Notes under the pieces: generated by a model
What the model saw: the letters and a program-made list of their open reading frames with translations, nothing else
Databases searched by the model: none
What the model was told of the DNA's origin: nothing
Program-made: the position numbers and the translations under genes
DNA from: Prosthecomicrobium sp.
Lineage (GTDB): Bacteria; Pseudomonadota; Alphaproteobacteria; Rhizobiales; Ancalomicrobiaceae
DNA length: 64,000 nt
Direction: 5' to 3'
Assembly (NCBI GenBank): GCA_048497495.1
Contig: JAFHCF010000159.1
Span: 20,173-84,172, forward strand
Shown here: positions 1-64,000 of the stretch, in pieces
Layout of the letters: every line of letters starts with the position of its first letter
Numbering within the stretch: the stretch's first letter is position 1

Positions 1-331
1 CGTCGAGCGGCTCGCCGAGCGCGTTGACCACCCGACCGAGCCACGCCGTCGACGGGCGAACCGAGCCGTCCGCCGCCGTCACCACGGCGCGGCAGCCCAT
101 CCGCACCCCCTCGAGCGGCCCGAAAGGCAGGCAGAGAGCCTTCGATCCCTCGAAACCGATGACCTCCGCCGGCACCTCGCGCCCCGACGTCGCCTCGATG
201 GCGAGGCGCGAGCCGACGCTCATCTCGTGCACCGGACCGGCGACCTCGATCATCAGGCCACGCACCCCCACCACCCGACCGAAAATGGTCTGGCCGGGCA
301 GATCGGCGATCTCTCGGATCAGCGACTCCAT
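1..331 (-). CDS. fliI: Flagellum-specific type III secretion ATPase FliI, N-terminal part; the gene runs off the left edge
   Basis: Not in the ORF track because there is no stop in the window. Reverse-strand translation from the ATG (331-329) reads MESLIREIADLPGQTIFGRVVGVRGLMIEVAGPVHEMSVGSRLAIEA..EVPAEVIGFEGSKALCLPFGPLEGV, the N-terminal pattern of FliI/YscN ATPases. The listed + ORF 24..380 is its antisense. Confidence 0.75.
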   Translation of the reverse strand, partial: MESLIREIADLPGQTIFGRVVGVRGLMIEVAGPVHEMSVGSRLAIEATSGREVPAEVIGFEGSKALCLPFGPLEGVRMGCRAVVTAADGSVRPSTAWLGRVVNALGEPLD

Positions 332-609
332 GGCGACGAATCCGTTTCCCTCGAAGGTGACGACGCGGCGCCGTCAGTAACGCGTTGTTAACGCCCTTCG
401 TCAAACAATATGAACGAGCGGGCGATGTGGGGTCGCGCGCGAGGCGATGCGAGAGACCTCGAAGAGGTGATTCCAGAGAGTCGGTTAGAGGCAGATCCTA
501 AAGTGCCGTCTCAACTCCGATTCTTCCAGATTTATCTTTTCAAACAGGGATCTGGCGGGATTTGACGACCAGACTCGAGACGACACTTGCCCATGCGAAT
601 CAGATTCTG

Positions 610-617
610 TTAACCAT
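610..617 (+). promoter_or_regulatory. Candidate CtrA half-site TTAACCAT upstream of ctrA
   Basis: The exact 8-mer TTAACCAT is read at 610-617, about 100 nt upstream of the ctrA ATG at 720. TTAA is rare in this GC-rich DNA. It matches the CtrA 8-mer motif described in Caulobacter; binding cannot be shown from sequence. Confidence 0.35.
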
Positions 618-719
618 TGTCCGGTACGCTACCGAGTCGGGGTTGATGGGTGTCGATCGCAGCGGTTTGTCGGGGGCCGATGCGCCAAGCCCGGGGTGAA
701 GGCGACAAAGGGGATTGGC

Positions 720-1424
720 ATGCGCGTACTGCTCATCGAAGACGACAGCGCCACCGCGCAGAGCATCGAATTGATGCTCAAGTCCGAGAATTTCAACGTC
801 TACACGACGGATCTGGGCGAAGAGGGCATCGACCTCGGCAAGCTCTATGATTACGACATCATTCTTCTGGATCTCAACCTGCCCGACATGTCGGGCTACG
901 AGGTCCTCAGGACGCTCCGCGTCTCGAAGGTGAAGACGCCGATCCTGATTCTCTCCGGCCTCGCCGGCATCGAGGACAAGGTCCGCGGTCTGGGCTTCGG
1001 CGCCGACGACTACATGACCAAGCCGTTCCACAAGGACGAGTTGGTCGCCCGCATCCACGCCATCGTCCGTCGTTCCAAGGGCCACGCCCAGTCGGTGATC
1101 ACCACCGGCGACCTGGTGGTGAACCTCGACACCAAGACGGTGGAAGTGAACACCCAGCGCGTGCATCTGACCGGCAAGGAATATCAGATGCTGGAGCTGC
1201 TCTCGCTGCGCAAGGGCACCACCCTGACCAAGGAGATGTTCCTCAATCATCTCTATGGCGGCATGGACGAGCCCGAACTGAAGATCATCGACGTCTTCAT
1301 CTGCAAGCTCCGCAAGAAGCTCGCCTCGGCGACCGGCGGCAAGAACTACATCGAGACCGTCTGGGGTCGCGGCTACGTGCTGCGCGAGCCCGACGAGCAC
1401 GAAGTCTACGCCGAAATCGCCTGA
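720..1424 (+). CDS. ctrA: Cell-cycle response regulator CtrA (OmpR family)
   Basis: [67 protein letters not shown]...[50 protein letters not shown]...[11 protein letters not shown] is near-canonical CtrA. I chose the ATG at 720 rather than the ORF-track start at 696. Confidence 0.95.
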
Positions 1425-1467
1425 TCCCCGCGCCTCCCCCCACGCACCCCGAATTCCCCGCCTGCGG

Positions 1468-1498
1468 AAAGGCCCCGTCGAACACCGACGGGGCCTTT
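1468..1498 (+). terminator. Stem-loop downstream of ctrA (likely intrinsic terminator)
   Basis: AAAGGCCCCGTCG-AACAC-CGACGGGGCCTTT forms a perfect 13-bp stem starting 44 nt after the ctrA stop. The following T-run is weak (CGCCGTTTCG). Confidence 0.55.
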
Positions 1499-1720
1499 CG
1501 CCGTTTCGAGCCGGTGAGATCACGATCGCGGCCGACGATGTCCGTCACGGGGAACGCCGGGTGGCGATCGCTCCGATCAGGAGCATGACGAGGCGACGAA
1601 CCTGCGAGCGTTGAACTCGTCATACTCAGCCTCCATCCGCTTGCCGCCGCCATACGAGGAAAGGCGCGGGATCTCTCCCACGCCTTTGATGTCTCGAATC
1701 TTTCGCTGTTCGAATGCCGA

Positions 1721-2629
1721 TCAGCGCCCGACCACGGCGAAGCGCGAGGCCGCGATCGCCGGCGCGGGCGCCGACGCGCCGGTGGTGCCGAAACGCGGTG
1801 CCGGGGCGGCGACCGAGGCGGCCGCGATCTGGTAGAGGCCGCGTCGCTCGCTCATCGGCTTGAACGCATCGGTGAGCCCCACCACGGTCTCGGCGGCGCC
1901 GAGCACCAGAAAACCGTCGCTCGGCATCATCTTCGAGATACGCCCGAGAATGTCGATCTTCGTCGGATTATCGAAGTAGATCAGCACGTTTCGGCAGAAG
2001 ACGATGTCGAACTGACCGAGAGAGGAGAAATTCTCCAGGAGGTTCAGCTTGCGATAGCTGACCATCGACCGGAGGGTGGAGGAGATCTGCCAGGTATCGC
2101 CGTTCTGGGTGAAGTGCTTGAGCAGGTAGTTGATCGGCAGGCCGCGCTGCACCTCGAACTGCGAGTAGACGCCGGCCTTGGCCTTGTCCAACACCTCGTT
2201 GGAGAGGTCGGTGCCGACGATCTCGATGCGCCACCCGGCGAGCCTGGCCTCCTGATCCTTCAGACACATCGCCAGCGAATAGGGCTCCTGGCCGGTCGAG
2301 GCGGCGGCGCACCAGATGCGGAGCCGGCGTTCGCGCGACCGTGCCTCCATCATCTTCGGCAGCATCGTGTCGTTGAAATGATCGAAGGGCGTCTTGTCGC
2401 GGAAGAAGAAGGACTCGTTGGTGGTCATCGCCTCGACCACCGCCTCGCAGATCCTCGCCTGTCCCGGTTCCTTCATCTTGGCGACCAGCGCCGAGATCGA
2501 GGCGAGACCGGCCTTGCGCACCACCGGCTGGAGCCGGCTCTCGATCAGATACTGCTTCTCCGCCGTCAGAACGAGCCCGGACTGCTGCTTCAGATAGCCC
2601 CTGAGATAGTCGTACTCGATCGGCGTCAT
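1721..2629 (-). CDS. cheR: Chemotaxis protein methyltransferase CheR
   Basis: TTNESFFFRDKTPFDHF...LRIWCAAASTGQEPYSLAM...VYSQFEVQRGLP...FDIVFCRNVLIYFD are CheR hallmarks. Its start overlaps the cheB stop by 4 nt. Confidence 0.95.
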   Translation of the reverse strand: MTPIEYDYLRGYLKQQSGLVLTAEKQYLIESRLQPVVRKAGLASISALVAKMKEPGQARICEAVVEAMTTNESFFFRDKTPFDHFNDTMLPKMMEARSRERRLRIWCAAASTGQEPYSLAMCLKDQEARLAGWRIEIVGTDLSNEVLDKAKAGVYSQFEVQRGLPINYLLKHFTQNGDTWQISSTLRSMVSYRKLNLLENFSSLGQFDIVFCRNVLIYFDNPTKIDILGRISKMMPSDGFLVLGAAETVVGLTDAFKPMSERRGLYQIAAASVAAPAPRFGTTGASAPAPAIAASRFAVVGR

Positions 2630-3822
2630 CGACGTCCCCCCAGGATGCGCATGATCTTGCCGCCGATCTGCTCGAGGGGCAGTATCTCGGACGCGGCCCC
2701 CGCCTGCGCCACGGCGCCCGGCATGCCCCAGACCACACTCGATTCCTCGTCCTGCGCGATCACGCTGCCGCCACCGTCGGCGATGCGCTTGGCGCCCGCC
2801 GCTCCGTCGTGACCCATACCGGTCAGCACGCAGGCGAGGATCGCCGAGCCGAACAGCGGCACGACGCTCTCGAACAGCGGATCGACCGCCGGCTTGCAGA
2901 AGTTGACCGGGGGCTGATCGTTGAGCAGCACCACCGTCTCGCTCCCCTGCTTGCCGATCACCATGTGCTTGCCGCCCGGCGCCACGTAGATGCGCCCGGG
3001 CATCAGGGGTTCACCATGCGTGCCCTCTGCGGCGCGGCGGCCGGCGGCCTTGGTGATGTGCTCGGCCAGGATCGCGGTGAAGGTCGCCGGCATGTGCTGA
3101 GTGATCAGGACCGGCAGATTGCCGATCGCCGGCCCGATTTCCCCGAAGAGCCGGGTCAGCGCCTGCGGCCCGCCGGTCGACGAGCCGATCAGCAGGATGC
3201 GCGGGGTCACCGAGGAATAGGGGCGCAGCTGATAGGTGGCGGCCGGCGCGGCGGCGCGCGGTTGCGACGGCGCGAAGGAGCGCGCCGGCGCCGCCGGGTT
3301 CGCCGTCGGCGTCGAGGACACGGGCTGCGCGGACGGCACGAAGGCGGTGCGACCGCCGCGCGCCTGCGCCCGCAGGCCCAGCGCCTTCACCCTCTGGATC
3401 ACTTCGTTGCGGAAGTCGGCGGAGGTGGTGACGCCGCTGTTGGACTCCGGCTTCGGCACATAGTCGGCGGCGCCGAGCGACAGGCACTTCAGCGAAATCT
3501 CGGCATTGCGGCGGGTCAGCGTCGAGGCCATCACCACGACGAGACCGGGCTTGGCCTTGAGCAGCAGCGGCAGCGCGGTGATGCCGTCCATTTCCGGCAT
3601 CTCGACGTCGAGCACCACCACGTCCGGGTTCGAACGAGCGACGTCGTCGACCGCCAACTTGCCGTTGCGATGGCTCGCAACCACGGCGAGCGCCGGATCC
3701 TCGTCGATCCACCGACCGATCAATCCACGCACCACGACGGAGTCGTCGACGACCATGACGCGGACCGGGTCCGTCACGATCTTGTTCGGCCGCTCGGTGG
3801 CCGCGCTCGAACCGAAAGCCAT
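2626..3822 (-). CDS. cheB: Chemotaxis response regulator protein-glutamate methylesterase CheB
   Basis: N-terminal receiver domain (VRVMVVDDS...DVVVLDVEMPEMDGI) plus C-terminal methylesterase domain (LLIGSSTGGPQAL...GMGHDGAAG...VIAQDEESSVVWGMPG). Confidence 0.95.
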   Translation of the reverse strand: MAFGSSAATERPNKIVTDPVRVMVVDDSVVVRGLIGRWIDEDPALAVVASHRNGKLAVDDVARSNPDVVVLDVEMPEMDGITALPLLLKAKPGLVVVMASTLTRRNAEISLKCLSLGAADYVPKPESNSGVTTSADFRNEVIQRVKALGLRAQARGGRTAFVPSAQPVSSTPTANPAAPARSFAPSQPRAAAPAATYQLRPYSSVTPRILLIGSSTGGPQALTRLFGEIGPAIGNLPVLITQHMPATFTAILAEHITKAAGRRAAEGTHGEPLMPGRIYVAPGGKHMVIGKQGSETVVLLNDQPPVNFCKPAVDPLFESVVPLFGSAILACVLTGMGHDGAAGAKRIADGGGSVIAQDEESSVVWGMPGAVAQAGAASEILPLEQIGGKIMRILGGRR

Positions 3823-3832
3823 GTCGACCCCC

Positions 3833-4207
3833 TCAGATCAGGCCGACTTCAGCGAATTTCGCTTCCACGATCTCGCGATCGAACGGCTTCATGATGTACT
3901 CGTCGGCGCCGGCCCGCATCGCCTTGGCGATATGTCCGACGTCGTTTTCGGTGGTGCAGAACACCACCTTCGGCTTCTCGCCGCCGGGCTCGCGGCGCAG
4001 CTGCGCCAGGAACTCGAGCCCGTCCATGACCGGCATGTTCCAGTCGAGCAGGATGGCGTTCGGCATCTCCTTGCGGCACGCGTCGAGAGCCTTCATCCCG
4101 TCCTCGGCTTCCGTGATCTCGAAGGAGAGATCCTCGAGGATGCGGCGGGCGACCTTGCGGATGACGCTCGAGTCGTCGACGACCAGACAGTTCTTCATCG
4201 TGGGCAC
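3833..4207 (-). CDS. cheY: Single-domain response regulator CheY
   Basis: 124 aa receiver domain: CLVVDDSSVIRK...AILLDWNMPVMDGLEFL...ADEYIMKPF. Confidence 0.9.
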   Translation of the reverse strand: MPTMKNCLVVDDSSVIRKVARRILEDLSFEITEAEDGMKALDACRKEMPNAILLDWNMPVMDGLEFLAQLRREPGGEKPKVVFCTTENDVGHIAKAMRAGADEYIMKPFDREIVEAKFAEVGLI

Positions 4208-4225
4208 TCCAGGAGCGTTGGCATG

Positions 4226-4693
4226 TCAGGCGGCGATCGCCTCGGACATCCCGCCGAGCACGCGGTCGACGTCGAGGATCACCATCAGTTGGCCGTTGAG
4301 CCGATGCACGCCGCCCGAGATCGCGGTCCACCGGGCATCGAGATTGACCGGGTTCGGCTCGCGACCGCTGGAGGGCAGATCGAGAACCTCGCCGACGTTG
4401 TCGATCAAGAGGCCGTAGCTCTCGCCCTTCGATTCGATGCCCACCGCCATCGCCGTGCCACCGTCGGTGCGCGCCGGCAGATGCAGGCGGCGGCGCATGT
4501 CGATCGCCGTGACGATGCGACCGCGCAGATTGAGCACGCCGGCGATTTCGGGCCGCGACAGCGGCACACGGGTGATCGATTCGGGCACGAAGACGTCGTG
4601 GACACGTTCGATCGGCAGGCCGAAGAGCTGTCCGCCGATCACCACGGTGACGTATTGGATGCTCTCGTTGAGGCCGTTGGCGTCGTCGCTCAT
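4226..4693 (-). CDS. cheW: Chemotaxis coupling protein CheW
   Basis: 155 aa from MSDDANGL...: QYVTVVIGGQLFGLPIERVHDV...IAGVLNLRGRIVTAIDMRRRL...GLLIDNVGEVL. I chose the internal ATG at 4693, which forms an ATGA overlap with the cheA stop. The ORF-track start at 4987 lies inside cheA. Confidence 0.9.
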   Translation of the reverse strand: MSDDANGLNESIQYVTVVIGGQLFGLPIERVHDVFVPESITRVPLSRPEIAGVLNLRGRIVTAIDMRRRLHLPARTDGGTAMAVGIESKGESYGLLIDNVGEVLDLPSSGREPNPVNLDARWTAISGGVHRLNGQLMVILDVDRVLGGMSEAIAA

Positions 4694-7395
4694 GCCGCAA
4701 CTCCGTATTCGTGGGTGGTCGTCACTTCCTTGAGCGCGGCGATCAGGCCGGGACGGTCGAACTTGGCGATGTAATCGTCGAAGCCCGACTGGCGGCCGCG
4801 TTCGATCGAGGCGGGCGTGCACATCGCCGACAGGGCCAGGATCGGGATCTGGCGCAGCTGCGGATGGCGCTTGACGTTCTCGGCGAACTCGAAGCCGTTC
4901 ATCTCCGGCATCTCGATGTCGGAGACGATGACGTCGAACAGGCGGCCGTGCTCGAGCATGTCGAGCGCTTCCGGCGCCGAGGCGCACACCGTCACCTTGT
5001 AGCCCGCCGCCTTCAGCACCGGGCCGAGCATGTTGCGGAAGAATGCCGCGTCGTCGATGAAGAGCAGCGATCGGGTCAGGGATTCCGAGGAGAGCTCCTT
5101 GCGGCGGAACCAGTCCTCGAACGCCTGCGGCAGGAAGTGGCCGATGTCGACGACCTCGGTCGCCTTGCCCTTGATCACCGCCGAGCCGAGCACGCCGTCG
5201 CGTTCCGAACCGACCTCGATCTCCATGCGGTCCTCGACGATGTCGATGATCTCGTCGACCACCAGGCCCATCGACCGACCGGCATCCGAGAACACCAGCA
5301 TCGGCAGGCTGCCCTCGGTCTTGCGCTGGGCGTATTCGTCGAAATAGACCAGCGGCATCAGCGAACCGCGGTACTGAACCAGGTCACGGCCGTTGGAGCG
5401 CTCGACCTTGTCGACCGAGAACTCCTCGAGCCGGGTGACCAGGGACAGCGGCACCGCCTTCGGCTGTTCGGTGCCGGCGCGGAAGAGCAGCAGCGAGATC
5501 ATCTGCACCGCGTCGCGGGCGCGATCGTCCTCGCGCTCGACTTCTTCGTTGGTGCCCGCCACCTGGGAGGGGCCGACCGACTGGGCGATGCCGTTGGGAT
5601 CGATGATCATGATGACGGACCCGTCCCCGAGGATGGTGTTGCCCGAGAACATGTTGATGTGCCGGAGCATGGTCGACATCGGCTTGACGACGATTTCCTC
5701 GGTGTGGAACACCGCGTCGACCACCACGCCGAAGGTCTGCTGACCGATCTGCATGACGACGATGAAGCCGTCCTCCTCGGACACCGGCGGCTTGTCGGCG
5801 GCCTCGCCGATGGCGGTGATGCCGAGCAGGCGGGAGAGGTGGACGAGCGGCAGGAGCTTGTTCCTGAGCCGCAGCACCGGGGTGTCGCGGATCCGCTCGA
5901 TGCGATGCTCGGAATTCTGTTGAGCCCGCACCAGTTCCACCACCGACAATTGCGGGATGGCGAAGCGGTCGCCGGCCGACTCGACGATCAGCGTCGAGAC
6001 GATGGCGAGCGTCAGCGGGATCTTGATGGTGAAGGTGGTGCCCTTGCCCGGCACGCTCTTCAGATCGACGGTGCCGCCGATCGCGTCGATGTTGGTCTTG
6101 ACCACGTCCATGCCGACGCCGCGGCCGGAGACGTTGGTGACCTTGGTGGCGGTGGAGAAGCCGGGCGCGAAGACGTATTTGTAGATCTGCGCTTCGGTCA
6201 TCTTCTCGAGTTCGAACTCGGTGACGAGCCCGTTGTCGACGATCTTGTTGCGGATCTTTTCGAGATCGAGCCCACGGCCGTCGTCGGCGATTTCGATGAT
6301 GATGTGGCCGCCCTCGTGGAAGGCGGAGAGCTTGATCGTGCCCTTTTCCGGCTTGCCGGCGGCCTTGCGCTGCTCGCCGGTCTCGAGCCCGTGATCGGCC
6401 GAATTGCGCACCATGTGGGTGAGCGGATCCTTGATCAGCTCGAGCACCTGGCGATCGAGCTCGGTCTCCTGACCGACCATCTCGAGTTCGATCTGCTTGC
6501 CGAGTTCGTTGGAGAGGTCGCGCACCACCCGCGGCAGCTTCTGCCAAGCGTTGCCGATCGGCTGCATGCGGGTCTTCATCACCCCTTCCTGCAGCTCGGC
6601 GGTGACGTTCGACAGCCGCTGCAGCGGCACCTTGAACTCGCTGTCCTCGTGACGGCGCACGATCTCCAGGAGCTGGTTGCGGGTCAGCACCAGTTCCGAG
6701 ACCATGGTCATCAGATGTTCGAGCGTATCGACCGCGACGCGGATGGTCTGCGCCGAGACGCTGCCGGCCTTGTGCTCGCCATCGCCGTCCTTGGCGTCCG
6801 GCTTGGGCGCGGCGGCCTTGGCGGGGCGCGGCGCGGGCGTCTTTTCCACGGCGACGGGCGCCGGCTCGGCGGCGGCCGGAGCCTCCTCGGCCACGGTCTC
6901 GCGGAAGGCGCGTTCGAGTTCGTCGAGCGACACTTCACCGGGGCGCAGCTGCCGTTCGAGGATCTGATAGACGAGCTCTCCCTCGGTATGGGAGGTCACC
7001 TCGGCCACCTTCGCCGGCTTGCCGGCCTCGGACATCCTTTCGAGCTGCGAGATCAGGTCGGTATCAGACCCGGTCGGCTCCTGCTCGGTGGTCTCGAGAT
7101 CGGCGACGATCTGCTTGATCCGGTCGATCGACTGCAGGACCAGCGTCACCGCGGCCTCCGTCACCGGCACGCCGTCGCGGAACTTGCCCATCAGCGTTTC
7201 CGCAGCGTGAGCGATCGCCTCGAGCCTGGGCAAGCCGAGGAACCCGCAGGTTCCCTTGATCGTATGGACCAGCCGGAAGATGTTCCCGAGGATCTTTTCG
7301 TTGTTGGGGTCTTGTTCGAACTTGACGAGCTCGACGTCGACGACGTCGAGGCTCTCGTTCGTCTCCGTGAGGAATTCGCGCAGCAGATCGTCCAT
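4690..7395 (-). CDS. cheA: Chemotaxis histidine kinase CheA with a fused C-terminal receiver domain (hybrid CheA-REC)
   Basis: HPt domain (MDDLLREFLTETNESL...FRLVHTIKGTCGFLGL), dimerisation and HATPase domains (HMVRNSADHG...DDGRGLD...SGRGVGMDVV) and a CheW-like domain. A terminal REC domain follows (LLFIDDAAFFRN...DVIVSDIEMPEMNGFE...DDYIAKFD). Start set at MDDLL (7395). Confidence 0.95.
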   Translation of the reverse strand: MDDLLREFLTETNESLDVVDVELVKFEQDPNNEKILGNIFRLVHTIKGTCGFLGLPRLEAIAHAAETLMGKFRDGVPVTEAAVTLVLQSIDRIKQIVADLETTEQEPTGSDTDLISQLERMSEAGKPAKVAEVTSHTEGELVYQILERQLRPGEVSLDELERAFRETVAEEAPAAAEPAPVAVEKTPAPRPAKAAAPKPDAKDGDGEHKAGSVSAQTIRVAVDTLEHLMTMVSELVLTRNQLLEIVRRHEDSEFKVPLQRLSNVTAELQEGVMKTRMQPIGNAWQKLPRVVRDLSNELGKQIELEMVGQETELDRQVLELIKDPLTHMVRNSADHGLETGEQRKAAGKPEKGTIKLSAFHEGGHIIIEIADDGRGLDLEKIRNKIVDNGLVTEFELEKMTEAQIYKYVFAPGFSTATKVTNVSGRGVGMDVVKTNIDAIGGTVDLKSVPGKGTTFTIKIPLTLAIVSTLIVESAGDRFAIPQLSVVELVRAQQNSEHRIERIRDTPVLRLRNKLLPLVHLSRLLGITAIGEAADKPPVSEEDGFIVVMQIGQQTFGVVVDAVFHTEEIVVKPMSTMLRHINMFSGNTILGDGSVIMIIDPNGIAQSVGPSQVAGTNEEVEREDDRARDAVQMISLLLFRAGTEQPKAVPLSLVTRLEEFSVDKVERSNGRDLVQYRGSLMPLVYFDEYAQRKTEGSLPMLVFSDAGRSMGLVVDEIIDIVEDRMEIEVGSERDGVLGSAVIKGKATEVVDIGHFLPQAFEDWFRRKELSSESLTRSLLFIDDAAFFRNMLGPVLKAAGYKVTVCASAPEALDMLEHGRLFDVIVSDIEMPEMNGFEFAENVKRHPQLRQIPILALSAMCTPASIERGRQSGFDDYIAKFDRPGLIAALKEVTTTHEYGVAA

Positions 7396-7745
7396 GGCCC
7401 CTACCTTGTCATTCGGTCGTCGCCGGGGTCGTTGTGCGGGGGATACCCCCCGGTCATGAACGCAGTATCGAGTCAAAGCGTTAAGAGAGGATTGCCGGAA
7501 AGCCCGCGATCCGAGGCGTTCGGAAAGAACTCGTCAGGACTCCGCGCTCGCACCGCAGCACAGAGCGTCGGGAAGTTGTTCTACTTATAGGCGGGGCTGC
7601 CGGTCTGGTGTGTTTCGACGATCCCGAGCACCAGAAGAAGCCACCGGAGGCGAGGCCGTCCGGGCGGATTATTCGGCGTCTTTCGCGGTGACATCACCAC
7701 CGAGGGTGGATGCAGCGCGGAATCGCTCGCCGACCTCGCGAAGTC

Positions 7746-8438
7746 TCAGGCGGGATCGCCGGCGGAGCCGGGGCCGGCGAGCACGGTGGCCTCGACCTTG
7801 GGACTGGCGCGGAACACCACCGAATCGCCGTCCTTGTCCACCGTGACGGTCACGCCCGCCGCCTTGGCCAGGAGACCGGCGTAGATCGGCTGGATCATGT
7901 GGGCGTCGGGCGCATGATCGCCGAGCCCGCCGCCGAGGAAGGTCTCGGCATTGGCCGGGATGCGCGCGTTGGTGCCCTCGCAGGTGAGGGTGAAGGTCGG
8001 CGCTTCCGCCTCTCCCGTCACCACCACCTTGATCACCCCGCCGCGCGGTATGGCGTGGCCCGCCATCAGGATCAGATTGAGCAGCAGCTTGACCAGGTTC
8101 TTCGGCATCAGCACGCGGGTGGCGGTCCACTCGAGCGATGCCTTCTCGCCCGCCATGAAGCCCTTGGCCACCATCTCGGCGTCGCCGAGGTCGATCGACG
8201 CGCCGGCCGACCCGGCGGCGCCGAAGGCGAGGCGGGCGAATTGCAGCTTGGCCGAGGCCTGACGCGCGCTCTTGCGGATCAGGTCCATGGCGAAGGCGCG
8301 CATCTCCTCGTTGTTGTCCTCCTCGAGAACCTCGAGGCCGTTGGTGATCGCCCCGACCGGCGAGATGATGTCGTGGCACACTCGGCTGGCGATGAGGGCG
8401 GCGAGATCGAGAGCGGCGATGTCCGACGTGTCGGCCAT
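7746..8438 (-). CDS. chpT: Histidine phosphotransferase ChpT (CckA-ChpT-CtrA phosphorelay)
   Basis: MADTSDIAALDLAALIASRVCHDIISPVGAITNGLEVLEEDNNEE...AKLQFARLAFGAAGS. The H-box context CHDxISPxGAI and the ~230 aa size are typical of ChpT. Start set at MADTS (8438). Confidence 0.8.
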   Translation of the reverse strand: MADTSDIAALDLAALIASRVCHDIISPVGAITNGLEVLEEDNNEEMRAFAMDLIRKSARQASAKLQFARLAFGAAGSAGASIDLGDAEMVAKGFMAGEKASLEWTATRVLMPKNLVKLLLNLILMAGHAIPRGGVIKVVVTGEAEAPTFTLTCEGTNARIPANAETFLGGGLGDHAPDAHMIQPIYAGLLAKAAGVTVTVDKDGDSVVFRASPKVEATVLAGPGSAGDPA

Positions 8439-8844
8439 GGGGGAGAGGCTCCTCGGGCAGAGGGTCGTGAATGGGGACGCGAAAGGACGCCGAAGGGCGC
8501 GAATCGGCTCTGTCGGTATTCCCCAAGGGTTACAGGCGTCGTCGGTGCATTTCAAACGGAGGATGGAATCGGTGACGTCCCGGTCCGGGCGTGAACCCTA
8601 TCGTCCCGCCACGCGGGGCTTCACCGCCGGCCGGGCACAACCGACCTCGCGGCGTCGCCGACTCGAGGTGCCACGATGTCGCCAGCCATGACCGTTCGTC
8701 CTCGTGATCGCACGGCGCCGGGGCGCCAGCCTTCGGCAGAAGGCCCCGTCCGGCGGCGGAGTGGACCTGGAGGATTTCGTGATCACGCCACGGCGCGGCG
8801 CGGCGCCGCCGCTTCCGTCGGGCACCGGTCGCGCTCGGCCGTGC

Positions 8845-10038
8845 TCAGCCACGCCCCCGCGAGCCGCCCGGCGTCTTCTGGCCGGCGGCCCGCACCGCGC
8901 GGATCCGGTCGGCGAGGCTCGGGCGCGGCCCCTCGCCGCTCTCCGGCGCGGCCAGCAGCCGGCCGAGGGGCGACCCGGCGCCTTCGACCGCGCCGGTCAG
9001 GCGAACCATCTCGGCGGCGAGATCGGCGATCTGTTCGCGCAGCTCGGCCCTCGTCGTCGCCCCGTCGCTCTCGCCCCCCGAGCGCCGCCGTTCGGCGAGG
9101 GTCGCGGCGAGGCGGTCGCGCTCCGCCTCGCTCGTCTCCAGGCGGCTCTCGAGTTCGCGCAGCTGCTGCTCCAGCAACTCGACGCTACGCTCGACATTGT
9201 CGCCGAGCCGCGGCGCCCCGTCGGTGCCGTCGACCTTGCGGGTCAGGCTCGAGATACGGGCATTGGCCGAGGTCAACGCCTGGCGCGACCGTTCCAGCTC
9301 GCGATGGCGGCGATCGGCGATCTCCTCGCGATCGGCGACGTCGGCGACCAGACGCTCGATCCGCCGGTCGAGGCGATCGGCGCGATCCTTCTGCTGCGCC
9401 ACCACCGTCTCGGCGAGGCCCAGCGTCTTGCGCAATTCCTCGATACGCAGCTTCTTCTCGGCGATCTCGGCCTTCAGCGCCTCGATCTGGATCGCGCCGG
9501 CATCGATCTCGGTCTTGCGCGTGGCGATCTCGACGTCGCGTGTCTCGACCGCCTGCTCGAGCGTGGCGATGGTGGCCTCGTGATCGGCGATGGTCTCGAG
9601 GTGGTGGGCGATTTCGGCGCGCGCGGCGGCGAGTTCGGCGGCGCGCGTCGCCAGTTCGCGGTCGCGCCCGGCGATCTCCTCGGCGAGACCGGCCTCGCGC
9701 GCCAACCCTTCCGCGACCCGCGCCGTCTCGGCGTCGCGGGCGACCCGCATCTCGTCGAGTGCGATGGTCTGGCGGCCGACGGCGACCCGCTCCTCGACGT
9801 TGCGCCGGCGCAGATCGGAGAGCGACAATTCATAACGGCGGACGTCGCGGGCGAAACGCGCCGCCTGGAGATCCTTGTCGGCGAGCGCCGCGTGGGCGTC
9901 GGCCGGAACGCTGCCGGCGACCCGCCGGGTGGTCAGCCGCACCGCCCGTCGCCACAGCGACACCATCACGACGAGCGCCAGGATGGCCGCCGCCAGAAAG
10001 CCGAGCGCGAACCACATCGCCCACTCGATCACCATCGG
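8845..10038 (-). CDS. Membrane-anchored coiled-coil protein, function unknown
   Basis: N-terminal hydrophobic helix (MVIEWAMWFALGFLAAAILALVVMVSLW) followed by ~350 aa of A/E/R/L-rich heptad-like sequence. Start chosen at the Met before the TM helix. The opposite-strand ORFs are Arg/Pro-rich artefacts. Confidence 0.55.
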   Translation of the reverse strand, partial: PMVIEWAMWFALGFLAAAILALVVMVSLWRRAVRLTTRRVAGSVPADAHAALADKDLQAARFARDVRRYELSLSDLRRRNVEERVAVGRQTIALDEMRVARDAETARVAEGLAREAGLAEEIAGRDRELATRAAELAAARAEIAHHLETIADHEATIATLEQAVETRDVEIATRKTEIDAGAIQIEALKAEIAEKKLRIEELRKTLGLAETVVAQQKDRADRLDRRIERLVADVADREEIADRRHRELERSRQALTSANARISSLTRKVDGTDGAPRLGDNVERSVELLEQQLRELESRLETSEAERDRLAATLAERRRSGGESDGATTRAELREQIADLAAEMVRLTGAVEGAGSPLGRLLAAPESGEGPRPSLADRIRAVRAAGQKTPGGSRGRG

Positions 10039-10159
10039 CCCCCTCGCCCCGCTCGCTCCCAACCCTCGCCGCCGGTTTCGATACCACCTTCCGCGCGCTC
10101 GCGCGACCTCCGCCACGCGGGCGTCGGAAGTCGCGCGTTCAAACTCGAAATCGTCTCGA

Positions 10160-10747
10160 TCAGAAGGGATTCCAGGTCGCGGTCGGCGTGAACTTGAGAT
10201 AGCCGAGATTGACGCCGAGGCGCACGCCGAGGCCGGAGCGCACCGGCACCACGTAGATGCGGTCGGCGACCAGCGCCGTCATGCCGAAGCCGCCGATGAA
10301 ATAGGCCGACCCGTCGACGCCGCCGAAGCGCTGATAGAGCGCGTCGACCGCCGGCAGGTTGTAGACCAGCATCATCGTGCGGGCGCCCTCGCCGCCGAAG
10401 TCCCAGCCGATCGACGGCCCCTGCCAATAGACCTTGGTGCTGCCGCGATCGCGGGTGTTGAGGTGGCCCTCGCCATAGCGCAGGCCGCCGATGATCGCCC
10501 CCGAGCCCTCCTCGCCGAGGATGTAGCCGTTGGGCTGGCCGTAGCGCGACACCGCCTGCTCGATCACCGTGGCGAGCCCGCCGGAGACCGTGCCGAAGAA
10601 ATTGTGGCCGGTTCTGACCAGTTCCGGGGTGGAATAGGTTCCGCCGCGATCCTGGGCGGAGGCCGGCGGCACGGCGACGAAGGCCGCCACCAGAGCGGTG
10701 AGCGCGGCGACGGCGAGCCCGAATTTCATGACGACGATCTTGCGCAT
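10160..10747 (-). CDS. DUF1134 family periplasmic protein (EipA-like)
   Basis: Signal peptide MRKIVVMKFGLAVAALTALVAAFVAVPPASA, then GHNFFG..GLA..IE....YGQPNGYILGEEGSGAIIGGLRYGEGHL...VYWQGPSIGWDFGG...GYLKFT..ATWNPF, the DUF1134 pattern. Confidence 0.75.
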   Translation of the reverse strand: MRKIVVMKFGLAVAALTALVAAFVAVPPASAQDRGGTYSTPELVRTGHNFFGTVSGGLATVIEQAVSRYGQPNGYILGEEGSGAIIGGLRYGEGHLNTRDRGSTKVYWQGPSIGWDFGGEGARTMMLVYNLPAVDALYQRFGGVDGSAYFIGGFGMTALVADRIYVVPVRSGLGVRLGVNLGYLKFTPTATWNPF

Positions 10748-10928
10748 CTGGTCTCTTCCCAGCTCTTGTCGTCGGACGCATGGGCGCCCGCGATTCGGTT
10801 CGTTCCCCACGCGGGACGTCTCGCCTCGGCCAGGTGGCCGAGACGTGTCTCGCCGGGTTCCCTGCTCCGGGGCGAAGGCCTCGAGGGCGACGGAGGCGGC
10901 GACGGCGACGCGACGGATCGAATCGTAC

Positions 10929-11594
10929 ATGGATCAGTTTAGCGGAAATCGGGCGAAGACGCGGCGGAAGCGGGATCGCCTCCCCCACCGTCCGACGTCG
11001 CGGCGCGTCGGACGCCTCCTGGCCGCCCTGGCGCTCGCCGGGCTCCTCGCCCCCCATCCCGGCCTCGCCTCCGGCGGCCGCGAGCCGCCGCCGCCCGCCG
11101 CCGCGCCGACACCCCCTCCTTCGCCGCCGCCGCCGCCGCGCAAACCGCCGCCCGACGTCCGCCCGCCGATCGCCGGGCCGATCGCCGGCTCGGCGCCGAA
11201 GCCGCGTATCCACTATCTCGCCGACCCGATGAGCGGGATGGCGCTCGGCGGATTCGATCCGATTCTCTATTTCCTGGAGAACCGCCCCGGCCTCGGCGAC
11301 GACCGCTGGCAGCTCGACTGGAGCGGGACCACCTGGCTCTTCCGCAACGAAGGCAATCTCGCCGCCTTTCGCGACACGCCGGAGGTCTACGCCCCACTGT
11401 TCGGCGGCCATTGCGCCTTCGCCATCGCCCAGGGCCGCCCGGCCGAAGGCTCGCCGCTCCATCATCTGATCTGGCGCGACCATCTGCTGCTCTTCGCCGA
11501 CGCCACCACCCGCGTCGCCTTCCTGTCCGATCCGGATCGCCTCTTCGAGGAGGCACTGCGCCGCTGGCCCGGCATCCTCGCGAAACTGCCCTGA
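10929..11594 (+). CDS. YHS-domain-like secreted protein with a proline-rich linker
   Basis: The C-terminal half, DPMSGMALGGFDPILYF...WLFRNEGNLAAFRDTPEVYAPLFGGHCAFAIAQG, matches the YHS-type pattern (GYDPV.YF...F.s..n...F...PekYaPqyGGyCA). It is preceded by PPPPAAAPTPPPSPPPPPRKPPP. The start (ATG 10929) is uncertain. Confidence 0.55.
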   Translation: MDQFSGNRAKTRRKRDRLPHRPTSRRVGRLLAALALAGLLAPHPGLASGGREPPPPAAAPTPPPSPPPPPRKPPPDVRPPIAGPIAGSAPKPRIHYLADPMSGMALGGFDPILYFLENRPGLGDDRWQLDWSGTTWLFRNEGNLAAFRDTPEVYAPLFGGHCAFAIAQGRPAEGSPLHHLIWRDHLLLFADATTRVAFLSDPDRLFEEALRRWPGILAKLP

Positions 11595-11911
11595 TCGCGC
11601 CGCCCCTCGCGGCGGATGCGGCGCGGCGATTTCCCGGACGTTTCTCCGACCGAACGGAATCTCCACCGAAACCCGACGTGACCCGTTGCGCTGGTTCACG
11701 CATTGAGATTTGATCGCTCGCTCAGGAAGCGGTCGTTCGGTCCCCGACGGCGGCACATCCCGGATCGGTCTTCCCGTCATCGGGGCTCGTCCGGAAGTGT
11801 CGATGCGAGGAAGGCACGATGGGCGGAAGGATATTCCCCCCGCCGACCGTCGATCCGGGACGACGTATCGAAGCGGCTCACCTACACCAGATACGAGAAG
11901 GAGCATTCTCG

Positions 11912-13510
11912 ATGAAACGGACCTTCACCACCGGCGCGGCCACGTTCCTGGCCATGTTCGCCCTCGGTGCCTCGGCGCTCGAGGCCAAGACGCTGGTCTA
12001 CTGTTCGGAAGGCAGCCCCGAGAACTTCACGCCGGCGCTCAACACTACCGGCACCACCTTCGACGCCGCGCGCCCCGTGTTCAATCAGCTCGTCGCGTTC
12101 GAGCGCGGCACCACCACCGTGGTCGCCGGCCTGGCCGAGAAGTGGGAAATCGCCGACGGTGGCAAGACCATCACCTTCCACCTGCGCAAGGGTGTGAAGT
12201 GGCATTCCGGCATCAACAACTTCAAGCCGACCCGCGACTTCAACGCCGACGACGTGCTGTTCTCGTTCAATCGCCAGTGGAAGGACGATCACCCCTACCA
12301 CAAGATCTCCGGCGGCAAGTACGACTACTTCGCCGACATGGACATGCCGAAGATGCTCGAGTCGATCGAGAAGAAGGACGCCTACACGGTCGTCATGAAG
12401 CTCAAGGAGCCGAATGCGCCGATCATGGCCAACCTCGCCATGGACTTCGGCACCATCCAGTCGGCCGAATACGCCGACTTCCTGCTCAAGGCCGGCAAGC
12501 CCGAGCAGTTCGACCAGATCCCGGTCGGCACCGGCCCGTTCCAGTTCGTCGCCTATCAGAAGGACGCGGTCATCCGCTACAAGGCCTTCCCCGGCTACTG
12601 GGGTGAGAAGGCCAAGATCGACGACCTCGTCTTCGCCATCACCGCCGATCCGACCGCCCGCCTCGCCAAGCTCAAGAAGGGCGAGTGCCACGTCATGATC
12701 GCCCCGCGTCCGGCCGACCTCGCCGAGATCAAGGCCGACGCCAACCTCAACCTGATGAGCGCCCCGGGCCTCAACATCGCCTACTGGGCCTTCAACGTCA
12801 CCAAGCCGCCGATGGACAAGAAGGAGATCCGCCAGGCCTTCGCCATGGCCATCGACAAGGTGGCGATCCTCAAGGACGTCTATCAGGGCGCCGGCCAGTC
12901 GGCCAAGAACCTGATCCCGCCGACCATCTGGTCCTACAACGACAAGGTCCAGGACTACGTCTACGATGCGGCCAAGGCCAAGGAACTGATCGCCAAGTCG
13001 GGCATCGCCACCCCGATCAAGGTCGATCTGTGGTGGATGCCGGTGCAGCGCCCCTACAACCCCAACGCCAAGCGCATCGCCGAGATGATGCAGGCCGACC
13101 TCGCCAAGATCGGCGTCGAGGCCGAACTCAAGTCCTACGAGTGGGGCGAGTATCGCAAGCGTATGCAGGCGGGTGAGCACATCACCGGTCAGCTCGGGTG
13201 GACCGGCGACAACGGCGATCCGGACAACTTCTTCTTCCTGATCGGCTGCAACGACGGCAAGCCGGCGGGGCAGAACCTGTCGAAGTGGTGCGACAAGGAC
13301 TTCAACGACAAGCTCGCCAAGGCCCGCACGCTCTCCGACGTCAAGGAGCGCACCAAGCTCTACGAGGAGATGCAGGTCATCGCCCGCGAGGAGGTGCCGC
13401 AGTTCACCATCGCCCATTCGGTGGTGTTCGAGCCGACCCGCAAGGAAGTCACCGGCTGGAAGATCTCGCCCTTCGGCCGCCACGAGTTCACCGGCGTCGG
13501 CCTGAAGTGA
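11912..13510 (+). CDS. dppA: Dipeptide ABC transporter substrate-binding protein DppA
   Basis: Signal peptide, then KTLVYCSEGSPENFTPALNTTGTTFDAARPVFNQLVAFERGTTTVVAGLAEKWEIADGGKTITFHLRKGVKWH, nearly collinear with E. coli DppA. The GAAGGAG RBS lies before the ATG at 11912. Confidence 0.9.
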   Translation: MKRTFTTGAATFLAMFALGASALEAKTLVYCSEGSPENFTPALNTTGTTFDAARPVFNQLVAFERGTTTVVAGLAEKWEIADGGKTITFHLRKGVKWHSGINNFKPTRDFNADDVLFSFNRQWKDDHPYHKISGGKYDYFADMDMPKMLESIEKKDAYTVVMKLKEPNAPIMANLAMDFGTIQSAEYADFLLKAGKPEQFDQIPVGTGPFQFVAYQKDAVIRYKAFPGYWGEKAKIDDLVFAITADPTARLAKLKKGECHVMIAPRPADLAEIKADANLNLMSAPGLNIAYWAFNVTKPPMDKKEIRQAFAMAIDKVAILKDVYQGAGQSAKNLIPPTIWSYNDKVQDYVYDAAKAKELIAKSGIATPIKVDLWWMPVQRPYNPNAKRIAEMMQADLAKIGVEAELKSYEWGEYRKRMQAGEHITGQLGWTGDNGDPDNFFFLIGCNDGKPAGQNLSKWCDKDFNDKLAKARTLSDVKERTKLYEEMQVIAREEVPQFTIAHSVVFEPTRKEVTGWKISPFGRHEFTGVGLK

Positions 13511-13581
13511 TATCCTGACAATCCGAACACGATTGAGCCGGCGGAGCATGATGCCCCGCCGGCACTCCTTTGGGGGCACGG

Positions 13582-14595
13582 ATGTTCCGCTTTTTCCTGA
13601 GACGCGCCGCGCTGACGTTGCCGACCTTCGTCGCGTTGATGTTCGTCACCTTCGCCGCCATCCGCCTGGTTCCGGGCGATCCCGTCGAGGTGCGGACCGG
13701 CGAACGCGGCATCTCGCCCGAGCGCCTCGCCCAGTTCCGCCATGAACTCGGCCTCGACCAATCGGTGTGGAAGCAGTTCGCCGACTATGTCTGGGCCCTG
13801 CTCCACGGCGACTTCGGCACCTCGATGGTCACCAACGAGAAGGTGCTGACCGAGTTCGCGACGCTGTTCCCCGCCACCATCGAACTGTCGCTGGCGGCGA
13901 TGATCCTGGCGGTGATGATCGGCGTGCCGGCCGGCACCATCGCCGCGGTCAAGCGTGGCTCGGCCTTCGACCACACCGTGATGGGCGCCTCGGTGATAGG
14001 CTTCTCGATGCCGATCTTCTGGTGGGGCCTGCTCCTGATCATGCTGGTGTCCGAGCGCTGGGGCCTGACCCCGGTCTCCGGCCGCCTCGACCTGATCAAG
14101 TACTATTTCGAGCCGACCACCGGCTTCCTGCTGATCGACAGCCTGATGTCGGATCAGGAAGGCGCCTTCCTCTCGGCGCTGCATCACCTGGTGCTGCCGT
14201 CGATCGTGTTGGCGACCATCCCGCTCGCCGTCATCGCCCGCATCACCCGCTCCTCGATGCTCGAGGTGCTGAACGAGGACTACGTCCGCACCGCGCGCGC
14301 CAAGGGCCTGTCGCCGATGCGGGTGATCGGTCTGCACGCCCTGCGCAACGCCCTGATCCCGGTGATCACCTCGATCGGCCTGCAGATCGGCACCCTGCTC
14401 GCCGGCGCCGTCCTCACCGAGACGATCTTCTCCTGGCCCGGCATCGGCAAATGGCTGATCGAGGCCATCGGGCGGCGCGACTATCCGGCGCTGCAGGGCG
14501 GGATCATGCTGATCTCGTCGATCGTCATCATCGTCAACCTCGGCGTCGACGTGCTCTACGGCGCCATCAACCCGAGGCTGCGTCATGGTCGCTGA
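13582..14595 (+). CDS. dppB: Dipeptide ABC transporter permease DppB
   Basis: MFRFFLRRAALTLPTFVALMFVTFAAIRLVPGDPVE... shows the BPD permease pattern and follows dppA. Confidence 0.9.
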   Translation: MFRFFLRRAALTLPTFVALMFVTFAAIRLVPGDPVEVRTGERGISPERLAQFRHELGLDQSVWKQFADYVWALLHGDFGTSMVTNEKVLTEFATLFPATIELSLAAMILAVMIGVPAGTIAAVKRGSAFDHTVMGASVIGFSMPIFWWGLLLIMLVSERWGLTPVSGRLDLIKYYFEPTTGFLLIDSLMSDQEGAFLSALHHLVLPSIVLATIPLAVIARITRSSMLEVLNEDYVRTARAKGLSPMRVIGLHALRNALIPVITSIGLQIGTLLAGAVLTETIFSWPGIGKWLIEAIGRRDYPALQGGIMLISSIVIIVNLGVDVLYGAINPRLRHGR

Positions 14596-15490
14596 GGTCT
14601 CTCCCGTGGTTCCCGCCGGCGCCGGTCCGCGCGGCCGCTTCGCCGAGTTCTGGGATTCCTTCTCCGAGAACCGCGGCGCCGTCGCCGGCCTGGTGCTGCT
14701 CACCATCATCGCGTCGATGGCGATCTTCGCCGACTTCGTCGCGCCCTATTCGCCGATCGAGCAGTTCCGCGCATTCTCCAAGGCCCCCCCGGTGTGGGAG
14801 GACGGCGGCCACTGGCAGTTCATCCTGGGCACCGACGCGCTGGGCCGCGACATGCTCTCCCGGCTGATCCACGGCGCCCGGGTGTCGCTGTTCATCGGCC
14901 TGACCGTGATGGTGGTGTCGGTGTCGATCGGCATCGTCCTCGGCCTGGTCGCCGCCTTCGCCGGCGGCCTCGTCGACACCCTGATCATGCGCGTCATGGA
15001 TCTGATCATCGCCGTGCCGAGCCTGGTGCTGGCCATCCTGATCGTCGCCATCCTCGGCCCCAGCCTGACCAACACCATCGTCGCGGTGACGATCGTCTAC
15101 CTGCCGCGTTATGTCCGTCTGGTGCGCGCCTCGGCGCTCTCCGAGATCGGCAAGGACTACGTGGTGGCGTCGCGCACCATCGGCGTCGGCAAGCTGCGGC
15201 TGATGTTCATCACCGTGCTGCCGAACTGCCTCGCCCCCCTGATCGTCCAGGCCGCCCTCGGCGTCTCCGACGCCATCCTGGAGGCGGCGGCGCTCGGCTT
15301 CCTCGGTCTCGGCGCCCAGCCGCCGATCCCCGAATGGGGCTCGATGCTGGCCGACAGTCGCGAATTCATCCGCTCCAACCCGTGGATCGTCACCCTGCCC
15401 GGCCTCGCCATCCTCTTCACCGTGGTCTCCATCAACCTGATGGGCGACGGTCTGCGCGACGCCTTCGATCCCAAACTGAAGCGGAGCTGA
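14585..15490 (+). CDS. dppC: Dipeptide ABC transporter permease DppC
   Basis: Overlaps dppB by 11 nt. Typical DppC/OppC N-terminus and the EAA-loop region (SRTIGVGKLRLMFITVLPN). Confidence 0.9.
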   Translation: MVAEVSPVVPAGAGPRGRFAEFWDSFSENRGAVAGLVLLTIIASMAIFADFVAPYSPIEQFRAFSKAPPVWEDGGHWQFILGTDALGRDMLSRLIHGARVSLFIGLTVMVVSVSIGIVLGLVAAFAGGLVDTLIMRVMDLIIAVPSLVLAILIVAILGPSLTNTIVAVTIVYLPRYVRLVRASALSEIGKDYVVASRTIGVGKLRLMFITVLPNCLAPLIVQAALGVSDAILEAAALGFLGLGAQPPIPEWGSMLADSREFIRSNPWIVTLPGLAILFTVVSINLMGDGLRDAFDPKLKRS

Positions 15491-15497
15491 GGCGTCC

Positions 15498-16495
15498 ATG
15501 CCCCTTCTCGAAATCGAGAACCTCTCGGTCGACTTCGAAACCCGCTCCGGGTTGTTCCGCGCCGTCGACCGCTTCTCCCTCGCCGTCGATCCGCGCGAGA
15601 TCGTCTCGATCGTCGGCGAGTCCGGCTCCGGCAAGTCGGTGGCGATGCTGGCCGTCATGGGCCTCCTGCCCAAGACCGCGCGCGTCACCGCCGATCGCCT
15701 GGAGTTCTGCGGCGAGAACCTGCTCGGCCTGAGCCCGCGCGCGCGGCGCAAGCTGGTCGGCAAGGACATCGCGATGATCTTCCAGGAGCCGATGTCGTCG
15801 CTGAATCCGTGCTTCACCGTCGGCTTCCAGATCGGCGAATCGCTCCAGACCCATCTCGGCCTCGGCCGCGCCGCCCGCCGCGCCCGCTCGATCGAACTGT
15901 TGGAACAGGTCGGCATACCCTCGCCGGAGAGCCGGCTGGCGGCCTTCCCCCACCAGCTCTCGGGCGGCATGAGCCAGCGCGTGATGATCGCCATCGCCAT
16001 CGCCTGTTCGCCGAAGCTGCTGATCGCCGACGAGCCGACCACCGCCCTCGACGTCACCATCCAGGCCCAGATCCTCGATCTCCTGGTGCGGTTGCGCGAC
16101 GAGAAGGACATGGGGCTGGTGCTGATCACCCACGACATGGGCGTCGTCGCCGAGACCGCCGAGCGCGTCGTGGTGCAGTATGCCGGCCAGCAGGTCGAGC
16201 TCGCCGAGACGGTGGCGCTGTTCGACGACCCCCACCATCCCTACACCGCCGCCCTGCTCGCGGCGCTGCCCGAGCGGGCGGTGGAGAAGCGCCTGCCCTC
16301 GATCCCCGGCATGGTGCCCGGCCAATGGGACCGCCCCGCCGGTTGCCTGTTCTCGCCGCGCTGCGCCCACGCCTTCGATCTCTGCCACCGCGAGCAACCC
16401 GAGCCCCAGTCCGCGGACCTCGGGCGCGCCCTGTGTCATACCCCGCTCGTCGGAGGAAGACCTCGCACCGGCCTCGAGCACAGCGGAGCCCCGCG

Positions 16496-16499
<4 letters not shown>
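15498..16499 (+). CDS. dppD: Dipeptide ABC transporter ATP-binding protein DppD
   Basis: Walker A GESGSGKS, signature LSGGMSQR, Walker B LLIADEPTTALD, and the oligopeptide C-terminal domain. Confidence 0.9.
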
Positions 16500-17464
<965 letters not shown>

Positions 17465-17471
17465 TACCCGC

Positions 17472-17942
17472 TCACGGCTCGGGGCGCTTCACCCGCGGGC
17501 CGATGTTGGCGACGATCTGGCGCGCCTCCAACGCCTCGGCCCTGTCCTCGGCCGGGGCATCCTTGGGCAGGAGGCGGATCATCAGATCCTCGCCCGGCTC
17601 CTTGCGCGTGCGCCCGAGGAGGCCGAAGCCGCCCTGTTCGGTGCCGCCGCCGAGCGCCAGCGTGCCGTAGAGGCCGCGCGAGGCGCCCTGCTTGCCGACG
17701 ATGGCGAAATGGCTGCGTCCCGCCGCCAGCGTCGTCTCCGCCGCCTTGAGCAGCACGTAGTCCTGGATCGTCGCCGCCTCGGTGTGGAGATTGCCGCGCG
17801 CCGAGATCCGCCAGACGTCGTCGGTCACCGCCGCCGCGCCGACCCCGCCGGTCGCGCCCATCTCCTGGTAGCGGGTGGCGCATCCGGCGAGCGCCAGAAC
17901 CACCACGACCCATCCGATCCGTCCGATCCGTCCCCCGGCCAT
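17472..17942 (-). CDS. Lipoprotein (CC0125/CC1285-like family)
   Basis: Lipobox VLALAGC, then ATRYQEMG...ISARGNLHTEAATIQDYVLLKAAETTLAAGRSHFAIV. The start is uncertain (17942 or 17978). Confidence 0.6.
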   Translation of the reverse strand: MAGGRIGRIGWVVVVLALAGCATRYQEMGATGGVGAAAVTDDVWRISARGNLHTEAATIQDYVLLKAAETTLAAGRSHFAIVGKQGASRGLYGTLALGGGTEQGGFGLLGRTRKEPGEDLMIRLLPKDAPAEDRAEALEARQIVANIGPRVKRPEP

Positions 17943-18065
17943 CGCGCCATCCCACCCGTCGAGCGTGCATGATTGCATCTCAGGGTAGCATGACCTCCGT
18001 GGGAGTCGAGGGGGAGGCAGCGGCCCGAGGGCCGCCGCGACGCCCGCGCGACGGGCCGCGCGCCC

Positions 18066-19070
18066 TCAGCCGTAGCGCTCGATGTTCGCCCACTGGCCCG
18101 GAGCATAGCGCTCGCCGGCGGCGAAACCGGCCGGCAACACCCGCTCGAGTTCGCCGACCTGCGCGGCCGTCAGGGCGAGCGTGGCGGCGCCGGCGTCTTC
18201 CTCGAGATGGGCGGCGGTCCTGGTGCCGGGGATCGGCACGACGTGCGACCCCTTCGCCAGGGTCCAGGCGATGGCGAGCGCGCTCGGTGACAGGCCCCAC
18301 GAGGCGGCGAGCGCCAGATAGGCGGCGCGGTAGTCGAGATTGCGCTGCCAATTGCGACCCTGGAACCGCGGATTGGAGGCCCGGAAGTCGGAGGACGGCA
18401 GCGCCGAGGGGTCCTCCAGGAGCCCGCTGAAATAGCCGCGCCCGAGCGGCGAGAAGGCGACGAAGAGCGCCCCGAGGTCCTCACAGGCCGAGATCAACCC
18501 GAGTTCCGGCGCCCGCGTCCACAGCGAATATTCCGATTGGACGGCGGCGATCGGATGAACCGCGTGAGCCCGCCGCAAGGTGTCGGGCGAGACCTCCGAG
18601 AGCCCGATCGCCCCGATCCGCCCGGCCTCGACCTCGCGCGCCATCGCCCCGACCGTCTCCTCGATCGGCACCTCGGGGTCGAAGCGATGGACATAGTAGA
18701 GATCGACATGGTCGGTGCCGAGGCGCCGCAGCGACGCCTCGAGGGAGGCGCGCATGTGCTCGGGGCTGTTGTCGATCCGCCGCTTGCCCTCCGGCGTCTG
18801 GGTGATGGCGAACTTGGTGGCGAGCATCACCTGCTCGCGCGCGCCGGGATGGTCGGCGAGGAAACGACCGATCCGGGTCTCGCTGACGCCGTTGCCGTAG
18901 ATGTCGGCGGTGTCCCAGAAGGTGATGCCGAGATCGAGCGCCCGCGCCAGCGTCGCCGCGCTGTCGGCCGCGTCGGCCGGCCCGTACATGCCGCCGAAGC
19001 TCATGCATCCGAGCCCGATCGGCGAGGCGCCGCGCGCCCGCTGCGTGTGGAATCGTTCTGCGAGGGTCAT
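18066..19070 (-). CDS. Aldo/keto reductase
   Basis: IGLGCMSFGGMYGP...ALDLGITFWDTADIYGNGVSE...DLYYVHRFDPEVPIEE...GLSEVS...IPGTR are AKR motifs. Start set at MTLAERF (19070). Confidence 0.85.
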   Translation of the reverse strand: MTLAERFHTQRARGASPIGLGCMSFGGMYGPADAADSAATLARALDLGITFWDTADIYGNGVSETRIGRFLADHPGAREQVMLATKFAITQTPEGKRRIDNSPEHMRASLEASLRRLGTDHVDLYYVHRFDPEVPIEETVGAMAREVEAGRIGAIGLSEVSPDTLRRAHAVHPIAAVQSEYSLWTRAPELGLISACEDLGALFVAFSPLGRGYFSGLLEDPSALPSSDFRASNPRFQGRNWQRNLDYRAAYLALAASWGLSPSALAIAWTLAKGSHVVPIPGTRTAAHLEEDAGAATLALTAAQVGELERVLPAGFAAGERYAPGQWANIERYG

Positions 19071-19372
19071 GGGGTTTCCGGAGATCCGTGTCGTGGAACG
19101 TGGCGATCGAAGACCTTCGATGCCGGGGCGAAAGGCGGATCGACGGATCCTGCGGGAAGGATCGACCGTCGTCGCCGACCGATCATCGCTCACTCGCTCG
19201 GTTCGCGCCAGCACCGGCGGCCGGAGTGGCGAATTCCCTTGTGGCGAGACGCGGGAGCGACAGCGGCGGCGAGCACGGCGGCTGTTTGCTTCCTACGCGT
19301 TTCCGCCTAAGGTGCGGGCGAGTTCCACGGCAGCCGAGGTTCTTCCCAGTGCCCCACCCCGGTGAAGCAGCC

Positions 19373-20041
19373 ATGGAGAGAATCGCCCCCCGGTTCGGCG
19401 GCCGCCCCTATGTGGTGGCGCAACTCGGGCTGTCCCTCGACGGACGCATCGCCACCCGCAACGGCGATTCGCGCGGCATCGGCGGCTCTCCCTCGCTCGA
19501 CCATCTCCATGCCCTGCGCGCCCACGTCGATGCCGTCCTGGTCGGCATCGGCACCGTGCTGGCCGACGATCCGCAGCTCAACGTGCGCCGCTGCGCCGGC
19601 CGCAGTCCCGTCCGCGTGATGCTCGACGCCCGCGGCACGCTGCCGGCCACGGCGCGCTGCCTCGACGGCCGCGACGGCGCCCGCCGGATCGTCTTTCGCG
19701 GCGCCGAGCAGGGCGGCCCGGCGCTGCCCGACGGGGTGGAGATCGTCACGCTGCCGGCGCCGGACGGGCGCTTCGACATGAGCCGGGTCATGGAGACGCT
19801 CTCCGCCATGGGCTTCGGCACCGTGCTCATCGAAGGCGGACCGGCGATCGTGTCGCGGGCCATCGACACCGGATTGGTGGACCGGCTTCATCTGATGGTC
19901 TCGCCGATCATCCTCGGATCCGGGCGCAACGGCCTCGACCTCGCGCCGATCGAGCGGATCTGTGACGCCCGCCGCCCCCCGACCAACGTCATTCCGCTCG
20001 GCGACGGCGACGTGCTGTTCGATTGCGACCTGACGGTTTGA
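19373..20041 (+). CDS. RibD C-terminal domain / dihydrofolate-reductase-like reductase
   Basis: PYVVAQLGLSLDGRIATRNGDS..I.G..SLDHLHALRAHVDAVLVGIGTVLADDPQLNVR...LIEGGPAIVSRAIDTGLVDRLHLMVSPIILGSG. Confidence 0.75.
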   Translation: MERIAPRFGGRPYVVAQLGLSLDGRIATRNGDSRGIGGSPSLDHLHALRAHVDAVLVGIGTVLADDPQLNVRRCAGRSPVRVMLDARGTLPATARCLDGRDGARRIVFRGAEQGGPALPDGVEIVTLPAPDGRFDMSRVMETLSAMGFGTVLIEGGPAIVSRAIDTGLVDRLHLMVSPIILGSGRNGLDLAPIERICDARRPPTNVIPLGDGDVLFDCDLTV

Positions 20042-20045
20042 GAAG

Positions 20046-20600
20046 ATGGAGGTTCCCATGGCAGAACGCCCCCTCGCCTATTCCGGCCTACAGAAGTTCG
20101 TCCATTGGCTCACCGCGCTCCTGGTCTTCGCCCTGCTCCCCGTCGGGTTCCTCATGGTCCGGCGCGGCGCGGCGACGAATTTCGACGAGATCACCGGCCA
20201 GCTCTACACCGCCCACAAGACCTTCGGCGCGATCGTCCTGCTGCTCGTGCTGTTGCGCGTGGCCCTGCGCCTCATCCACGGCACGCCGGCCCCCGAGGCG
20301 AGCCTCAACCGTCTCCAGGTGATCGCGGCGGAAGCCGTCCACGGCTTGCTCTATCTGGCGCTGCTCGCCGTGCCGATCCTCGGCTGGCTCGGCGCCTCGG
20401 CCTTCGGCGCGCGCGACCTCCTCGGCGGCTTCTCGCTCCCCGAGATCCTCGCCAAGAACGAGGGCCTCGCCAAGATGCTCCTCGCCTATCACGGCTATGT
20501 CGCCTTCGGCCTCGCCGCGCTGCTGGCGGCCCACATCGGCGCGGCTCTGATGCACCGTTTCGTCCTGAAGGACGGCGTGATGCGCCGCATGCTGCCCTAA
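20046..20600 (+). CDS. Cytochrome b561 family protein
   Basis: Four predicted TM helices with conserved His residues (KFVHWLTALLV, YTAHKTFG, EAVHGLLYLAL, LLAYHGYVAFGL), typical of the CybB family. Confidence 0.8.
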   Translation: MEVPMAERPLAYSGLQKFVHWLTALLVFALLPVGFLMVRRGAATNFDEITGQLYTAHKTFGAIVLLLVLLRVALRLIHGTPAPEASLNRLQVIAAEAVHGLLYLALLAVPILGWLGASAFGARDLLGGFSLPEILAKNEGLAKMLLAYHGYVAFGLAALLAAHIGAALMHRFVLKDGVMRRMLP

Positions 20601-21454
20601 CCGGCGGACATCGCGAGGATGTCCGTGTGCCCGACGACGATGCGGGCGCCGGACCGCCCGCACGCCGCGCGTCGGAACTCGAGCCAGTCGTCGAGGCCGG
20701 CGGCTGGCACGCGCCCGGTCTCGCCGACCGCCGCCGCCATGCCGGCGAGAAGCTCCCGCGCCAGGGTCTCCTGCGCCGGGCCGAGCACCCACGGGCTGTC
20801 GCCCCGTTCCACGACATATCCCGCCGCGCCGAACCCTTCGGCCAGCACATCCGCCGCCGCCGGTCCGGCGGCGGTGCCGAAGCCCTTGTCGCGCTTCATG
20901 TGCGCGGCGAAGGCGGCGATCACGGCATCGTCGAGCGGGTGCGGCGGGACGAAGCCGTCGCGGCCATCGTAGGTCAGCACCCCGAGGAACGCCGCGCCGC
21001 GTGCGACGACCGCCTCGACCAGCCGCCCGATCCACGCCGCCGAGGTGAGATCGAACAGCGCCGAGGCGGTGACGAGGTCGCAATCCGCCAAGAGGTCGCC
21101 GTCGACGCCACGGGCGAGATCGCGCCGGTCGAAGGAGACGAGGATCTCCGCGCCGCCCTTGTCGAGCCACAGCGTCTCGCCCTCCGCCCGCGCCGCGTCG
21201 GCCCACTCGGCGAGCCGGCGCGCCGCCGCCTCGAGCAACGCCGGATCGTCGTCGACGAGCCGCCAGGATTGCCGGGGTCCGAGATGGGGCGCGGTGGCGC
21301 GCAGATTGGAGCCGGTCCCCGAGCCGAGGTCGACGACCCGCGGGACCCGGCCGTGCCCCAGATGACGCGTCAGTCGTTCCGCGAGGCCGGCGGCGCGGGC
21401 GCGGTGGTCCGCCGGTTCGCGCAAGCCCAGCCAATCCGCTGAAAACCCGCTCAC
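20597..21454 (-). CDS. Class I SAM-dependent methyltransferase
   Basis: SAM motif I, VVDLGSGTGSNLR. Last gene of a translationally coupled four-gene minus-strand operon. Confidence 0.75.
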   Translation of the reverse strand: MSGFSADWLGLREPADHRARAAGLAERLTRHLGHGRVPRVVDLGSGTGSNLRATAPHLGPRQSWRLVDDDPALLEAAARRLAEWADAARAEGETLWLDKGGAEILVSFDRRDLARGVDGDLLADCDLVTASALFDLTSAAWIGRLVEAVVARGAAFLGVLTYDGRDGFVPPHPLDDAVIAAFAAHMKRDKGFGTAAGPAAADVLAEGFGAAGYVVERGDSPWVLGPAQETLARELLAGMAAAVGETGRVPAAGLDDWLEFRRAACGRSGARIVVGHTDILAMSAG

Positions 21455-22506
21455 GCCACGCCCTCCGATTGCGCCCGCAGACAGTCGGCGACGATCCGCG
21501 CGGTATCCTCCCAGCGCGGCAGGGCCTCGCCGGCGGCGAGGGCGGCGGCGGCGAGGGCGCGGCGCAGGGCCTCGTCCTCGATCGCCAGGTCGAGGGCGGC
21601 ACGCAGCCCCTCGAGGTCGCCGGGCGCCACCTTGAGCCGCGCCCCTTCCGGCACCGTGTCGGCGGCGGCGCCTCCGGTGGTGGCGACGATCGGCAGGCCG
21701 CGCCGCAGGGCCTCGGCGAGCACCATGCCGTAGCCCTCGTAATGCGACGCCGAGACGAAGAGATCGGTCCGCCGGTAGAGATCGTCGAGGGTGTCGTCGC
21801 CGACCGCCCCGAGGAACCGCACCCGCTCACCGAGGCCGGCGGCGGCGATCTGCGCCTCGAGCGCCCGGCCGTGAGCCGGCGCGCGGTCGGCCCCGACGAT
21901 CGACAGTCGCCAGTGGCGCGAGGCGAGCCCCGCCAAAGCGGCGATCAAGAGGTCGTAGCCCTTGCGCGGCACGACCGAGCCGACCGCCAGCAGCTCGAGC
22001 CGTGGCCCGCCCGATCCCGTCGCGCGGGGTTTCGGTGCCGTGCCGGGCACCGCCACGGTGATGCGTTCGGCCGGCACCGCGTAGTCGCGGGAGAGGAGAC
22101 GTCCGGTCGCCGGCGACGTGACGATCACCGCCCCGGCCAGCGCCAGGGCCGCCGTCTCCGACGCCCGCAAGGCTTCCGCCCGCGCCGGGGAGATCCCGGT
22201 CTCGAGTGCCAGCGGATGGTGGCACAGGGCGACCACGGGGCGACTGAAGCGCCGCACCAGGTCGACCGGCATGGCGCCGTAGGCGAGCCCGTCGACGAGC
22301 AGCGGGCACCCTTCGGGAAGCCCCTCGACCAGCGCCGCGCAGGTCTCGAGATCCGCCACGGAAGGGTCCGGGAAGGAGCCCGGCAGCCTCACCGGGATCG
22401 GCCGCAGACCGAAGGTCGGCAACAGCGCCGCGACCGCGCGGTCATAGGCATAGCCGCCGGTGGGCAGATCCGGATCGCCGGGAATGAGGAACGCGACCTC
22501 GCGCAT
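21451..22506 (-). CDS. Glycosyltransferase (GT-B, family 1/4 type)
   Basis: C-terminal E..GYGMVLAEALRRGLPIVATTGGAAADTV motif. 4-nt overlap with the downstream methyltransferase gene. Confidence 0.8.
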   Translation of the reverse strand: MREVAFLIPGDPDLPTGGYAYDRAVAALLPTFGLRPIPVRLPGSFPDPSVADLETCAALVEGLPEGCPLLVDGLAYGAMPVDLVRRFSRPVVALCHHPLALETGISPARAEALRASETAALALAGAVIVTSPATGRLLSRDYAVPAERITVAVPGTAPKPRATGSGGPRLELLAVGSVVPRKGYDLLIAALAGLASRHWRLSIVGADRAPAHGRALEAQIAAAGLGERVRFLGAVGDDTLDDLYRRTDLFVSASHYEGYGMVLAEALRRGLPIVATTGGAAADTVPEGARLKVAPGDLEGLRAALDLAIEDEALRRALAAAALAAGEALPRWEDTARIVADCLRAQSEGVA

Positions 22507-22907
22507 CAGCCGACCGGCCCCTCGAAGGCGGCGCGCGCGAGGTCGGTCTCGTGCAGCGTGACGCGGATGCGGGCGAGGCTCTCGCCGTCGGGCCCGAGCG
22601 CGCCGGCCCGGATCGCCGCCACGATCTCGGTGAAGACGTGGTGGGCGAGGAATTCCGTGGTGGTGAGTTGCCCCTCGAACGCCGGGACGGCGTCGAGATT
22701 GCGGTAGCGCAGCGGATCGAGCACCGCCTTCAACACGTCGAGCGCCCGACCGATGTCGACGACGACGTTCTTCGGCCCGAGCGTCTCGCGGAAGAAGGCG
22801 ACGTCGACCACGAAGGTCGCGCCGTGCAGGCCCTGGGCCGGCCCGAAGAACGGGTCCGGTAGGGCATGGGCGATCATGATGCGGTCACGCACTTCGACGG
22901 AAAACAT
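22506..22907 (-). CDS. 6-pyruvoyl-tetrahydropterin synthase (PTPS/QueD) fold protein, non-canonical active site
   Basis: 133 aa: MFSVEVRDRIMIAHAL...GLHGATFVVDVAF. The PTPS-like layout is present, but the usual HGH is HGA and no catalytic Cys is evident. Start set at MFSVEV (22907). Confidence 0.65.
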   Translation of the reverse strand: MFSVEVRDRIMIAHALPDPFFGPAQGLHGATFVVDVAFFRETLGPKNVVVDIGRALDVLKAVLDPLRYRNLDAVPAFEGQLTTTEFLAHHVFTEIVAAIRAGALGPDGESLARIRVTLHETDLARAAFEGPVG

Positions 22908-22909
22908 GC

Positions 22910-23926
22910 TCACTCCTCGTAATTCACCAGTGTCGCGACGCCCGGCGCCCCCGGCGCCAACAGGCGTGGGATCGCCTCGGCGAGATCGTCGAAGGCGACG
23001 GTCTCCGTGATCAGCCGGTCCAGCCGCTCGTCCGCGCTCAATCGCAATGCTGCGGCGAGACGGGACGCATGGGTCCAGCCGCGCGCCGCATGCCCCGGCG
23101 AGACCCGCCCGACCTGCGACGAGACGAGGCTGAGGCGCTCGCCATGGAAGGCGCCGCCGAGCTGCGCCGCCACCTCGCCCGCGCCGTACCAACTGAGTTC
23201 GATCACTTTGGCCTCCGGCCCGGCCGCGCCGAGCGCGGTGGCGAGCCCGGCCGCCGTCGCGCTCGTGTGGAAGACCACGTCCGCCCCGCCGGGCACCGCC
23301 TCCGGCGTCGCGAAATCCGCCCCGCCGAGCGACGCCTCCGGCGTCGCGAAATCCGCCCCGAAGCCGGCGGCGAGCGCGGCCCGCGCCGGATCGACGTCGA
23401 CCAGCGTGACCCGCGCGCCGGGCAGGCCGGCGCAGAGCGCCGTGACCAGCAGCCCGACGAGCCCGCCGCCGACCACCACCACCCGGTCCGCGACGCTCAC
23501 GCCCGAATCCCAGACGGCATTGAGCGCCGTCTCCATGTTGGCGGCGAGCGCCGCGCGCCGCGCCGGCACACCGTCCGGCACCGGCGTGAGCCGGTCGAGG
23601 GCCGCGACGAAGCGCTCCTGGTGGGGATGCAGCACGAAGACCCGCCGGCCGCGCCACGCCGCCGGCCCGTCCTCGACGATCCCCACCGCGCAGTAGCCGT
23701 ATTTGACCGGAAACGGGAAATCGCCCTCCTGCATCGGACAGCGCATCCGCCGCTGCTCCGCCGCCGGCACCCCGCCCCGCGCGACGAGCCTCTCGGTGCC
23801 GCGCGAGATCGCCGAGATCTCGGTGCGCACCAGCGCCTCGTCGCGGCCGGGCGCGCCCAGCGTCAGGGCGCGCAACTCGGCCCGCATCGGAGCGACGTAG
23901 TAGAGGGCCCGCGTGGTGGTGGTCAT
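22910..23926 (-). CDS. Medium-chain (zinc-type) alcohol dehydrogenase family protein
   Basis: Rossmann motif VVVVGGGLVGLL...VTLVDVD and MDR-like N-terminus. Contains an in-frame 36-bp tandem duplication. Start set at MTTTTRALYY (23926). Confidence 0.75.
   Translation of the reverse strand: MTTTTRALYYVAPMRAELRALTLGAPGRDEALVRTEISAISRGTERLVARGGVPAAEQRRMRCPMQEGDFPFPVKYGYCAVGIVEDGPAAWRGRRVFVLHPHQERFVAALDRLTPVPDGVPARRAALAANMETALNAVWDSGVSVADRVVVVGGGLVGLLVTALCAGLPGARVTLVDVDPARAALAAGFGADFATPEASLGGADFATPEAVPGGADVVFHTSATAAGLATALGAAGPEAKVIELSWYGAGEVAAQLGGAFHGERLSLVSSQVGRVSPGHAARGWTHASRLAAALRLSADERLDRLITETVAFDDLAEAIPRLLAPGAPGVATLVNYEE
23297..23369. repeat. In-frame tandem duplication (period 36 bp) inside the dehydrogenase gene
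   Basis: A 28-nt string (c)GCCTCCGGCGTCGCGAAATCCGCCCCG occurs at 23297 and again at 23333. It encodes GADFATPEASLG / GADFATPEAVPG. Confidence 0.85.
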
Positions 23927-24141
23927 CCGGTTCGCTTCGCTTCTCTTCACCACCGACCGCGTTCGGAGCGATCCGGGTTTCGATCCTGTCGGGTCGACTT
24001 CGCTCCCACGGCAGCCGGAGCGAATTCTTTTCGAGTCGGCTGATTCAGTCCGCTCGGAACATGTTCTAGGGTTGCCCGTCATGCGCCGGATTCGCAAGAC
24101 GGCCGCGACGAGTTCCCGCAACAGACGATGGTGACGCGCCC

Positions 24142-25938
24142 ATGCCCTCGGACGACGTGACGCCCCTCGACCGCGCCTCGTCGAGGACCGCGTCGACCCC
24201 GACCGGCACCCGGAGCACGGCGGTGCTGGCGCGACGCCGCGTCCTCGTGGCGGGGCTGAACGGCGCGCTGTACCTCGCCTTCGCCCTCTGGGCGGCCTCC
24301 ATCCTGGGGGCGGGCGGCTGGACGGTGATCGATGTCCTCCTCCTCGTCTCCTTCCTCGGCATGCTGCCCTGGACGGTGCTGGGCGTCTGGAACGCGGTGA
24401 TCGGCCTCTATCTGCTCCACGGCGTGAAGGACCATCTGCGCGAGGTCGCGCCCTTCGCCGCGCTCGACGAGCCCGAGGGCCCGATCGCGCTGAAGACCGC
24501 CATCGTCATGACGGTGCGCAACGAGGACCCGGCCCGCACCCTCGGACGCCTGAAGCTCATCGAGGCCGAACTCGCGGCGAGCGGGTATGGCGCCGCCTTC
24601 GCCTATTTCCTGCTCTCCGACACCGACCGGGACGACGTGGCGGCGCAGGAAGAGGCCGCCGTCGCGCGCTGGACCCGGGAGGTCGGCGACCGCGCCACCA
24701 TCGTCTATCGCCGTCGCGACGACCGCACCGGCTTCAAGGCCGGAAACCTCCGCGACTTCCTCGTACGGTGGGGCGACGACCACGACCTGATGCTGCCGCT
24801 CGACGCCGACAGCCTGATGGACGCCGCGACGATCCTGCGGGCCGTGCGCCGCATGCAGGCCCATCCGAGGATCGGCATCCTCCAGACCCTGGTGGTCGGC
24901 CTGCCGTCGCGCAGCGCCTTCGCCCGGATCTTCCAATTCGGCATGCGCCAGGGCATGCGCACCTATATCAACGGCCAGGCCTGGTGGACCGGCGACTGCG
25001 GTCAGTTCTGGGGCCACAACGCGCTGGCGCGCATCGCGCCCTTCCGTGACGCCTGCCAGGTGCCGGTGCTGCCCGGCTCGCCCCCCTTCGGCGGGCAGAT
25101 CCTCAGCCACGACCAGATCGAGGCGGCGCTGATGCGCCGCGCCGGCTTCGAGGTCTTGATCGTGCCGGAGGAATGCGGCTCCTGGGAGGAGAACCCACCG
25201 ACGCTGCTCGACTACATGGCCCGCAACACCCGCTGGTGCCAAGGCAACCTGCAATACGTCAAGCTACTGGGCACCCCGGGGCTCCTGCCGGTGTCGCGCT
25301 TTCAGCTGATCTGGGCGATCGCGATGTTCGTGTCGATCCCCGGCACCACCGCGATGCTGCCGCTCGCCGCCCTCAAGCCCTTCGACGGCGAAGGCCTCGC
25401 CGGCTTTCCGGTCGCATCGGCGCTGGCGCTCCACTTGACCTTTCTCGCCCTCGGGCAGATGCCGAAACTCTGCGGCCTCGCCGACATCTTCCTGACCGAG
25501 GGGGGGGCGGCGAGCTATGGCGGCGCCGGCCGCGTGCTCATCGCCGGCCTGCTCGAGATGGTGCATTCCTGGTTTCTCGGCGCCGCGGATTCCTTCCGCA
25601 TCACGATCTTCATCATCGGCCTCGTCTTCGGCCGGTCGATCGGATGGGGCGGGCAGGCTCGCGACGCCCATGGCGTCACCTGGGGAAACGCCGTCGCCGC
25701 CCTCTGGCCGCAGACGCTCTTCGGCGTCGTCGTCCTCGCCACGATGGCGGCGACCTCGCCCGCCTTCGCGGCCTGGTCGCTGCCGCTGACGCTGGGCTAC
25801 GTCGTCGCCGTCCCCTTCTGCGTCCTCACCGCCGACCCCGCCGTCGGCGAGGCGCTGCGAATCCGCCGGCTCTTCGCCGTGCCCGAGGAGTTCGACACGC
25901 CGGCGATCGTCGCCGAACTCCAGGAAGGGCAGGACTGA
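24142..25938 (+). CDS. opgH: Glucans biosynthesis glucosyltransferase H (OpgH/MdoH, GT2)
   Basis: TAIVMTVRNEDP...FLLSDT...YRRR...GFKAGN...LPLDADS...GHNALAR...ILSHDQIEAALMRRAGFEV...EENPPTLLDY..RNTRWCQGNLQ, flanked by multiple TM helices. Confidence 0.9.
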   Translation: MPSDDVTPLDRASSRTASTPTGTRSTAVLARRRVLVAGLNGALYLAFALWAASILGAGGWTVIDVLLLVSFLGMLPWTVLGVWNAVIGLYLLHGVKDHLREVAPFAALDEPEGPIALKTAIVMTVRNEDPARTLGRLKLIEAELAASGYGAAFAYFLLSDTDRDDVAAQEEAAVARWTREVGDRATIVYRRRDDRTGFKAGNLRDFLVRWGDDHDLMLPLDADSLMDAATILRAVRRMQAHPRIGILQTLVVGLPSRSAFARIFQFGMRQGMRTYINGQAWWTGDCGQFWGHNALARIAPFRDACQVPVLPGSPPFGGQILSHDQIEAALMRRAGFEVLIVPEECGSWEENPPTLLDYMARNTRWCQGNLQYVKLLGTPGLLPVSRFQLIWAIAMFVSIPGTTAMLPLAALKPFDGEGLAGFPVASALALHLTFLALGQMPKLCGLADIFLTEGGAASYGGAGRVLIAGLLEMVHSWFLGAADSFRITIFIIGLVFGRSIGWGGQARDAHGVTWGNAVAALWPQTLFGVVVLATMAATSPAFAAWSLPLTLGYVVAVPFCVLTADPAVGEALRIRRLFAVPEEFDTPAIVAELQEGQD

Positions 25939-25970
25939 ACCCCGGTTCGTCCTTTCGCGAGAGGCCTCCG

Positions 25971-27248
25971 TCACATCACCAGATTGGGAAGCCAGAGAAC
26001 CAGCCCCGGGGACAGGGCCAGGATCAGCACCACCGCGCAGATCGCCGCGATGAAGGGGATCGATTCCATCACGTATTCCTCGATCGGCGTATCGAGGATC
26101 GAGCACACCGTGTACATCGCCACGCCGACCGGCGGCGTCATCGAGCCGAGGGTGACGATCGTCATCATCAGGATGCCGAAATGTACCGGATCGACGCCGA
26201 GCTTGGTGACGATCGGCACGAAGATCGGGGTGAGCAGCAACACCAGCACCGTGCTCTCGACGAAGAAGCCGGCGACCAGCAGGAAGAACAGGACCATGCC
26301 CACGACGATCAGCGGATTGGAGGTGAGACCGAGCATCCACTCGGCCACCACCTGCGGCGCCTGCTCGAAGATCAGGGCGTAGCCGACCATGCCGGACATC
26401 AGGATGATCAGCATGATCACGCCGAGATCGAGCACGCCCTCGCCGAGCGCCTCGAGTGCCTTCTCGAAGGTCAGTTCCTTGTGCAGGAACACGCCGACGA
26501 CGACCGCGTAGACCACCGCGAAGGCGCCGATCTCCGACGGCGTGAAGATGCCGCCGCGAATGCCGACCAGAAGCGCGAGCGGGAACAGCAGCGCCCATTT
26601 GGCATCGACCACGGCGCGCCAGATCTCCGCCCCCGTCGGCTTGGTGGCGCGCGCCTCGCGATAACCGCGCTTGCGGGCGACGACATAGACGACGCCCATC
26701 AGCGCCGCCATCATCATCAGGCCGGGGATGACGCCGGCGAGGAACAGCCGCCCGATCGAGACGTTGCCGACGAAGCCGTAGAGGATCAGGCCGAGGCTCG
26801 GCGGAATGGTCGCGGTGATGAGCGAGCCGACCGCGATCGAGGCGCAGGTGAAGCCCTTGGAATAGCCGCTCCTGATCATGTTCGGCCCGAGGATGCGCGC
26901 CTCCATCGCCGCGTCGGCCACCGCCGACCCGGAGACGCCGCCCATCAGGGTCGAGAGCAGGATGCAGACCTGGGCGAGACCGCCCGACATCCACGACACC
27001 AGCACGTTGGAACAGTTGATCAGCCGCGAGGTGATGCCGGTCTTGTTCATCATGTGGCCGGCCAGCACGAAGAACGGCACCGCCAGGAGCGGGAAGCTCT
27101 GCGACGCGGTGGCGATCTGCTGCACGCCGATCGACAGCGGAATCGTGCCGCTGAGCACGAAGAAGGAGAAGCCCGACAGGCCGATGGCGAAGGCGACGGG
27201 CATTCCGAGGAACATCAGGACGAAGAACAGGCCCCACAGCATCAACAT
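25971..27248 (-). CDS. TRAP transporter large permease (DctM family)
   Basis: 425 aa polytopic protein with a typical DctM N-terminus (MLMLWGLFFVLMFLGMPVAFAIGLSG). Confidence 0.9.
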   Translation of the reverse strand: MLMLWGLFFVLMFLGMPVAFAIGLSGFSFFVLSGTIPLSIGVQQIATASQSFPLLAVPFFVLAGHMMNKTGITSRLINCSNVLVSWMSGGLAQVCILLSTLMGGVSGSAVADAAMEARILGPNMIRSGYSKGFTCASIAVGSLITATIPPSLGLILYGFVGNVSIGRLFLAGVIPGLMMMAALMGVVYVVARKRGYREARATKPTGAEIWRAVVDAKWALLFPLALLVGIRGGIFTPSEIGAFAVVYAVVVGVFLHKELTFEKALEALGEGVLDLGVIMLIILMSGMVGYALIFEQAPQVVAEWMLGLTSNPLIVVGMVLFFLLVAGFFVESTVLVLLLTPIFVPIVTKLGVDPVHFGILMMTIVTLGSMTPPVGVAMYTVCSILDTPIEEYVMESIPFIAAICAVVLILALSPGLVLWLPNLVM

Positions 27249-27254
27249 CGGCGT

Positions 27255-27761
27255 TCACCCCAATTGGCTGTCGGTGCGGTCCGCCGCCCGTTCCGCGTAG
27301 AAGACGAGGCCGCGTCCGCGCCAGGCGCCGACGATGTGACCGACGAGGGTGATCGCCAGCATCGCCGCGCCGATCGGCACGGCGGCGGTGACCCAGGCGT
27401 AGGAGATGCCGCTGTCGCCGTAGACCCGCTGCCAGTTGAGCAGGGTCAGCCGTCCGCCGGAGATCATCAGGGCGACCAGGAAGGCGAGCGCCAGAAGGCC
27501 GAGCGCCAGGTCGATCCAATGGCGCAGGAAGAGTGGCAGCCGGCGCACGAAGAGATCGACGCCGATGTGGGTCTTCAACCGCAGCGCCCGATTGGCGCCG
27601 AGGAAGCAGACCCAGATGAAGAGCAGTTGCGCGACGTCGACCGACCAGATCAACGGATAGCCGAAGGACCGACCGACCGCGGCGACGAAGACCAGGACGA
27701 CGATCACCGCCAGCAGGAATTTGGCGGCATGGAGTTCGAGACGAGCGATGTGTTGGGACAT
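27255..27761 (-). CDS. TRAP transporter small permease (DctQ family)
   Basis: 168 aa, four TM helices, immediately upstream of the DctM gene. Confidence 0.85.
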   Translation of the reverse strand: MSQHIARLELHAAKFLLAVIVVLVFVAAVGRSFGYPLIWSVDVAQLLFIWVCFLGANRALRLKTHIGVDLFVRRLPLFLRHWIDLALGLLALAFLVALMISGGRLTLLNWQRVYGDSGISYAWVTAAVPIGAAMLAITLVGHIVGAWRGRGLVFYAERAADRTDSQLG

Positions 27762-27915
27762 GACGACACCACGCGGGCTGTGAGGGCCTCGGGGCCGACG
27801 TCGCGAGGCCCGAGGGACGCCCTCGGCGGCGACGTCGAAGGAGCGTGAGCCGGCCGCTCGCGCCGATCGATTCTCGATCCGACGGGAGCGGCCTGCGACA
27901 CGGGCCGCGGGTGGA

Positions 27916-28911
27916 TTACTTCAGGTACTTCTCGACCTCGAGCCGAAGCTCACCGTAGCCGAGCTTGTCGTAGACGCCCTTGGTCGCCGCGATGAACGGC
28001 GCCTTGTCGACTTCCGAGACGGTCATGCCGTTCTTGCGCATCGTCTCCTCGGAACTCATCAGCGAGTCCTCGGTCAGCTTCGAGGCATAGTCGCCCGCCG
28101 CCAGCGATTCCTCACGCAGGATCTTCTGCAGCTCCGGCGAGAGCCCGTCGAACCAGGCGGCGCTGGTGACGATGCCGGTGATCAGGTTGATGTGACCGGT
28201 CTTGGTCACGTATTTGGCGACCTCGTAGAGCTTGGAGCCGACGATCGCCGGATCCTGCGCCTCGACCGCGTCGATCACCTTCTGCTGCATCGCCGGGTAG
28301 ACCTCGCCCCAGGCCATCGGCGTCGGGGTGGCGCCCATGCCGCGGATCGTCTCCATCCACACCGGCGCGCCGGGCGTGCGCATGCGCACACCGGCGAGAT
28401 CGGCGGGGACCTTCACCGGCTTGTTGGTGACGAGATGACGCTCGCCCTGCCACCAGTTGAAGGAGAGGATCTGATGGCCGGAGGTGGTGCGCAGCTTCTG
28501 GACCCAGGTCTCGAATACCGGCGAGGTGACGATCTTGCGGACGCCCTTGAAGCCGTCGGCGAGGAACGGCGCGCCGAGAATGCCGAATTCCTTGACGAAG
28601 ACGGCCATGCGGCCGCCGTCGACGACGACGGCGACATTGGCGCCGGCGCGCGCCTGCTCGAGCACGTCCTCGTCCTTGCCGAGCTGTGAGCCGGGGAAGA
28701 TGCGGATCTCGAGTTCGCCCTTGGAGCGCTCGGCGACCCGGTCGCGCATGTGCTCGAGACCCTTGTAGATCGGATCCGTCTGGGTGAGCGCGGTGTTGAT
28801 GTTGAGCTGGGTCTTCGCCGCCGCGAGCCCGGTCGCCGATACCGAGACGCTCAAGAAGACCGCCAGGCCGGTGACCGCCGAACCGAGGATGGAGAATGAC
28901 GTATGACTCAT
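27916..28911 (-). CDS. TRAP transporter substrate-binding protein (DctP family)
   Basis: Signal peptide plus the DctP-type pattern (IRIFPGSQLGKDEDVLEQARAGA...). First gene of the TRAP operon. Confidence 0.9.
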   Translation of the reverse strand: MSHTSFSILGSAVTGLAVFLSVSVSATGLAAAKTQLNINTALTQTDPIYKGLEHMRDRVAERSKGELEIRIFPGSQLGKDEDVLEQARAGANVAVVVDGGRMAVFVKEFGILGAPFLADGFKGVRKIVTSPVFETWVQKLRTTSGHQILSFNWWQGERHLVTNKPVKVPADLAGVRMRTPGAPVWMETIRGMGATPTPMAWGEVYPAMQQKVIDAVEAQDPAIVGSKLYEVAKYVTKTGHINLITGIVTSAAWFDGLSPELQKILREESLAAGDYASKLTEDSLMSSEETMRKNGMTVSEVDKAPFIAATKGVYDKLGYGELRLEVEKYLK

Positions 28912-28955
28912 CTGTCTGGCCCTCCCTGAGGCTCTTTATGAGGCGTAGTACCTTG

Positions 28956-28973
28956 CGGTATGGCACCATACCG
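28956..28973. promoter_or_regulatory. Inverted repeat, candidate GntR-family operator in the divergent TRAP/gntR promoter region
   Basis: CGGTATGG-CA-CCATACCG (8-bp perfect arms). It lies between the DctP-gene start (28911, minus) and the GntR-gene start (29012, plus). Confidence 0.45.
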
Positions 28974-29011
28974 GTAAGCTACATCCAAGGAAGCAGAGAA
29001 CGCAAGCCGCC

Positions 29012-29734
29012 ATGTCGACCATTCCCGAGTTCAATCCCGCCCTCCCGATCGTGCCCCAACTCATCCAGGTGCTGCGCCAGTCGATCGTCGAGATGCGGTT
29101 GAAGCCCGGCGAGGCCATGTCCGAGAAGGAAGTGGCCGCGCACTACGGCGTCAGCCGCCAACCGGTTCGCGAGGCCTTCATCAAGCTGTCGGAGGCGGGG
29201 CTTCTGCAGGTCTTGCCGAGTCGAGGCACGTTCATCGTCAAGATCTCGGTCCGCGACGTCCTCAATGCCCGCTTCGTGCGCGAGGCGATCGAATGCGCGT
29301 TGGTGAAGACGGCGGCGGTTCTGGTCACGCCGCGAGACCTCGAGAGGCTCGACCGCTTGATCGCCGAGCAGATCGAGGCGGCGGGATCGTCCGATCCCGG
29401 GCGTTTCTACGACCTCGACGAGGCGTTCCACCGCACCATCGCCGAATGCTGCGAATGCGAGCCGGCGCTGCGCGTCATCGAGAGCGCCCGGGCGCAGATG
29501 GATCGCGTGCGGTTCCTGAGCCTGCCCGAGGCGACGCCGATCTCGGTCCTCATCGCCCAGCATCGCGCCATCGTCGAGGGGATGCGGCGGCACTCGGGCG
29601 AGATGGCCGAAGAGGCGATGCGGCTCCACATGCGTGAAATCCTGAGCGCGCTGCCGAGGCTCGCGCAACAGTTCCCCGACATGTTCGACCCGACCGACGC
29701 CCCCGCCCACGCCCGCCTCGTCGAGGACCACTGA
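29012..29734 (+). CDS. GntR family (FadR/FCD subfamily) transcriptional regulator
   Basis: N-terminal winged HTH (LKPGEAMSEKEVAAHYGVSRQPVREAFIKLSEAGLLQVLPSRGTFI) plus an FCD-type helical C-terminal domain. Confidence 0.9.
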   Translation: MSTIPEFNPALPIVPQLIQVLRQSIVEMRLKPGEAMSEKEVAAHYGVSRQPVREAFIKLSEAGLLQVLPSRGTFIVKISVRDVLNARFVREAIECALVKTAAVLVTPRDLERLDRLIAEQIEAAGSSDPGRFYDLDEAFHRTIAECCECEPALRVIESARAQMDRVRFLSLPEATPISVLIAQHRAIVEGMRRHSGEMAEEAMRLHMREILSALPRLAQQFPDMFDPTDAPAHARLVEDH

Positions 29735-29801
29735 CCCCGATCACCCGCCGCGCCGACCCGAACGCCGGAACGCCACCTCGAAACACGATCGCCGTCGGGG
29801 A

Positions 29802-29819
29802 GAATTGGTGGAGCTGAGG
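29802..29819. repeat. Island att core, distal copy (relic of the tRNA-Ala 3' end)
   Basis: GAATTGGTGGAGCTGAGG is identical to 48265-48282. Only the last 14 nt of the tRNA are duplicated here. Confidence 0.85.
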
Positions 29820-29937
29820 ACCACCAAACTATCGTCCGAAGCTGTTCCCATCAATCCAAAAATCCCCTTATTTTCTGCCGTTTTTCGTGGTCCCCCGTCT
29901 ATCCCCGTTCACAACCATCCGCTATTATCCACGAATT

Positions 29938-29960
29938 GATGATGGGTGGGATGATGGGTG
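29938..29960. repeat. 23-bp arm-type repeat (2 x GATGATGGGTG), integrase-proximal
   Basis: GATGATGGGTGGGATGATGGGTG is identical to 48191-48213. It ends 17 nt before the integrase ATG and abuts its RBS (AAGGGGAG). Confidence 0.7.
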
Positions 29961-29976
29961 AAGGGGAGACGGCGCG

Positions 29977-31206
29977 ATGCCGAAAGTGGTCGCCAAGCTC
30001 AACGATCGACAGGTGAAGGCCATCAAGGCCGATGGGCTCCACGCCTGCGGCGAAGGGCTCTATCTCCAAATCAAGGGCTCGGCGCGCGGCTGGATCTTCC
30101 GCTATCAGACGGCAGGCAAGCGCCGCGACATGGGCTTGGGCTCGGCTTCCGAAGTCGGCCTCAAGGAAGCCCGCGAAGCCATCGACGAGGCGAAGCGCGC
30201 CATTCGCGCCGGCCTTGATCCCGTCGACGCCCGCCGAGCCGAACGCCAGACGATCCCGACCTTCGGGAAATTCGCCGACGATCTCGTCGAGACCCTGGAA
30301 AAGGGCTTCCGCAACGACAAGCATCGGTATCAATGGAAGCAGACGCTCGGCGACGCCTATTGCGCGGCAATCCGGGGGAAGCTCGTCTCCGACATCACCA
30401 CCGCCGACGTGCTCGAAGTGCTCAAACCCGTCTGGCAAACGAAACAGGAAACCGCCTCGCGCCTTCGCGGTCGGATCGAGAAGGTATTGGACGCGGCCAA
30501 GGCGTGCGGCTTCCGTTCGGGCGAGAATCCGGCGGCATGGCGCGGACACCTCGCGAACCTTCTCCCCAAACGCCAGAAGCTCGCACGCGGGCATCAACCG
30601 GCCCTGCCCTACGATGGCGTTCCGGCACTTGTCGCCCGTCTCAGGGCACGCGATGCGGTCGCGGCGCGTGCGCTCGAATTCCTCATTCTCACGGCGACGC
30701 GGGCAGGCGAGGTCTTCGGCGCGACATGGGGCGAGTTCGACACCGCCGCCGAGGTGTGGACCATCCCCGCGAACCGTATGAAAGCGGGCAAGGAACACCG
30801 CGTCCCCCTGACGACGCGCGCCCTGGCGATCGTCGCTGAGATGGCCGCGCTTCGGACGAAGGGCAACGATACCGCCACCTTCGTGTTCCCTGGCGGGCGG
30901 GCCGGTCGCCCCCTCTCGAATATGGCGTTCAAGCAATTGCTCGTCCGCATGGGCGAGACGGGCTTCGTCCCGCACGGTTTCCGCTCGTCGTTCCGCGACT
31001 GGTGCGGCGAATGCACACCGTTCCCGCGCGAGGTCGCGGAAGCCGCTCTCGCGCACATGGTCGGCGACGAGGTGGAACGAGCCTACCGGCGCGGCGATGC
31101 GTTGGAGAAGCGCCGGAAGCTCATGGACGCATGGGCCGGTTTCATCGAACCCAAGGCGGCGAACGTCGTGACGCTCAAGCCGCTACGGAAAACTCCGGTC
31201 TCGTGA
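29977..31206 (+). CDS. int: Tyrosine recombinase, P4-type integrase (DUF4102 N-terminal domain)
   Basis: KLNDRQVKAIKADGLHACGEGLYLQIKGSARGWIFRYQ..GKRRDMGLG (Arm/DUF4102 type). Catalytic region ...LILTATRAGEV...HRVPL...PHGFRSSFRDW...ALAHMVGDEVERAYRRGD. Confidence 0.95.
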   Translation: MPKVVAKLNDRQVKAIKADGLHACGEGLYLQIKGSARGWIFRYQTAGKRRDMGLGSASEVGLKEAREAIDEAKRAIRAGLDPVDARRAERQTIPTFGKFADDLVETLEKGFRNDKHRYQWKQTLGDAYCAAIRGKLVSDITTADVLEVLKPVWQTKQETASRLRGRIEKVLDAAKACGFRSGENPAAWRGHLANLLPKRQKLARGHQPALPYDGVPALVARLRARDAVAARALEFLILTATRAGEVFGATWGEFDTAAEVWTIPANRMKAGKEHRVPLTTRALAIVAEMAALRTKGNDTATFVFPGGRAGRPLSNMAFKQLLVRMGETGFVPHGFRSSFRDWCGECTPFPREVAEAALAHMVGDEVERAYRRGDALEKRRKLMDAWAGFIEPKAANVVTLKPLRKTPVS

Positions 31207-31222
31207 CCGGGACTGCTGGTCG

Positions 31223-31250
31223 AAGGCGGTGGTTTCGAGGCCACCGCCTT
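31223..31250 (+). other. Stem-loop after the integrase gene
   Basis: AAGGCGGTGG-N8-CCACCGCCTT, 17 nt after the int stop. A paralogous hairpin follows the integrase stump at 35505-35528. Confidence 0.5.
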
Positions 31251-31331
31251 TCCCTCCGAAACCGCTCACGAATGTCCATCGGCGTCCGATGTCGTCCGAA
31301 AAGCCTTCAACCAATATGCCGAGTGTGATAT

Positions 31332-31658
31332 ATGGATCGCTGGACCATAGAGGTGACGATCGAAGCGCAGGCCGAATTGGCCGCTTGGCCGGTCGAGCTT
31401 CGCGCGTCACTGGCTCGGATCGTGGAGCGCGTCGAGCAAGTCGGCCTCGAACGGTTGGGCGAGCCCTTCGTGAAGCATCTCGAAGGCAAGCTCTGGGAAA
31501 TGCGACCCTCGGGCCGGCGGATCGAAGGGCGGGCGCTCTACGTGACCGCGACCGGTCGACGAGTTGTGATCCTGCTGGCGTTCGAGAAGAAGACGCAGAA
31601 GACGCCCCGCCGGTTCATCGAACGAGCCTTGGACAGAGCGAAGGACGTGAAGCCGTGA
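31332..31658 (+). CDS. Type II toxin, RelE/ParE superfamily (HigB / phage Gp49-like)
   Basis: ...VKHLEGKLWEMRPSGRRIEGRALYVTATGRRVVILLAFEKKTQKTPRRFIERALDRAK is the Gp49/HigB-type pattern. Followed by an overlapping HTH gene. Confidence 0.8.
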   Translation: MDRWTIEVTIEAQAELAAWPVELRASLARIVERVEQVGLERLGEPFVKHLEGKLWEMRPSGRRIEGRALYVTATGRRVVILLAFEKKTQKTPRRFIERALDRAKDVKP

Positions 31659-31945
31659 CCGAAATCGTTCCCTTCTCGAAGCTTTCCGACGAATGGAAGA
31701 AGGACGCCGCCTTCGTCGCCGAATACGAGCGCATCGGCCCCGACATGGATCTCGCCTTCGCGCTCTCCGAGGCGCGCCGGGAAGTCGGCCTCACACAGAC
31801 CGAGGTGGCACGGCGCATGGGAACCTCTCAGGCGGCCGTGGCGCGCATGGAAGGCGGCAAGGTCAAGCCGACATGGGAGACCGTGGAGCGCTACGCCCGC
31901 GCCCTCGGACGGCGGGCGGTGGTGGCGCTGGTGGCTGCGGAGTGA
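31655..31945 (+). CDS. XRE-family HTH antitoxin (HigA-like)
   Basis: The GTG at 31655 overlaps the toxin TGA. GLTQTEVARRMGTSQAAVARMEGGKVKPTWETVERYARALG is an XRE HTH. Confidence 0.75.
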   Translation: MTEIVPFSKLSDEWKKDAAFVAEYERIGPDMDLAFALSEARREVGLTQTEVARRMGTSQAAVARMEGGKVKPTWETVERYARALGRRAVVALVAAE

Positions 31946-31947
31946 TC

Positions 31948-32349
31948 ATGAGCAAGTTCGGCAAGGAAATGATCGAAAGCGCGGGGGAAGCCCTGGCCAT
32001 GGCGGGCGGCGGTTCCGAGCGTGCTCGCCTCGCACCCTTCGATGCCGCCGACTATCTCGACAGCGACGAGACCGCCGCCGAATACCTCGCCGTGAGCATC
32101 GAAGACGGCGATCCGGCAGTGGTTGCGAACGCGGTTCGGACCATCATGCGAGCACGCGGCGAGGCGATGACCGACGTTCTCGACCGGCTAATCGTCATCG
32201 CCGAGGATCGGCATGCTGCCGGGGAACGCGCTCGCCAAGTCGAGCGTGACCACTCGGGGTCAGCCGGCCATCAGGCGACGGCCTCGGCCTTTGGACCTTG
32301 CTCGGCAAGGATTCGCATGACATCCGCTGCCGGCTTGGGCCGACTGTAA
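31948..32349 (+). pseudogene. Antidote-like relic: N-terminal half of an addiction-module antidote without its HTH, running into the convergent GGDEF-EAL gene
   Basis: MSKFGKEMIESAGEALAMAGGGSERARLAPFDAADYLDSDETAAEYLAVSIEDGDPAVVANAVRTIMRARG parallels the antidote at 40629 (KPFDSAEHLRTDEDVAAYLEAAFEDGDPALVAHALGVIARTRG). It then diverges and lacks the GNP..HTH part. Its N-terminus is paralogous to ORF 40931. Confidence 0.4.
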
Positions 32350-34520
32350 AGGTAGCCTTGGGCTTCGGTGCAGCCTTCCGCCGTCACGCTCGCGAGCTGC
32401 TCGCCCGTCTCCACCCCTTCGGCGGTCGTCGTGATCCCCAGGCTGCTGCTCAACCCGACGACGGCGCGCACGATCGCCAAGCTGTCCTGCTTTCCAGGCA
32501 AATCGCGGATGAAAGACTGGTCGATTTTGATCTTGTCGAACGGGAAGCTGCGAAGATAGCCGAGCGACGAATATCCGGTGCCGAAATCGTCCATCGCAAT
32601 CTTGATGCCGAGATCGCGGAGTTGATGAAGAATGGCGAAAGCCCCCTCATTCTCCTGCACCAGCACCATTTCAGTGATCTCCAGCTCCAGCCGGGTCGCC
32701 GGCAGACCGGAGGTCGCCAGCGCATTGATGACCATCGGCACCAGATTCCGGCTCTTGAACTGGGCTGGGGAGAGGTTCACCGCGATCGTCACATGCGTCG
32801 GCCAGCGCGCGGCTTCGGTACAGGCCTGCCGCAACACCCATTCGCCTATCTGCACGATGAGACCGGTTTCTTCCGCGACCGGAATGAATTCGAGCGGCGG
32901 AATCATGCCGCGCTCTGGATGATGCCAGCGGATGAGCGCTTCGAAGCTGGTGATTTGACTGCTTTTGACGTCGATGATGGGTTGATAGTAAAGCTCGAAC
33001 TCGCCATTCACGATTGCCTTGCGAAGATCGAGTTCGAGGGCGCGGCGCGTCTGCATGCGGGCGTCCATTGCGATTTCGAAGAAGCGGTAGACGCCGCCGC
33101 CATCGGCTTTGGCGCGGTAGAGCGCCAAATCCGCGTTCTTCATGAGCACATCCGGCTCGCTACTGTCGTTCGGCGCGATCGCGATACCGACGCTTGCCCC
33201 GACCACCACCTGATGGCCATCCAGATCATACGGCGCTCCAACGACCTCGATGAGACGCATAGCAAGCGCCGTGGCATCCGCCGCCTGCTCCGACGGCACC
33301 TGCACGATGGCGAATTCGTCGCCGCCTAACCGGGCCACAATGTCTTCGCCTCGAACGCAACTGCGCATTCGCTCGGCAGCCGCCTTCAGCAAACGATCGC
33401 CGATCGGATGACCGAGCGTATCGTTGACGGCCTTGAAATGATCGAGATCGAGGCTGTGAACCGCGATGGTTTCGGAGCGACGCAAATGGCTGAGGGACGC
33501 CTCCACCCGCTCATAGAACGTCACGCGGTTCGGCAAGTCCGTGAGCGCATCGTAATGCGCCAGATGCCTGATCCGTTCCTCGGCCTTCAGGCGTTCGGTG
33601 ATATCCTCGAAGGTGGCGACGAAGCCGCCTTCCTGCATAGGCCGAAATGAAATCGCGATGTTGCGGCCGTCGGTCAGACGCTGGATGAACGAGCCTGCCT
33701 TGCGCTCGCGAAAAATCAGCTCGCGCAACGCAAGCGTATTCTCTGGTTCCGCATCCTTGCTCTTGCTGGAGGATTGCAACCGCGCCATTAACTGCTGGGT
33801 GGTCATGCCCGGTACGATACTTTCAACCGGCAGACCGTACATCTCCGTAAAGCGCCGATTGCAAATGACGAGCTTGCCATAAGCGTCGAACATGCAAAGG
33901 CCCTGCGACATGTTCATCAGCGCGGAGTCGAAACGCTCATTCTGCACATTCAATTGCGCGTTTCTGGACTCGATCGTCTCCTTGGCTGCCTCCAGCGCGC
34001 CCACGGTGCTATCCAGCACCTTGAGCGGAAACACGCGCACGGCGAAGTAGACGCCGACGCCGAAGATGGCGCTCAACAACGCGGCGAAACCCGTTTCCAA
34101 CAGCAGCGGATGAAGGCTGCTCGAGCCTTCGACCCGGCCGATCACAGAACCCGATACGACAATCGGATTGGCGCGGGTCATCACCGGCGCGGTCAAGGCC
34201 GGCCCGGCGGCGGCGATGACGGCGGTATCGTCACGGACACTGAGGGAGAAGTTTTTGCCATCGGCGGCGCCGAGTTCGATCAGTTCGGCGATGCGGGGCG
34301 CCTGATACTGCCAAAGCGACTGATGCATATAGATGTATTTGGCGACACGCGCGGCGGCCAGCTTGGATTTGTAATCCACCTCATGCGAGAGGTTCGCATA
34401 CGCCACATAAAAATAGCCACAGGGAATCGCTATAAAAATCGTCAGGGTTACGATCATGCCGATCGTGCCGACGAGCGTGCGCAGGCGAAAATTCCACATG
34501 GCTCGTCTCCTATTCGCCAA
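32271..34520 (-). CDS. Membrane sensor diguanylate cyclase/phosphodiesterase (TM - periplasmic region - PAS - GGDEF - EAL)
   Basis: GGDEF domain (LTDLPNR...RLGGDEFAIV) and EAL domain (FEALIRW...QPIID...EITE...KIAMDDFGTGYSSL...KIDQSF), with two TM segments at the N-terminus. Confidence 0.9.
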   Translation of the reverse strand: MANRRRAMWNFRLRTLVGTIGMIVTLTIFIAIPCGYFYVAYANLSHEVDYKSKLAAARVAKYIYMHQSLWQYQAPRIAELIELGAADGKNFSLSVRDDTAVIAAAGPALTAPVMTRANPIVVSGSVIGRVEGSSSLHPLLLETGFAALLSAIFGVGVYFAVRVFPLKVLDSTVGALEAAKETIESRNAQLNVQNERFDSALMNMSQGLCMFDAYGKLVICNRRFTEMYGLPVESIVPGMTTQQLMARLQSSSKSKDAEPENTLALRELIFRERKAGSFIQRLTDGRNIAISFRPMQEGGFVATFEDITERLKAEERIRHLAHYDALTDLPNRVTFYERVEASLSHLRRSETIAVHSLDLDHFKAVNDTLGHPIGDRLLKAAAERMRSCVRGEDIVARLGGDEFAIVQVPSEQAADATALAMRLIEVVGAPYDLDGHQVVVGASVGIAIAPNDSSEPDVLMKNADLALYRAKADGGGVYRFFEIAMDARMQTRRALELDLRKAIVNGEFELYYQPIIDVKSSQITSFEALIRWHHPERGMIPPLEFIPVAEETGLIVQIGEWVLRQACTEAARWPTHVTIAVNLSPAQFKSRNLVPMVINALATSGLPATRLELEITEMVLVQENEGAFAILHQLRDLGIKIAMDDFGTGYSSLGYLRSFPFDKIKIDQSFIRDLPGKQDSLAIVRAVVGLSSSLGITTTAEGVETGEQLASVTAEGCTEAQGYLYSRPKPAADVMRILAEQGPKAEAVA

Positions 34521-35328
34521 CAGGAAGGTTGCCGGTCGCCAGCAAAGCCTGGCGCCCAGCGTCCGAGCGCAGGAATGTCAGGAACTTCTCGGCGCCCGCG
34601 TTGCGACCGCGCGGAAACACCAGGTAGAAGCTCTTTTCGTGCCGGTAGGTCCCGTCGGCCAAAGTCTTGAGACTGGGCTCCACGCCGTCAATCGCAACGA
34701 AGCGCAGATTACATTTCTCGGCGACGATCTGCCCGAAGCCCGCCAGACCAATCGATCCGGGAAGGCGCTCGGCCAGATCGACATTGTCCTGATCGGTCGC
34801 CGCCACGGGAACCTCGGAGCGTTGCCGCGCCCGCGCGACCGCATCCTTCACGGCCGGGAGCGCCCGCTCGATGATCGCCGTGTCCGAATCGACCTTGGGC
34901 CGCAAAATGAGCTTGAGCGGCGTGCCATCCGCCCATTTCGGATTCTCCGCCGCGACAAGCGTGGCGATATCGTCCGTCTTAAGGCCATTGGGCTTTGGAT
35001 GCGACGTAATGAGGACCAGCGGCGTTCGCGCAAAGCGATGCGAGACGAGTAGCCCTTCCGCCAATTCGGGACTCAATGGCCGGCCCGCGACGACGACGTC
35101 GATCTTGCCGTCCACGATCGCGTGCATCGCGCCACTGGTGCCGAGGCCGACGATCACCTGCACTTCAATGCCGGTGGCGGCTTTGAACTGAGGAGCGATT
35201 TGCCGCATCGCCTCGATGATGCCGCCGGTTCCAGCCAGCCGCAGAGTCTCCGCGCCCGCGCCGTTTGCCGCCATCAGCAGAAAAGCGATCCCGACCGCAA
35301 TTGCCAATTTCGAAAATGATGCACGCAT
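34510..35328 (-). CDS. Periplasmic PstS-like (PBP_like_2) substrate-binding protein
   Basis: Signal peptide, then TLRLAGTGGIIEAMRQIAPQFKAATGIEVQVIVGLGTSGAMHAIVDGKIDV... Its stop overlaps the start of the GGDEF-EAL gene by 11 nt, suggesting a sensor/ligand-binding pair. Confidence 0.75.
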   Translation of the reverse strand: MRASFSKLAIAVGIAFLLMAANGAGAETLRLAGTGGIIEAMRQIAPQFKAATGIEVQVIVGLGTSGAMHAIVDGKIDVVVAGRPLSPELAEGLLVSHRFARTPLVLITSHPKPNGLKTDDIATLVAAENPKWADGTPLKLILRPKVDSDTAIIERALPAVKDAVARARQRSEVPVAATDQDNVDLAERLPGSIGLAGFGQIVAEKCNLRFVAIDGVEPSLKTLADGTYRHEKSFYLVFPRGRNAGAEKFLTFLRSDAGRQALLATGNLPVGE

Positions 35329-35437
35329 ATGACACTTCCCTCTATCGATGAGGGACAGTGCGCCAGCAGATGATGACGAATTACCTTAGTGTCGTGCGCG
35401 TACTGGCACGATGGTAAACAATATGACGACGCAGGCT

Positions 35438-35488
35438 GCGAACGTCGTCACGCTCAAGCTGAACCCGAAATCCCCGGTCGCGTGACCG
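35438..35488 (+). pseudogene. 3'-terminal stump of a second P4-type integrase gene
   Basis: GCGAACGTCGTCACGCTCAAGCTGAACCCGAAATCCCCGGTCGCGTGACCGG aligns with the last codons and stop of the intact int (31158-31210). ANVVTLKLNPKSPVA* compares with ANVVTLKPLRKTPVS*. It is followed by the paralogous hairpin at 35505-35528. Confidence 0.7.
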
Positions 35489-35586
35489 GATGACGAGCGA
35501 CCGGGGCGGTGGTCTCGCGACCACCGCCTGTTCCGTTCACAATCGGCCGCACTTGTCTTTCTGTCCATTAAATGAGACATTGCGTC

Positions 35587-35878
35587 ATGATCGAAGTCCG
35601 GCAAACGGAACGCTTCGGTGCCTGGATCTCCGGCCTTGCTGATTTCCGGGCGCGGGCTCGCATCCTGGTGCGGATCGACCGCTTCGCACTCGGGAACGCG
35701 GGAGATGCGAAGCCGGTCGGGGCGTGGCGTCTCGGAACTGCGGATCGACTACGGGCCGGGATACCGGGTCTATTTCGTTCGACGTGGCGAGGCGTTGATC
35801 ATCCTGCTTGCCGGCGGCGGCAAGCGCACGCAGGCGCGGGACATCGAAACCGCGCTCGCCATGGTGGCGGAACTCTGA
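35587..35878 (+). pseudogene. Addiction-module killer toxin (RelE/ParE superfamily), copy 1, frameshifted
   Basis: MIEVRQTERFGAWISGLADFRARARILVRIDRFALGNAGDAKPVG, then a +1 frameshift: the G-run 35719-35722 is GGGG versus GGG in copy 2. The remainder (RGVSELRIDYGPGYRVYFVRRGEALIILLAGGGKRTQARDIE) is in another frame. Confidence 0.8.
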
Positions 35879-35888
35879 GGGACGAGAC

Positions 35889-35924
35889 ATGGCACCGCTG
35901 GAAACCAAGCTCGGCCGTTGCTAA
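35889..35924 (+). pseudogene. Truncated antidote gene, copy 1 (only 7 native codons remain)
   Basis: MAPLETK is identical to the start of the intact antidote at 40629. Homology breaks after 35910 and a stop follows (MAPLETKLGRC*). Confidence 0.75.
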
Positions 35925-35965
35925 TCCGCAATCGAATCCTTGCCTTTTGGCGGTAGATCTCCAAT

Positions 35966-35983
35966 TATTGCCATATGGCAATA
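35966..35983. promoter_or_regulatory. Perfect 18-bp palindrome, candidate operator of the Xre-RES operon
   Basis: TATTGCCATATGGCAATA ends 12 nt before the preferred antitoxin ATG (35996) and overlaps its AGAGGA RBS region. Confidence 0.5.
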
Positions 35984-35995
35984 GAGGATTTCACC

Positions 35996-36409
35996 ATGGC
36001 CGAACTCGTTCCCATATCGACCGACCCCGGACCCTTCGTCCCTGCCCCGATCACCGACCCCGAAGCGGCGGCGATGTTCCGCGCCTGCGTGAACCTCTTC
36101 CGCTTGTGGGACGTCACCGACGCCGAGGCCGGCGTCTTGCTCGATCTGCCGCCGCGTACCTTCGCGCGATGGAAGACGGGCGCGCTCGGGCGGATCGATC
36201 GCGACCAGAAGGCGCGGCTTTCCAACCTCATGGGCATTCACAAGGCGTTGCGGATCGTCTTTCGCGAGCCCGAGCGGGCCTATGCCTGGATCAAGGCGCC
36301 CAACAGCACCTTCTCGGCGAGATCAGCCCTCGACGTGATGCTCGGCGGTGAACTCACCGACCTGATGCGGGTTCGGCGCTATCTCGACGCCGAGCGGGGC
36401 GGGTGGTGA
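35996..36409 (+). CDS. Xre/MbcA/ParS-type antitoxin (DUF2384 toxin-binding domain)
   Basis: ...LFRLWDVTDAEAGVLLDLPPRTFARWKTG......ARLSNLMGIHKALRIVF.EPERAYAWIKAPNSTFSARSALDVMLGG...LMRVRRYLD is the DUF2384 pattern, and a RES gene follows. Start preferred at 35996 (RBS) over 35975. Confidence 0.8.
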   Translation: MAELVPISTDPGPFVPAPITDPEAAAMFRACVNLFRLWDVTDAEAGVLLDLPPRTFARWKTGALGRIDRDQKARLSNLMGIHKALRIVFREPERAYAWIKAPNSTFSARSALDVMLGGELTDLMRVRRYLDAERGGW

Positions 36410-37113
36410 TCGACATAGCGTCCATTCCGGTCGTCGACATCGAATGGCGTCGCGCCGTGCGGATCATCCGCAGCGCCCATCCACCGATCGACCTCTTCGA
36501 GGACATCGCCGACCCCGCCGATTGGCCGCTTCTCATCTCGGCGGAACAGAAGACCAATCCACGCCTGATGGAGACCTTCGGCAATCTCGACCTCGTGCCG
36601 CAGGATCGTCGCGTCAGCGGGCCGGGGGCATCCTACCTCATGGCCCCCTTCACGCATGTGAGCACCGACCGCCCGAGCCGCTTCAGCGACGGCAGCTTCG
36701 GCGTGCTCTACGTCGGGCGGACATTCGACACCGCCCTCTTCGAGACGATACACCACCACGCCCGCTTCATGGCGGCGACCGCCGAGCGACCCGGATGGAC
36801 CTCGCAGTTCCGCGAAATCGTCCTGGACGTGACCGCCCGCCTCCACGATATCGGCGACGTCGCCGGAACCACCGTCCTCGCCCCCGACGACTACACCGCA
36901 GGACAGAGCCTCGGCGCAGCCCTTCGCCGGTCGGGATCGGAAGGCGTGCGCTACCCGAGCGTTCGCCAACCCGGTGGCGATTGCGCTGGGCTGTTCCATC
37001 CGCCGGCAGACGCACGCCCTACCCAAGGGCGGCATCTCGATTATCATTGGGATGGAGGGAGGGTAGACCTATTCCGAGATCACAGCAACGGTACGACGTA
37101 TCGGATCAATTGA
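36403..37113 (+). CDS. RES-domain toxin (MbcT/ParT-type, NAD+/nucleotide-metabolism-targeting family)
   Basis: R in SRFSDGSFGVLYVGRTFDTALFET, with E following, and S in GVRYPSVRQPGGDCAGLFHP. The GTG start overlaps the antitoxin stop. Confidence 0.8.
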   Translation: MVIDIASIPVVDIEWRRAVRIIRSAHPPIDLFEDIADPADWPLLISAEQKTNPRLMETFGNLDLVPQDRRVSGPGASYLMAPFTHVSTDRPSRFSDGSFGVLYVGRTFDTALFETIHHHARFMAATAERPGWTSQFREIVLDVTARLHDIGDVAGTTVLAPDDYTAGQSLGAALRRSGSEGVRYPSVRQPGGDCAGLFHPPADARPTQGRHLDYHWDGGRVDLFRDHSNGTTYRIN

Positions 37114-37128
37114 TCACCCACATTCACC

Positions 37129-38151
37129 TCAAGCTCTGGCTACCTGAACCGAAACTCTTGCAACATTGTAGAGTGTGACCGCTCCACCCACAGCTTTGGC
37201 TGGATCGAATAGCGCCAAGTTGATGCCATCACTCACAGAACTACGATAGACAACGCCATCGAAGCCGCATTTCTTGATAAACTCGCACAGATACTGACTC
37301 GGGATATAGTCGATAGCTGCGCCGGAAGGCAGTACCGGGCGCGTGAGTTCCTCACCGAGCCGCTCGAGAAAGGGAAGGTCGGCGCGAAGTTGTCCGATGT
37401 TGCTAGCGTCCGAGAGGTCGAAGGGCGACACGACTTTGCGCGGATTTCGCAGATCGACCGCGCTAATCTCGGGAATTGCGAAGTCGGCAACGCAGGCAAC
37501 CTCTCCCGTGTGAGGCCGCACCTCCGCTGTCGCTGTCTCCGGCGTTGAGCCAAGGTAGAGGTAAGGAATGCCGGCGGGGTTCGCCCGGCCGTGGGAGGCC
37601 TGACGCTTCGGCGGCGCGCCCATCTCCTCGATCAGATAATCGTCGTCACCCGAGCGGATTCGCGCACGAAACCACCGCCATGGTACATCCTTGATCAGCA
37701 GCATTGGGAGCAGTTGACGTAGGCGATCCTCGTCAATTTCTGTGTCCAGAAACCAACGGTTTCGGTACATCATCTCATCGCGCAAAGTCTCCCACCGCAC
37801 TAGACCTTCGCTTCGATAGACGGAGGACGGAGAAAAAGGCTTCCGCACGACTTCGCCGTCATCGAGGATCTCGCCAAGTAGCTCCTTGGCATGTGCCACG
37901 TCCATCAGGGGATGAGTAAAAAGTTGCCAATCCTCCTTCATCCAATCGACGAGCGACTTACCGTCCGGAGCGGGCTCATAGACGTTGGCGAGAAGTTCGA
38001 AATAGGTGCGGAGCGCGATCGGCTCAAGCAGCGCAACATTCTTCGTTCCGCAAAAATCGCAGGTGCCCTGTTTGGCCCCGAGGAATGAGAAGATATTGTT
38101 CCGCAACGCGCGGTCATCAAAGCATTCCGGGCAACAAAACTTCATAGCCAT
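37129..38151 (-). CDS. Zinc-ribbon + RES-domain protein (third gene of the low-GC operon)
   Basis: N-terminal CPEC-x20-CDFC. C-terminal RES signature: HGRANPAGIPYLYLGSTPETATAEVRPH ... DGVVYRSSVSDGINLALFDP. Start preferred at 38151 (7 nt after the upstream stop, GAGG RBS); alternative is 38178. Confidence 0.8.
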   Translation of the reverse strand: MAMKFCCPECFDDRALRNNIFSFLGAKQGTCDFCGTKNVALLEPIALRTYFELLANVYEPAPDGKSLVDWMKEDWQLFTHPLMDVAHAKELLGEILDDGEVVRKPFSPSSVYRSEGLVRWETLRDEMMYRNRWFLDTEIDEDRLRQLLPMLLIKDVPWRWFRARIRSGDDDYLIEEMGAPPKRQASHGRANPAGIPYLYLGSTPETATAEVRPHTGEVACVADFAIPEISAVDLRNPRKVVSPFDLSDASNIGQLRADLPFLERLGEELTRPVLPSGAAIDYIPSQYLCEFIKKCGFDGVVYRSSVSDGINLALFDPAKAVGGAVTLYNVARVSVQVARA

Positions 38152-38158
38152 CTTGGCC

Positions 38159-39094
38159 TCAGGTGAGATAAGCCGCAAGTGTCTCGATATGATGCCTCAT
38201 CGAGAGCTTCTTCACATGTCCCAACCCGGGAAAATGACCCTTGGCATGTAATTCTCGGAACTCATTGATCGCAGTAGTTTCGTAAATTTTCGACGTCCCA
38301 CTATCAATCTTCTTGATCAATTTAGTAAGAGCTTGGCTAAACTTTCCGGCGGGGTTGACCGGCGTATCATTTGTGCTAGAGACGAAGTGATAAATGAACA
38401 TTACATCGTCTTGATCGGGGTCAATAAAAGTAATATGGATCGCGACTGCGTAAGCAGGACCACCGCCCTCCGAATAGTTGTCGCCGACAATAAGAAAATC
38501 GCCAAAACCCTGCATGCCCCGATCCCCATAGGTAACATGAAGGTCAGAAAACTCCTCTTTCTCCGGATAGTCTGCGTTGCGCTGTCGTTTGAAACCGTCG
38601 CCCACCAATATCCGAGTGCTGCTCTCGAAATGTTTCCGATAAAGGATGCGATCATGATCTTCGATGAAGACGTGCTTTGAGCCGGCAAGGTCCACGCCTA
38701 GATATTCAGCTAATGATTTTGGTGTCGTGAAGCCGGAGTGCACGAAGGTGGGGTTGTGATCCTTATGTGCGTCAAAGTAACGAGTAGCCTCACCAATCGA
38801 CACTCGGTTGCTAAGTAAAATACCAGCCGAGATCGAATCGTTTCCGAGATACCCCTCCCGAAGCAGTTCGGAGATGCTGGTTCCGTCCTCACCGTGATCG
38901 CCGTGATAGGGGTTGACGATTACGATCGCTCTGCCTTTCGCGGCGCAGATTGCCTTCAACGTCCGTTCAAGACCTCCGAGCGCTTCTTTGACCGGCTCGA
39001 TAATGGGCACAAATCCCGACTGGGCGAGCAGTCCCGCCGACTCGCGAATTGTTATCAATTCAAACTGTTTTCCGCGAAAATAGGGATGATACAT
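38159..39094 (-). CDS. sce7725-like family protein, function unknown
   Basis: 311 aa, MYHPYFRGKQFELITIRESAGLL.... From memory the N-terminus and size fit the NCBIfam 'sce7725 family', which pairs with 'sce7726 family'. AT-rich codon usage. Confidence 0.6.
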   Translation of the reverse strand: MYHPYFRGKQFELITIRESAGLLAQSGFVPIIEPVKEALGGLERTLKAICAAKGRAIVIVNPYHGDHGEDGTSISELLREGYLGNDSISAGILLSNRVSIGEATRYFDAHKDHNPTFVHSGFTTPKSLAEYLGVDLAGSKHVFIEDHDRILYRKHFESSTRILVGDGFKRQRNADYPEKEEFSDLHVTYGDRGMQGFGDFLIVGDNYSEGGGPAYAVAIHITFIDPDQDDVMFIYHFVSSTNDTPVNPAGKFSQALTKLIKKIDSGTSKIYETTAINEFRELHAKGHFPGLGHVKKLSMRHHIETLAAYLT

Positions 39095-39100
39095 GGTGTT

Positions 39101-39988
39101 CTATGCCCAGGTCATTGCTGCCGAGAGAGGCACCGAAATGGACTGTACGAGGCGACTATGATCAGACCGTCGCAGCGGAATGGACAGCGCGGCGGCATGA
39201 AGTGAGCTGGGAAGCTGATCGACGAGAGCGCTTAATGGTGCAAGGGTGCGGGAGCGCTTCAGTGTGCTCACCATCTCACGGTGCAACTCGGCGGGTTTCA
39301 GCGCGGTGAACAGCTCGCGCAGGACGCCGTGCCGTTGGGTATTGGGAACGTCTGGCACCTTGACGCCAAGGGCATTCAGGATCGCAACTGCTTCGGTTGA
39401 GCGAAGAGATTCCAATACCGTCAGAGGACAGATGCGATGCGGATCGTCTATCGCCTGCTGCACGACCGAGATATTGTAGCGCTTCGATAGGCACATAATC
39501 CCGACGTCGTCCGGGACCAACAGTCGAACACTATCGACATGACTCTCGCCCACGATCACGTTCACCGTCGCAAAGACGCGTTTATAATTTTCAACTTGAT
39601 TGAGCAACCTCGCAAGCGAATCGCGCTCAGATTTGATTTCATAGACGGTCGCCGTACCATTTAGGATTACCAGATCGGCTTTACATGAACCAGCTCGGAA
39701 TTCATTGAGCATTGAGGCGGTGCGAAGTGAATGTTTCCCGATCAAAATTTTATGGGTGAGCGCGGCCCGATAGACATATTCGTCACGAAGCCCGGAGATC
39801 TTGAGTATCGCAAATGCTGAATCGAATGCATCTCCGACGGTCGCCCCGGCGCCACACCGGCTCGCGATGCGTGTCAGATCAATCAAGCGCTTGAAGAGCG
39901 CAGAGCGTCCATTCTTGGCCAGTTCACGGAACACAGCCGAAGAAAATAGGCGCGTCAGCGCTGACAGCTCGGTTGCACTCGGATTCAC
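39101..39988 (-). CDS. sce7726-like family protein with a PD-(D/E)xK nuclease-type motif
   Basis: 295 aa. EYVYRAALTHKILIGKHSLRTASMLNEFRAGSCKADLVILNGTATVYEIKSERDSLARLLNQVENY contains D-x11-E-x-K. GTG start with a GGGGGAG RBS. Confidence 0.6.
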   Translation of the reverse strand: MNPSATELSALTRLFSSAVFRELAKNGRSALFKRLIDLTRIASRCGAGATVGDAFDSAFAILKISGLRDEYVYRAALTHKILIGKHSLRTASMLNEFRAGSCKADLVILNGTATVYEIKSERDSLARLLNQVENYKRVFATVNVIVGESHVDSVRLLVPDDVGIMCLSKRYNISVVQQAIDDPHRICPLTVLESLRSTEAVAILNALGVKVPDVPNTQRHGVLRELFTALKPAELHREMVSTLKRSRTLAPLSALVDQLPSSLHAAALSIPLRRSDHSRLVQSISVPLSAAMTWA

Positions 39989-40294
39989 AGCTCCCCCGAT
40001 TCAGCGCGTTGAATGCGATTTCTCGCGCATTTATCGCACAATCCTCGTTAAAGAGAACCGAGCATTTTGCCGGATCAATGCCTCCAGGCCGGGGTTGGTC
40101 TCCATATGTGAGAGAACCCGTGAGACTGTCGAGACGCATTGCTGCTTGGCTCACAATCGGCCAAGGAGTTAATGTCAAAAAGGCTGTTCTCTTTCCGCGC
40201 AAAACGGAATCCACCCGAAACCGGTGTACCCAGTAAGCCTCACGTGCTCGTTCGCATTCCCGGCAGATCCTGACGTGCTCACAGTCGGTCGCCC

Positions 40295-40618
40295 TTGTCA
40301 TTTTGTCCATTAAATGGGACACTTCTTCATGGTCGAAGTCCGGTAGCGGAACGCTTCGAAGCTTGGCTCTCCGGCCCTGCCGATCTTCGGGCACGGGCTC
40401 GCATCTTGGTGCGGATCGACCGCCTCGCACTCGGGAACGCGGGAGATGCGAAGCCGGTCGGGCGTGGTGTCTCGGAACTGCGGATCGACTACGGGCCGGG
40501 ATACCGGGTCTATTTCGTTCGACGTGGCGAGGCGTTGATCATCCTGCTTGCCGGCGGCGACAAGCGCACGCAGGCGCGGGACATCGAAACCGCGCTCGCC
40601 ATGGTGGCGGAACTCTGA
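40295..40618 (+). CDS. Addiction-module killer toxin, copy 2, native N-terminus destroyed (possibly a pseudogene)
   Basis: ERFEAWLSGPADLRARARILVRIDRLALGNAGDAKPVGRGVSELRIDYGPGYRVYFVRRGEALIILLAGGDKRTQARDIE is intact. However, the native ATG (40329) reads MVEVR-stop and is out of frame by a 1-nt deletion. Only an upstream TTG (40295) opens the frame. Confidence 0.55.
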   Translation: MSFCPLNGTLLHGRSPVAERFEAWLSGPADLRARARILVRIDRLALGNAGDAKPVGRGVSELRIDYGPGYRVYFVRRGEALIILLAGGDKRTQARDIETALAMVAEL

Positions 40619-40628
40619 GGGACGAGAC

Positions 40629-40934
40629 ATGGCACCGCTGGAAACCAAGCCCTTCGATTCCGCCGAGCATCTTCGGACCGACGAAGACGTTGCCGCCTAT
40701 CTCGAAGCCGCGTTCGAAGACGGCGATCCGGCGCTCGTCGCTCATGCACTCGGCGTGATCGCCCGCACGCGCGGCATGACCAAGCTCGCCCGAGAAACCG
40801 GCATCGGCCGGCAGAGCCTCTATGTCGCGCTCTCCGAAGGCGGCAACCCGACGCTGGCGAATTTCATGGCGATCACCAAGGCGCTCGGGCTTGCCGTCCG
40901 GGTGGAGCCCATCCAGCACGAAGCGGCGGAATGA
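40629..40934 (+). CDS. Addiction-module antidote protein (HTH)
   Basis: MAPLETKPFDSAEHLRTDEDVAAYLEAAFEDGDPALVAHALGVIARTRGMTKLARETGIGRQSLYVALSEGGNPTLANFMAITKALGL is the canonical antidote pattern. Confidence 0.85.
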   Translation: MAPLETKPFDSAEHLRTDEDVAAYLEAAFEDGDPALVAHALGVIARTRGMTKLARETGIGRQSLYVALSEGGNPTLANFMAITKALGLAVRVEPIQHEAAE

Positions 40935-41776
40935 GCATGACCAAGCTCGGAACGGGCCTGATCGAGAGCGCGAGGGACGCCCTGACCATGGCGGGCGATG
41001 GTTCCAATCCTGCCCGCCTCACCCCCTTCGATGCCGCCGGCAACATCGACAGTGGTGAGACCGCTGCCGAGGGTGTACCGCCATTGATGGACAACAACGA
41101 ACGTCTGAATATCTTTGAACAATCGCATCAAGGTTTCCGCGATGTGGTTTATCAATTGGCCGACATAGCCGGCATTGCCCATTCTAACGTGAGCGAAATT
41201 GGCTACATTATCAGCTTACTCAATAGCGCGTTGATTGGTTCAATAGTCATTGAGCCCGGCGACGACGGGATAATGAGCGGATGGCAGAAGCCGTACACTG
41301 CAGTGAAATACAATAAAAAGCTGGATATTATGGAGAACACTGTCAGATTTATGAAAGTGACGCAGAAATTGCTTTCCGATGATGCAATGCACTATGCCAT
41401 TTCAAACGAGATTCGCCGCAAGCGATACCCGGTAAAAACAAAAGATGAACTTGGGGAGCGCTACTTTGAGATCTCAAATGATCTAGACCGCTTACGTCGC
41501 GATATGGAGCCAATCGCGTCAGCACTTAAATCCATAGCTAAAACGGCAAGAAAGAAGACACACAAGGGGCGAGAACCCGAGTGGAACAAGTATCGAATTG
41601 TCTGGGAAGCTGCGGAATTTTTCGATGACGCGAGCTGCCACAAGCCCTCGCCTGCCAAGACGTCGCCATTCACGGCATTCGTAGAGCAAATTTTCACGTT
41701 CGCATTCAAGACGAAGAAGCACCCCGATGTGTCGAGGATCATCCGGGCGGCCTTGAGGGAGCGCCCGTTACGTTAA
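40931..41776 (+). CDS. Chimeric ORF: 52 GC-rich codons paralogous to ORF 31948, fused in frame to a low-GC orphan (229 aa from the internal ATG at 41087)
   Basis: MSMTKLGTGLIESARDALTMAGDGSNPARLTPFDAA parallels MSKFGKEMIESAGEALAMAGGGSERARLAPFDAA. From ~41087 the DNA turns AT-rich and I recognise no family. ATGA overlap with the antidote stop. Confidence 0.5.
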   Translation: MSMTKLGTGLIESARDALTMAGDGSNPARLTPFDAAGNIDSGETAAEGVPPLMDNNERLNIFEQSHQGFRDVVYQLADIAGIAHSNVSEIGYIISLLNSALIGSIVIEPGDDGIMSGWQKPYTAVKYNKKLDIMENTVRFMKVTQKLLSDDAMHYAISNEIRRKRYPVKTKDELGERYFEISNDLDRLRRDMEPIASALKSIAKTARKKTHKGREPEWNKYRIVWEAAEFFDDASCHKPSPAKTSPFTAFVEQIFTFAFKTKKHPDVSRIIRAALRERPLR

Positions 41777-41830
41777 TCGCGAATTTTCGTGGAATAACGT
41801 CCCTCCCGCCGCGTCCGTCAGATCGCGATC

Positions 41831-42049
41831 ATGGACACCTCCGACCGATGGAGTGCGCCCATGCACATACCTCCCGAAATCCTCGCCTACCGCATCAACG
41901 ACGCCTGCCGTGCTCTCAGTCTCGGACGTTCGACGCTCTACAAGCTGATCAACGAAGGCAAGCTCAAGTCGATCACCATCGCCGGCCGGACCTTGATCCC
42001 ACGTTCCGAGATCGAGCGCCTCATTTCGGAGGCGTCGGCCGATGCGTGA
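41831..42049 (+). CDS. AlpA/excisionase-type HTH DNA-binding protein
   Basis: EILAYRINDACRALSLGRSTLYKLINEGKLKSITIAGRTLIPRSEIERLI is the MerR-superfamily excisionase/AlpA pattern. Confidence 0.8.
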   Translation: MDTSDRWSAPMHIPPEILAYRINDACRALSLGRSTLYKLINEGKLKSITIAGRTLIPRSEIERLISEASADA

Positions 42050-42302
42050 TCGGTTCTCCCGCGAGAATTCGCAACGCCCCTGTGCTCCGATCGCGTGGCG
42101 CCGCCGCTCGCTCGACCGCCTCACCAAGGCGATCGACGACTTCAGCCTGAACACGTTGGACGCGATCCGGGCGAGCGGCTTCGACGAAGCCGTTGCCCTG
42201 CGTGCCGTCACCGAAGGGCGAAAGGCGATCTCCGCCGTTCTGGTGAGCACGGTCGAACCCCAGATGATCGAGGATGCGACGGAGGCCGGCAATGCAAGCT
42301 GA
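42042..42302 (+). CDS. Small hypothetical protein, translationally coupled between the AlpA-like and DUF3631 genes
   Basis: 8-nt overlap upstream and 11-nt overlap downstream. No recognisable domain. Confidence 0.45.
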   Translation: MRDRFSRENSQRPCAPIAWRRRSLDRLTKAIDDFSLNTLDAIRASGFDEAVALRAVTEGRKAISAVLVSTVEPQMIEDATEAGNAS

Positions 42303-43653
42303 TCGCGCCACCGTTCACCCCCTGCCCGTGCCATCCCCGGCGCCCAAGAAGCGCAAAGCCGAGCCGAAGGCCGCCGGGTCGATCCTCTTCCCCGAGGTCG
42401 AGCCATGGCCGGGGCCGCTCGACGTCGGGACGCTCCTGAACGACATACGGGCGACGATCCGTCGCCACATCGTCTGTCCGACCGAGGCCACGATCGCCGC
42501 CGCCCTGTGGATCGCCTTCACTTGGGTGATCGACTTCGTTCAAGTCGCCCCACTCGCCGTCATCACCGCGCCGGAAAAACGGTGCGGCAAGTCACAGTTT
42601 CTCGATCTCATCGGCCGCATGGTCCGAAAGCCGCTCGTCGCCTCGGGGATCACATCCGCCGCGACGTTCCGGGTGATCGAAGCCCACGCCCCGACCCTGC
42701 TGATCGACGAAGCCGACACCTTCATGAAGGACAATGAAGGCCTTCGCGGGGTGATCAACAGTGGCCATACGCGCCAGAGCGCCTTCGTGATCCGAACCGT
42801 CGGCGACACCCACGAACCGCGTCAATTCTCGACTTGGGGAGCCAAGGCGATTTCGGGGATCGGCAACTTGCCGGCGACGATCATGGATCGGGCGATCATC
42901 CTCGAACTTCGGCGGAAGCTGCCGAGCGAGACCGTCGAACGGCTGCGTCACGCCGACCCCGGCCACTTCGACATGTTGGCGCGGAAGCTCGCCCGCTTCG
43001 CCGAATTGCATGGCGAAGAGATCCGCCGGTCGCGGCCTCGTCTCCCCGACGCCCTGAACGATCGCGCCCAAGACAATTGGGACCCCCTTCTCGCCATCGC
43101 CGACGTTGCCGGCGGGGCATGGCCCGACCTCGCCCGCCGCGTCGCTCTGAAGCTCTCGGCGGTCGACGAGGCGGTGGTCTCGACCGGCGCCGAACTCCTC
43201 TCCGACATTCGCGCCGCCTTCGACCAAGGCGGGCGGGATCGTCTCACCTCCGCCGACCTCATCGCCCGACTCTGCGACGACGAAGAGGCGGCTTGGGCGA
43301 CCTACGATCGCGGCCGTCCTCTCTCGCCGCGCCAACTCGGGAAGAGGCTCGGCGAATACCGCATCACCTCGCGCAAGATCCGCTTCGGCGTGACCACCGC
43401 CCAAGGCTTCGAACGGTCGCAATTCGAAGATGTCTGGTTGCGTTATCTCGACGTCTGCCCAACGCCCCCCGACTCTTCCGGAACGCCGGAACAATCAAAT
43501 GAAATCAATGAATTGATGTTCCGGATGCCGGATCATGTTCCGGAGCACTCGAGCCCTTCCGGAACAGGTAAGCCATTGAAATCAGACGATTGTTCCGGTG
43601 TTCCGGATGGAAGCCCCCTTGCGGGCGAAACCGAATGGGAGGAAGAGCTTTGA
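42292..43653 (+). CDS. DUF3631 domain protein (P4-like island replication/primase-associated module)
   Basis: LFPEVEPWPGPLDVGTLLNDI...APLAVITAPEKRCGKSQFLDLIG...PTLLIDEADTFMKDNEGLRGVINSGHTR...FSTWGAKAISGIGNLPATIMDRAIILELRRK is the DUF3631 pattern. Confidence 0.8.
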   Translation: MQADRATVHPLPVPSPAPKKRKAEPKAAGSILFPEVEPWPGPLDVGTLLNDIRATIRRHIVCPTEATIAAALWIAFTWVIDFVQVAPLAVITAPEKRCGKSQFLDLIGRMVRKPLVASGITSAATFRVIEAHAPTLLIDEADTFMKDNEGLRGVINSGHTRQSAFVIRTVGDTHEPRQFSTWGAKAISGIGNLPATIMDRAIILELRRKLPSETVERLRHADPGHFDMLARKLARFAELHGEEIRRSRPRLPDALNDRAQDNWDPLLAIADVAGGAWPDLARRVALKLSAVDEAVVSTGAELLSDIRAAFDQGGRDRLTSADLIARLCDDEEAAWATYDRGRPLSPRQLGKRLGEYRITSRKIRFGVTTAQGFERSQFEDVWLRYLDVCPTPPDSSGTPEQSNEINELMFRMPDHVPEHSSPSGTGKPLKSDDCSGVPDGSPLAGETEWEEEL

Positions 43654-44132
43654 ACGCCGCCCGTCTCTTGGCCGAAGCCTCCGCCCTGGGGGCGCATTTC
43701 CGCCTCGTCGACGGCCGGGTGAAGGTCGCCGCGCCGCGCCCCTTGCCGGTCGATCTCATGGGCGAACTGCGAGCGCGGAAAGACGAGATCGCCCGCACTC
43801 TTTCGGCTTCATCGACCCCCTATACTACCGCCTTCGACGACCTGCGGCGCGCTTGCCCGGCCGGTGTTGCCGAAACCCGCTGGCGTCTCGCCGTCGCCGA
43901 TGCCGGCCAGTTTCTCGACCGATGGGGGACGACGGCCGCCGCTTTCGAATGGCCGGCACCCGACCTCTTCGACCGGACCGAACACGGCGCCGATGGGCTC
44001 CTGTGGGAACTCGGCGGCCGGGCGGTGGTCGCCCTGACCGCAGGCGGCGCCATGCTCGGCGAGAACGCCACCACCTCGCGGGCTTGGTACGCCCGCCCGC
44101 TCGAAAGGCGCACCGATGCCGCGACCGCGTGA
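43635..44132 (+). CDS. Hypothetical island protein
   Basis: Same strand and overlapping neighbours, with GC-rich codon usage. The start is uncertain (43635 ATG or TTG ~43650). Confidence 0.4.
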   Translation: MGGRALNAARLLAEASALGAHFRLVDGRVKVAAPRPLPVDLMGELRARKDEIARTLSASSTPYTTAFDDLRRACPAGVAETRWRLAVADAGQFLDRWGTTAAAFEWPAPDLFDRTEHGADGLLWELGGRAVVALTAGGAMLGENATTSRAWYARPLERRTDAATA

Positions 44133-44718
44133 ACGGGTCCGTCTCGAAGACGGCTTGAAACTCGATCTGAACCGCCTCCTACGTCAGAACCTCGTGAAGT
44201 CGGGCGCGGCGTGGGGATCGACGATCTTCTGGCACGAACGGATGTCCGGTCGCGAGATCGCCTCCGGTCGAGTTTCCGCCGACATGACCGGCGATCGGCG
44301 CGGATGGTTGCGGCTGCAACTCGGCACTCTCGATCAGTCGATCGATCTCGAAGCCCTCCCCCGGCCCTACGGCGGTCGGCAATGGTACTTCCTTTGCCCT
44401 TGGACTCGTCGGCGGGCGTCGGTGCTGTGGATGCCGCCCGGCGCGCACAGCTTCGCGAGCCGCTTCACCTGGGGCAGGCAAGTCGCCTACGGCTCCCAAT
44501 TCCAGAGCCCCTTCGACCGTGCCCTGAGCGCAGCGCAGGACATTCGATATCGGTTAGGCGGTTCGGACTACGTGTCGCTGGACGAAATGCCGCCGCCTAA
44601 GCCGAAGGGGATGCGGTGGCGCACCTATGCCGCCATCATGAGCCGCTGCGAGGCCCACGAAATCACCGTCGACCGGCATCTCGCCGGCTTCATCGAACGG
44701 CTCGAGGGGCACCGATGA
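44116..44718 (+). CDS. Hypothetical island protein
   Basis: 200 aa (..RQWYFLCPWTRRRASVLWMPPGA..). No domain recognised. Overlaps the preceding ORF by 17 nt. Confidence 0.5.
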   Translation: MPRPRERVRLEDGLKLDLNRLLRQNLVKSGAAWGSTIFWHERMSGREIASGRVSADMTGDRRGWLRLQLGTLDQSIDLEALPRPYGGRQWYFLCPWTRRRASVLWMPPGAHSFASRFTWGRQVAYGSQFQSPFDRALSAAQDIRYRLGGSDYVSLDEMPPPKPKGMRWRTYAAIMSRCEAHEITVDRHLAGFIERLEGHR

Positions 44719-44766
44719 AATCGGAGTTGGCCAACAGATTTCGAAACCTCCGAACCGGTCGGCCGA

Positions 44767-47682
44767 TCATCGCCCCGCCGTCGCCCGTTCCCGATTGAGG
44801 TCGAGAAGCCGCGCCAAGGCGTCTTCCTCGCCGATGTCCTCCGGCCATCCGTAGGCAGCCGCGACCGCCGCGTCGAGATCGCGGTGGGCATTGTCGAGCC
44901 ACGTCGGCCGCTCGTTGTAGAGGTTGGTCAAGGTCCGCTTCTTGAGGATCGCCGCCGCCGCGTCGTCGACGGGTAGGATGCGATCGGGATAGCCCGGCAC
45001 CACCTCGGGCACCCGCTCGACCAGATCGGCCGGATTGAGCCAAGCCTCACGCAACTCGTTCAACCGCTTCGCCGCCGCCGCGATGCGGATGGCGCGCGGA
45101 TCGTCGGCATAGTCGACGGCGGGGATGTTCGGGGTGAGGCCTTCCGGGAAGGGGAAAGTCTCTAAACACGTCTCGGTGTTATAGGTCGGATCATTCCCGA
45201 CCCCGTGCCATGAGCATGTCGCCAAGCTCCAGGCATTGTGAATTTGGCTTTGAAGAACGCCAAAGAAAAAGTCATCGTCCCGCGCGAACGCATAAAGTCG
45301 AGAGTCGGGCACGACTGCCGCGCTCAACCAGACGAACAGCCGGTGTTTCGCTACCCGGGTTGTCACCAGAAAGCGCGCCTGTGGGTCCTTGGCGAGCGTT
45401 TGTGGAAGGGCACGAAGCGCGCCCCACATCTTTGGACGCGGCTCTACATGCCGCCACCAATAGCGACGATATTGCTCGCGCCGGTTTTCTTCGCGCAAAG
45501 GTTTCACATGATTCGCGACATAGGCGAACGGGTCTTGAAAAAGGGCAGCTTGGGCTTCGTCGATTTGCCAGCCAAAATCCACGATCCACTTATCCGCTGA
45601 ACGTCGCGTCACGTCCATTCCGTTCATCCACGGCCTGAGAACATCCGAGTTCGGCCGCCCATTCGGATTCAGCGGCAGCGCGAGCCATTCCCGCGCAAGT
45701 TCGCCTGAAATGTCGAACGGGCCGCCCTTTGTGTCCCCCATGAAGGCAACGTCCGAATTCTCGCGAAGACATGTAGCTGTGGTGAAGTCGCTTGCTCCGC
45801 CCGTCAGGTCAGAATTCACGCGAGGGGCGGGCAAGCCGTCAAGATGGACGCCGGCCGAAGGCGGAGTGGCCGCAAAGCATATCAGCGAGACCCGCACTGC
45901 CGCACCATTGAGAACCCAAGGCTCATCGGGCCACGCATCATAGATGATGCCCTCAGCCACGATGGGCTCAAGCGTCTTCCGGTTTGCACCGCCGCGCATG
46001 GAATTGGTCGCGACGAAGCCCGCACGCGCCGTGCTGCCGCCCGCGATGGCCTCCCACCCCTTGACGAACCAATAGGCGACGAAGTCCGCCTCGGGCGGGA
46101 CGCGGCCTGAGAAGGCGGTGAACAGCTTATCGACGTAGTCCGACCCGAAACCATTCCGCAGCAGCTTGCCACCAAGGAAAGGTGGGTTCCCCACGATCGC
46201 GTCGGCCTCGGGCCACACAGCCTCGGTGCCGTCCTCGTTCAGCAGCGCATCGCGACACTCGATATTGTCGAGCGGCTTCAAGATCGGGTTGCGCGAGACG
46301 TCGAAGCCGTTGCGCAGCATCCATTGGATTTCGCCGACCCACACCGACACCCGCGCCAGTTCGGCGGCATAGGGGTTGATCTCGATCCCCTTGACCGACG
46401 ACGGGCCGATCGAGGGAAACTCGCGCTGGAAGCCGAGCGCTTCCGCTTCGATGTTGACCCGGTGTTCGAGATCCTTCAGCGCCAACAGCGCCAGATAGAG
46501 GAAGTTGCCCGAGCCGCAGGCCGGGTCGAGAACCTTGAACGCCCTGAGGCGATCGAGGAAGCCGATCAACAGCGCCTTCGCCTCGCCATGCGCCTTGGTC
46601 TTGGCGGATGGCGACTTCGCCGCCTTCTCCTTGTCGAGCCCGGCGACGATCGCCGCCTTGGTCGTCTCCCATTCGGCGAGCCATGGCCGATTGATCACCG
46701 GATCGATGATCAACATGATCTTGTCGCGGTCGGTGTAGTGCGCGCCGAGCTGCGAGCGCTTGTCGGGGTCGAGCCCGCGCTCGAACAGCGTGCCGAGGAT
46801 CGACGGGTCGATCTCCTCCCACTCCGCATTCGCCGCCGCGAGTGCGATGGCGATGTCGTCCTTGTCGAGCGGAAGCGCGGTGTCGTCGTCGAACAGCCCG
46901 CCGTTGAACCAATCGATCGTCTCCCACGCCGCCTCGCCGCCGGCCTTCATCGCCTTGAACAGTTCCGACGCCCGCTTGGCGAACTGCTCCGGCTGTTTCG
47001 CCGTGCTCATCAGCATCTTGGTGAAGAGCTTGTTGGGTAGCAACTTCACGTCTTCGGCGAACATGCAGAAGATCAGCCGATTGACGAAATGCGCGACCGT
47101 TTCCGCCTGGTGCCCGCGCGCGCGGAGACGTTGCGCCAGAGCCGCGAATTGCGCCGCCACTTCCTCGGTGAGCTTCTGACGGGTCTTCTGCGGACGCAGC
47201 TTCTCGGGGTCGGAGAGAACCCATTTGAGTTTCTGGCGCGTCTCCGCGTCCTTGAGGTCGTCGAGCGCGAACTCGTGAACCTGCGAAACCGTGTTGGTCC
47301 AATTGGTGTGGATGCGGAACCGATCGAGATCGCAGACGACGAGAAGCGGCGGATTCTCCAAGGCCAGCGCATATTGCTGGAGTTGCGCGAAAGCCTTGTC
47401 GAGGCTCTTGGTCTTGCCCTTGTACTCCCATCCGAAGTGACCGCGCTTCCAGACGTCGGCCCATCCCTCGCCGCCGGTCGTCTTCGAGGCGCCCTTCTCG
47501 AAGGCGTACCACTCGCCCTTCGGATCGGCCTCGGTGGGGGAGGGCTCGCCGAGCATCGCGCACAGGTCGTTGAAGTGCGATTGCGCCGCCGACCGCTCCT
47601 TCAACTCGACGGCCTTCCACTTGGCGATGAAGGCTTCAGGCGTCACGGCGCGCACCCCGGTTCGATTCAGTGCACCGAGCAT
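44767..47682 (-). CDS. MmeI-like Type IIL/IIG restriction-modification enzyme candidate (N-terminal D..ExK nuclease motif + gamma-class N6-adenine methyltransferase)
   Basis: N-terminus FIAKWKAVELKERSAAQSHFNDLCAMLG...GWADVWKRGHFGWEYKGKTKSLDKAFAQLQQY (D-x..-E-x-K). MTase motif I VLDPACGSGNFLY and motif IV GNPPFLGG. ~970 aa single polypeptide. Start set at MLGALN (47682). Confidence 0.8.
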   Translation of the reverse strand: MLGALNRTGVRAVTPEAFIAKWKAVELKERSAAQSHFNDLCAMLGEPSPTEADPKGEWYAFEKGASKTTGGEGWADVWKRGHFGWEYKGKTKSLDKAFAQLQQYALALENPPLLVVCDLDRFRIHTNWTNTVSQVHEFALDDLKDAETRQKLKWVLSDPEKLRPQKTRQKLTEEVAAQFAALAQRLRARGHQAETVAHFVNRLIFCMFAEDVKLLPNKLFTKMLMSTAKQPEQFAKRASELFKAMKAGGEAAWETIDWFNGGLFDDDTALPLDKDDIAIALAAANAEWEEIDPSILGTLFERGLDPDKRSQLGAHYTDRDKIMLIIDPVINRPWLAEWETTKAAIVAGLDKEKAAKSPSAKTKAHGEAKALLIGFLDRLRAFKVLDPACGSGNFLYLALLALKDLEHRVNIEAEALGFQREFPSIGPSSVKGIEINPYAAELARVSVWVGEIQWMLRNGFDVSRNPILKPLDNIECRDALLNEDGTEAVWPEADAIVGNPPFLGGKLLRNGFGSDYVDKLFTAFSGRVPPEADFVAYWFVKGWEAIAGGSTARAGFVATNSMRGGANRKTLEPIVAEGIIYDAWPDEPWVLNGAAVRVSLICFAATPPSAGVHLDGLPAPRVNSDLTGGASDFTTATCLRENSDVAFMGDTKGGPFDISGELAREWLALPLNPNGRPNSDVLRPWMNGMDVTRRSADKWIVDFGWQIDEAQAALFQDPFAYVANHVKPLREENRREQYRRYWWRHVEPRPKMWGALRALPQTLAKDPQARFLVTTRVAKHRLFVWLSAAVVPDSRLYAFARDDDFFFGVLQSQIHNAWSLATCSWHGVGNDPTYNTETCLETFPFPEGLTPNIPAVDYADDPRAIRIAAAAKRLNELREAWLNPADLVERVPEVVPGYPDRILPVDDAAAAILKKRTLTNLYNERPTWLDNAHRDLDAAVAAAYGWPEDIGEEDALARLLDLNRERATAGR

Positions 47683-48190
47683 AGCCGAGTGGGTTCGAAC
47701 GAAAAGAGCGAACCGCCTGTCGTTGTGGATTGGGCAGGCATCAATCAAAAGGAGGTCGCCCGTCCGATCCGCGCGCGACCGGGAAGATCCCCGCGAGCAT
47801 GTGCGCGCCGAAATCGACACCGCGAAATCAAGAGAACCGGATCGGCGCTGGCGAAGCGATGGGCGGCAACACGACCGCATGGCGCGTGATGGTTTCCACG
47901 GCGGTTACCAGCGAGGTTCCCACCATGGCGCGGCCGTCACGCTCGAAGTGACTGGTGACGATCCGATGGTTCGCGGTACGCAGCCGGTACGCACCCCTGG
48001 CCGCAAGTTTCAGTTTCAGACCGGTTTCAGCGCCCAACGCACGCGCGAAGTGGTCCGGACGCCCGCTGCGGGTCCCTTCACCGATTTAGCGCCAGTCTCT
48101 TCGCGAACCACGCGCGAGGGCATCGGCAACGAATTCCGCCTTTGCGACCGTCCGCCTTCGTCCGTCCCGAGTTGCCCCGGTCCGTGTCGC

Positions 48191-48213
48191 GATGATGGGT
48201 GGGATGATGGGTG
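48191..48213. repeat. 23-bp arm-type repeat, tRNA-proximal copy
   Basis: GATGATGGGTGGGATGATGGGTG is identical to 29938-29960, in the same orientation, 51 nt inside the att core. Confidence 0.7.
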
Positions 48214-48227
48214 GCCGAAGTTCAGGC

Positions 48228-48253
48228 AACAAAAAACGGCGGAAAACCGCCGT
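48228..48253 (-). terminator. Intrinsic terminator for tRNA-Ala, encoded by island DNA
   Basis: The minus strand reads ACGGCGG-TTTT-CCGCCGT followed by TTTTTGTT, starting 15 nt downstream of the tRNA 3' end. Confidence 0.7.
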
Positions 48254-48264
48254 ATATGCGTGGT

Positions 48265-48282
48265 GAATTGGTGGAGCTGAGG
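48265..48282. repeat. Island att core, tRNA-proximal copy
   Basis: GAATTGGTGGAGCTGAGG. Positions 48269-48282 are the 3' 14 nt of tRNA-Ala. Confidence 0.85.
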
Positions 48283-48344
48283 GGAATCGAACCCCTGACC
48301 TCTGCAGTGCGATTGCAGCGCTCTCCCATCTGAGCTACAGCCCC
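48269..48344 (-). tRNA. tRNA-Ala (anticodon CGC)
   Basis: Reverse complement: GGGGCTGTAGCTCAGATGGGAGAGCGCTGCAATCGCACTGCAGAGGTCAGGGGTTCGATTCCCCTCAGCTCCACCA. 76 nt cloverleaf with the G3:U70 Ala identity pair, anticodon loop AT-CGC-AC, GGTTCGATTCC T-arm and an encoded CCA. Confidence 0.95.
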
Positions 48345-49004
48345 GACCGTTTCGAGCGGAGATGGGGCCCCGCGTCGGTTGGGCGCCATTTAGGGGAGGG
48401 CTCCCCCCTCTGTCAAGCAGCCTCGCCGCCCGGCCCGAACGATCGCCGGACCCGCGGTTCCTCCGCCCGGCCGGCAGGCGCGCGACCGTGGTCCGCGCCC
48501 CCGATATCGCGCGCCGCGCGTGATCGCGGCGAACCGGCCCGTCCGGCCGAAGCGATTGCGTCGACCGGCGAATCGAGCGACCTGCGAGCCGGGACGCAAG
48601 CCGCCCTCCTGGCGTGGCACGCGCGCCGGGTGCCGGTCCCGCTCCTCGGCGCCGGGTCTCGGCCCATCCCCCTCGCGCCGCCGGCGGCGCCGCCCTCCCG
48701 CGTCGCTCCGGGGATCCGCGGTACTCTCGGACCGAGGGGCATCGCAATCGGCCCTCTGTCTTCCCGTTGCGAATTTCTCCTGGCGCCGACGCGGATGAGA
48801 AATCCCCATGTCCTCGGCGGCCGGATGCCTCGCCCATCCCCCGCCGAGGACGTGACGGGCTCGCGCCGGTGTCCGGCGCCCGCCCCTCGGCCCGTCCGCC
48901 CGGTCCGCGCGGAAACCATGGCGGCGACGTTTTCGCCCCTTCCCTTGGCATTTCGCCGGGCGACGTCTACATGAGGGGAAACCTGCACCCGAGCGGATTG
49001 AACC

Positions 49005-49295
49005 ATGACCCTGATCTACCCGATCGTCGCCGCCATCGACCTCGTCCTCCAGCTCTACGAATACGTGCTGGTCGCGATGATCATCTTCTCCTGGCTTCAA
49101 GCCTTCGGCGTGATCAACACGCGCAACCCGGCGGTCGCCACCATCGGCGACGTGCTCTACCGGCTGACCGAACCGGTGCTCGCACCGATTCGCCGCATCA
49201 TGCCCAATCTCGGCGGTCTCGATCTGTCGCCGATCGTGGTCTTCCTGGCGATCTTCGTGGTCCGCCAGTATCTGATGATCCTCGTGCGCATGTGA
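49005..49295 (+). CDS. yggT: YggT family membrane protein
   Basis: 96 aa: YEYVLVAMIIFSWLQAFGVINTRNP....I...LYRLTEPVLAPIRRIMPNLGGLDLSPIVV. Confidence 0.85.
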   Translation: MTLIYPIVAAIDLVLQLYEYVLVAMIIFSWLQAFGVINTRNPAVATIGDVLYRLTEPVLAPIRRIMPNLGGLDLSPIVVFLAIFVVRQYLMILVRM

Positions 49296-49633
49296 GCGCC
49301 GCGGCGTCCGATCCGCGCGCCGCGATCCGGCCCGAGAAGGACGGGGTGCGCCTGCGCGTCCGCCTGACGCCGAAGGCGTCGCGCGACGCGCTCGGCCGGC
49401 TCGAGCGGCTCGCCGACGACAACGAGGTGCTGATCGTCCACGTTCGCGCCCTGCCGGCGGAAGGGGCGGCCAACGCCGCCCTCGCCCGCCTCCTCGCCGG
49501 CGTCCTCGGCGTCGCCCGGACGCGGGTCGAGGTCGTCGCCGGCCACACCTCGCGGGTCAAGACCGTGCGCGTCGAAGGTGACGCGGAAAGCCTGGCGGCC
49601 GACCTCGCCAGACTGGCGGGCGAAGCGAAGTGA
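49292..49633 (+). CDS. DUF167 (YggU) family protein
   Basis: [17 protein letters not shown].....[49 protein letters not shown]. The GTG start overlaps the yggT stop. Confidence 0.75.
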
Positions 49634-49703
49634 TGCTACGTCGTCGCCACGCCGTGGTCCGCTTCGCGACGGATCCCGGATCGAGATCTCGGAGGTGGCT
49701 CCC

Positions 49704-50627
49704 ATGACGGCTCGCATCATCGACGGCAAGGCCCAGGCCCAGGCTCTGCGCAACGAAGTGGCGGCCGACGTCGCCCGCTTCACCGCCGCCCACGGCGTCG
49801 CGCCCGGCCTCGCCGTGGTGCTGGTCGGCGACGATCCGGCGAGCCACGTCTACGTCGCCTCCAAGGCCAAGCAGACCGTCGAGGTCGGCATGCGCTCCTT
49901 CGAGCACCGCCTCGACGCGGCCGCCCCGGAGGCCGAGCTCCTGGCGCTGATCGCCGGCCTCAACGCCGACGACGCCGTCGACGGCATCCTGGTGCAGTTG
50001 CCGCTTCCCAAGCACATCGATTCGGCGGCGGTCCTCGACGCGATCTCGCCGGCCAAGGACGTCGACGGCTTCCACGTCGTCAACGTCGGACGCCTGTCGA
50101 CCGGCCAATCCTGCCTCGTCCCCTGCACCCCCTACGGCTCGATGATGCTGCTCGACGCCACGCTGGGGAAATTGTCCGGGCTCGAGGCGGTCGTCGTCGG
50201 CCGCTCCAACATCGTCGGCAAGCCGATGGCGCAGTTGCTGCTGAAGGCCAACTGCACGGTCACCGTCGCCCATTCGCGCACCAGGGATCTCGCGAGCGTC
50301 TGCCGCCGCGCCGACATCCTGGTCGCCGCCGTCGGCATCCCCGAGATGATCAAGGGTGATTGGGTGAAGCCCGGGGCGACCGTCGTCGACGTCGGCATCA
50401 ACCGCGTGCCGGCGCCGGAGAAGGGCGAAGGCAAGACGCGCCTCGTCGGCGACGTCGACTTCGCGAGCGCCGCGGCGGTGGCCGGCGCCATCACGCCGGT
50501 GCCCGGCGGCGTCGGCCCGATGACCATCGCCACCCTGCTCGCCAACACCCTGATCGCCGCCCATCAGCGCCGCGGCCTGACCCCGCCGGACTTCTTCGCG
50601 GCGCTCGACAAGCGGCTGTTCGGCTGA
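49704..50627 (+). CDS. folD: Bifunctional methylenetetrahydrofolate dehydrogenase/cyclohydrolase FolD
   Basis: [16 protein letters not shown]...[23 protein letters not shown]...[14 protein letters not shown]...DVDGFH..N.G...[29 protein letters not shown]...[10 protein letters not shown]. Confidence 0.95.
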
Positions 50628-50631
50628 ACGA

Positions 50632-51204
50632 TCAATCGATCAGCCGCGAGATGGCCGCGGCGAGGCCATCCTCACGGCCGGCGAAACTCGCCACCATCGC
50701 GGCGAGGAAGTCGGCCGGTTCGAGGCGCTCCAGCCGGAGAGGTTGACCCGCTCGATCGGCGAGGAGGGTGAAGAAGGCGAGCTGAGTCCGCCCGTTACCC
50801 TCGCGAAACGCATGGATCGCATTGAGTTCGGCGAGAAAATGAGCGGCCTCGCGCGCGAACCGCACCGCGTCGAGCCCCGCCAGATGCCGGGATGCCCGCA
50901 AGGTCGCGAACAGCCGCGCCATCTCGGCCGCGATGTGCTCGGGATAGCAGAAGGTGCTGGCATCCTTCGAGATGCGCACCGTGCGGAATTGCCCGGCCCA
51001 ACGATAGACGTCCTGAAAGAGATGTCGATGGATCGCGCGGTAGTGCGTGAGGCTCAGCCGACCCTCCGGTAGCGGCTGGGCGGCGCGTTCTCGCGTCAGA
51101 GCGAATTCATAGGCCTCGAGCGCGCGCGGATCGCGAAGGCCTGGAATATTCGCGAGCACGTCGCTTCCCGGCCAACAATAGGGATCACGAGCCGCCGCAT
51201 ACAT
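50632..51204 (-). CDS. Fic/DOC family protein (FicT/VbhT-like toxin)
   Basis: The Fic motif HAFREGNGRTQ matches HxFx(D/E)GNGR. 190 aa. Its start shares 1 nt with the stop of a small upstream ORF. Confidence 0.85.
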   Translation of the reverse strand: MYAAARDPYCWPGSDVLANIPGLRDPRALEAYEFALTRERAAQPLPEGRLSLTHYRAIHRHLFQDVYRWAGQFRTVRISKDASTFCYPEHIAAEMARLFATLRASRHLAGLDAVRFAREAAHFLAELNAIHAFREGNGRTQLAFFTLLADRAGQPLRLERLEPADFLAAMVASFAGREDGLAAAISRLID

Positions 51205-51416
51205 CAGCGTGACGCCGGTGGCTGCCCGTATTTCGCCTTGAGGAATCGCAACCGGTCCTCGGGAGACAGGCGAAGCCGCGTCATTTCATCGAAGGCGTCG
51301 ACGAGATCGGCCGTCGGCGCCAACCCTTCGACGGCACTGATCCGGTCGAAGTGGTCCACGCCCAATACGAAGCGACCTTTGGCGCCGTCGATGGCGGATG
51401 ATGTCTTTCGAACCAT
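51204..51416 (-). CDS. Small antitoxin candidate for the Fic protein (VbhA/FicA-like)
   Basis: 70 aa, overlapping the fic start. RISAVEGLAP resembles the VbhA inhibitory ..S...EGL.. segment, but the Ser spacing is off by one. Confidence 0.55.
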   Translation of the reverse strand: MVRKTSSAIDGAKGRFVLGVDHFDRISAVEGLAPTADLVDAFDEMTRLRLSPEDRLRFLKAKYGQPPASR

Positions 51417-51466
51417 GGGTTCACCCTAGCACGATCACCCCGGCGCGGCATCCCCCGGTACCCCAC

Positions 51467-51766
51467 TCAGAAGTCGCAGATGATGCCCTTCTTCTCCCAG
51501 TCGCCGTAGCGCACCGGTTCGGGGCCGTCACGGCCGGCGATCTCCTTGGGGAGCGCCGGCCTCGCCGCGTCCGCCGCCTTGCGACGTTCCTCCGCCTCCG
51601 ACAGCGCCCGTTGCGCCGCCGGCGGCAAGTCGTCGAAACGCGGCCGCGATGGGGCTTGCGGCGCCGGCGTGGCCGTCGCCTCGGCCGGGCTCGCGGGGAT
51701 CTTCGGGTCGTCGGTCATGGCTGCCGTCTCGTTTGCCTCGGGGGATCGTTTCCCGTCGGCGCTCAT
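51467..51766 (-). CDS. DUF1674 (SDHAF4-like) protein
   Basis: The C-terminus GPEPVRYGDWEKKGIICDF is the DUF1674 signature. Confidence 0.8.
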   Translation of the reverse strand: MSADGKRSPEANETAAMTDDPKIPASPAEATATPAPQAPSRPRFDDLPPAAQRALSEAEERRKAADAARPALPKEIAGRDGPEPVRYGDWEKKGIICDF

Positions 51767-51836
51767 AGCATGCTAAGGCAGGCGCCGTCGAACCGCGCGA
51801 GCCCCGCCGTCGACCACCCGTCATCCGAGGATCCGC

Positions 51837-53276
51837 ATGAACACCCGTGGCAACGGCCGCAACACCCCCTCTTCCGATCGCCCCGCCCGCGCCTCCGGCC
51901 CGCGTCCCGCCCCGCGCACCGCGCCCGGCGCCGAGGACCGTCGCCCCGAGCCCCGGGACGAGCCCGGCCTCGCCACCCGCCGTTTCGCCGTCGACATCCT
52001 CTCCGCCGTTCTCGACGACGGCCGGCCGCTCGACCAGGTCTTGGAGCATCGCGCCGGCATTCCGTCGTGGCGGGCGCTGACCCCGGCCGATCGCGGCCTG
52101 GTGCGCGCCATCGTCTCCACCGCGCTGCGCCGTCTCGGCCTGATCGACGACGCGCTGAAGCAGATGATGACGCGGCCCTTGCCCAACAAGGCGCTCAGGG
52201 TCCGTCAGATCCTGCGGGTCGGCGCCGCCCAGGTGCTGTTCATGGAGGTGCCCGACCACGCCGCCGTGTCGCTCGCCACCGAACTCGCCGAGCGCGACCG
52301 CGAGGCGCGGCCGTGGAAGGCGCTGGTCAACGGCGTGCTGCGCTCGCTCACCCGCCGCCGCGACGAGGTGCTCGCCGCTCAGGACGCCACCCGCCTGGTC
52401 ACGCCCCTGTGGCTGTGGCGCGATTGGGTCGAGACCTGGGGCGAGGAGGCGACCCGCGCCTTCGCCACCGCCCACATGGTCGAACCGGCGCTCGATCTGA
52501 CGGTGAAGTCGGACGCCGCCGGCTGGGCCGAGAAGTTCGGCGGCATCGTGCTTCCGACCGGCTCGGTGCGTTTCGTCCCCCATGGGCCGATCGACGAGAT
52601 GGAGGGCTTCGAGGCCGGCGAATGGTGGGTCCAGGACGCCGCCGCCGCCCTTCCCGCCCGCCTCCTCGGCGACGTCGCCGGCAAGTCGGTCGCCGACCTC
52701 TGCGCCGCCCCCGGCGGCAAGACCGCCCAATTGGCGCAAGCCGGCGCCCATGTCACCGCCGTCGATCTCTCCGCCCAGCGGCTCGACCGGCTGAAGCAGA
52801 ACACCGCGCGCCTGCGCCTTCCCGACGTCGCCACCATCGTCGCCGATCTCGAGACCTGGACGCCGAAGCAGCCCTTCGACGCGGTCCTCCTCGACGCCCC
52901 CTGCTCGGCGACCGGCACGCTGCGGCGCAACCCCGACGTCGGACGCCTGAAGAAGCCGACCCAGGTCGAGGAACTCGCCGCCCTCCAGGACACGCTCCTG
53001 CATCGCGCCGCCGAATGGGTGAAGCCCGGCGGTCTCCTCGTCTACTGCACCTGTTCGCTGCAGAAGGCGGAGGGCGAGGCGCAGATCGAGAACTTCCTGC
53101 GCCACGCGACCGAATTCGAGCGGGTTCCGATCGATCCGGCGGAGATCGGCGGCCTCGTCGCGGCGATCACCCCGGACGGCGACCTGCGCACCCGGCCGGA
53201 CCTGTTGGCCAACGACGACCCGCGCCTCGCCGGCCTCGACGGCTTCTTCGCCGCCCGCCTGCGCCGCCGCGCCTGA
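51837..53276 (+). CDS. rsmB: 16S rRNA (cytosine-C5)-methyltransferase RsmB/Sun family
   Basis: NusB-like N-terminal domain, then WVQDAAAALPARLL...DLCAAPGGKT...DAVLLDAPCSATGTLRRNPD...GGLLVYCTCSL. Confidence 0.85.
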   Translation: MNTRGNGRNTPSSDRPARASGPRPAPRTAPGAEDRRPEPRDEPGLATRRFAVDILSAVLDDGRPLDQVLEHRAGIPSWRALTPADRGLVRAIVSTALRRLGLIDDALKQMMTRPLPNKALRVRQILRVGAAQVLFMEVPDHAAVSLATELAERDREARPWKALVNGVLRSLTRRRDEVLAAQDATRLVTPLWLWRDWVETWGEEATRAFATAHMVEPALDLTVKSDAAGWAEKFGGIVLPTGSVRFVPHGPIDEMEGFEAGEWWVQDAAAALPARLLGDVAGKSVADLCAAPGGKTAQLAQAGAHVTAVDLSAQRLDRLKQNTARLRLPDVATIVADLETWTPKQPFDAVLLDAPCSATGTLRRNPDVGRLKKPTQVEELAALQDTLLHRAAEWVKPGGLLVYCTCSLQKAEGEAQIENFLRHATEFERVPIDPAEIGGLVAAITPDGDLRTRPDLLANDDPRLAGLDGFFAARLRRRA

Positions 53277-53345
53277 ACCGCGACGGCCCCGGCCGACCGC
53301 CGAAGCCCCCGACAATCATCGCGAAACTGAAATGTCGGGGCGAAT

Positions 53346-53361
53346 TTAACCGTCCGTTAAC
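53346..53361 (+). promoter_or_regulatory. Perfect full CtrA box TTAA-N7-TTAAC
   Basis: TTAACCGTCCGTTAAC is read at 53346-53361 in the rsmB/heparinase-like intergenic region, 84 nt before the ATG at 53445. Confidence 0.45.
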
Positions 53362-53444
53362 CGTCATGAGGTGCCTTGGAGAGTGGGTAAGGGTCGCCTG
53401 CTCGTAGGCGTTTCGCCACGCTGCACCGGCGTCGATGGGAACGG

Positions 53445-55154
53445 ATGGCATCACGGGGGACCGCCTCCTCGAGGCTCGCTGAGTGGGGACTGATCGGCCG
53501 GGCTCTCTCGGCGCGCGCCCGCGCGCCCTTCGTCCGCTTCGTCCGCGCCGCCCGCGCCTTCGTCGAGCCCGCCGCCGATCGCCTGCTGATCTCGCCGCAG
53601 GACCTGCGCACCGCCGATCCGACGGTCGCCACCGACATCTACGCCGGGGTCTTCGTCTTCTCCGGCCAGATCGCCGAATGCCGCGGCCGCTCGCCCTTCG
53701 AGCTGGAGCCGCCGAGCCGCGACTGGGCCCGCGTGTTGCACGGGTTCGGCTGGCTGCGCCATCTGCGCTGCGCCGACACGGCGATCGCCCGCTCCAACGC
53801 CCGCATTCTCGTCGACGACTGGCTGCGGATCACCGATCACCCGGAGATCGCCTGGGAGCCGGAGGTGGTGGCGCGCCGCACCATGGCCTGGCTCGCCCAG
53901 TCGCCGATGATCCTGGTGGAGGCCGATCAGGCCTTCTACCACCGCTTCCTCGCCGGATTGACCCGCCATTTCCGCTGGCTGCGCGCCCATTGGGGCGAGG
54001 AGGCGAACGGCCTGCCGCGCCTCAAGGTGGCGATCGCGGTGCTCGCCACGGCCGTCGCCGTCGACGGCTTCCGCCGCCACATCAAGACCGCCTCGCGCCG
54101 CCTCGACGACGAGTTGCGCCGCCAGATCCTGCCCGACGGCGGCCACGTCGGCCGCAATCCGCTGGCCATCCTCGAGGTGCTGATCGATCTCCTGCCGGTT
54201 CGCCAGGCGCTCACGGCGCGCGGCCTCGCGGTGTCGCCGGTGATGATGGGGTCGATCGACCGGATGATGCCGATGCTGCGCTTCTTCCGCCACGCCGACG
54301 GCGCCTTCGTCCTGTTCAACGGCGCCTCGACGACGCCGACCGACCTCGTCGCCACGGTTCTCGCCTATGACGACGGCCAGGGGCGGCCGCACGGCAACGC
54401 CCCGCACTCCGGCTACCAGCGGCTCGAGGCGGACAAGTCCGTCGTGGTGATGGACTGCGGCGTGCCGCCGCCGCCGGAGTTCGCCGACGCCGCCCACGCC
54501 GGCACCCTCGCCTTCGAACTGTCGTCCGGCCACGCCCGCTTCGTCGTCAATTGCGGCGCCCCCTTCCGCCCCGCCCCCGATTGGCGCCGGGTCGCCCGCA
54601 CCACCGCCGCTCATTCGACCCTGGTGGTCGACGATCATTCCTCCGCCACCCTGCGCGAGACCGGCCTGTTGGCCGATCTCCTCGGCCCGCTGCTGATCCG
54701 TGGGCCGCGCCACGTGCCAGTCGAGCGCGACGAGGTCGAGGGCGCCGTCACCGTCACCGCCTCCCACGACGGCTATGCCGCCACCCATGGGGTGATCCAT
54801 CACCGCACCCTGAGGCTCTCCGCCGACGGCGACACGCTCGACGGTCACGACCTGCTCGAGCCGGTCGGGAGCGCCGGCATCGCCGAACCCTTCGTCGTTC
54901 GTTTCCACCTCCACCCCTCGGTCAAGGTCGGCCGCCTCGGCGACGGCGCCGTGGTGTTGATCGGCAATGGTGGCGAGGGCTGGGAATTCCGCTGTAGCGA
55001 CATCGCCCCGGAGATCGAGGAATCGGTCCATCTCGCCGACCTCCACGGGGTGCGCCGCACCTCGCAGATCGTGCTCGTCGTCGAAGGCGACGGCCCCCAC
55101 GACCTCCACTGGCACTTCCAGCGCACCGCCCGCTCCCACGCCAAGCGGCGCTGA
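53445..55154 (+). CDS. Heparinase II/III family protein
   Basis: [29 protein letters not shown]...WLRHLR...[16 protein letters not shown]...[12 protein letters not shown]...[10 protein letters not shown]. The family and its rsmB-purH neighbourhood are typical of Rhizobiales. The start is uncertain. Confidence 0.75.
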
Positions 55155-55447
55155 GCGACGCGGAAGGCGGAAACCGGCGGTCTCCGCCGAGCGTCGGGTT
55201 TGCCCGGCGGCGGATTCGTGCTATCGCCCCGCCCGACAATTCCCGGATCCCGAGACCCGACGAGCCGAACGGCCCCCTCTCGAAAGCGAACCCTTCGTTT
55301 GCCTTCGAGAGTCCGTCTCATCGAAATCCCGTCGCCGAACGGGGGATTTCGATGATGGCGTTTCCGACATCCCGCAGGGATGCCTCGGAAAGCGCAAGAG
55401 CCCGTTCCGCGAGCGGAAGATCCATTTTCGAGAGGCCGCGCCCCGAC

Positions 55448-57064
55448 ATGTCGATCACCGTCAAGAACATCGCCCCGCCCGACCTCGTCCCCGTAAAGCG
55501 CGCCCTGCTGTCGGTCTCCGACAAGGCCGGGCTGATCGACTTCGCCCGGGCGCTGGCGGCGCGCGGCGTCGAGTTGCTCTCGACCGGAGGCACCTGCAAG
55601 GCGATCGCCGAGGCCGGCATTGCGGTGAAGGACGTCTCGGAGGTCACCGGTTTCCCCGAGATCATGGACGGTCGGGTCAAGACGCTGCACCCCAAGGTCC
55701 ACGGCGGCTTGCTCGCCGTCCGCGACGATCCCGAGCACGTAGCGGCGATGGAAGCCCACGGCATCGACGGCATCGATCTCCTGGTGGTCAACCTCTATCC
55801 CTTCGAGGCGACGGTGGCGCGAGGCGCCGACTGGGCGACCGGCGTCGAGAACATCGACATCGGCGGCCCGGCGATGATCCGCGCCGCCTCCAAGAACCAC
55901 GCCTATGTCGCGGTGGTGGTCGATCCGGCCCGCTACGGCGACGTGCTCGCCGCCCTCGACACCCACGACGGCGCCACGCCGCTGGCGCTGCGCAAGGCCC
56001 TCGCCCTCGAGGCCTTCGGCCGCACCGCCACCTACGACGCCGCCATCTCCAACTGGATCGCGGCCGAGATCGGCGAGGCCCATCCGAAGTACCGCGCCTT
56101 CGGCGGCACGCTGGCGGAAGTGATGCGCTACGGCGAGAACCCGCATCAGGCGGCGGCCTTCTACAAGACCGGCGATGCCCGGCCCGGCGTCGCCACCGCC
56201 ACCCAGGTCCAGGGCAAGACGCTCTCCTACAACAACATCAACGACACCGACGCCGCCTTCGAGCTGGTCGCCGAATTCGATCCCGCCCGCACCGCGGCCT
56301 GCGCCATCATCAAGCACGCCAACCCCTGCGGCGTGGCGGAGGGCGCCACCCTCGCCGAGGCCTACGCCAAGGCGCTGCGCTGCGATCCGGTCTCCGCCTT
56401 CGGCGGCATCATCGCCTTCAACCGCACGCTGGACGCGGAAGCCGCGACCGAGATCGTGAAGATCTTCACCGAGGTGATCATCGCCCCCGACGCGACGGAA
56501 GAGGCCAAGGCGATCGTCGCCACCAAGAAGAACCTGCGCCTGCTCCTGACCGGCGGCCTGCCGAAGCCCGACGCGGCCGGCCTCACCGCCAAGACGGTCG
56601 CCGGCGGCATGCTGGTGCAGACCCGCGACTCGGGCACCGTCGACGCCGTCGAACTGAAGACCGTCACGGCGCGGGCGCCGTCGGAGCGGGAAGCGGCCGA
56701 CCTCGCCTTCGCCTTCCGCGTCTGCAAGCACGTCAAGTCGAACGCCATCGTCTACGTCAAGGATCTCGCCACCGTCGGCATCGGCGCCGGCCAGATGAGC
56801 CGGGTCGACAGCGCCCGCATCGCCGCCCGCAAGGCCGCCGACGCGGCCGCCGCCGAAGGCCTCGCCGAGCCGCTGACCATCGGCTCGGTGGCGGCCTCCG
56901 ACGCCTTCTTCCCCTTCGCCGACGGGCTCGAGAGCGTCGTCGCGGCGGGCGCCACCGCGGTGATCCAGCCCGGCGGCTCGATGCGCGACCAGGAGGTGAT
57001 CGACGCCGCGAACAAGGCCGGCATCGCCATGGTGACGACGGGGATGCGGCACTTCCGGCATTGA
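55448..57064 (+). CDS. purH: Bifunctional AICAR transformylase / IMP cyclohydrolase PurH
   Basis: [33 protein letters not shown]...[21 protein letters not shown]...[10 protein letters not shown]...[16 protein letters not shown]...[10 protein letters not shown]...QPGGSMRD...[11 protein letters not shown]. Confidence 0.95.
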
Positions 57065-57083
57065 GGAACGGTCGGCGTCGTGG

Positions 57084-57111
57084 GGCGGAATAGGCGAAGC
57101 CGTATTCCGCC
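57084..57111. terminator. Hairpin between convergent purH and the MFS gene (possible bidirectional terminator)
   Basis: GGCGGAATA-N10-TATTCCGCC. A similar hairpin, GGCGCAATA-N10-TATTGCGCC, is at 57157-57184. Confidence 0.4.
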
Positions 57112-57174
57112 GGCGGCGCCCGTGATCGGCGCAGGTCGTTCCATGCTGGCTCGGCCGGCGCAATACGCCTTCGG

Positions 57175-58554
57175 CTATTGCGCCCTACGTGGCTTCACCC
57201 CGGCCATCAGCACGAAGCCGGTCACCAGGAACACCGCCAGCACGCCGGCCCCGGCGCGTTGGCTGTCGCTCCAATCGGTGACCAGCGCCACCGCGAGCGG
57301 CCCCATGAAGCTCGTCACCTTGCCGGAGAGCGCGAAGAAGCCGAAATAGCGGCCGACGGCGTCGGCCGGCGCCATGCGGGCGAGCTGGGTGCGCGAGGCC
57401 GCCTGCAGGGGCCCGGCGGCGAGCCCGATCAGGCCGCCGGCGGCGAGATAGAGCTTGGCCGCCACCCCGGCGTAGAGCCCGGCGCCGCCCGGCGCCACCT
57501 CGACCGCGAAGAAGACGTGGGTGCGGTCGATCGACACCACCAGCGCCAACATGGCGATCAGTATGGTGAGTGCCGTGAGCACCACCGTCTTGGAGCCGAA
57601 GCGATCGTCGAGCCGCCCGCCGAGATAGGCGCCGATCGAGCCGGTGATGGTCAGGAGGATGCCGAAGAGCCCGAGCTCGATCGTCGTCCAGCCGAAGACG
57701 CCGGCGGCATAGATGCCGCCGAAGGCGAAGAGCGCCACCAGCCCATCGGTATAGACCATGTTGGCGAGGAGGAATCGGCCGAGCCCCGGCATCGCCCTGA
57801 GCTCGCGCACCGTGTCGGCGAGGCGGGCGAGCCCGGCGCCGATGGTCTCCGCCGCCCGTCCGCCGTGGCGGCTGTCGGGGGTGAAGAAGAACATCGGCAG
57901 GGCGAAGACCACGAACCACAGCGCCGACAGCGGTCCGGTGGCGCGCGCCCCGCCGCTCGTCACCGGATCGAGCCCGAAGAGCGGCGAAAGTCCGAGTAGG
58001 GTCTTGCCCGTCGCCGGATCGGCGGCGAGGAAGCCGAGCACGAGGATCAGGCTGACCAACCCGCCGACGTAGCCGACCGCCCATCCGGTCCCCGACAGCC
58101 GCCCGAGTTCCGACGACGGCACCAGACGCGACATCATCGCGTTGTTGAAGACGGTGGCGAACTCCGCCCCGATGGTGCCGATGACGAAACCGGAGAGCGC
58201 CAGGACCACCGCCGCCGGATGGCCGGGGGCGGCGAGCCACAGCACCGACGACCCCAGCATCATCAAGACGCCGAAGGCCGCGACCCACGGCTTGTGGCGG
58301 CCGAGCGCGTCGGCGATCGAACCGAGGACCGGCGACAAAACGGCGATGACCAGGCCCGCGAAGGCGGTGGCATAGCCCCACTGCGCCTGACCCGTCGCCG
58401 GATCGCGGGCGAGGTGGGCGGCGAAATAGGGCGCGAAGACGAAGGTCGTGACCAGGGTGAAATAGGGCTGCATCGCCCAATCGAACATGACCCAGCCGAC
58501 CAGCCCGGCGCGGGAGGTACGAGGCGGCGTCGGCGCGGCGTCGGTCGGGGTCAT
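57175..58554 (-). CDS. MFS transporter (UMF1 / Atg22-like family)
   Basis: 459 aa, ~12 TM helices. N-terminus GLVGWVMFDWAMQPYFTLVTTFVFAPYF is typical of the UMF1 family. Confidence 0.8.
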   Translation of the reverse strand: MTPTDAAPTPPRTSRAGLVGWVMFDWAMQPYFTLVTTFVFAPYFAAHLARDPATGQAQWGYATAFAGLVIAVLSPVLGSIADALGRHKPWVAAFGVLMMLGSSVLWLAAPGHPAAVVLALSGFVIGTIGAEFATVFNNAMMSRLVPSSELGRLSGTGWAVGYVGGLVSLILVLGFLAADPATGKTLLGLSPLFGLDPVTSGGARATGPLSALWFVVFALPMFFFTPDSRHGGRAAETIGAGLARLADTVRELRAMPGLGRFLLANMVYTDGLVALFAFGGIYAAGVFGWTTIELGLFGILLTITGSIGAYLGGRLDDRFGSKTVVLTALTILIAMLALVVSIDRTHVFFAVEVAPGGAGLYAGVAAKLYLAAGGLIGLAAGPLQAASRTQLARMAPADAVGRYFGFFALSGKVTSFMGPLAVALVTDWSDSQRAGAGVLAVFLVTGFVLMAGVKPRRAQ

Positions 58555-58767
58555 GCATCGGTCCTCTCGGCGCGGCCCCGGGCGGGCGGCCGCGCCGAGT
58601 CATATACCCGATTGCGGCGGCAATGGAGGAGGCGCCGCGAACAGATCGCGCCGGCGCCCCGCGCCGGAACCGCTCCTGCCCCGGCCGCTCGCGAGGCTCG
58701 CGGCGTTCGTCGCTCGAAATCGTCCACCGAACGATTTCGTTCCGGCGCCGGGCGCCGGAACCGCTCC

Positions 58768-61700
58768 TCACCCCTTCTCGGCGAGGTCGGCGAGGAGGGA
58801 GGCGGCGACGGTGAAGCGCGACACGCTCGGCGTCCCGCCGTCTCCCAGGGTCTCCTCGACCACCGCCAACGCCCGGCTGATCTCCGGCCCGAAGCGGGCC
58901 TCCCAGGCCTCCACGCCGCCCGCGTCGAGCGCCTCGGCGACGATGGCGCGGTGGGCGTCGTCGAGGACGCGCGCCGCCCGGTCGAGCGCCAGCCCGTCGA
59001 AATAGTCGGCGACCCGCATCGAACGCACCATCGTCTCCAGCCGATCGATCGACAGCCGGTCGGCGACGGCGAAATGGGTGATCGCCACCTCCGCCGCGTC
59101 CTTGGCCGTCCGCTCGCCGATCAACGCGATGTCGGGGATCTCGGCGATGTCGTCGAGATGAGCGATACGGTCGGCGATCTCCGCCGGCACCCCCGCCGCC
59201 GTCAGGCGTTCACGCTCGGCCTCCACCGCGGCGAGCGTCGCCGCCGGCAGCAGGGCCTCGAGCTCCGGCTCGAGCGCCCTCACCACCGAGCCGAAACGCT
59301 CGATCACCGTGTCGAGCCCGTCGCGGAAGGAGACGTTGCGCAGGAACCACACGGTGCCGGTCGTCGCCAGATCGCGCACCCGTCCGTAGAGCTCGAGTTG
59401 CAGGTCGCCCGCGACGCGGCCGTCGAGCCGATCGAGCGCCGCCTCGAGATCGCCGAGCGCGAACACCGCCCGCGTCGCCGCGAAGGCGCGCGCGATCGCC
59501 GGCACCCCAGCGCCGGCCCGGTCGGCGACGCGGGTGAGGAAGGTCGGTCCGCCGCGATCGACGATGGCGTTGGCGAGCCGCGTCGCCACGATCTCGCGCT
59601 TCAGCCGATGCCCGTCGATGCCGTCGGCGTACTCCGCCCTCAGCCGTTCGGGGAAATAGGCGTGGAGTTCCGAGCCGAAATGCGGATCGTCGGGCACGTC
59701 GGAGGCCGCCAGATCGACCTTCGCCGACATCTTGGCATAGGCGAGCAACACCCCGATCTCCGCCCGTGTCAGCCCCCGCCCGGCCTTCTCGCGGGCCGCG
59801 AAACCGGCGTCGTCGGGCAGCGTCTCGACCTTGCGGTCGAGCCGTCCGGCGCGCTCGAGACCCGCCACCATCCGCCGCTGGAACGGCAGATCGGCGACCC
59901 CGAGACGTTCACTGAGCGAGATCGCCAGCGTCTGCGAATGGTTGTTGGCGAGCACCAGCGCCGCCACCTCGTCGGTCATCGCCGCGAGCAGCGCGTCGCG
60001 CGCCGGCCGGGCGAGACGACCGGCGACCACCGCCGGCGTCAGGGCGATCTTGATGTTGACCTCGACGTCGGAGCAGTTGACGCCGGCCGAGTTGTCGATG
60101 GCGTCGGAGTTGCAGCGCCCGCCCGCCGCGCCGTACTCGATGCGCGCCCGCTGCGTCACGCCGAGATTGGCGCCCTCGCCGACGACCTTCGCGCCGACCT
60201 CCATGCCCGTGATGCGGATCGCGTCGTTGGCCTTGTCGCCGACCTCCGCGTCGCTCTCGCCCGCCGCCCGCACATAGGTGCCGATGCCGCCGAACCACAG
60301 GAGATCGACCCGCGCCTTGAGGATCGCCCGCATCACCTCCGCCGGAGTGGCGTGGTCGCCGGCGATCCCCAGCAGCGTGCGCACCGGCTCGGAGAGCGGC
60401 ACGGTCTTGGCGGCGCGCGAGAAGATGCCGCCGCCTTCGGAAATCCTCGTGCGGTCGTAGTCGGCCCAGCTCGAGCGCGGCAGGGCGAAGAGGCGAGCCC
60501 GTTCCTCGAAGCTCGACGCCGGATCGGGATCGGGGTCGAGGAAGATGTCGCGGTGATCGAAGGCGGCGACGAGGCGTGTCGCCCTCGACAAGAGCATGCC
60601 GTTGCCGAAGACGTCGCCGGACATGTCGCCGACGCCGGCGACGGTGAAGGGCTCGGTGAGGATGTCGCGGTTCATTTCGCGGAAGTGCCGCTTGACCGCC
60701 TCGAAGGCGCCGCGCGCCGTGATCCCCATCTTCTTGTGGTCGTAGCCGGCCGAGCCGCCCGAGGCGAAGGCGTCGTCGAGCCAGAAGCCGTGGTCGCTCG
60801 CGATGGCGTTGGCGGTGTCGGAGAAGGTGGCGGTGCCCTTGTCGGCGGCGACCACCAGATAGGGGTCGTCGCCGTCGTGGCGCACCACCTGCGGCGGCGG
60901 CACCACGGCCCCGCCGCGCAGGTCGTCGGTGAGGTCGAAGAGACGGCCGACGAAGGTGCGATAGGCGGCGGTGCCCTCGGCCATGAAGGCGTCGCGGCTC
61001 ATGCCCGGAACGAGGCGCTTGGGCAGGAAGCCGCCCTTGGCGCCGGCCGGCACGATGACCGCGTTCTTCACCTGCTGCGCCTTGACCAGACCGAGCACCT
61101 CGGTGCGGAAGTCCTGGGCGCGGTCCGACCAGCGGAGCCCGCCGCGCGCCACCGGCCCGAAGCGCAGATGCACGCCCTCGACCGTCGGCCCGCAGACCCA
61201 GATCTCGCGATGCGGCACGGGGTTCGGAAGGCCGGTCAGTCCGGCCGGGATCAGCTTGAAGGCGATCGTGTCGCGCGAGGATCCGTCGGCCTCCGGCCGC
61301 CAGTAGTCGGTGCGCACCATCGCCCGGATGACTTCCATGTAGCGGCGCACGATGGTGTCGTCGTCGAGAGAGGCGACCTCGGCCAGCGCCGCGACGATGC
61401 GTTCGGCGATTTCCGTCTCCGCCACCTCGCGATCGCCGACGCCGAGAGGATCGAAGCGCGCCGAAAACAGCCGGACGAGATCGACCGCGATCGACGGGTG
61501 GCGGCGCAGCGCCCCCCACAGATAGTCCTGCGAATAGGCCAGCCGGATCTGCCTGAGATAGTGGCCGATCGCCCTGAGGAGCGCCACTTCGCGGCGGTCG
61601 AGCCCGGTGCCGAGCACCAGCGCGTTGTAGCCGTCGTTCTCCGCCCGCCCCGACCAGGTCGCCACCAGCACGTCCTCGAGCCGGCCGTCGAGCGCCTCGG

Positions 61701-63594
61701 TCAGTTCGATCGCGGCCCGCTCGCCGTGAACCAGCGTCATGTCGTGGAGGAACACCGGCTCGCCGCCCTTCGGCGTCACCCGATAGGTGCTCTCGTCGAT
61801 CACCGACAGGCCCAGGTTCTCGAGCAGCGGCACCCGCTCCGACAACGAGATCGGCGTGCCGACGTGGAACAGCTTCAGCGCCAGCCGTTCCGGCGCTTCC
61901 CCCGACCGGCGGTAGAAGTCGACGACCAGCGGCCGCTCCGGTCCGAGGCGCGCCATCGAGACGGCATCGCGAACCGCCGTCCGCGGCTCCATCGCGTCCC
62001 GATAGGCGGCCGAGAAGGCATCGACCCAGCGATCCACCACGGCCCGTGCCTGGGCGGCGTCACGGCTCCGGCTCGCCGCCTCGACGAAGTCGTCGCGCCA
62101 GGTCCGCACCAGGGCGGCGACCTCGGTCTCCAACTCGGTCTGCGCGATGACCGGGGTCACCCCGTGATAGCGCCCGACGATGTAGTGGATGCGGGTGAGC
62201 ACCCCTTCCGGGAAGGACGGCATCCACGACACCACGGTGCCGTCGAAGCGGCTCTCCAGCATCTCGCCGATCCGGGCGCGCAGGTCGGTGGTGTAGCGGT
62301 CGCGCGGCACGTAGACGAGCACCGAGACGAAGCGGTCGAAGGGGTCGCGCCGCGCCAGCACGCGGATGCGCGGATGCTCGCCGAGCGCCATGATGGCGAG
62401 CGCGAAGTCGTGCAGCGTCTCGGCGTCGATCTGGAACAGTTCGTCGCGCGGGAAGTTCTCGAGCACGTTGATCAGCGCCTTGCCGGAATGGCTGTCGCGG
62501 CGGAAGCCGGTGCGCTCGACCACGGCGTCGAGGCGCTTGCGCACCACCGGGATGTTGCGCGCCGAGCGCGTGTAGGCGGTGGCGGTGAACAGGCCGAGGA
62601 TGCGGATCTCGCCGGTCATCGTGCCGTCGGGGCCCCACAGCTTCACCCCGATGTAGTCCATGTGGGTGCGGCGATGGATGCGGGAGCGGACGTTCGACTT
62701 GGTCAGCATCAGGGCATCGGGCGACCGGGCGAAGGCGCCGATGGCGGTCGCCGCGTTGAGGCTCTCCGCCCCGCGCTTCAACACCCTGACCTCCGGATCG
62801 CGCAAGATGCCGAGGCCGGTGTCGCCGAGCGGCTCGACGAAGGCTCCGCCCTCCGTCTCCTCGAAGCGGTATTCGCGCAGCCCCAAGAAGGTGAAGTTGT
62901 CCTGGCCCAGCCAGGTCAGGAACTCGACCGTCTCGTCGCGCACCGGCAGCGACAACGGCGTCGGACCGCGCATGTAGGCGGCGATCAGCCGATCGACCCG
63001 GTTCAGCATCAGCCGCCAGTCCTCGACCGCGGCGCGCACGTCGGTGAGCGTCGCGTCGAGCGCCGCCGTCAGATCGGCGCGCTGCTGCGCGTCGGTGATC
63101 CGACCGACATGGATGCGGATGAAGCTCTCGCGCCGGACACCGGCGATCTCGCGGTCGCGAAGCCCCAGGAGCCGGCCCTCGCCGTCGCGTTCGGCGAACA
63201 GGATCGGATGCAGCGCCAGGCGGATCTCGAACCCCATCTCGGTCAACTGGCCGAGCACCGAGACGAACAGGAACGGCATGTCGTCGTTGTCGACCTCGAC
63301 GACCGTCACCTCGGCCGGCGTCCGCGCGCCGGCGCCGAAGGCCTGATCGAAGACCCTGAGGCGGTGACGGCCGGCCGGCCGAACCGTCAGATGCGCGAAG
63401 GCGTCGTCGGCGATCGCCGCCAGATCCGCCGCGCCGAAGGGCGCCAGATCCTCGGCGAGCGCGCGGCCGAAGAGCCGCTCGGCGAAATCGGCGCGGAGCG
63501 CTCCGTCGGCCCGAGATCTCAGAATGGCCGCCATTCCGGCGCCCCCCGCCGCCCCGGCTTCATCGATCTGCGAATTGGTGTCGTCGGCGCGCAT
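58768..63594 (-). CDS. gdhZ: Large NAD-specific glutamate dehydrogenase (~1600 aa class)
   Basis: Collinear with the 180-kDa NAD-GDH family (..RIHVGRI..., GGLRWSDR.EDFRTEVLGLVKAQQVKNAVIVPAGAKGGF, DPYLVVAADKGTATFSD, GITARGA, GDMSGDVFGNGMLLS). Start set at MRADD (63594). The 1826-aa + ORF is its antisense. Confidence 0.9.
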   Translation of the reverse strand: MRADDTNSQIDEAGAAGGAGMAAILRSRADGALRADFAERLFGRALAEDLAPFGAADLAAIADDAFAHLTVRPAGRHRLRVFDQAFGAGARTPAEVTVVEVDNDDMPFLFVSVLGQLTEMGFEIRLALHPILFAERDGEGRLLGLRDREIAGVRRESFIRIHVGRITDAQQRADLTAALDATLTDVRAAVEDWRLMLNRVDRLIAAYMRGPTPLSLPVRDETVEFLTWLGQDNFTFLGLREYRFEETEGGAFVEPLGDTGLGILRDPEVRVLKRGAESLNAATAIGAFARSPDALMLTKSNVRSRIHRRTHMDYIGVKLWGPDGTMTGEIRILGLFTATAYTRSARNIPVVRKRLDAVVERTGFRRDSHSGKALINVLENFPRDELFQIDAETLHDFALAIMALGEHPRIRVLARRDPFDRFVSVLVYVPRDRYTTDLRARIGEMLESRFDGTVVSWMPSFPEGVLTRIHYIVGRYHGVTPVIAQTELETEVAALVRTWRDDFVEAASRSRDAAQARAVVDRWVDAFSAAYRDAMEPRTAVRDAVSMARLGPERPLVVDFYRRSGEAPERLALKLFHVGTPISLSERVPLLENLGLSVIDESTYRVTPKGGEPVFLHDMTLVHGERAAIELTEALDGRLEDVLVATWSGRAENDGYNALVLGTGLDRREVALLRAIGHYLRQIRLAYSQDYLWGALRRHPSIAVDLVRLFSARFDPLGVGDREVAETEIAERIVAALAEVASLDDDTIVRRYMEVIRAMVRTDYWRPEADGSSRDTIAFKLIPAGLTGLPNPVPHREIWVCGPTVEGVHLRFGPVARGGLRWSDRAQDFRTEVLGLVKAQQVKNAVIVPAGAKGGFLPKRLVPGMSRDAFMAEGTAAYRTFVGRLFDLTDDLRGGAVVPPPQVVRHDGDDPYLVVAADKGTATFSDTANAIASDHGFWLDDAFASGGSAGYDHKKMGITARGAFEAVKRHFREMNRDILTEPFTVAGVGDMSGDVFGNGMLLSRATRLVAAFDHRDIFLDPDPDPASSFEERARLFALPRSSWADYDRTRISEGGGIFSRAAKTVPLSEPVRTLLGIAGDHATPAEVMRAILKARVDLLWFGGIGTYVRAAGESDAEVGDKANDAIRITGMEVGAKVVGEGANLGVTQRARIEYGAAGGRCNSDAIDNSAGVNCSDVEVNIKIALTPAVVAGRLARPARDALLAAMTDEVAALVLANNHSQTLAISLSERLGVADLPFQRRMVAGLERAGRLDRKVETLPDDAGFAAREKAGRGLTRAEIGVLLAYAKMSAKVDLAASDVPDDPHFGSELHAYFPERLRAEYADGIDGHRLKREIVATRLANAIVDRGGPTFLTRVADRAGAGVPAIARAFAATRAVFALGDLEAALDRLDGRVAGDLQLELYGRVRDLATTGTVWFLRNVSFRDGLDTVIERFGSVVRALEPELEALLPAATLAAVEAERERLTAAGVPAEIADRIAHLDDIAEIPDIALIGERTAKDAAEVAITHFAVADRLSIDRLETMVRSMRVADYFDGLALDRAARVLDDAHRAIVAEALDAGGVEAWEARFGPEISRALAVVEETLGDGGTPSVSRFTVAASLLADLAEKG

Positions 63595-63845
63595 CGCGGT
63601 CTCCCGTGCGAGCGGATCGTTCTCGAGAATCCGTCTCGGAAGGCACGATGGCCCCGCCTCGCCGTGAAGGCAATGCACAACCGTTGGGCAGAAATGTGAG
63701 ACGACGACGACGCGCCGACCGTCGCTCTATGTGTTTCCACATATGAAGCCGATTGAGCCGGAATTTACCTCATGTTAACATTTCGAAACAGAAGGCGGGC
63801 CGCCGCGATCGCAACTTCCGCACTCTGCAAACGGGAGATTTCGCC

Positions 63846-64000
63846 ATGAGCAAGACCTTCGCCGCCGTTGCCGTGCTGCTCCTCGCCTCCGCCGCCCCCG
63901 CGCTCGCCCAGACCGTCGAATGGCGCGGCGCCGTGGTCCTGACTGCGGTCGCCGGTTGCGGCAACGTCTATCAGGTCACCAACGCGTTCCCCATCCGCTA
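63846..64000 (+). CDS. Secreted hypothetical protein, 5' part only (runs off the right edge)
   Basis: ATG at 63846, signal-peptide-like MSKTFAAVAVLLLASAAPALAQ. Not in the ORF track because there is no stop in the window. Confidence 0.4.
   Translation, partial: MSKTFAAVAVLLLASAAPALAQTVEWRGAVVLTAVAGCGNVYQVTNAFPIR

Follow-up and report, generated by a model that had tools for sequence, protein, structure and literature searches.

A candidate mobile island at tRNA-Ala(CGC) of Prosthecomicrobium sp. with paired 10-bp repeats predicted to be the arm sites of its own integrase

The window analyzed here is a 64,000-nucleotide stretch of Prosthecomicrobium sp. (contig JAFHCF010000159.1) in which the 3' end of an intact tRNA-Ala(CGC) gene is repeated at the far side of an 18.5-kb segment. 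The 18-mer concerned, GAATTGGTGGAGCTGAGG, is found exactly at 29802-29819 and at 48265-48282; a search of the window at up to two mismatches gave no further copy, and chance predicts 0 matches. The same two border copies are the only ones in the whole 4.6-Mb draft assembly. The right-hand copy consists of 14 nt of the tRNA 3' end, including the CCA, plus 4 nt beyond the tRNA. At the left-hand border the candidate integrase half-sites TTGGTGG and CCACCAA are separated by a 9-bp spacer, AGCTGAGGA; the half-sites are retained in seven of seven close elements and the spacer varies with the target tRNA. The enclosed DNA has a GC content of 61.3% versus 69-71% in the flanks, and an Rfam scan of the 29-49 kb interval returned nothing besides the tRNA. 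The terminator now downstream of the tRNA is supplied by the island and occupies the position that the native terminator has at empty sites; it is conserved in three other P arms, those of L001, L002, and the tRNA-Met sibling described below. The features of the locus are collected in Table 1.

Table 1 Features of the tRNA-Ala(CGC) island and its borders (window coordinates)
Feature	Position	Strand	Basis
attL core, 18 bp: 14 nt of tRNA-Ala 3' end plus 4 nt	29802-29819		Exact duplicate of 48265-48282
Candidate core-type integrase sites, TTGGTGG (29805-11) and CCACCAA (29821-27), inverted	29805-29827		Read from sequence
P' arm of attP, core to int	29820-29976	+	Alignments of family elements
P'1 (29938-47) and P'2 (29950-59), GATGATGGGT candidate arm-type sites, 12-bp phase	29938-29960	+	Repeat search, family alignments
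Tyrosine integrase (int), 409 aa	29977-31206	+	Pfam PF13356, PF22022, PF00589
TA module 1: Gp49/HigB-like toxin (31332-31658) and HTH_3/HTH_31 antitoxin (~31646-31945)	31332-31945	+	Domain search
Truncated HI1420-type antidote-like ORF	31948-32349	+	PF21716 match to just half of the profile
PAS-GGDEF-EAL protein (32271-34520) and periplasmic-binding-protein-like gene (34510-35328)	32271-35328	-	Domain search
Second integrase stump (3' end) and downstream segment	35433-35528	+	blastn to int 3' ends
Frameshifted L001-type Gp49-like toxin copy	35572-35875	+	tblastn in two frames, break near 35720
Xre/ParS-type antitoxin (35975-36409) and RES toxin (36403-37113)	35975-37113	+	Domain search
RES-domain, sce7725-family, and sce7726-family proteins, three-gene block	37129-39988	-	Domain searches
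TA module 3: Gp49-like toxin (40295-40618) and HI1420-type antitoxin (40629-40931)	40295-40934	+	Homology
Candidate excisionase (recombination directionality factor), 72 aa	41831-42049	+	Pfam HTH_17, TIGR01764, PHROG 66
DUF3631 protein (42274-43653) and two ORFs without assignment	42274-44718	+	Domain search
MmeI-like single-polypeptide Type IIG/IIL restriction-modification enzyme	44767-47880	-	Domain searches
P1 (48191-200) and P2 (48203-212), GATGATGGGT candidate arm-type sites	48191-48213	+	Repeat search, family alignments
Intrinsic terminator hairpin and T-run, island-supplied	48236-48253	-	15 nt downstream of tRNA CCA
attR core	48265-48282		Exact 18-mer match to attL core
tRNA-Ala(CGC), intact, integration target	48269-48344	-	ARAGORN and Rfam

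An earlier reading of the sequence alone had described the cargo as consisting almost entirely of conflict systems. This description fits about half of the length, which is given to TA, RES, and restriction-modification genes, and fails for the remainder, which comprises a c-di-GMP sensor pair (the PAS-GGDEF-EAL and periplasmic-binding genes), the excisionase and DUF3631 module, unassigned genes, and pseudogenes. Several cargo segments have close counterparts in related elements. TA module 1 is 90% identical at the nucleotide level to the int-adjacent module of L002 and L003, TA module 3 is 91% identical to L001, and the integrase stump matches the int 3' ends of L001, L002, and the sibling island. 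The frameshifted toxin copy lies in a region (35572-35875) that shares direct repeats with 40279-40650, and the three-gene block 37129-39988 is low in GC (50-55%). With its internal integrase stump, the island is a mosaic and no single pristine element; it was presumably assembled as related elements accreted or recombined. The candidate excisionase scores above the cut-off of the NCBIfam TIGR01764 "excise" model and has homologues, 78-90% identical, in L001, L002, L003, and the sibling island. For the DUF3631 module, one match was to a protein of a Pseudomonas phage (46.6% identity) and another, short one was to an annotated DNA primase gene; this segment is possibly a replication module. Phage-type matches in PHROGs and Pfam were confined to the integrase and the excisionase. 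Identification as an integrative and conjugative element (ICE) was rejected upon finding no relaxase, coupling protein, or type IV secretion matches among the ~20 ORFs searched against Pfam, NCBIfam, and PHROG. Identification as a P4-like satellite was likewise rejected since Pfam and PHROGs gave no capsid-size, psu/delta, or alpha primase-helicase match, a result of limited sensitivity given three ORFs with no assignment.

The history of the site was read from relatives. In a family-level comparison (related genera) made from the tRNA side, the orthologous site is empty in genomes G002 and G009, where the tRNA is identical at 76 of 76 positions and the native terminator is present, and in G016 a sibling island of 7.4 kb occupies it. 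All three genomes are syntenic with the window on the right flank. In the other genera compared, GntR and tRNA-Ala are on separate contigs and are not neighbors, and the native terminator hairpin that relatives have downstream of this tRNA is missing from the attL flank, which together argue that the local chromosome has been rearranged. In the assembly the core occurs no more than twice, and no contig has an attP or attB junction. A metagenome scan with the core plus P' side gave five loci, all of them attL forms of siblings, and exact-protein look-ups with the integrase, GntR, and the right-flank ORF returned no further assembly of the same strain. The bordering repeat, the intact tRNA, the vacancy in relatives, and the divergent composition are all present and identify a tRNA-integrated island. 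The sequence-only reading had proposed an exact 18-bp att duplication at the tRNA-Ala(CGC) 3' end, an island bounded by that tRNA, and an integrase at the end distal to the intact gene. The duplication proved exact, with two copies in the genome, the empty or alternatively occupied orthologous sites in related genera bear out the island, and the int ATG at 29977 agrees with the distal placement.

The predicted integrase has a DUF4102-type arm-binding domain followed by core-binding and catalytic domains. The PF13356 (Arm-DNA-bind_3) match spans residues 8-89 (E=1.3e-18), the PDB matches 3ju0 and 3jtz are N-terminal domains of CP4-like integrases, and R242, K269, H333, R336, H360, and Y370 are invariant among 13 aligned family members. 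These matches place the protein in the DUF4102 (IntSXT/P4-like) subgroup of arm-binding tyrosine integrases; its identity to phage integrases is at most ~51%. A Shine-Dalgarno-like GGGGAG directly follows the P' repeat, ahead of the int ATG. A sigma-70 scan upstream of int returned no canonical promoter. A conserved GCTATTAT box in this region resembles a -10 element, and no TTGACA-like hexamer was seen 16-18 bp upstream of it.

Inside each border is a single exact copy of the 23-mer GATGATGGGTGGGATGATGGGTG (29938-29960 and 48191-48213, both on the plus strand), and in a circular attP the two copies would flank the core as direct repeats. Each 23-mer is composed of two 10-bp GATGATGGGT sites spaced 12 bp start to start, giving one pair per arm. 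From the end of the P' pair it is 16 nt to the int ATG, and from the end of the P pair 51 bp to the core. The two arms share no identity beyond these 23 bp, and thus the arm repeats are not part of a longer duplication. The placement of the sites is fixed in the family. P' sites start 137/149 bp from the core start in the window (WIN) and L001-L003 and 135/147 bp from it in ISLB, the core of which is 2 bp shorter, and by alignment the P' sites of L041 and L044 are in the same register. P sites start 91/79 bp before the core end in four of the four elements with a known P arm. Among seven elements the repeats are 98% identical versus 66% over the 108 core-to-repeat columns. In the 22 units from these seven elements positions 1-9 are invariant in all except one (21/22), and position 11 is random. 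Since the eleventh base is free in relatives, the exact 23/23 arm identity found here exceeds functional need. Two further blocks of the P' arm, GTCTATC (29897-29903) and GCTATTAT (29921-29928), are invariant or nearly so in six to seven elements, the remaining P' arm being ~66% identical across elements. Additional GATGATGGGT matches in the arms at up to three mismatches occur at 6.8 per kb, which is the genomic background, and none is conserved in position; therefore, only the 2+2 sites are claimed. A search of 22 family genomes gave eight occurrences of the tandem motif, every one of them at an island arm, and the reversed-pattern control gave 0.

The motif changes together with the arm-binding domain. 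Family members in which this domain is at least 81% identical retain GATGATGGGT. In those in which it is at most 49% identical, the position is occupied by different tandem motifs, including TGGTGGGAG, AGTGGGGCCG, GCTGGGGTG, and GGTTTAGGGAAC; across the core-binding and catalytic domains these members are still 48-76% identical. In L004-L008 the integrase outside of the arm domain is 66-76% identical, and the L004-type motif is TGGTGGGAG. In the more distant L009 (51% identical, at tRNA-Tyr) each arm has a motif particular to that element. The integrase of Caulobacter phage DMCA is 51.5% identical, and GACTTAGG tandems flank a ~165-bp stretch just upstream of its int gene, an arrangement that reads as an unintegrated attP with tandem repeats on both sides. 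Note that the excisionase-like protein covaries with the elements too, and hence covariation alone is no proof that the integrase is the binder. The 23-bp repeats reported earlier as tandems inside each end were thus exact copies and have been resolved into paired 10-bp sites, and their suggested arm-type layout gains from the fixed spacing, the near-invariant sequence, and the covariation with the arm-binding domain. A generic repeat scattered through the genome, which the sequence-only reading had named as a result that would speak against it, is excluded by the restriction of the motif to island arms in the 22 genomes. The repeats near both ends are very probably the arm sites of the integrase.

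A second island is present in the same genome at tRNA-Met, ~49 kb away, where it spans contig C204 and the start of C159. Its integrase is 80% identical and its attP homologous, with the GATGATGGGT motif at matching spacing and a different (tRNA-Met) core; the excisionases of the two islands are near-identical. Further siblings are L001 (tRNA-Ala GGC, in a Siculibacillus MAG), L002 (tRNA-Ala CGC), and the metagenome elements L041 and L044. The siblings share integrases of 80-93% identity, the GATGATGGGT code and spacing, the TTGGTGG/CCACCAA half-sites, a common excisionase, and int-adjacent TA modules. In contrast, the core spacer of some matches another tRNA, and siblings of 7.4-7.8 kb with an AAA_25 protein differ from the 18.5 kb with DUF3631, restriction-modification, and RES genes found here. 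Backbone modules are 89-93% identical to another genus, the chromosomal flanks of which are only ~80% identical, and the excess of backbone over flank identity indicates recent horizontal movement of the island family.

We consider it likely that 29802-48282 is an integrated mobile island of 18.5 kb and that the GATGATGGGT repeats are the arm sites of its own integrase, as predicted from the comparisons above. In the circular form an attP of ~250 bp would run from P1-P2 through 51 bp containing the replacement terminator, the core, and 118 bp to P'1-P'2 and int. The DUF4102-type (P4/SXT-like) tyrosine integrase would insert this circle into the 3' end of tRNA-Ala(CGC), the core TTGGTGG-9 bp-CCACCAA being a match to the tRNA at its acceptor stem and CCA end. 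Strand exchange inside the common 18 bp would give attL (int just inside) and attR, the latter restoring the tRNA. The N-terminal arm-binding domain of the integrase probably binds the four GATGATGGGT 10-mers, and each integrase molecule would bridge an arm site and a core site in the manner of lambda Int and of IntS of ICEMlSymR7A. From the position of the P' pair, 16 nt from the int start, the integrase probably represses its own gene; as no sigma-70 promoter was found, it is position and precedent only that point to this autoregulation. Excision would be expected to need the integrase together with the 72-aa excisionase-type protein. Protein binding, autoregulation, and present-day excision are what we infer from the DNA.

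Tandem direct repeats in att arms are common binding sites of recombination directionality factors (RDFs). The 10-mers could therefore be sites for the excisionase or another regulator, serving as int operator and in bending, with the integrase contacting the core only. The location of the P' pair immediately upstream of int and the retention of the 72-aa excisionase-like protein in the same elements as the motif are consistent with this assignment, as is the binding of RdfS beside an arm site (PMC11963761). We nevertheless judge it improbable. The repeats occur on both arms, in one orientation and at fixed spacing, as integrase arm sites typically do, whereas RDF sites are normally found on one arm, and the motif switch follows the drop in arm-domain identity (to at most 49%), the rest of the L004-L008 integrases staying at 66-76%. 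Moreover, L004 and L006 have the tandem layout with no excisionase homologue detectable in the ~0.6 kb and ~10 kb searched downstream, and the motif resembles the IntS arm consensus TGKTGGTATC, which has been validated genetically (PMC11963761). Another identity, iterons of a replication origin that the DUF3631 module would use after excision, was suggested by short tandem direct repeats on an island with a possible replication protein and is extremely improbable. It was rejected owing to the persistence of the same repeats in siblings that have AAA_25, a different replication-type protein, instead of DUF3631. In addition, there are only two units per site, divided between the att arms and distant from the DUF3631 gene, and the motif changes along with the arm domain of the integrase.

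The island might also be a fixed and decaying remnant that has lost its mobility, its intact ends and arm repeats owing to recent integration or chance. The mosaic interior with its integrase stump, frameshifted toxin, and truncated antidote would fit an immobile element, as would the failure to find attP or attB junctions in assembly or metagenome contigs, the lack of transfer or packaging genes of its own, and the broken int genes of the relatives L006, L013, and L014. We think this unlikely because the integrase is full length with all catalytic residues, the candidate excisionase is intact, the cores match at 18/18 and the arms at 23/23 positions, and the backbone-to-flank difference in identity to another genus implies recent movement of the family.

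An island with such arm sites is ordinary for tyrosine-integrase islands, and nothing about it is unexpected. ICEMlSymR7A, the Mesorhizobium symbiosis island, apparently has a host of the same alphaproteobacterial order and is alike in having a tyrosine integrase at a tRNA 3' end, int directly beside attP, and TGnTGG-rich 10-bp arm sites on both sides of the core (TGKTGGTATC versus the predicted GATGATGGGT). The intS gene of ICEMlSymR7A adjoins phe-tRNA, unlike int of the present island, which is at the tRNA-distal end. The IntS attP is 283 bp with five TGKTGGTATC arm sites, all of which are needed for efficient integration, and IntS represses its own gene (PMC11963761). The present island has instead 2+2 sites in strict 12-bp tandem pairs, and it is not an ICE, having no conjugation genes in its 18.5 kb. 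Counterparts of the IntS self-repression and of the small winged-HTH excisionase of ICEMlSymR7A are predicted here. P4/CP4-57-type islands are alike in integrase architecture (NCBIfam PRK09692-like, with CP4-like PDB matches), tRNA or tmRNA 3' end target, short duplicated core, arm repeats, and a small HTH excisionase/regulator, the P4-like integrase being accompanied by an AlpA/Vis regulator. They differ in the P4 hallmark genes, which Pfam and PHROGs did not detect here, and in cargo, that of the present island being TA, RES, and restriction-modification genes plus the c-di-GMP sensor pair. The lambda Int attP (P1, P2, P'1-P'3) shares the concept of a bivalent integrase bridging arm-type and core-type sites, tandem direct P' sites, and an inverted-repeat core around the overlap region. 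In contrast to lambda, the sites here form symmetric 2+2 tandem pairs at a tRNA target, and the island integrase falls in another arm-binding fold subgroup, that of DUF4102, the arm-binding domain of the IntSXT subgroup, which has an extra strand and helix (PMC8138268).

For annotation, these results fix the exact borders of a defence-rich island, mark it as composite, and place the TA, RES, sce7725/7726, and MmeI-like genes as mobile cargo. For recombinase biology they provide a compact attP of ~250 bp with just four candidate arm sites, two sibling islands within a single genome, and six or more different arm motifs paired with diverged arm-binding domains. Integrases that are 80-93% identical and have one arm code sit at tRNAs Ala-CGC, Ala-GGC, and Met-CAT, and the 8-9-bp spacer in attP is the conspicuous core difference among the close elements. 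A tentative possibility is that the family is a natural retargeting series in which the target is set mainly by overlap homology. If so, the two islands of this genome could cross-regulate or co-excise, and the DNA-recognition code of DUF4102 could be read from the graded pairs of arm domain and motif. The family is a convenient natural data set for studying how DUF4102 reads DNA and how tRNA targets shift.

The core 18-mer GAATTGGTGGAGCTGAGG is present as two exact copies in the window, at 29802-29819 and 48265-48282; no third copy was found there even at two mismatches (none is expected by chance), and the 18-mer is absent elsewhere in the 4.6-Mb, 276-contig assembly. Given the position of the tRNA-Ala(CGC) gene, the right-hand copy comprises the final 14 nt of that tRNA (with CCA) plus 4 nt. 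The 23-mer GATGATGGGTGGGATGATGGGTG lies at 29938-29960 and 48191-48213, on the plus strand both times, and the match between the two arms is confined to these 23 bp. The window and assembly searches thus confirmed, as written, the sequence-only reading of an exact 18-bp duplication at a tRNA 3' end with a 23-bp repeat in each arm. The GC content of the island is 61.3% versus 69-71% outside.

Features of the tRNA-Ala(CGC) island and location of its sibling at tRNA-Met
Feature	Position	Strand	Remarks
Tyrosine integrase (int), 409 aa	29977-31206		Arm-DNA-bind_3 (DUF4102), Phage_int_M and Phage_integrase domains
Second int, stump	35433-35528		
L001-type toxin, frameshifted copy	35572-35875		Break near 35720; just after the int stump
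RES-domain, sce7725-family and sce7726-family (NCBIfam) block	37129-39988	minus	Lowest GC of the island, 50-55%
Second copy of L001-type toxin, with intact antitoxin	40295-40934		
Candidate recombination directionality factor, 72 aa	41831-42049		HTH_17; NCBIfam 'excise' above cut-off; PHROG excisionase family
Island terminator	48253 to 48236 plus T-run	minus	In the 51 bp between P2 and core
tRNA-Ala(cgc)	48269-48344	minus	Sole tRNA found
Sibling island at tRNA-Met(cat)	C204:9866-19368 and C159:1-1255		Not in the window; its tRNA-Met end is covered by L035

All 13 aligned family members have R242, K269, H333, R336, H360 and Y370 of the integrase unchanged. Its N-terminus matches solved structures of arm-binding domains from CP4-like integrases, and it accordingly belongs to the IntSXT/P4-like subgroup of PMC8138268.

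The arm repeats were compared among 16 related loci from species genomes and five from metagenomes. A tandem direct repeat with a period of about 12 bp lies close upstream of the int start in all but one member with a readable upstream region, the exception (L010) having dispersed motif copies only. The close group comprises the window island, the tRNA-Met sibling of the same genome, L001 (at tRNA-Ala GGC of a Siculibacillus MAG), L002 (at tRNA-Ala CGC), L003 and the metagenome loci L041 and L044. In this group, repeat positions 1-9 are GATGATGGG in 21 of 22 units and position 10 is T in 20 of 22, with position 11 random (G7, T6, A4, C5); the repeat columns have a mean pairwise identity of 98%, the 108 core-to-repeat columns one of 66%. 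Measured from the start of the core, units of the P' (int-side) arm begin at 137 and 149 bp in the window island and L001-L003, and at 135 and 147 bp in the tRNA-Met sibling, the core of which is 2 bp shorter; L041 and L044 are in the same register by alignment. The P (tRNA-side) arm is known in four elements, and in each of them its units begin 91 and 79 bp before the end of the core; offsets are identical wherever coordinates were measured.

The motif follows the arm-binding domain. Members that share 81-92% identity with the window integrase in that domain keep GATGATGGG, whereas L004-L008, with only 41-49% arm-domain identity but core-binding and catalytic domains 63-76% identical, have TGGTGGGAG, AGTGGGGCCG and GCTGGGGTG tandems at the corresponding place. 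L009, at tRNA-Tyr (integrase 51% identical), has GGTTTAGGGAAC-type pairs in both arms, and in the unintegrated attP of Caulobacter phage DMCA (integrase 51.5% identical) GACTTAGG tandems flank a stretch of about 165 bp just upstream of int. In that phage region (L046:1231-1450, PQ480021.1) two repeats lie upstream and three just before int; the stretch between them includes TGGCGCAAGGGGCG, which resembles a tRNA 3' end, and the layout is that of the island family. The integrase genes of L006, L013 and L014 are truncated or frameshifted, and these loci are therefore decayed siblings.

Could the repeats be generic? The pattern GATGATGGGNNGGATGATGGG has eight occurrences in 22 family genomes, all eight at island arms, and the reversed-pattern control gave none. 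This search excludes a genome-wide repeat, which the sequence-only reading had named as a refutation. Conservation, spacing, covariation, both-arm layout and island-only occurrence together argue that the repeats are arm-type integrase sites; the 10-mer, arranged in 12-bp pairs, would be the functional unit rather than the 23-mer.

In the proposed attP, P1 and P2 (48191-48212) would be followed by 51 bp with a minus-strand terminator and then the core; from there 118 bp, with conserved blocks GTCTATC and GCTATTAT, would lead to P'1 and P'2 (29938-29959), 16 nt with a Shine-Dalgarno-like run, and int. Within 29961-29976, a 10-bp insertion unique to the window island separates P'2 from the int ATG and gives rise to a clear ribosome-binding site, GGGGAG; the distance from repeat to ATG is only about 7 nt in six siblings. 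Immediately beyond the P arm sites as seen from the core, in 48150-48190, the window island, the tRNA-Met sibling and L002 share a conserved block TCCGCCTTCGTCCG, which L001 retains in part; excisionase or a host bending protein may bind there. The position of P'1/P'2 suggests, by analogy with IntS (PMC11963761), that the integrase may repress its own gene; a scan for an int promoter upstream was, however, negative.

A tBLASTn search with the window integrase found the sibling's paralogue (80% identical) on contig C204 with AATGATGGGCTGGATGATGGGTG directly upstream. The other end of the sibling lies where the window's contig, C159, begins, and there GATGATGGGCAGGATGATGGGTT is about 55 bp from tRNA-Met(cat); as the island crosses a contig break, its size is at least 10.7 kb and its cargo list partial. 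The sibling's arm pairs are likewise GATGATGGG, its excisionase is homologous and its core is TTTGGTGGCGGGGGGC. The two reconstructed attPs align over about 350 bp, sharing the tandem 10-mers of each arm, a hairpin plus T-run between P arm sites and core, and the TTGGTGG and CCACCAA half-sites. The 8-9 bp that these half-sites enclose differ (AGCTGAGGA versus CGGGGGGCT), each matching its own island's tRNA. In L002, attL (1529-1546) is GAATTGGTGGAGCCAAGG and attR (8969-8986) is GAATTGGTGGAGCTGAGG, a CA/TG difference within the 18-bp core. Either strand exchange occurred left of the mismatch or the integrase tolerates heterology, which bears on the position of the overlap region.

In G002 and G009, from two other genera of the family (G002 is the Siculibacillus MAG, sharing its coordinates with L001), tRNA-Ala(CGC) is identical to the window's (76/76), the right flank is syntenic, a native terminator hairpin lies downstream of the tRNA, and no integrase was found within 6 kb. 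The island terminator occupies the position of the native one at these empty sites, and the element therefore supplies a substitute for the tRNA 3' end as well as for the terminator. In G016 the same site holds the 7.4-kb island L002, with a shared right flank of about 79-83% nucleotide identity. Backbone modules are 89-93% identical to those of L001, more alike than the chromosomal flanks between those genera (about 80%), which points to recent horizontal spread. The CCGCGGAAATCCGCGG hairpin plus T-run follows the tRNA at the G002 and G009 sites and is also found at attL of L001-L003, L041 and L045. The window's attL chromosomal flank (29740-29801) is without it, and in related genera GntR and tRNA-Ala are not neighbours; the local chromosome has undergone rearrangement, or else the native terminator has been lost.

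The island interior is a mosaic. The toxin duplicates (within 35433-35910 and 40279-40983) are directly repeated over about 370 bp at a distance of 4.74 kb and bracket the Xre-RES and RES/sce7725/sce7726 blocks; the latter, low-GC block has only a weak PADLOC 'cll' match. The remaining cargo comprises a HigB-like/HTH toxin-antitoxin pair, a truncated antidote, a PAS-GGDEF-EAL protein with a binding-protein gene, a 281-aa ORF of unknown type, the excisionase, a DUF3631 protein, two unknown ORFs and an MmeI-like restriction-modification enzyme. Over 90% of its length the DUF3631 protein (42274-43653) shares 46.6% identity with a hypothetical protein from Pseudomonas phage Phipami28, and it shows a short match to a phage vB_Pae_U1 gene whose annotation is DNA primase; in L001 and L002 an AAA_25 ATPase, not DUF3631, lies downstream of the excisionase homologue. 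Conflict systems make up roughly half of the length, not almost the whole cargo as first proposed.

The intact integrase, candidate excisionase and att sites make excision plausible. The assembly contains no junction contig, the metagenome scan gave attL forms only, and no other assembly of the same strain is on record. No conjugation or capsid genes were found in the island, and we therefore infer that any transfer would need a helper.

Among characterised systems, IntS/attP of ICEMlSymR7A comes closest: its attP of 283 bp contains five arm sites (consensus TGKTGGTATC), IntS is autorepressing and the excisionase is RdfS (PMC11963761); the general mechanism is drawn from P4/CP4-57-type islands and lambda Int. 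The window island is not itself an ICE, lacking detectable conjugation genes, nor does it qualify as a P4 satellite. Its sequence features are those of a DUF4102-integrase tRNA island with putative arm-type sites. Such islands are an already known type, to which this element adds another; its value lies in annotation and in a natural arm-code and retargeting series, rather than in any surprise.

Follow-up and report, generated by a model that had tools for sequence, protein, structure and literature searches.

The three-gene operon at positions 37129-39988 of the window (the whole 64,000-nt stretch of Prosthecomicrobium sp. DNA that was analysed) is, to judge from sequence comparison, a self-contained and horizontally acquired mobile cassette. 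We favour, at a rough probability of 0.55, its reading as an abortive-infection system in which a control or sensor core of the Gop-beta-cII type is joined to an aRES-type NAD+ phosphorylase that replaces Gop. This reading builds on family and fold assignments, on the conservation of catalytic-type residues, on the linkage and co-variation of the three genes, and on their mobility and defence-island neighbourhoods; what we infer is that the system acts against phage, that its substrate is NAD+, and how the proteins would restrain or trigger one another. The three-gene combination itself appears to be new, while its component kinds, aRES and Gop-beta-cII, are already known, and it makes no new category.

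The operon and its genomic setting

The three packed, co-directional minus-strand open reading frames described in the first-pass annotation are confirmed at 39988-39101, 39094-38159 and 38151-37129, with gaps of 6 nt (39100-39095) and 7 nt (38158-38152), and no further small ORF was found inside the operon. The start of gene 3 is most likely the ATG at 38151, which has GAGG ahead of it; a longer ORF from a TTG at 38178 overlaps gene 2, and the homologue alignment gives it no support. The G+C content of the operon is 54.0%, compared to 66.9% in the window as a whole and 69-71% in the core DNA that flanks it, and the lowest-GC stretch of 2860 nt in the window starts at 37551. The low G+C first noticed by hand count was right in direction, but the range of 37-45% given for it applies to only 7 of the 47 60-nt lines, the median being 53%.

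The 306 nt between gene 1 and a divergent HigB-like gene (39989..40294, no strand assigned) are the presumed promoter/operator region, from position only; a scan for sigma-70 consensus and terminator sequences gave nothing above chance there and is uninformative for this high-GC host. The tRNA-Ala island in which the operon had been placed was recovered as well: a HigBA-like TA module (Gp49/HigB-like toxin and antidote, 40295-40934), an AlpA-like HTH gene (41831-42049), a DUF3631 gene (42274-43653), an MmeI-like type IIG enzyme (44767-47880) and the tRNA-Ala itself (48269-48344) are all found nearby. No direct repeat of the tRNA-Ala 3' end, by which the island could be delimited, was found within the window.

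The nuclease-fold and TIM-barrel-like proteins

Gene 1 (39101..39988, minus strand) encodes 295 aa and was assigned to the sce7726 family and to the homologues of P4 cII by NCBIfam, PADLOC, BLASTP, PHROG and an AF2 model. It consists of a helical N-terminal region, a PD-(D/E)xK core at about aa 70-177 (39458..39781, minus strand, delimited by model topology, Foldseek and invariant columns) and a helical C-terminal domain. The match to NCBIfam NF033832 (sce7726) covers profile positions 1-183 of 184 and reaches 184.3 bits (E 2e-54), for a curated cut-off of 70 bits. Gene 1 also matches the PADLOC model PDLC02989 'cll' (4.8e-18), aligns with P4 cII in BLASTP (E 6e-13, 31% identity over 134 aa) and has phrog_984 in common with it, and P4 cII itself is annotated in RefSeq as an sce7726-family protein; at the sequence level, the two are true homologues. 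The AF2 model (pLDDT 92.4) has an alpha-beta-beta-beta-alpha-beta topology, with 3dnx as the best Foldseek match (E 1.9e-4), followed by SfsA, the Can2 nuclease domain, NucS/EndoMS and a splicing endonuclease. The motif D105-x11-E117-x-K119 is invariant in 18-39 homologues, P4 cII included, and the invariant residues of the core are E96, D105, N110, E117, K119, D123, R127 and Q131. In Pfam there were weak single-member matches to the MmcB-like, PDDEXK_3 and Cas4 families, and a family profile match to CagY in the PDB sequence search was taken as a coiled-coil or low-complexity artefact. The modelled protein is confirmed as having a PD-(D/E)xK nuclease fold, with a putative nuclease activity.

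Gene 2 (38159..39094, minus strand; 311 aa; NCBIfam, AF2 and hhalign) matches NCBIfam NF033831 (sce7725) with 353.4 bits (E 1.4e-105, curated cut-off 60 bits) over the entire profile, positions 1-312 of 312. The AF2 model (pLDDT 96.7, pTM 0.93) shows a TIM-barrel-like alpha/beta fold and a C-terminal helical bundle. It cannot be tied to a particular enzyme family, since Foldseek against the PDB gave generic TIM barrels alone (TM 0.42 or below); the family profile against PDB sequences gave only noise. Conserved polar residues lie at the strand ends (N61, H119, D166, N173, D199, H220, H236, S239, K251, K295, H301 and H302). At 50% identity the family forms about 1,170 clusters, and the protein of the window shares 55-65% identity with homologues from phyla as far apart as Actinomycetota and Pseudomonadota.

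The relationship of gene 2 to P4 beta is a distant one. BLASTP found no similarity between the two, searches at E up to 10 gave no match to Pfam (Beta_protein PF14350 included) or to PADLOC (beta model included), and the two proteins fall into different PHROGs. In hhalign, gene 2 aligned with the beta family over 169 columns of the N-terminal half only (probability 86%, E 4.8e-6), and the probability grew with profile depth, from 4% to 26%, 78% and 86%. The best score among the controls (119 shuffled profiles plus the reversed one) was 28, against 50 for the real pair. These profile comparisons point to gene 2 as a remote relative of P4 beta. The family and signature calls made at first reading for genes 1 and 2 have stood, like the RES call for gene 3, and the tie to P4 Gop-Beta-cII, at that time only weakly suspected, proved to be the key lead.

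The RES protein

Gene 3 (37129..38151, minus strand; 340 aa; Pfam and BLASTP) is a predicted NAD+ phosphorylase composed of a zinc ribbon, a HEPN/RES-NTD1-like region and a RES domain. The RES domain (aa 176-318; 37198..37626, minus strand) matches Pfam PF08808 with 66.4 bits (E 4e-18), the gathering threshold being 23.2 bits, and in 20 diverse homologues its residues G188-R189, P192, Y197, Y199, E210, R212, Y282, Q286 and S304-S305 are invariant and N191 nearly so; R, E and S residues of this kind had been picked out beforehand as the mark of a RES domain. The cysteine cluster also read at that time as CPEC-x20-CDFC is equally constant: C7-x2-C10-x20-C31-x2-C34, a four-cysteine zinc ribbon (38050..38133, minus strand), is invariant in the same 20 homologues, down to 27% identity.

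The NTD1-like helical region (about aa 26-170, approximate boundaries; 37642..38076, minus strand) is read from homologues. Gene 3 of the window had no match to PF18870 with HMMER at E up to 10, unlike 8 of the 20 family members, the best at 6.1e-5, and these matches fall at equivalent positions (aa 27-166 in L153, aa 26-128 in L082). Gene 3 is also co-linear over its full length (BLASTP E 6e-17) with a plasmid-encoded, stand-alone NTD1+RES protein, in which RES is accompanied by a weak, sub-threshold PF18870 match (E 0.004). Apart from RES, nothing in Pfam or PADLOC matched gene 3 at E up to 10, its family profile found no solved RES structure in the PDB sequence search, and BLASTP found no similarity to the 133-aa P4 Gop. 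Homologues carry the NCBI name 'RES family NAD+ phosphorylase', which is an annotation and not an assay. RES toxins do not all target NAD+; ParT modifies PRPP synthetase.

Linkage and mobility of the trio

Of 80 loci, drawn from seven phyla, 78 keep the order sce7726, sce7725, RES; the hosts include Alpha-, Beta- and Gammaproteobacteria, Actinomycetota, Acidobacteriota, Verrucomicrobiota, Nitrospinota and Hydrogenedentota, and the trio is still intact at 30-34% sce7725 identity. The RES gene, whose recurrence beside the pair had been proposed as a check, is a near-obligate neighbour in this clade. Neighbouring genes are spaced by -8 to +15 nt, the reading frames of genes 2 and 3 overlap in 15 of 70 loci, and pairwise identities are correlated among the three proteins (r = 0.84-0.85).

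No flanking gene family other than the trio is common to more than four loci. The nearest flanking ORFs at other loci include type III and type IV restriction enzymes, DRT, GajB, KwaB, AbiD and PbeA, although an enrichment of defence genes is not established by this flank analysis because it had no background control. In E. coli MS 115-1 the trio lies in a mobilisable island, adjoining a KwaB-like gene and a type I HsdR remnant; elsewhere its carriers are plasmids, an ICE, an IME and prophage-like contigs. Its distribution is patchy, with 19 of 5426 complete E. coli genomes having it. At least 12 prophage or satellite loci have the sce7726/sce7725 pair but no RES, and two of them (L124 and L128) lack the space for a third gene. 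Stand-alone NTD1+RES relatives (L101, L102 and L153) are found on enterobacterial plasmids and in a phage structural module.

Comparison with known systems

The Gop-beta-cII genes of P4 reportedly go back to Ghisotti 1990, and to our knowledge beta and cII have been without a known mechanism since 1990. The module of satellite phage P4 is now a named defence system, 'Gop_beta_cll' in PADLOC/DefenseFinder; it confers protection from lambda and P1, and its Gop protein becomes toxic when beta is absent (Rousset et al. 2022, PMC9122126). It is triggered by the phage orf184, leading to cell death. The trio resembles it in having a cII component (gene 1, by PADLOC, BLASTP and PHROG), in the similar length of gene 2 and beta, which share an N-terminal YxPxLRxxxxE...P-I/L motif besides the 169-column profile match, in being a three-gene module with a toxic protein (Gop in P4, a predicted RES toxin here) beside the pair, and in its place in mobile-element hotspots adjoining P4-type integrases. 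However, the trio has a 340-aa RES enzyme instead of Gop, a 133-aa membrane protein; its genes are co-directional, whereas P4 gop-beta is convergent with cII; sce7725 falls below the Pfam Beta_protein and PADLOC beta models; and its host range goes far beyond enterobacterial satellites. Annotating the trio simply as Gop-beta-cII was thus rejected on beta and Gop, two of the three defining components.

The order of domains in gene 3 is exactly that of the Zn-ribbon + HEPN/RES-NTD1 + RES architecture noted in 2013, whose N-terminal domains were proposed as phage-sensing modules of Abi-like proteins (Anantharaman, Makarova, Burroughs, Koonin and Aravind, PMC3710099); it was reported there as a protein architecture only, with no operon containing sce7725/sce7726-type genes. 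We found no description of the trio in the PADLOC models or in the literature on Gop-beta-cII, RES-NTD1 and aRES, and mentions of sce7725/sce7726 were incidental. The first-pass claim of an undescribed system is accordingly right for the trio and too strong for its parts, since the architecture (2013), aRES (2026) and Gop-beta-cII were already described; in the PADLOC check that it called for, gene 1 was recovered as 'cll' but genes 2 and 3 matched no model.

Among type II TA systems RES is a classical toxin domain (PMC6436930), paired with Xre antitoxins in MbcT-MbcA (PMC6436930), PrsT-PrsA/PP_2434 and NatT-NatR (PMC11535050), where toxicity comes from NAD+ degradation or phosphorolysis. The trio could be a tripartite addiction module serving mainly to stabilise its carrier mobile elements, with the RES protein as toxin, sce7725 as antitoxin and sce7726 as regulator or third component, phage defence being incidental or absent. 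In agreement with this, plasmids, ICEs, IMEs and islands carry the cassette, the antitoxin gene would precede the toxin gene, with overlapping frames of genes 2 and 3, a HigBA-like module adjoins the operon, and P4 gop/beta was originally described as a TA-like pair (PMC9122126). No Xre/COG5642-type antitoxin or HTH domain was found in genes 1 and 2, however, and there is no small labile protein: both partners are about 300 aa, with a nuclease fold and a TIM-barrel-like fold and enzyme-like conserved residues. Gene 3 moreover has an N-terminal Zn-ribbon and NTD1, sensor-type domains typical of Abi and defence proteins (PMC3710099), and its family profile reaches no solved RES structure by sequence. 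The notion of an ordinary RES-Xre toxin was rejected for lack of an Xre partner. Defence genes are frequent among the neighbours and TA and Abi roles can coexist, and we regard an addiction module as unlikely, if worth keeping in mind.

The antiphage RES-domain proteins, aRES, have been shown by experiment to defend through depletion of NAD+, which they convert to nicotinamide and ADPR-1''-phosphate, and are defined as stand-alone proteins of 300-600 aa with PF08808 and PF18870 by HHsearch >80% (Osterman, Hurieva, Yirmiya ... Sorek, January 2026; bioRxiv 10.64898/2026.01.28.702374). Gene 3 shares their length, probably their NTD1 + RES architecture (NTD1 as read from homologues), the defence-island location and the conserved RES catalytic-type residues, and the same chemistry is predicted for it. 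It differs in being locked to two upstream genes rather than standing alone, in its PF18870 signal, below detection by HMMER, and in being about 24% identical to stand-alone enterobacterial relatives; the comparison with aRES is one of architecture.

Given that NTD1+RES proteins work alone and that the pair exists alone, the two modules could be functionally independent: an aRES-type protein that detects phage on its own via its Zn-ribbon/NTD1, travelling with a separate sce7726/sce7725 system that has the PD-(D/E)xK nuclease as effector. Independent systems in defence islands reshuffle much faster than the trio, the linkage of which is nearly absolute across phyla and down to 30% identity, with gaps of 0-10 nt or overlaps and with divergence matched in all three proteins. 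Furthermore, in the plasmid set the trio-type RES proteins are 33-81% identical to gene 3 and the stand-alone ones 29% or less, with a gap between them. We consider two co-travelling defences rather improbable.

Proposed mechanism

In the abortive-infection reading that we prefer, gene 3 would be the effector: once set free, it would cleave NAD+ by phosphorolysis into nicotinamide and ADPR-1''-phosphate and arrest the infected cell. RES would stand in the position of Gop, the small membrane toxin of P4. The TIM-barrel-like sce7725 protein is proposed to restrain it because, by analogy, Gop is toxic without beta, and the sce7726 protein may provide a DNA- or phage-sensing or regulatory input, possibly with a nuclease activity of its own. 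The earlier proposal that a nuclease-fold partner controls RES is plausible.

More speculatively, and with long odds against it, the sce7725/beta-family barrels could be enzymes rather than passive antitoxins, which produce, degrade or detect a small molecule derived from nucleotides or NAD; together with the cII-type nuclease-fold partner, this molecule would gate swappable toxins (RES via the Zn-ribbon/NTD1, Gop, perhaps an enterococcal GNAT); if true, this would be a new widespread class of signal-gated Abi and would explain P4 beta and cII. A non-conflict function as island cargo, such as a nucleotide- or NAD-related metabolic or a DNA-repair operon, is very improbable, for although the barrel fold is enzyme-like and a gene 1 homologue weakly matches the MmcB-like 'DNA repair' Pfam family, the patchy distribution, the extreme horizontal mobility (55-80% identity across phyla), the toxin-type RES domain, the absence of conserved metabolic neighbours and the homology to a proven phage-defence module all speak against it.

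Significance

The trio is widespread and mobile, and NAD+ and ADPR-1''-phosphate levels offer an easy biochemical read-out. As natural versions exist in E. coli and Salmonella (e.g. E. coli MS 115-1), the control logic is directly dissectable, and it can be asked whether anti-aRES phage measures (the Adpp phosphatase, the aRad1 inhibitors) defeat the three-gene form. The trio ties together aRES NAD+-phosphorolysis defence and P4 Gop-beta-cII, which have been treated separately so far, and indicates a modular design in which a conserved nuclease-fold and TIM-barrel-like core is combined with swappable toxins.

A low-GC operon in the tRNA-Ala island

The three minus-strand reading frames proposed in the first-pass annotation are real and lie where it placed them: gene 1 (39988-39101, 295 aa, GTG start), gene 2 (39094-38159, 311 aa) and gene 3 (38151-37129, 340 aa, ATG start with GAGG ahead of it), separated by intergenic gaps of 6 and 7 nt. 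The motifs quoted for them were recovered and are also conserved among homologues. The low GC content stands as well, with 54.0% G+C in the operon, 66.9% in the whole window and 69-71% in the flanking core DNA, and the window's lowest-GC stretch of 2860 nt starts at 37551; however, the 37-45% given for 60-nt lines fits only 7 of the 47.

The surroundings (toxin-antitoxin genes, an MmeI-like enzyme and a tRNA-Ala gene) are as first described. Divergent from the operon, across a 306-nt intergenic region, a Gp49/HigB-like toxin gene (PF05973, 6.4e-7) overlaps an 'addiction module antidote' HTH gene (PF21716, 1e-25), the pair occupying 40295-40934 on the plus strand. Between this pair and an AlpA-like HTH gene (41831-42049) lies a plus-strand ORF of 281 aa (40931-41776), within a second low-GC patch (51% G+C); a Pfam search with it returned no match. 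Further along are a DUF3631 gene (42274-43653) and a minus-strand MmeI-like type IIG restriction-modification enzyme of 1037 aa (44767-47880), with MmeI N-terminal, helicase-spacer and methyltransferase domains above Pfam thresholds and TRD and C-terminal domain matches below threshold. The tRNA-Ala gene (48269-48344, minus strand) is 17 kb from a P4-type integrase (29977-31206, plus strand; Arm-DNA-bind_3, Phage_int_M and Phage_integrase), and a PAS-GGDEF-EAL gene (32271-34520) and a PBP-like gene (34510-35328) also lie between the two. No repeat of the tRNA-Ala 3' end was found across the window, and the region may comprise two tandem islands.

Relationship of genes 1 and 2 to the P4 cII and beta proteins

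Gene 1 matches the NCBIfam sce7726 model with 184 bits (cut-off 70), and the PADLOC model 'cll' of Gop-beta-cII, the anti-phage module of satellite phage P4, at 4.8e-18. P4 cII itself, which carries the RefSeq name 'sce7726 family protein', is recovered by BLASTP (6e-13) and shares phrog_984 with gene 1. An alignment that took in P4 cII and the cII-like protein of a Pasteurella phage leaves E96, D105, N110, E117, K119, D123, R127 and Q131 invariant. In the AlphaFold2 model (pLDDT 92.4) an alpha-beta-beta-beta-alpha-beta core is flanked by helical parts, a region at the N-terminus and a domain at the C-terminus. Because its top PDB matches are restriction-endonuclease-fold proteins (3dnx first, E 1.9e-4, then SfsA, the Can2 nuclease domain, NucS/EndoMS and tRNA splicing endonuclease), the PD-(D/E)xK assignment is supported at the fold level, and gene 1 is a predicted nuclease. 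The conserved nuclease-type site suggests that sce7726 proteins may sense or cleave DNA. In Pasteurella phage Pmp11 (L088:3601-5893, local coordinates as for all loci named here) a P4-like gop/beta/cII arrangement stands beside the CI repressor of the temperate phage. A single member of the gene 1 alignment has a SAP-domain Pfam match (4.2e-7); judging from the sequence, it is probably the Pmp11 cII-like protein, in which case it would hint that cII-type proteins bind DNA.

Gene 2 matches the NCBIfam sce7725 model end to end (353 bits), in a family of 1,173 clusters at 50% identity, and nothing in Pfam or PADLOC. The faint resemblance to P4 beta first noticed by eye has gained substance: against a beta-family profile the hhalign probability was 4% with a single sequence, 26% with 2, 78% (E 1.8e-5) with 12 and 86% (E 4.8e-6, 169 co-linear columns) with 40. 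A YxPxLRxxxxE...P-I/L motif common to both opens these columns, and the real pair scored 50.1 against at most 28.1 for control beta profiles (59 column-shuffled, 60 block-shuffled and one reversed). We read gene 2 and P4 beta as genuine but remote homologues, and the partnership of both families with cII-type proteins strengthens this reading. Their relation falls short of family membership, since a Pfam Beta_protein search of gene 2 gave no match and the two fall in different PHROGs.

In the very confident AlphaFold2 model of gene 2 (pLDDT 96.7, pTM 0.93), strands and helices alternate in a barrel-like beta/alpha domain, and a helical bundle comes after it. Matches in the PDB were confined to generic TIM barrels, none above TM 0.42, and the best viral match was BFVD A0A5J6TRS2 of Gordonia phage Powerball (E 6.6e-10, TM 0.64), an uncharacterised 379-aa phage protein that leads the other structural matches by far. 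The invariant or nearly invariant polar residues (N61, H119, D166, N173, D199, H220, H236, S239, K251, K295, H301 and H302) lie at or just past strand ends, as in barrel enzymes.

Gene 3 as a zinc-ribbon RES protein

Gene 3 matches Pfam RES over aa 176-318 (66 bits). Across twenty homologues, with identity down to 27%, the zinc-ribbon cysteines C7, C10, C31 and C34 are invariant, as are R162, R164, G188-R189, P192, Y197, Y199, E210, R212, Y282, Q286 and S304-S305, and N191 nearly so. PF18870 (HEPN/RES N-terminal domain 1, NTD1) is matched by 8 of the 20 (best 6.1e-5), and together with the zinc ribbon and the RES domain this gives a Zn-ribbon + NTD1 + RES architecture, which had already been noted in 2013 (PMC3710099). 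A PDB sequence search with the family profile found no solved structure.

Antiphage NTD1+RES proteins, termed aRES, are defined in a preprint of January 2026 as proteins of 300-600 aa with PF08808 and PF18870; three from enterobacteria were shown to give E. coli phage protection by turning NAD+ into nicotinamide and ADPR-1''-phosphate, and aRES genes are stated to have no operonic association with others (bioRxiv 10.64898/2026.01.28.702374). Gene 3 can be aligned from end to end with a stand-alone plasmid protein of this type (457 aa; 24% identity, E 6e-17), and in the plasmid set an identity gap separates trio-type RES proteins (at least 33%) from stand-alone ones (at most 26%).

Distribution of the trio and of its parts

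A scan with the sce7725 profile over one genome per GTDB species gave 577 confirmed relatives. Among the best 80 (55-74% identical), 78 have sce7726, sce7725 and RES in this order on one strand; the exceptions are a locus cut by a contig end and one in Microbacterium sp. (L080:4891-6936), the only full-length locus of the 80 lacking a RES gene after sce7725. The hosts belong to Alpha-, Beta- and Gammaproteobacteria, Actinomycetota, Acidobacteriota, Verrucomicrobiota, Nitrospinota and Hydrogenedentota. At the junctions, neighbouring genes are spaced by -8 to +15 nt, and genes 2 and 3 overlap in 15 of 70 loci. The pairwise identities of the three proteins are correlated (r = 0.84-0.85, 71 loci), and no flanking family other than the trio is common to more than four loci. 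The spacing, the correlation and the absence of a common flanking family all speak for the trio moving as a unit. In some loci (L126:4758-6758, L154:3810-4837, L012, L034 and L058) the sce7725 or RES frames are split or shortened, which suggests frameshifts or toxin-gene decay in some hosts.

The trio is kept at 30-34% sce7725 identity on a Moraxella plasmid, a human-gut contig and a viral contig, where it adjoins a type I HsdR. Further carriers are a Salmonella ICE and an IME reported from P. aeruginosa, and 19 of the 5426 complete E. coli genomes have the trio as well; Salmonella houtenae also has one. The copy on the E. coli MS 115-1 chromosome (NZ_CP146665.1:4105196-4108064; island L156:9740-22837) belongs to a mobilisable island with integrase and relaxase genes and IS3 insertions. 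A KwaB-like gene is found 1.4 kb upstream of it, and downstream there is a truncated EcoR124-type HsdR, a type I remnant. When the 112 nearest flanking ORFs were compared with PADLOC (E 1e-8 or better), matches included type III and type IV restriction enzymes, DRT, GajB, KwaB, AbiD, mad3, PbeA and others, a raw tally without a background rate that fits a defence-island setting and is not a measure of enrichment.

The modules also occur apart. At least 12 loci on IMG/VR contigs carry the sce7726/sce7725 pair without RES, often next to the gene for a CI-type repressor or P4-type integrase; some have the two genes in the opposite order, and two leave no room for a third gene. In the low-GC prophages L129-L132 (IMG/VR, about 5001-6776) the reversed pair (sce7725 before sce7726), again RES-less, immediately follows a CI/LexA-like repressor gene. 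An Enterococcus faecium plasmid (L083:5306-7513) and a 'Listeria phage' contig (L085:6532-8937) have a variant module in which a nuclease-fold-like protein of 229 aa that differs from sce7726 (D...E-x-K-like motif; phrog_2776, a weak 'DNA repair' PHROG match) precedes sce7725 (32% identity) and a GNAT acetyltransferase takes the RES position. A stand-alone Zn-ribbon/NTD1/RES gene (L153:3986-5086, IMG/VR UViG_2740892495_000002; 366 aa, 29% identical to gene 3) is found between head-morphogenesis and scaffold/capsid-like genes of a phage structural module, as read from translations, and looks like a phage-borne RES 'moron'. Since the modules thus occur apart, the older and broader core is the pair, and the RES trio is one large and very successful clade of it.

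Proposed function

The P4 protein Gop is toxic when beta is missing, and the gop-beta-cII module guards against lambda and P1 (PMC9122126); expression of phage orf184 causes Gop-beta-cII to kill the cell (bioRxiv 10.1101/2023.04.06.535777), and NTD1+RES proteins deplete NAD+ upon infection (aRES, bioRxiv 10.64898/2026.01.28.702374). On the basis of these facts and of the trio's anatomy, we propose, as the most likely reading, an abortive-infection cassette in which the RES enzyme (gene 3) would be the effector, in Gop's place, and the beta-like/cII-like pair (genes 2 and 1) would control it. To this coupled model, whose role assignments are inferred, we give a probability of roughly 0.55; an anti-phage role of some kind is likely, more so than this model. 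An antitoxin-like role for sce7725 fits the sce7725-then-RES order and the frequent overlap of the two genes.

Alternatively, the trio could be a tripartite toxin-antitoxin module that stabilises mobile elements, which we consider unlikely. Slightly less likely still, the RES gene and the pair could be two independent systems travelling together. A function outside genetic conflict is very improbable.

Our literature search found no characterisation of sce7725 or sce7726 and no report of the trio, only seven incidental mentions, including one where the three genes are listed together for an IME, and PADLOC v2 has no model for gene 2 or gene 3. Every component has a precedent, in aRES, in Gop-beta-cII and in the architecture noted in 2013. 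The trio lies outside the definitions of both systems: its RES gene is not stand-alone, whereas aRES are, and unlike Gop-beta-cII it has neither Gop nor a beta recognised at the HMM level. Because of these precedents and differences, we regard it as a variant built on known systems. It connects aRES with the P4 beta/cII pair, whose mechanism is opaque, and it has tractable representatives in E. coli and Salmonella with an easy NAD+ read-out.
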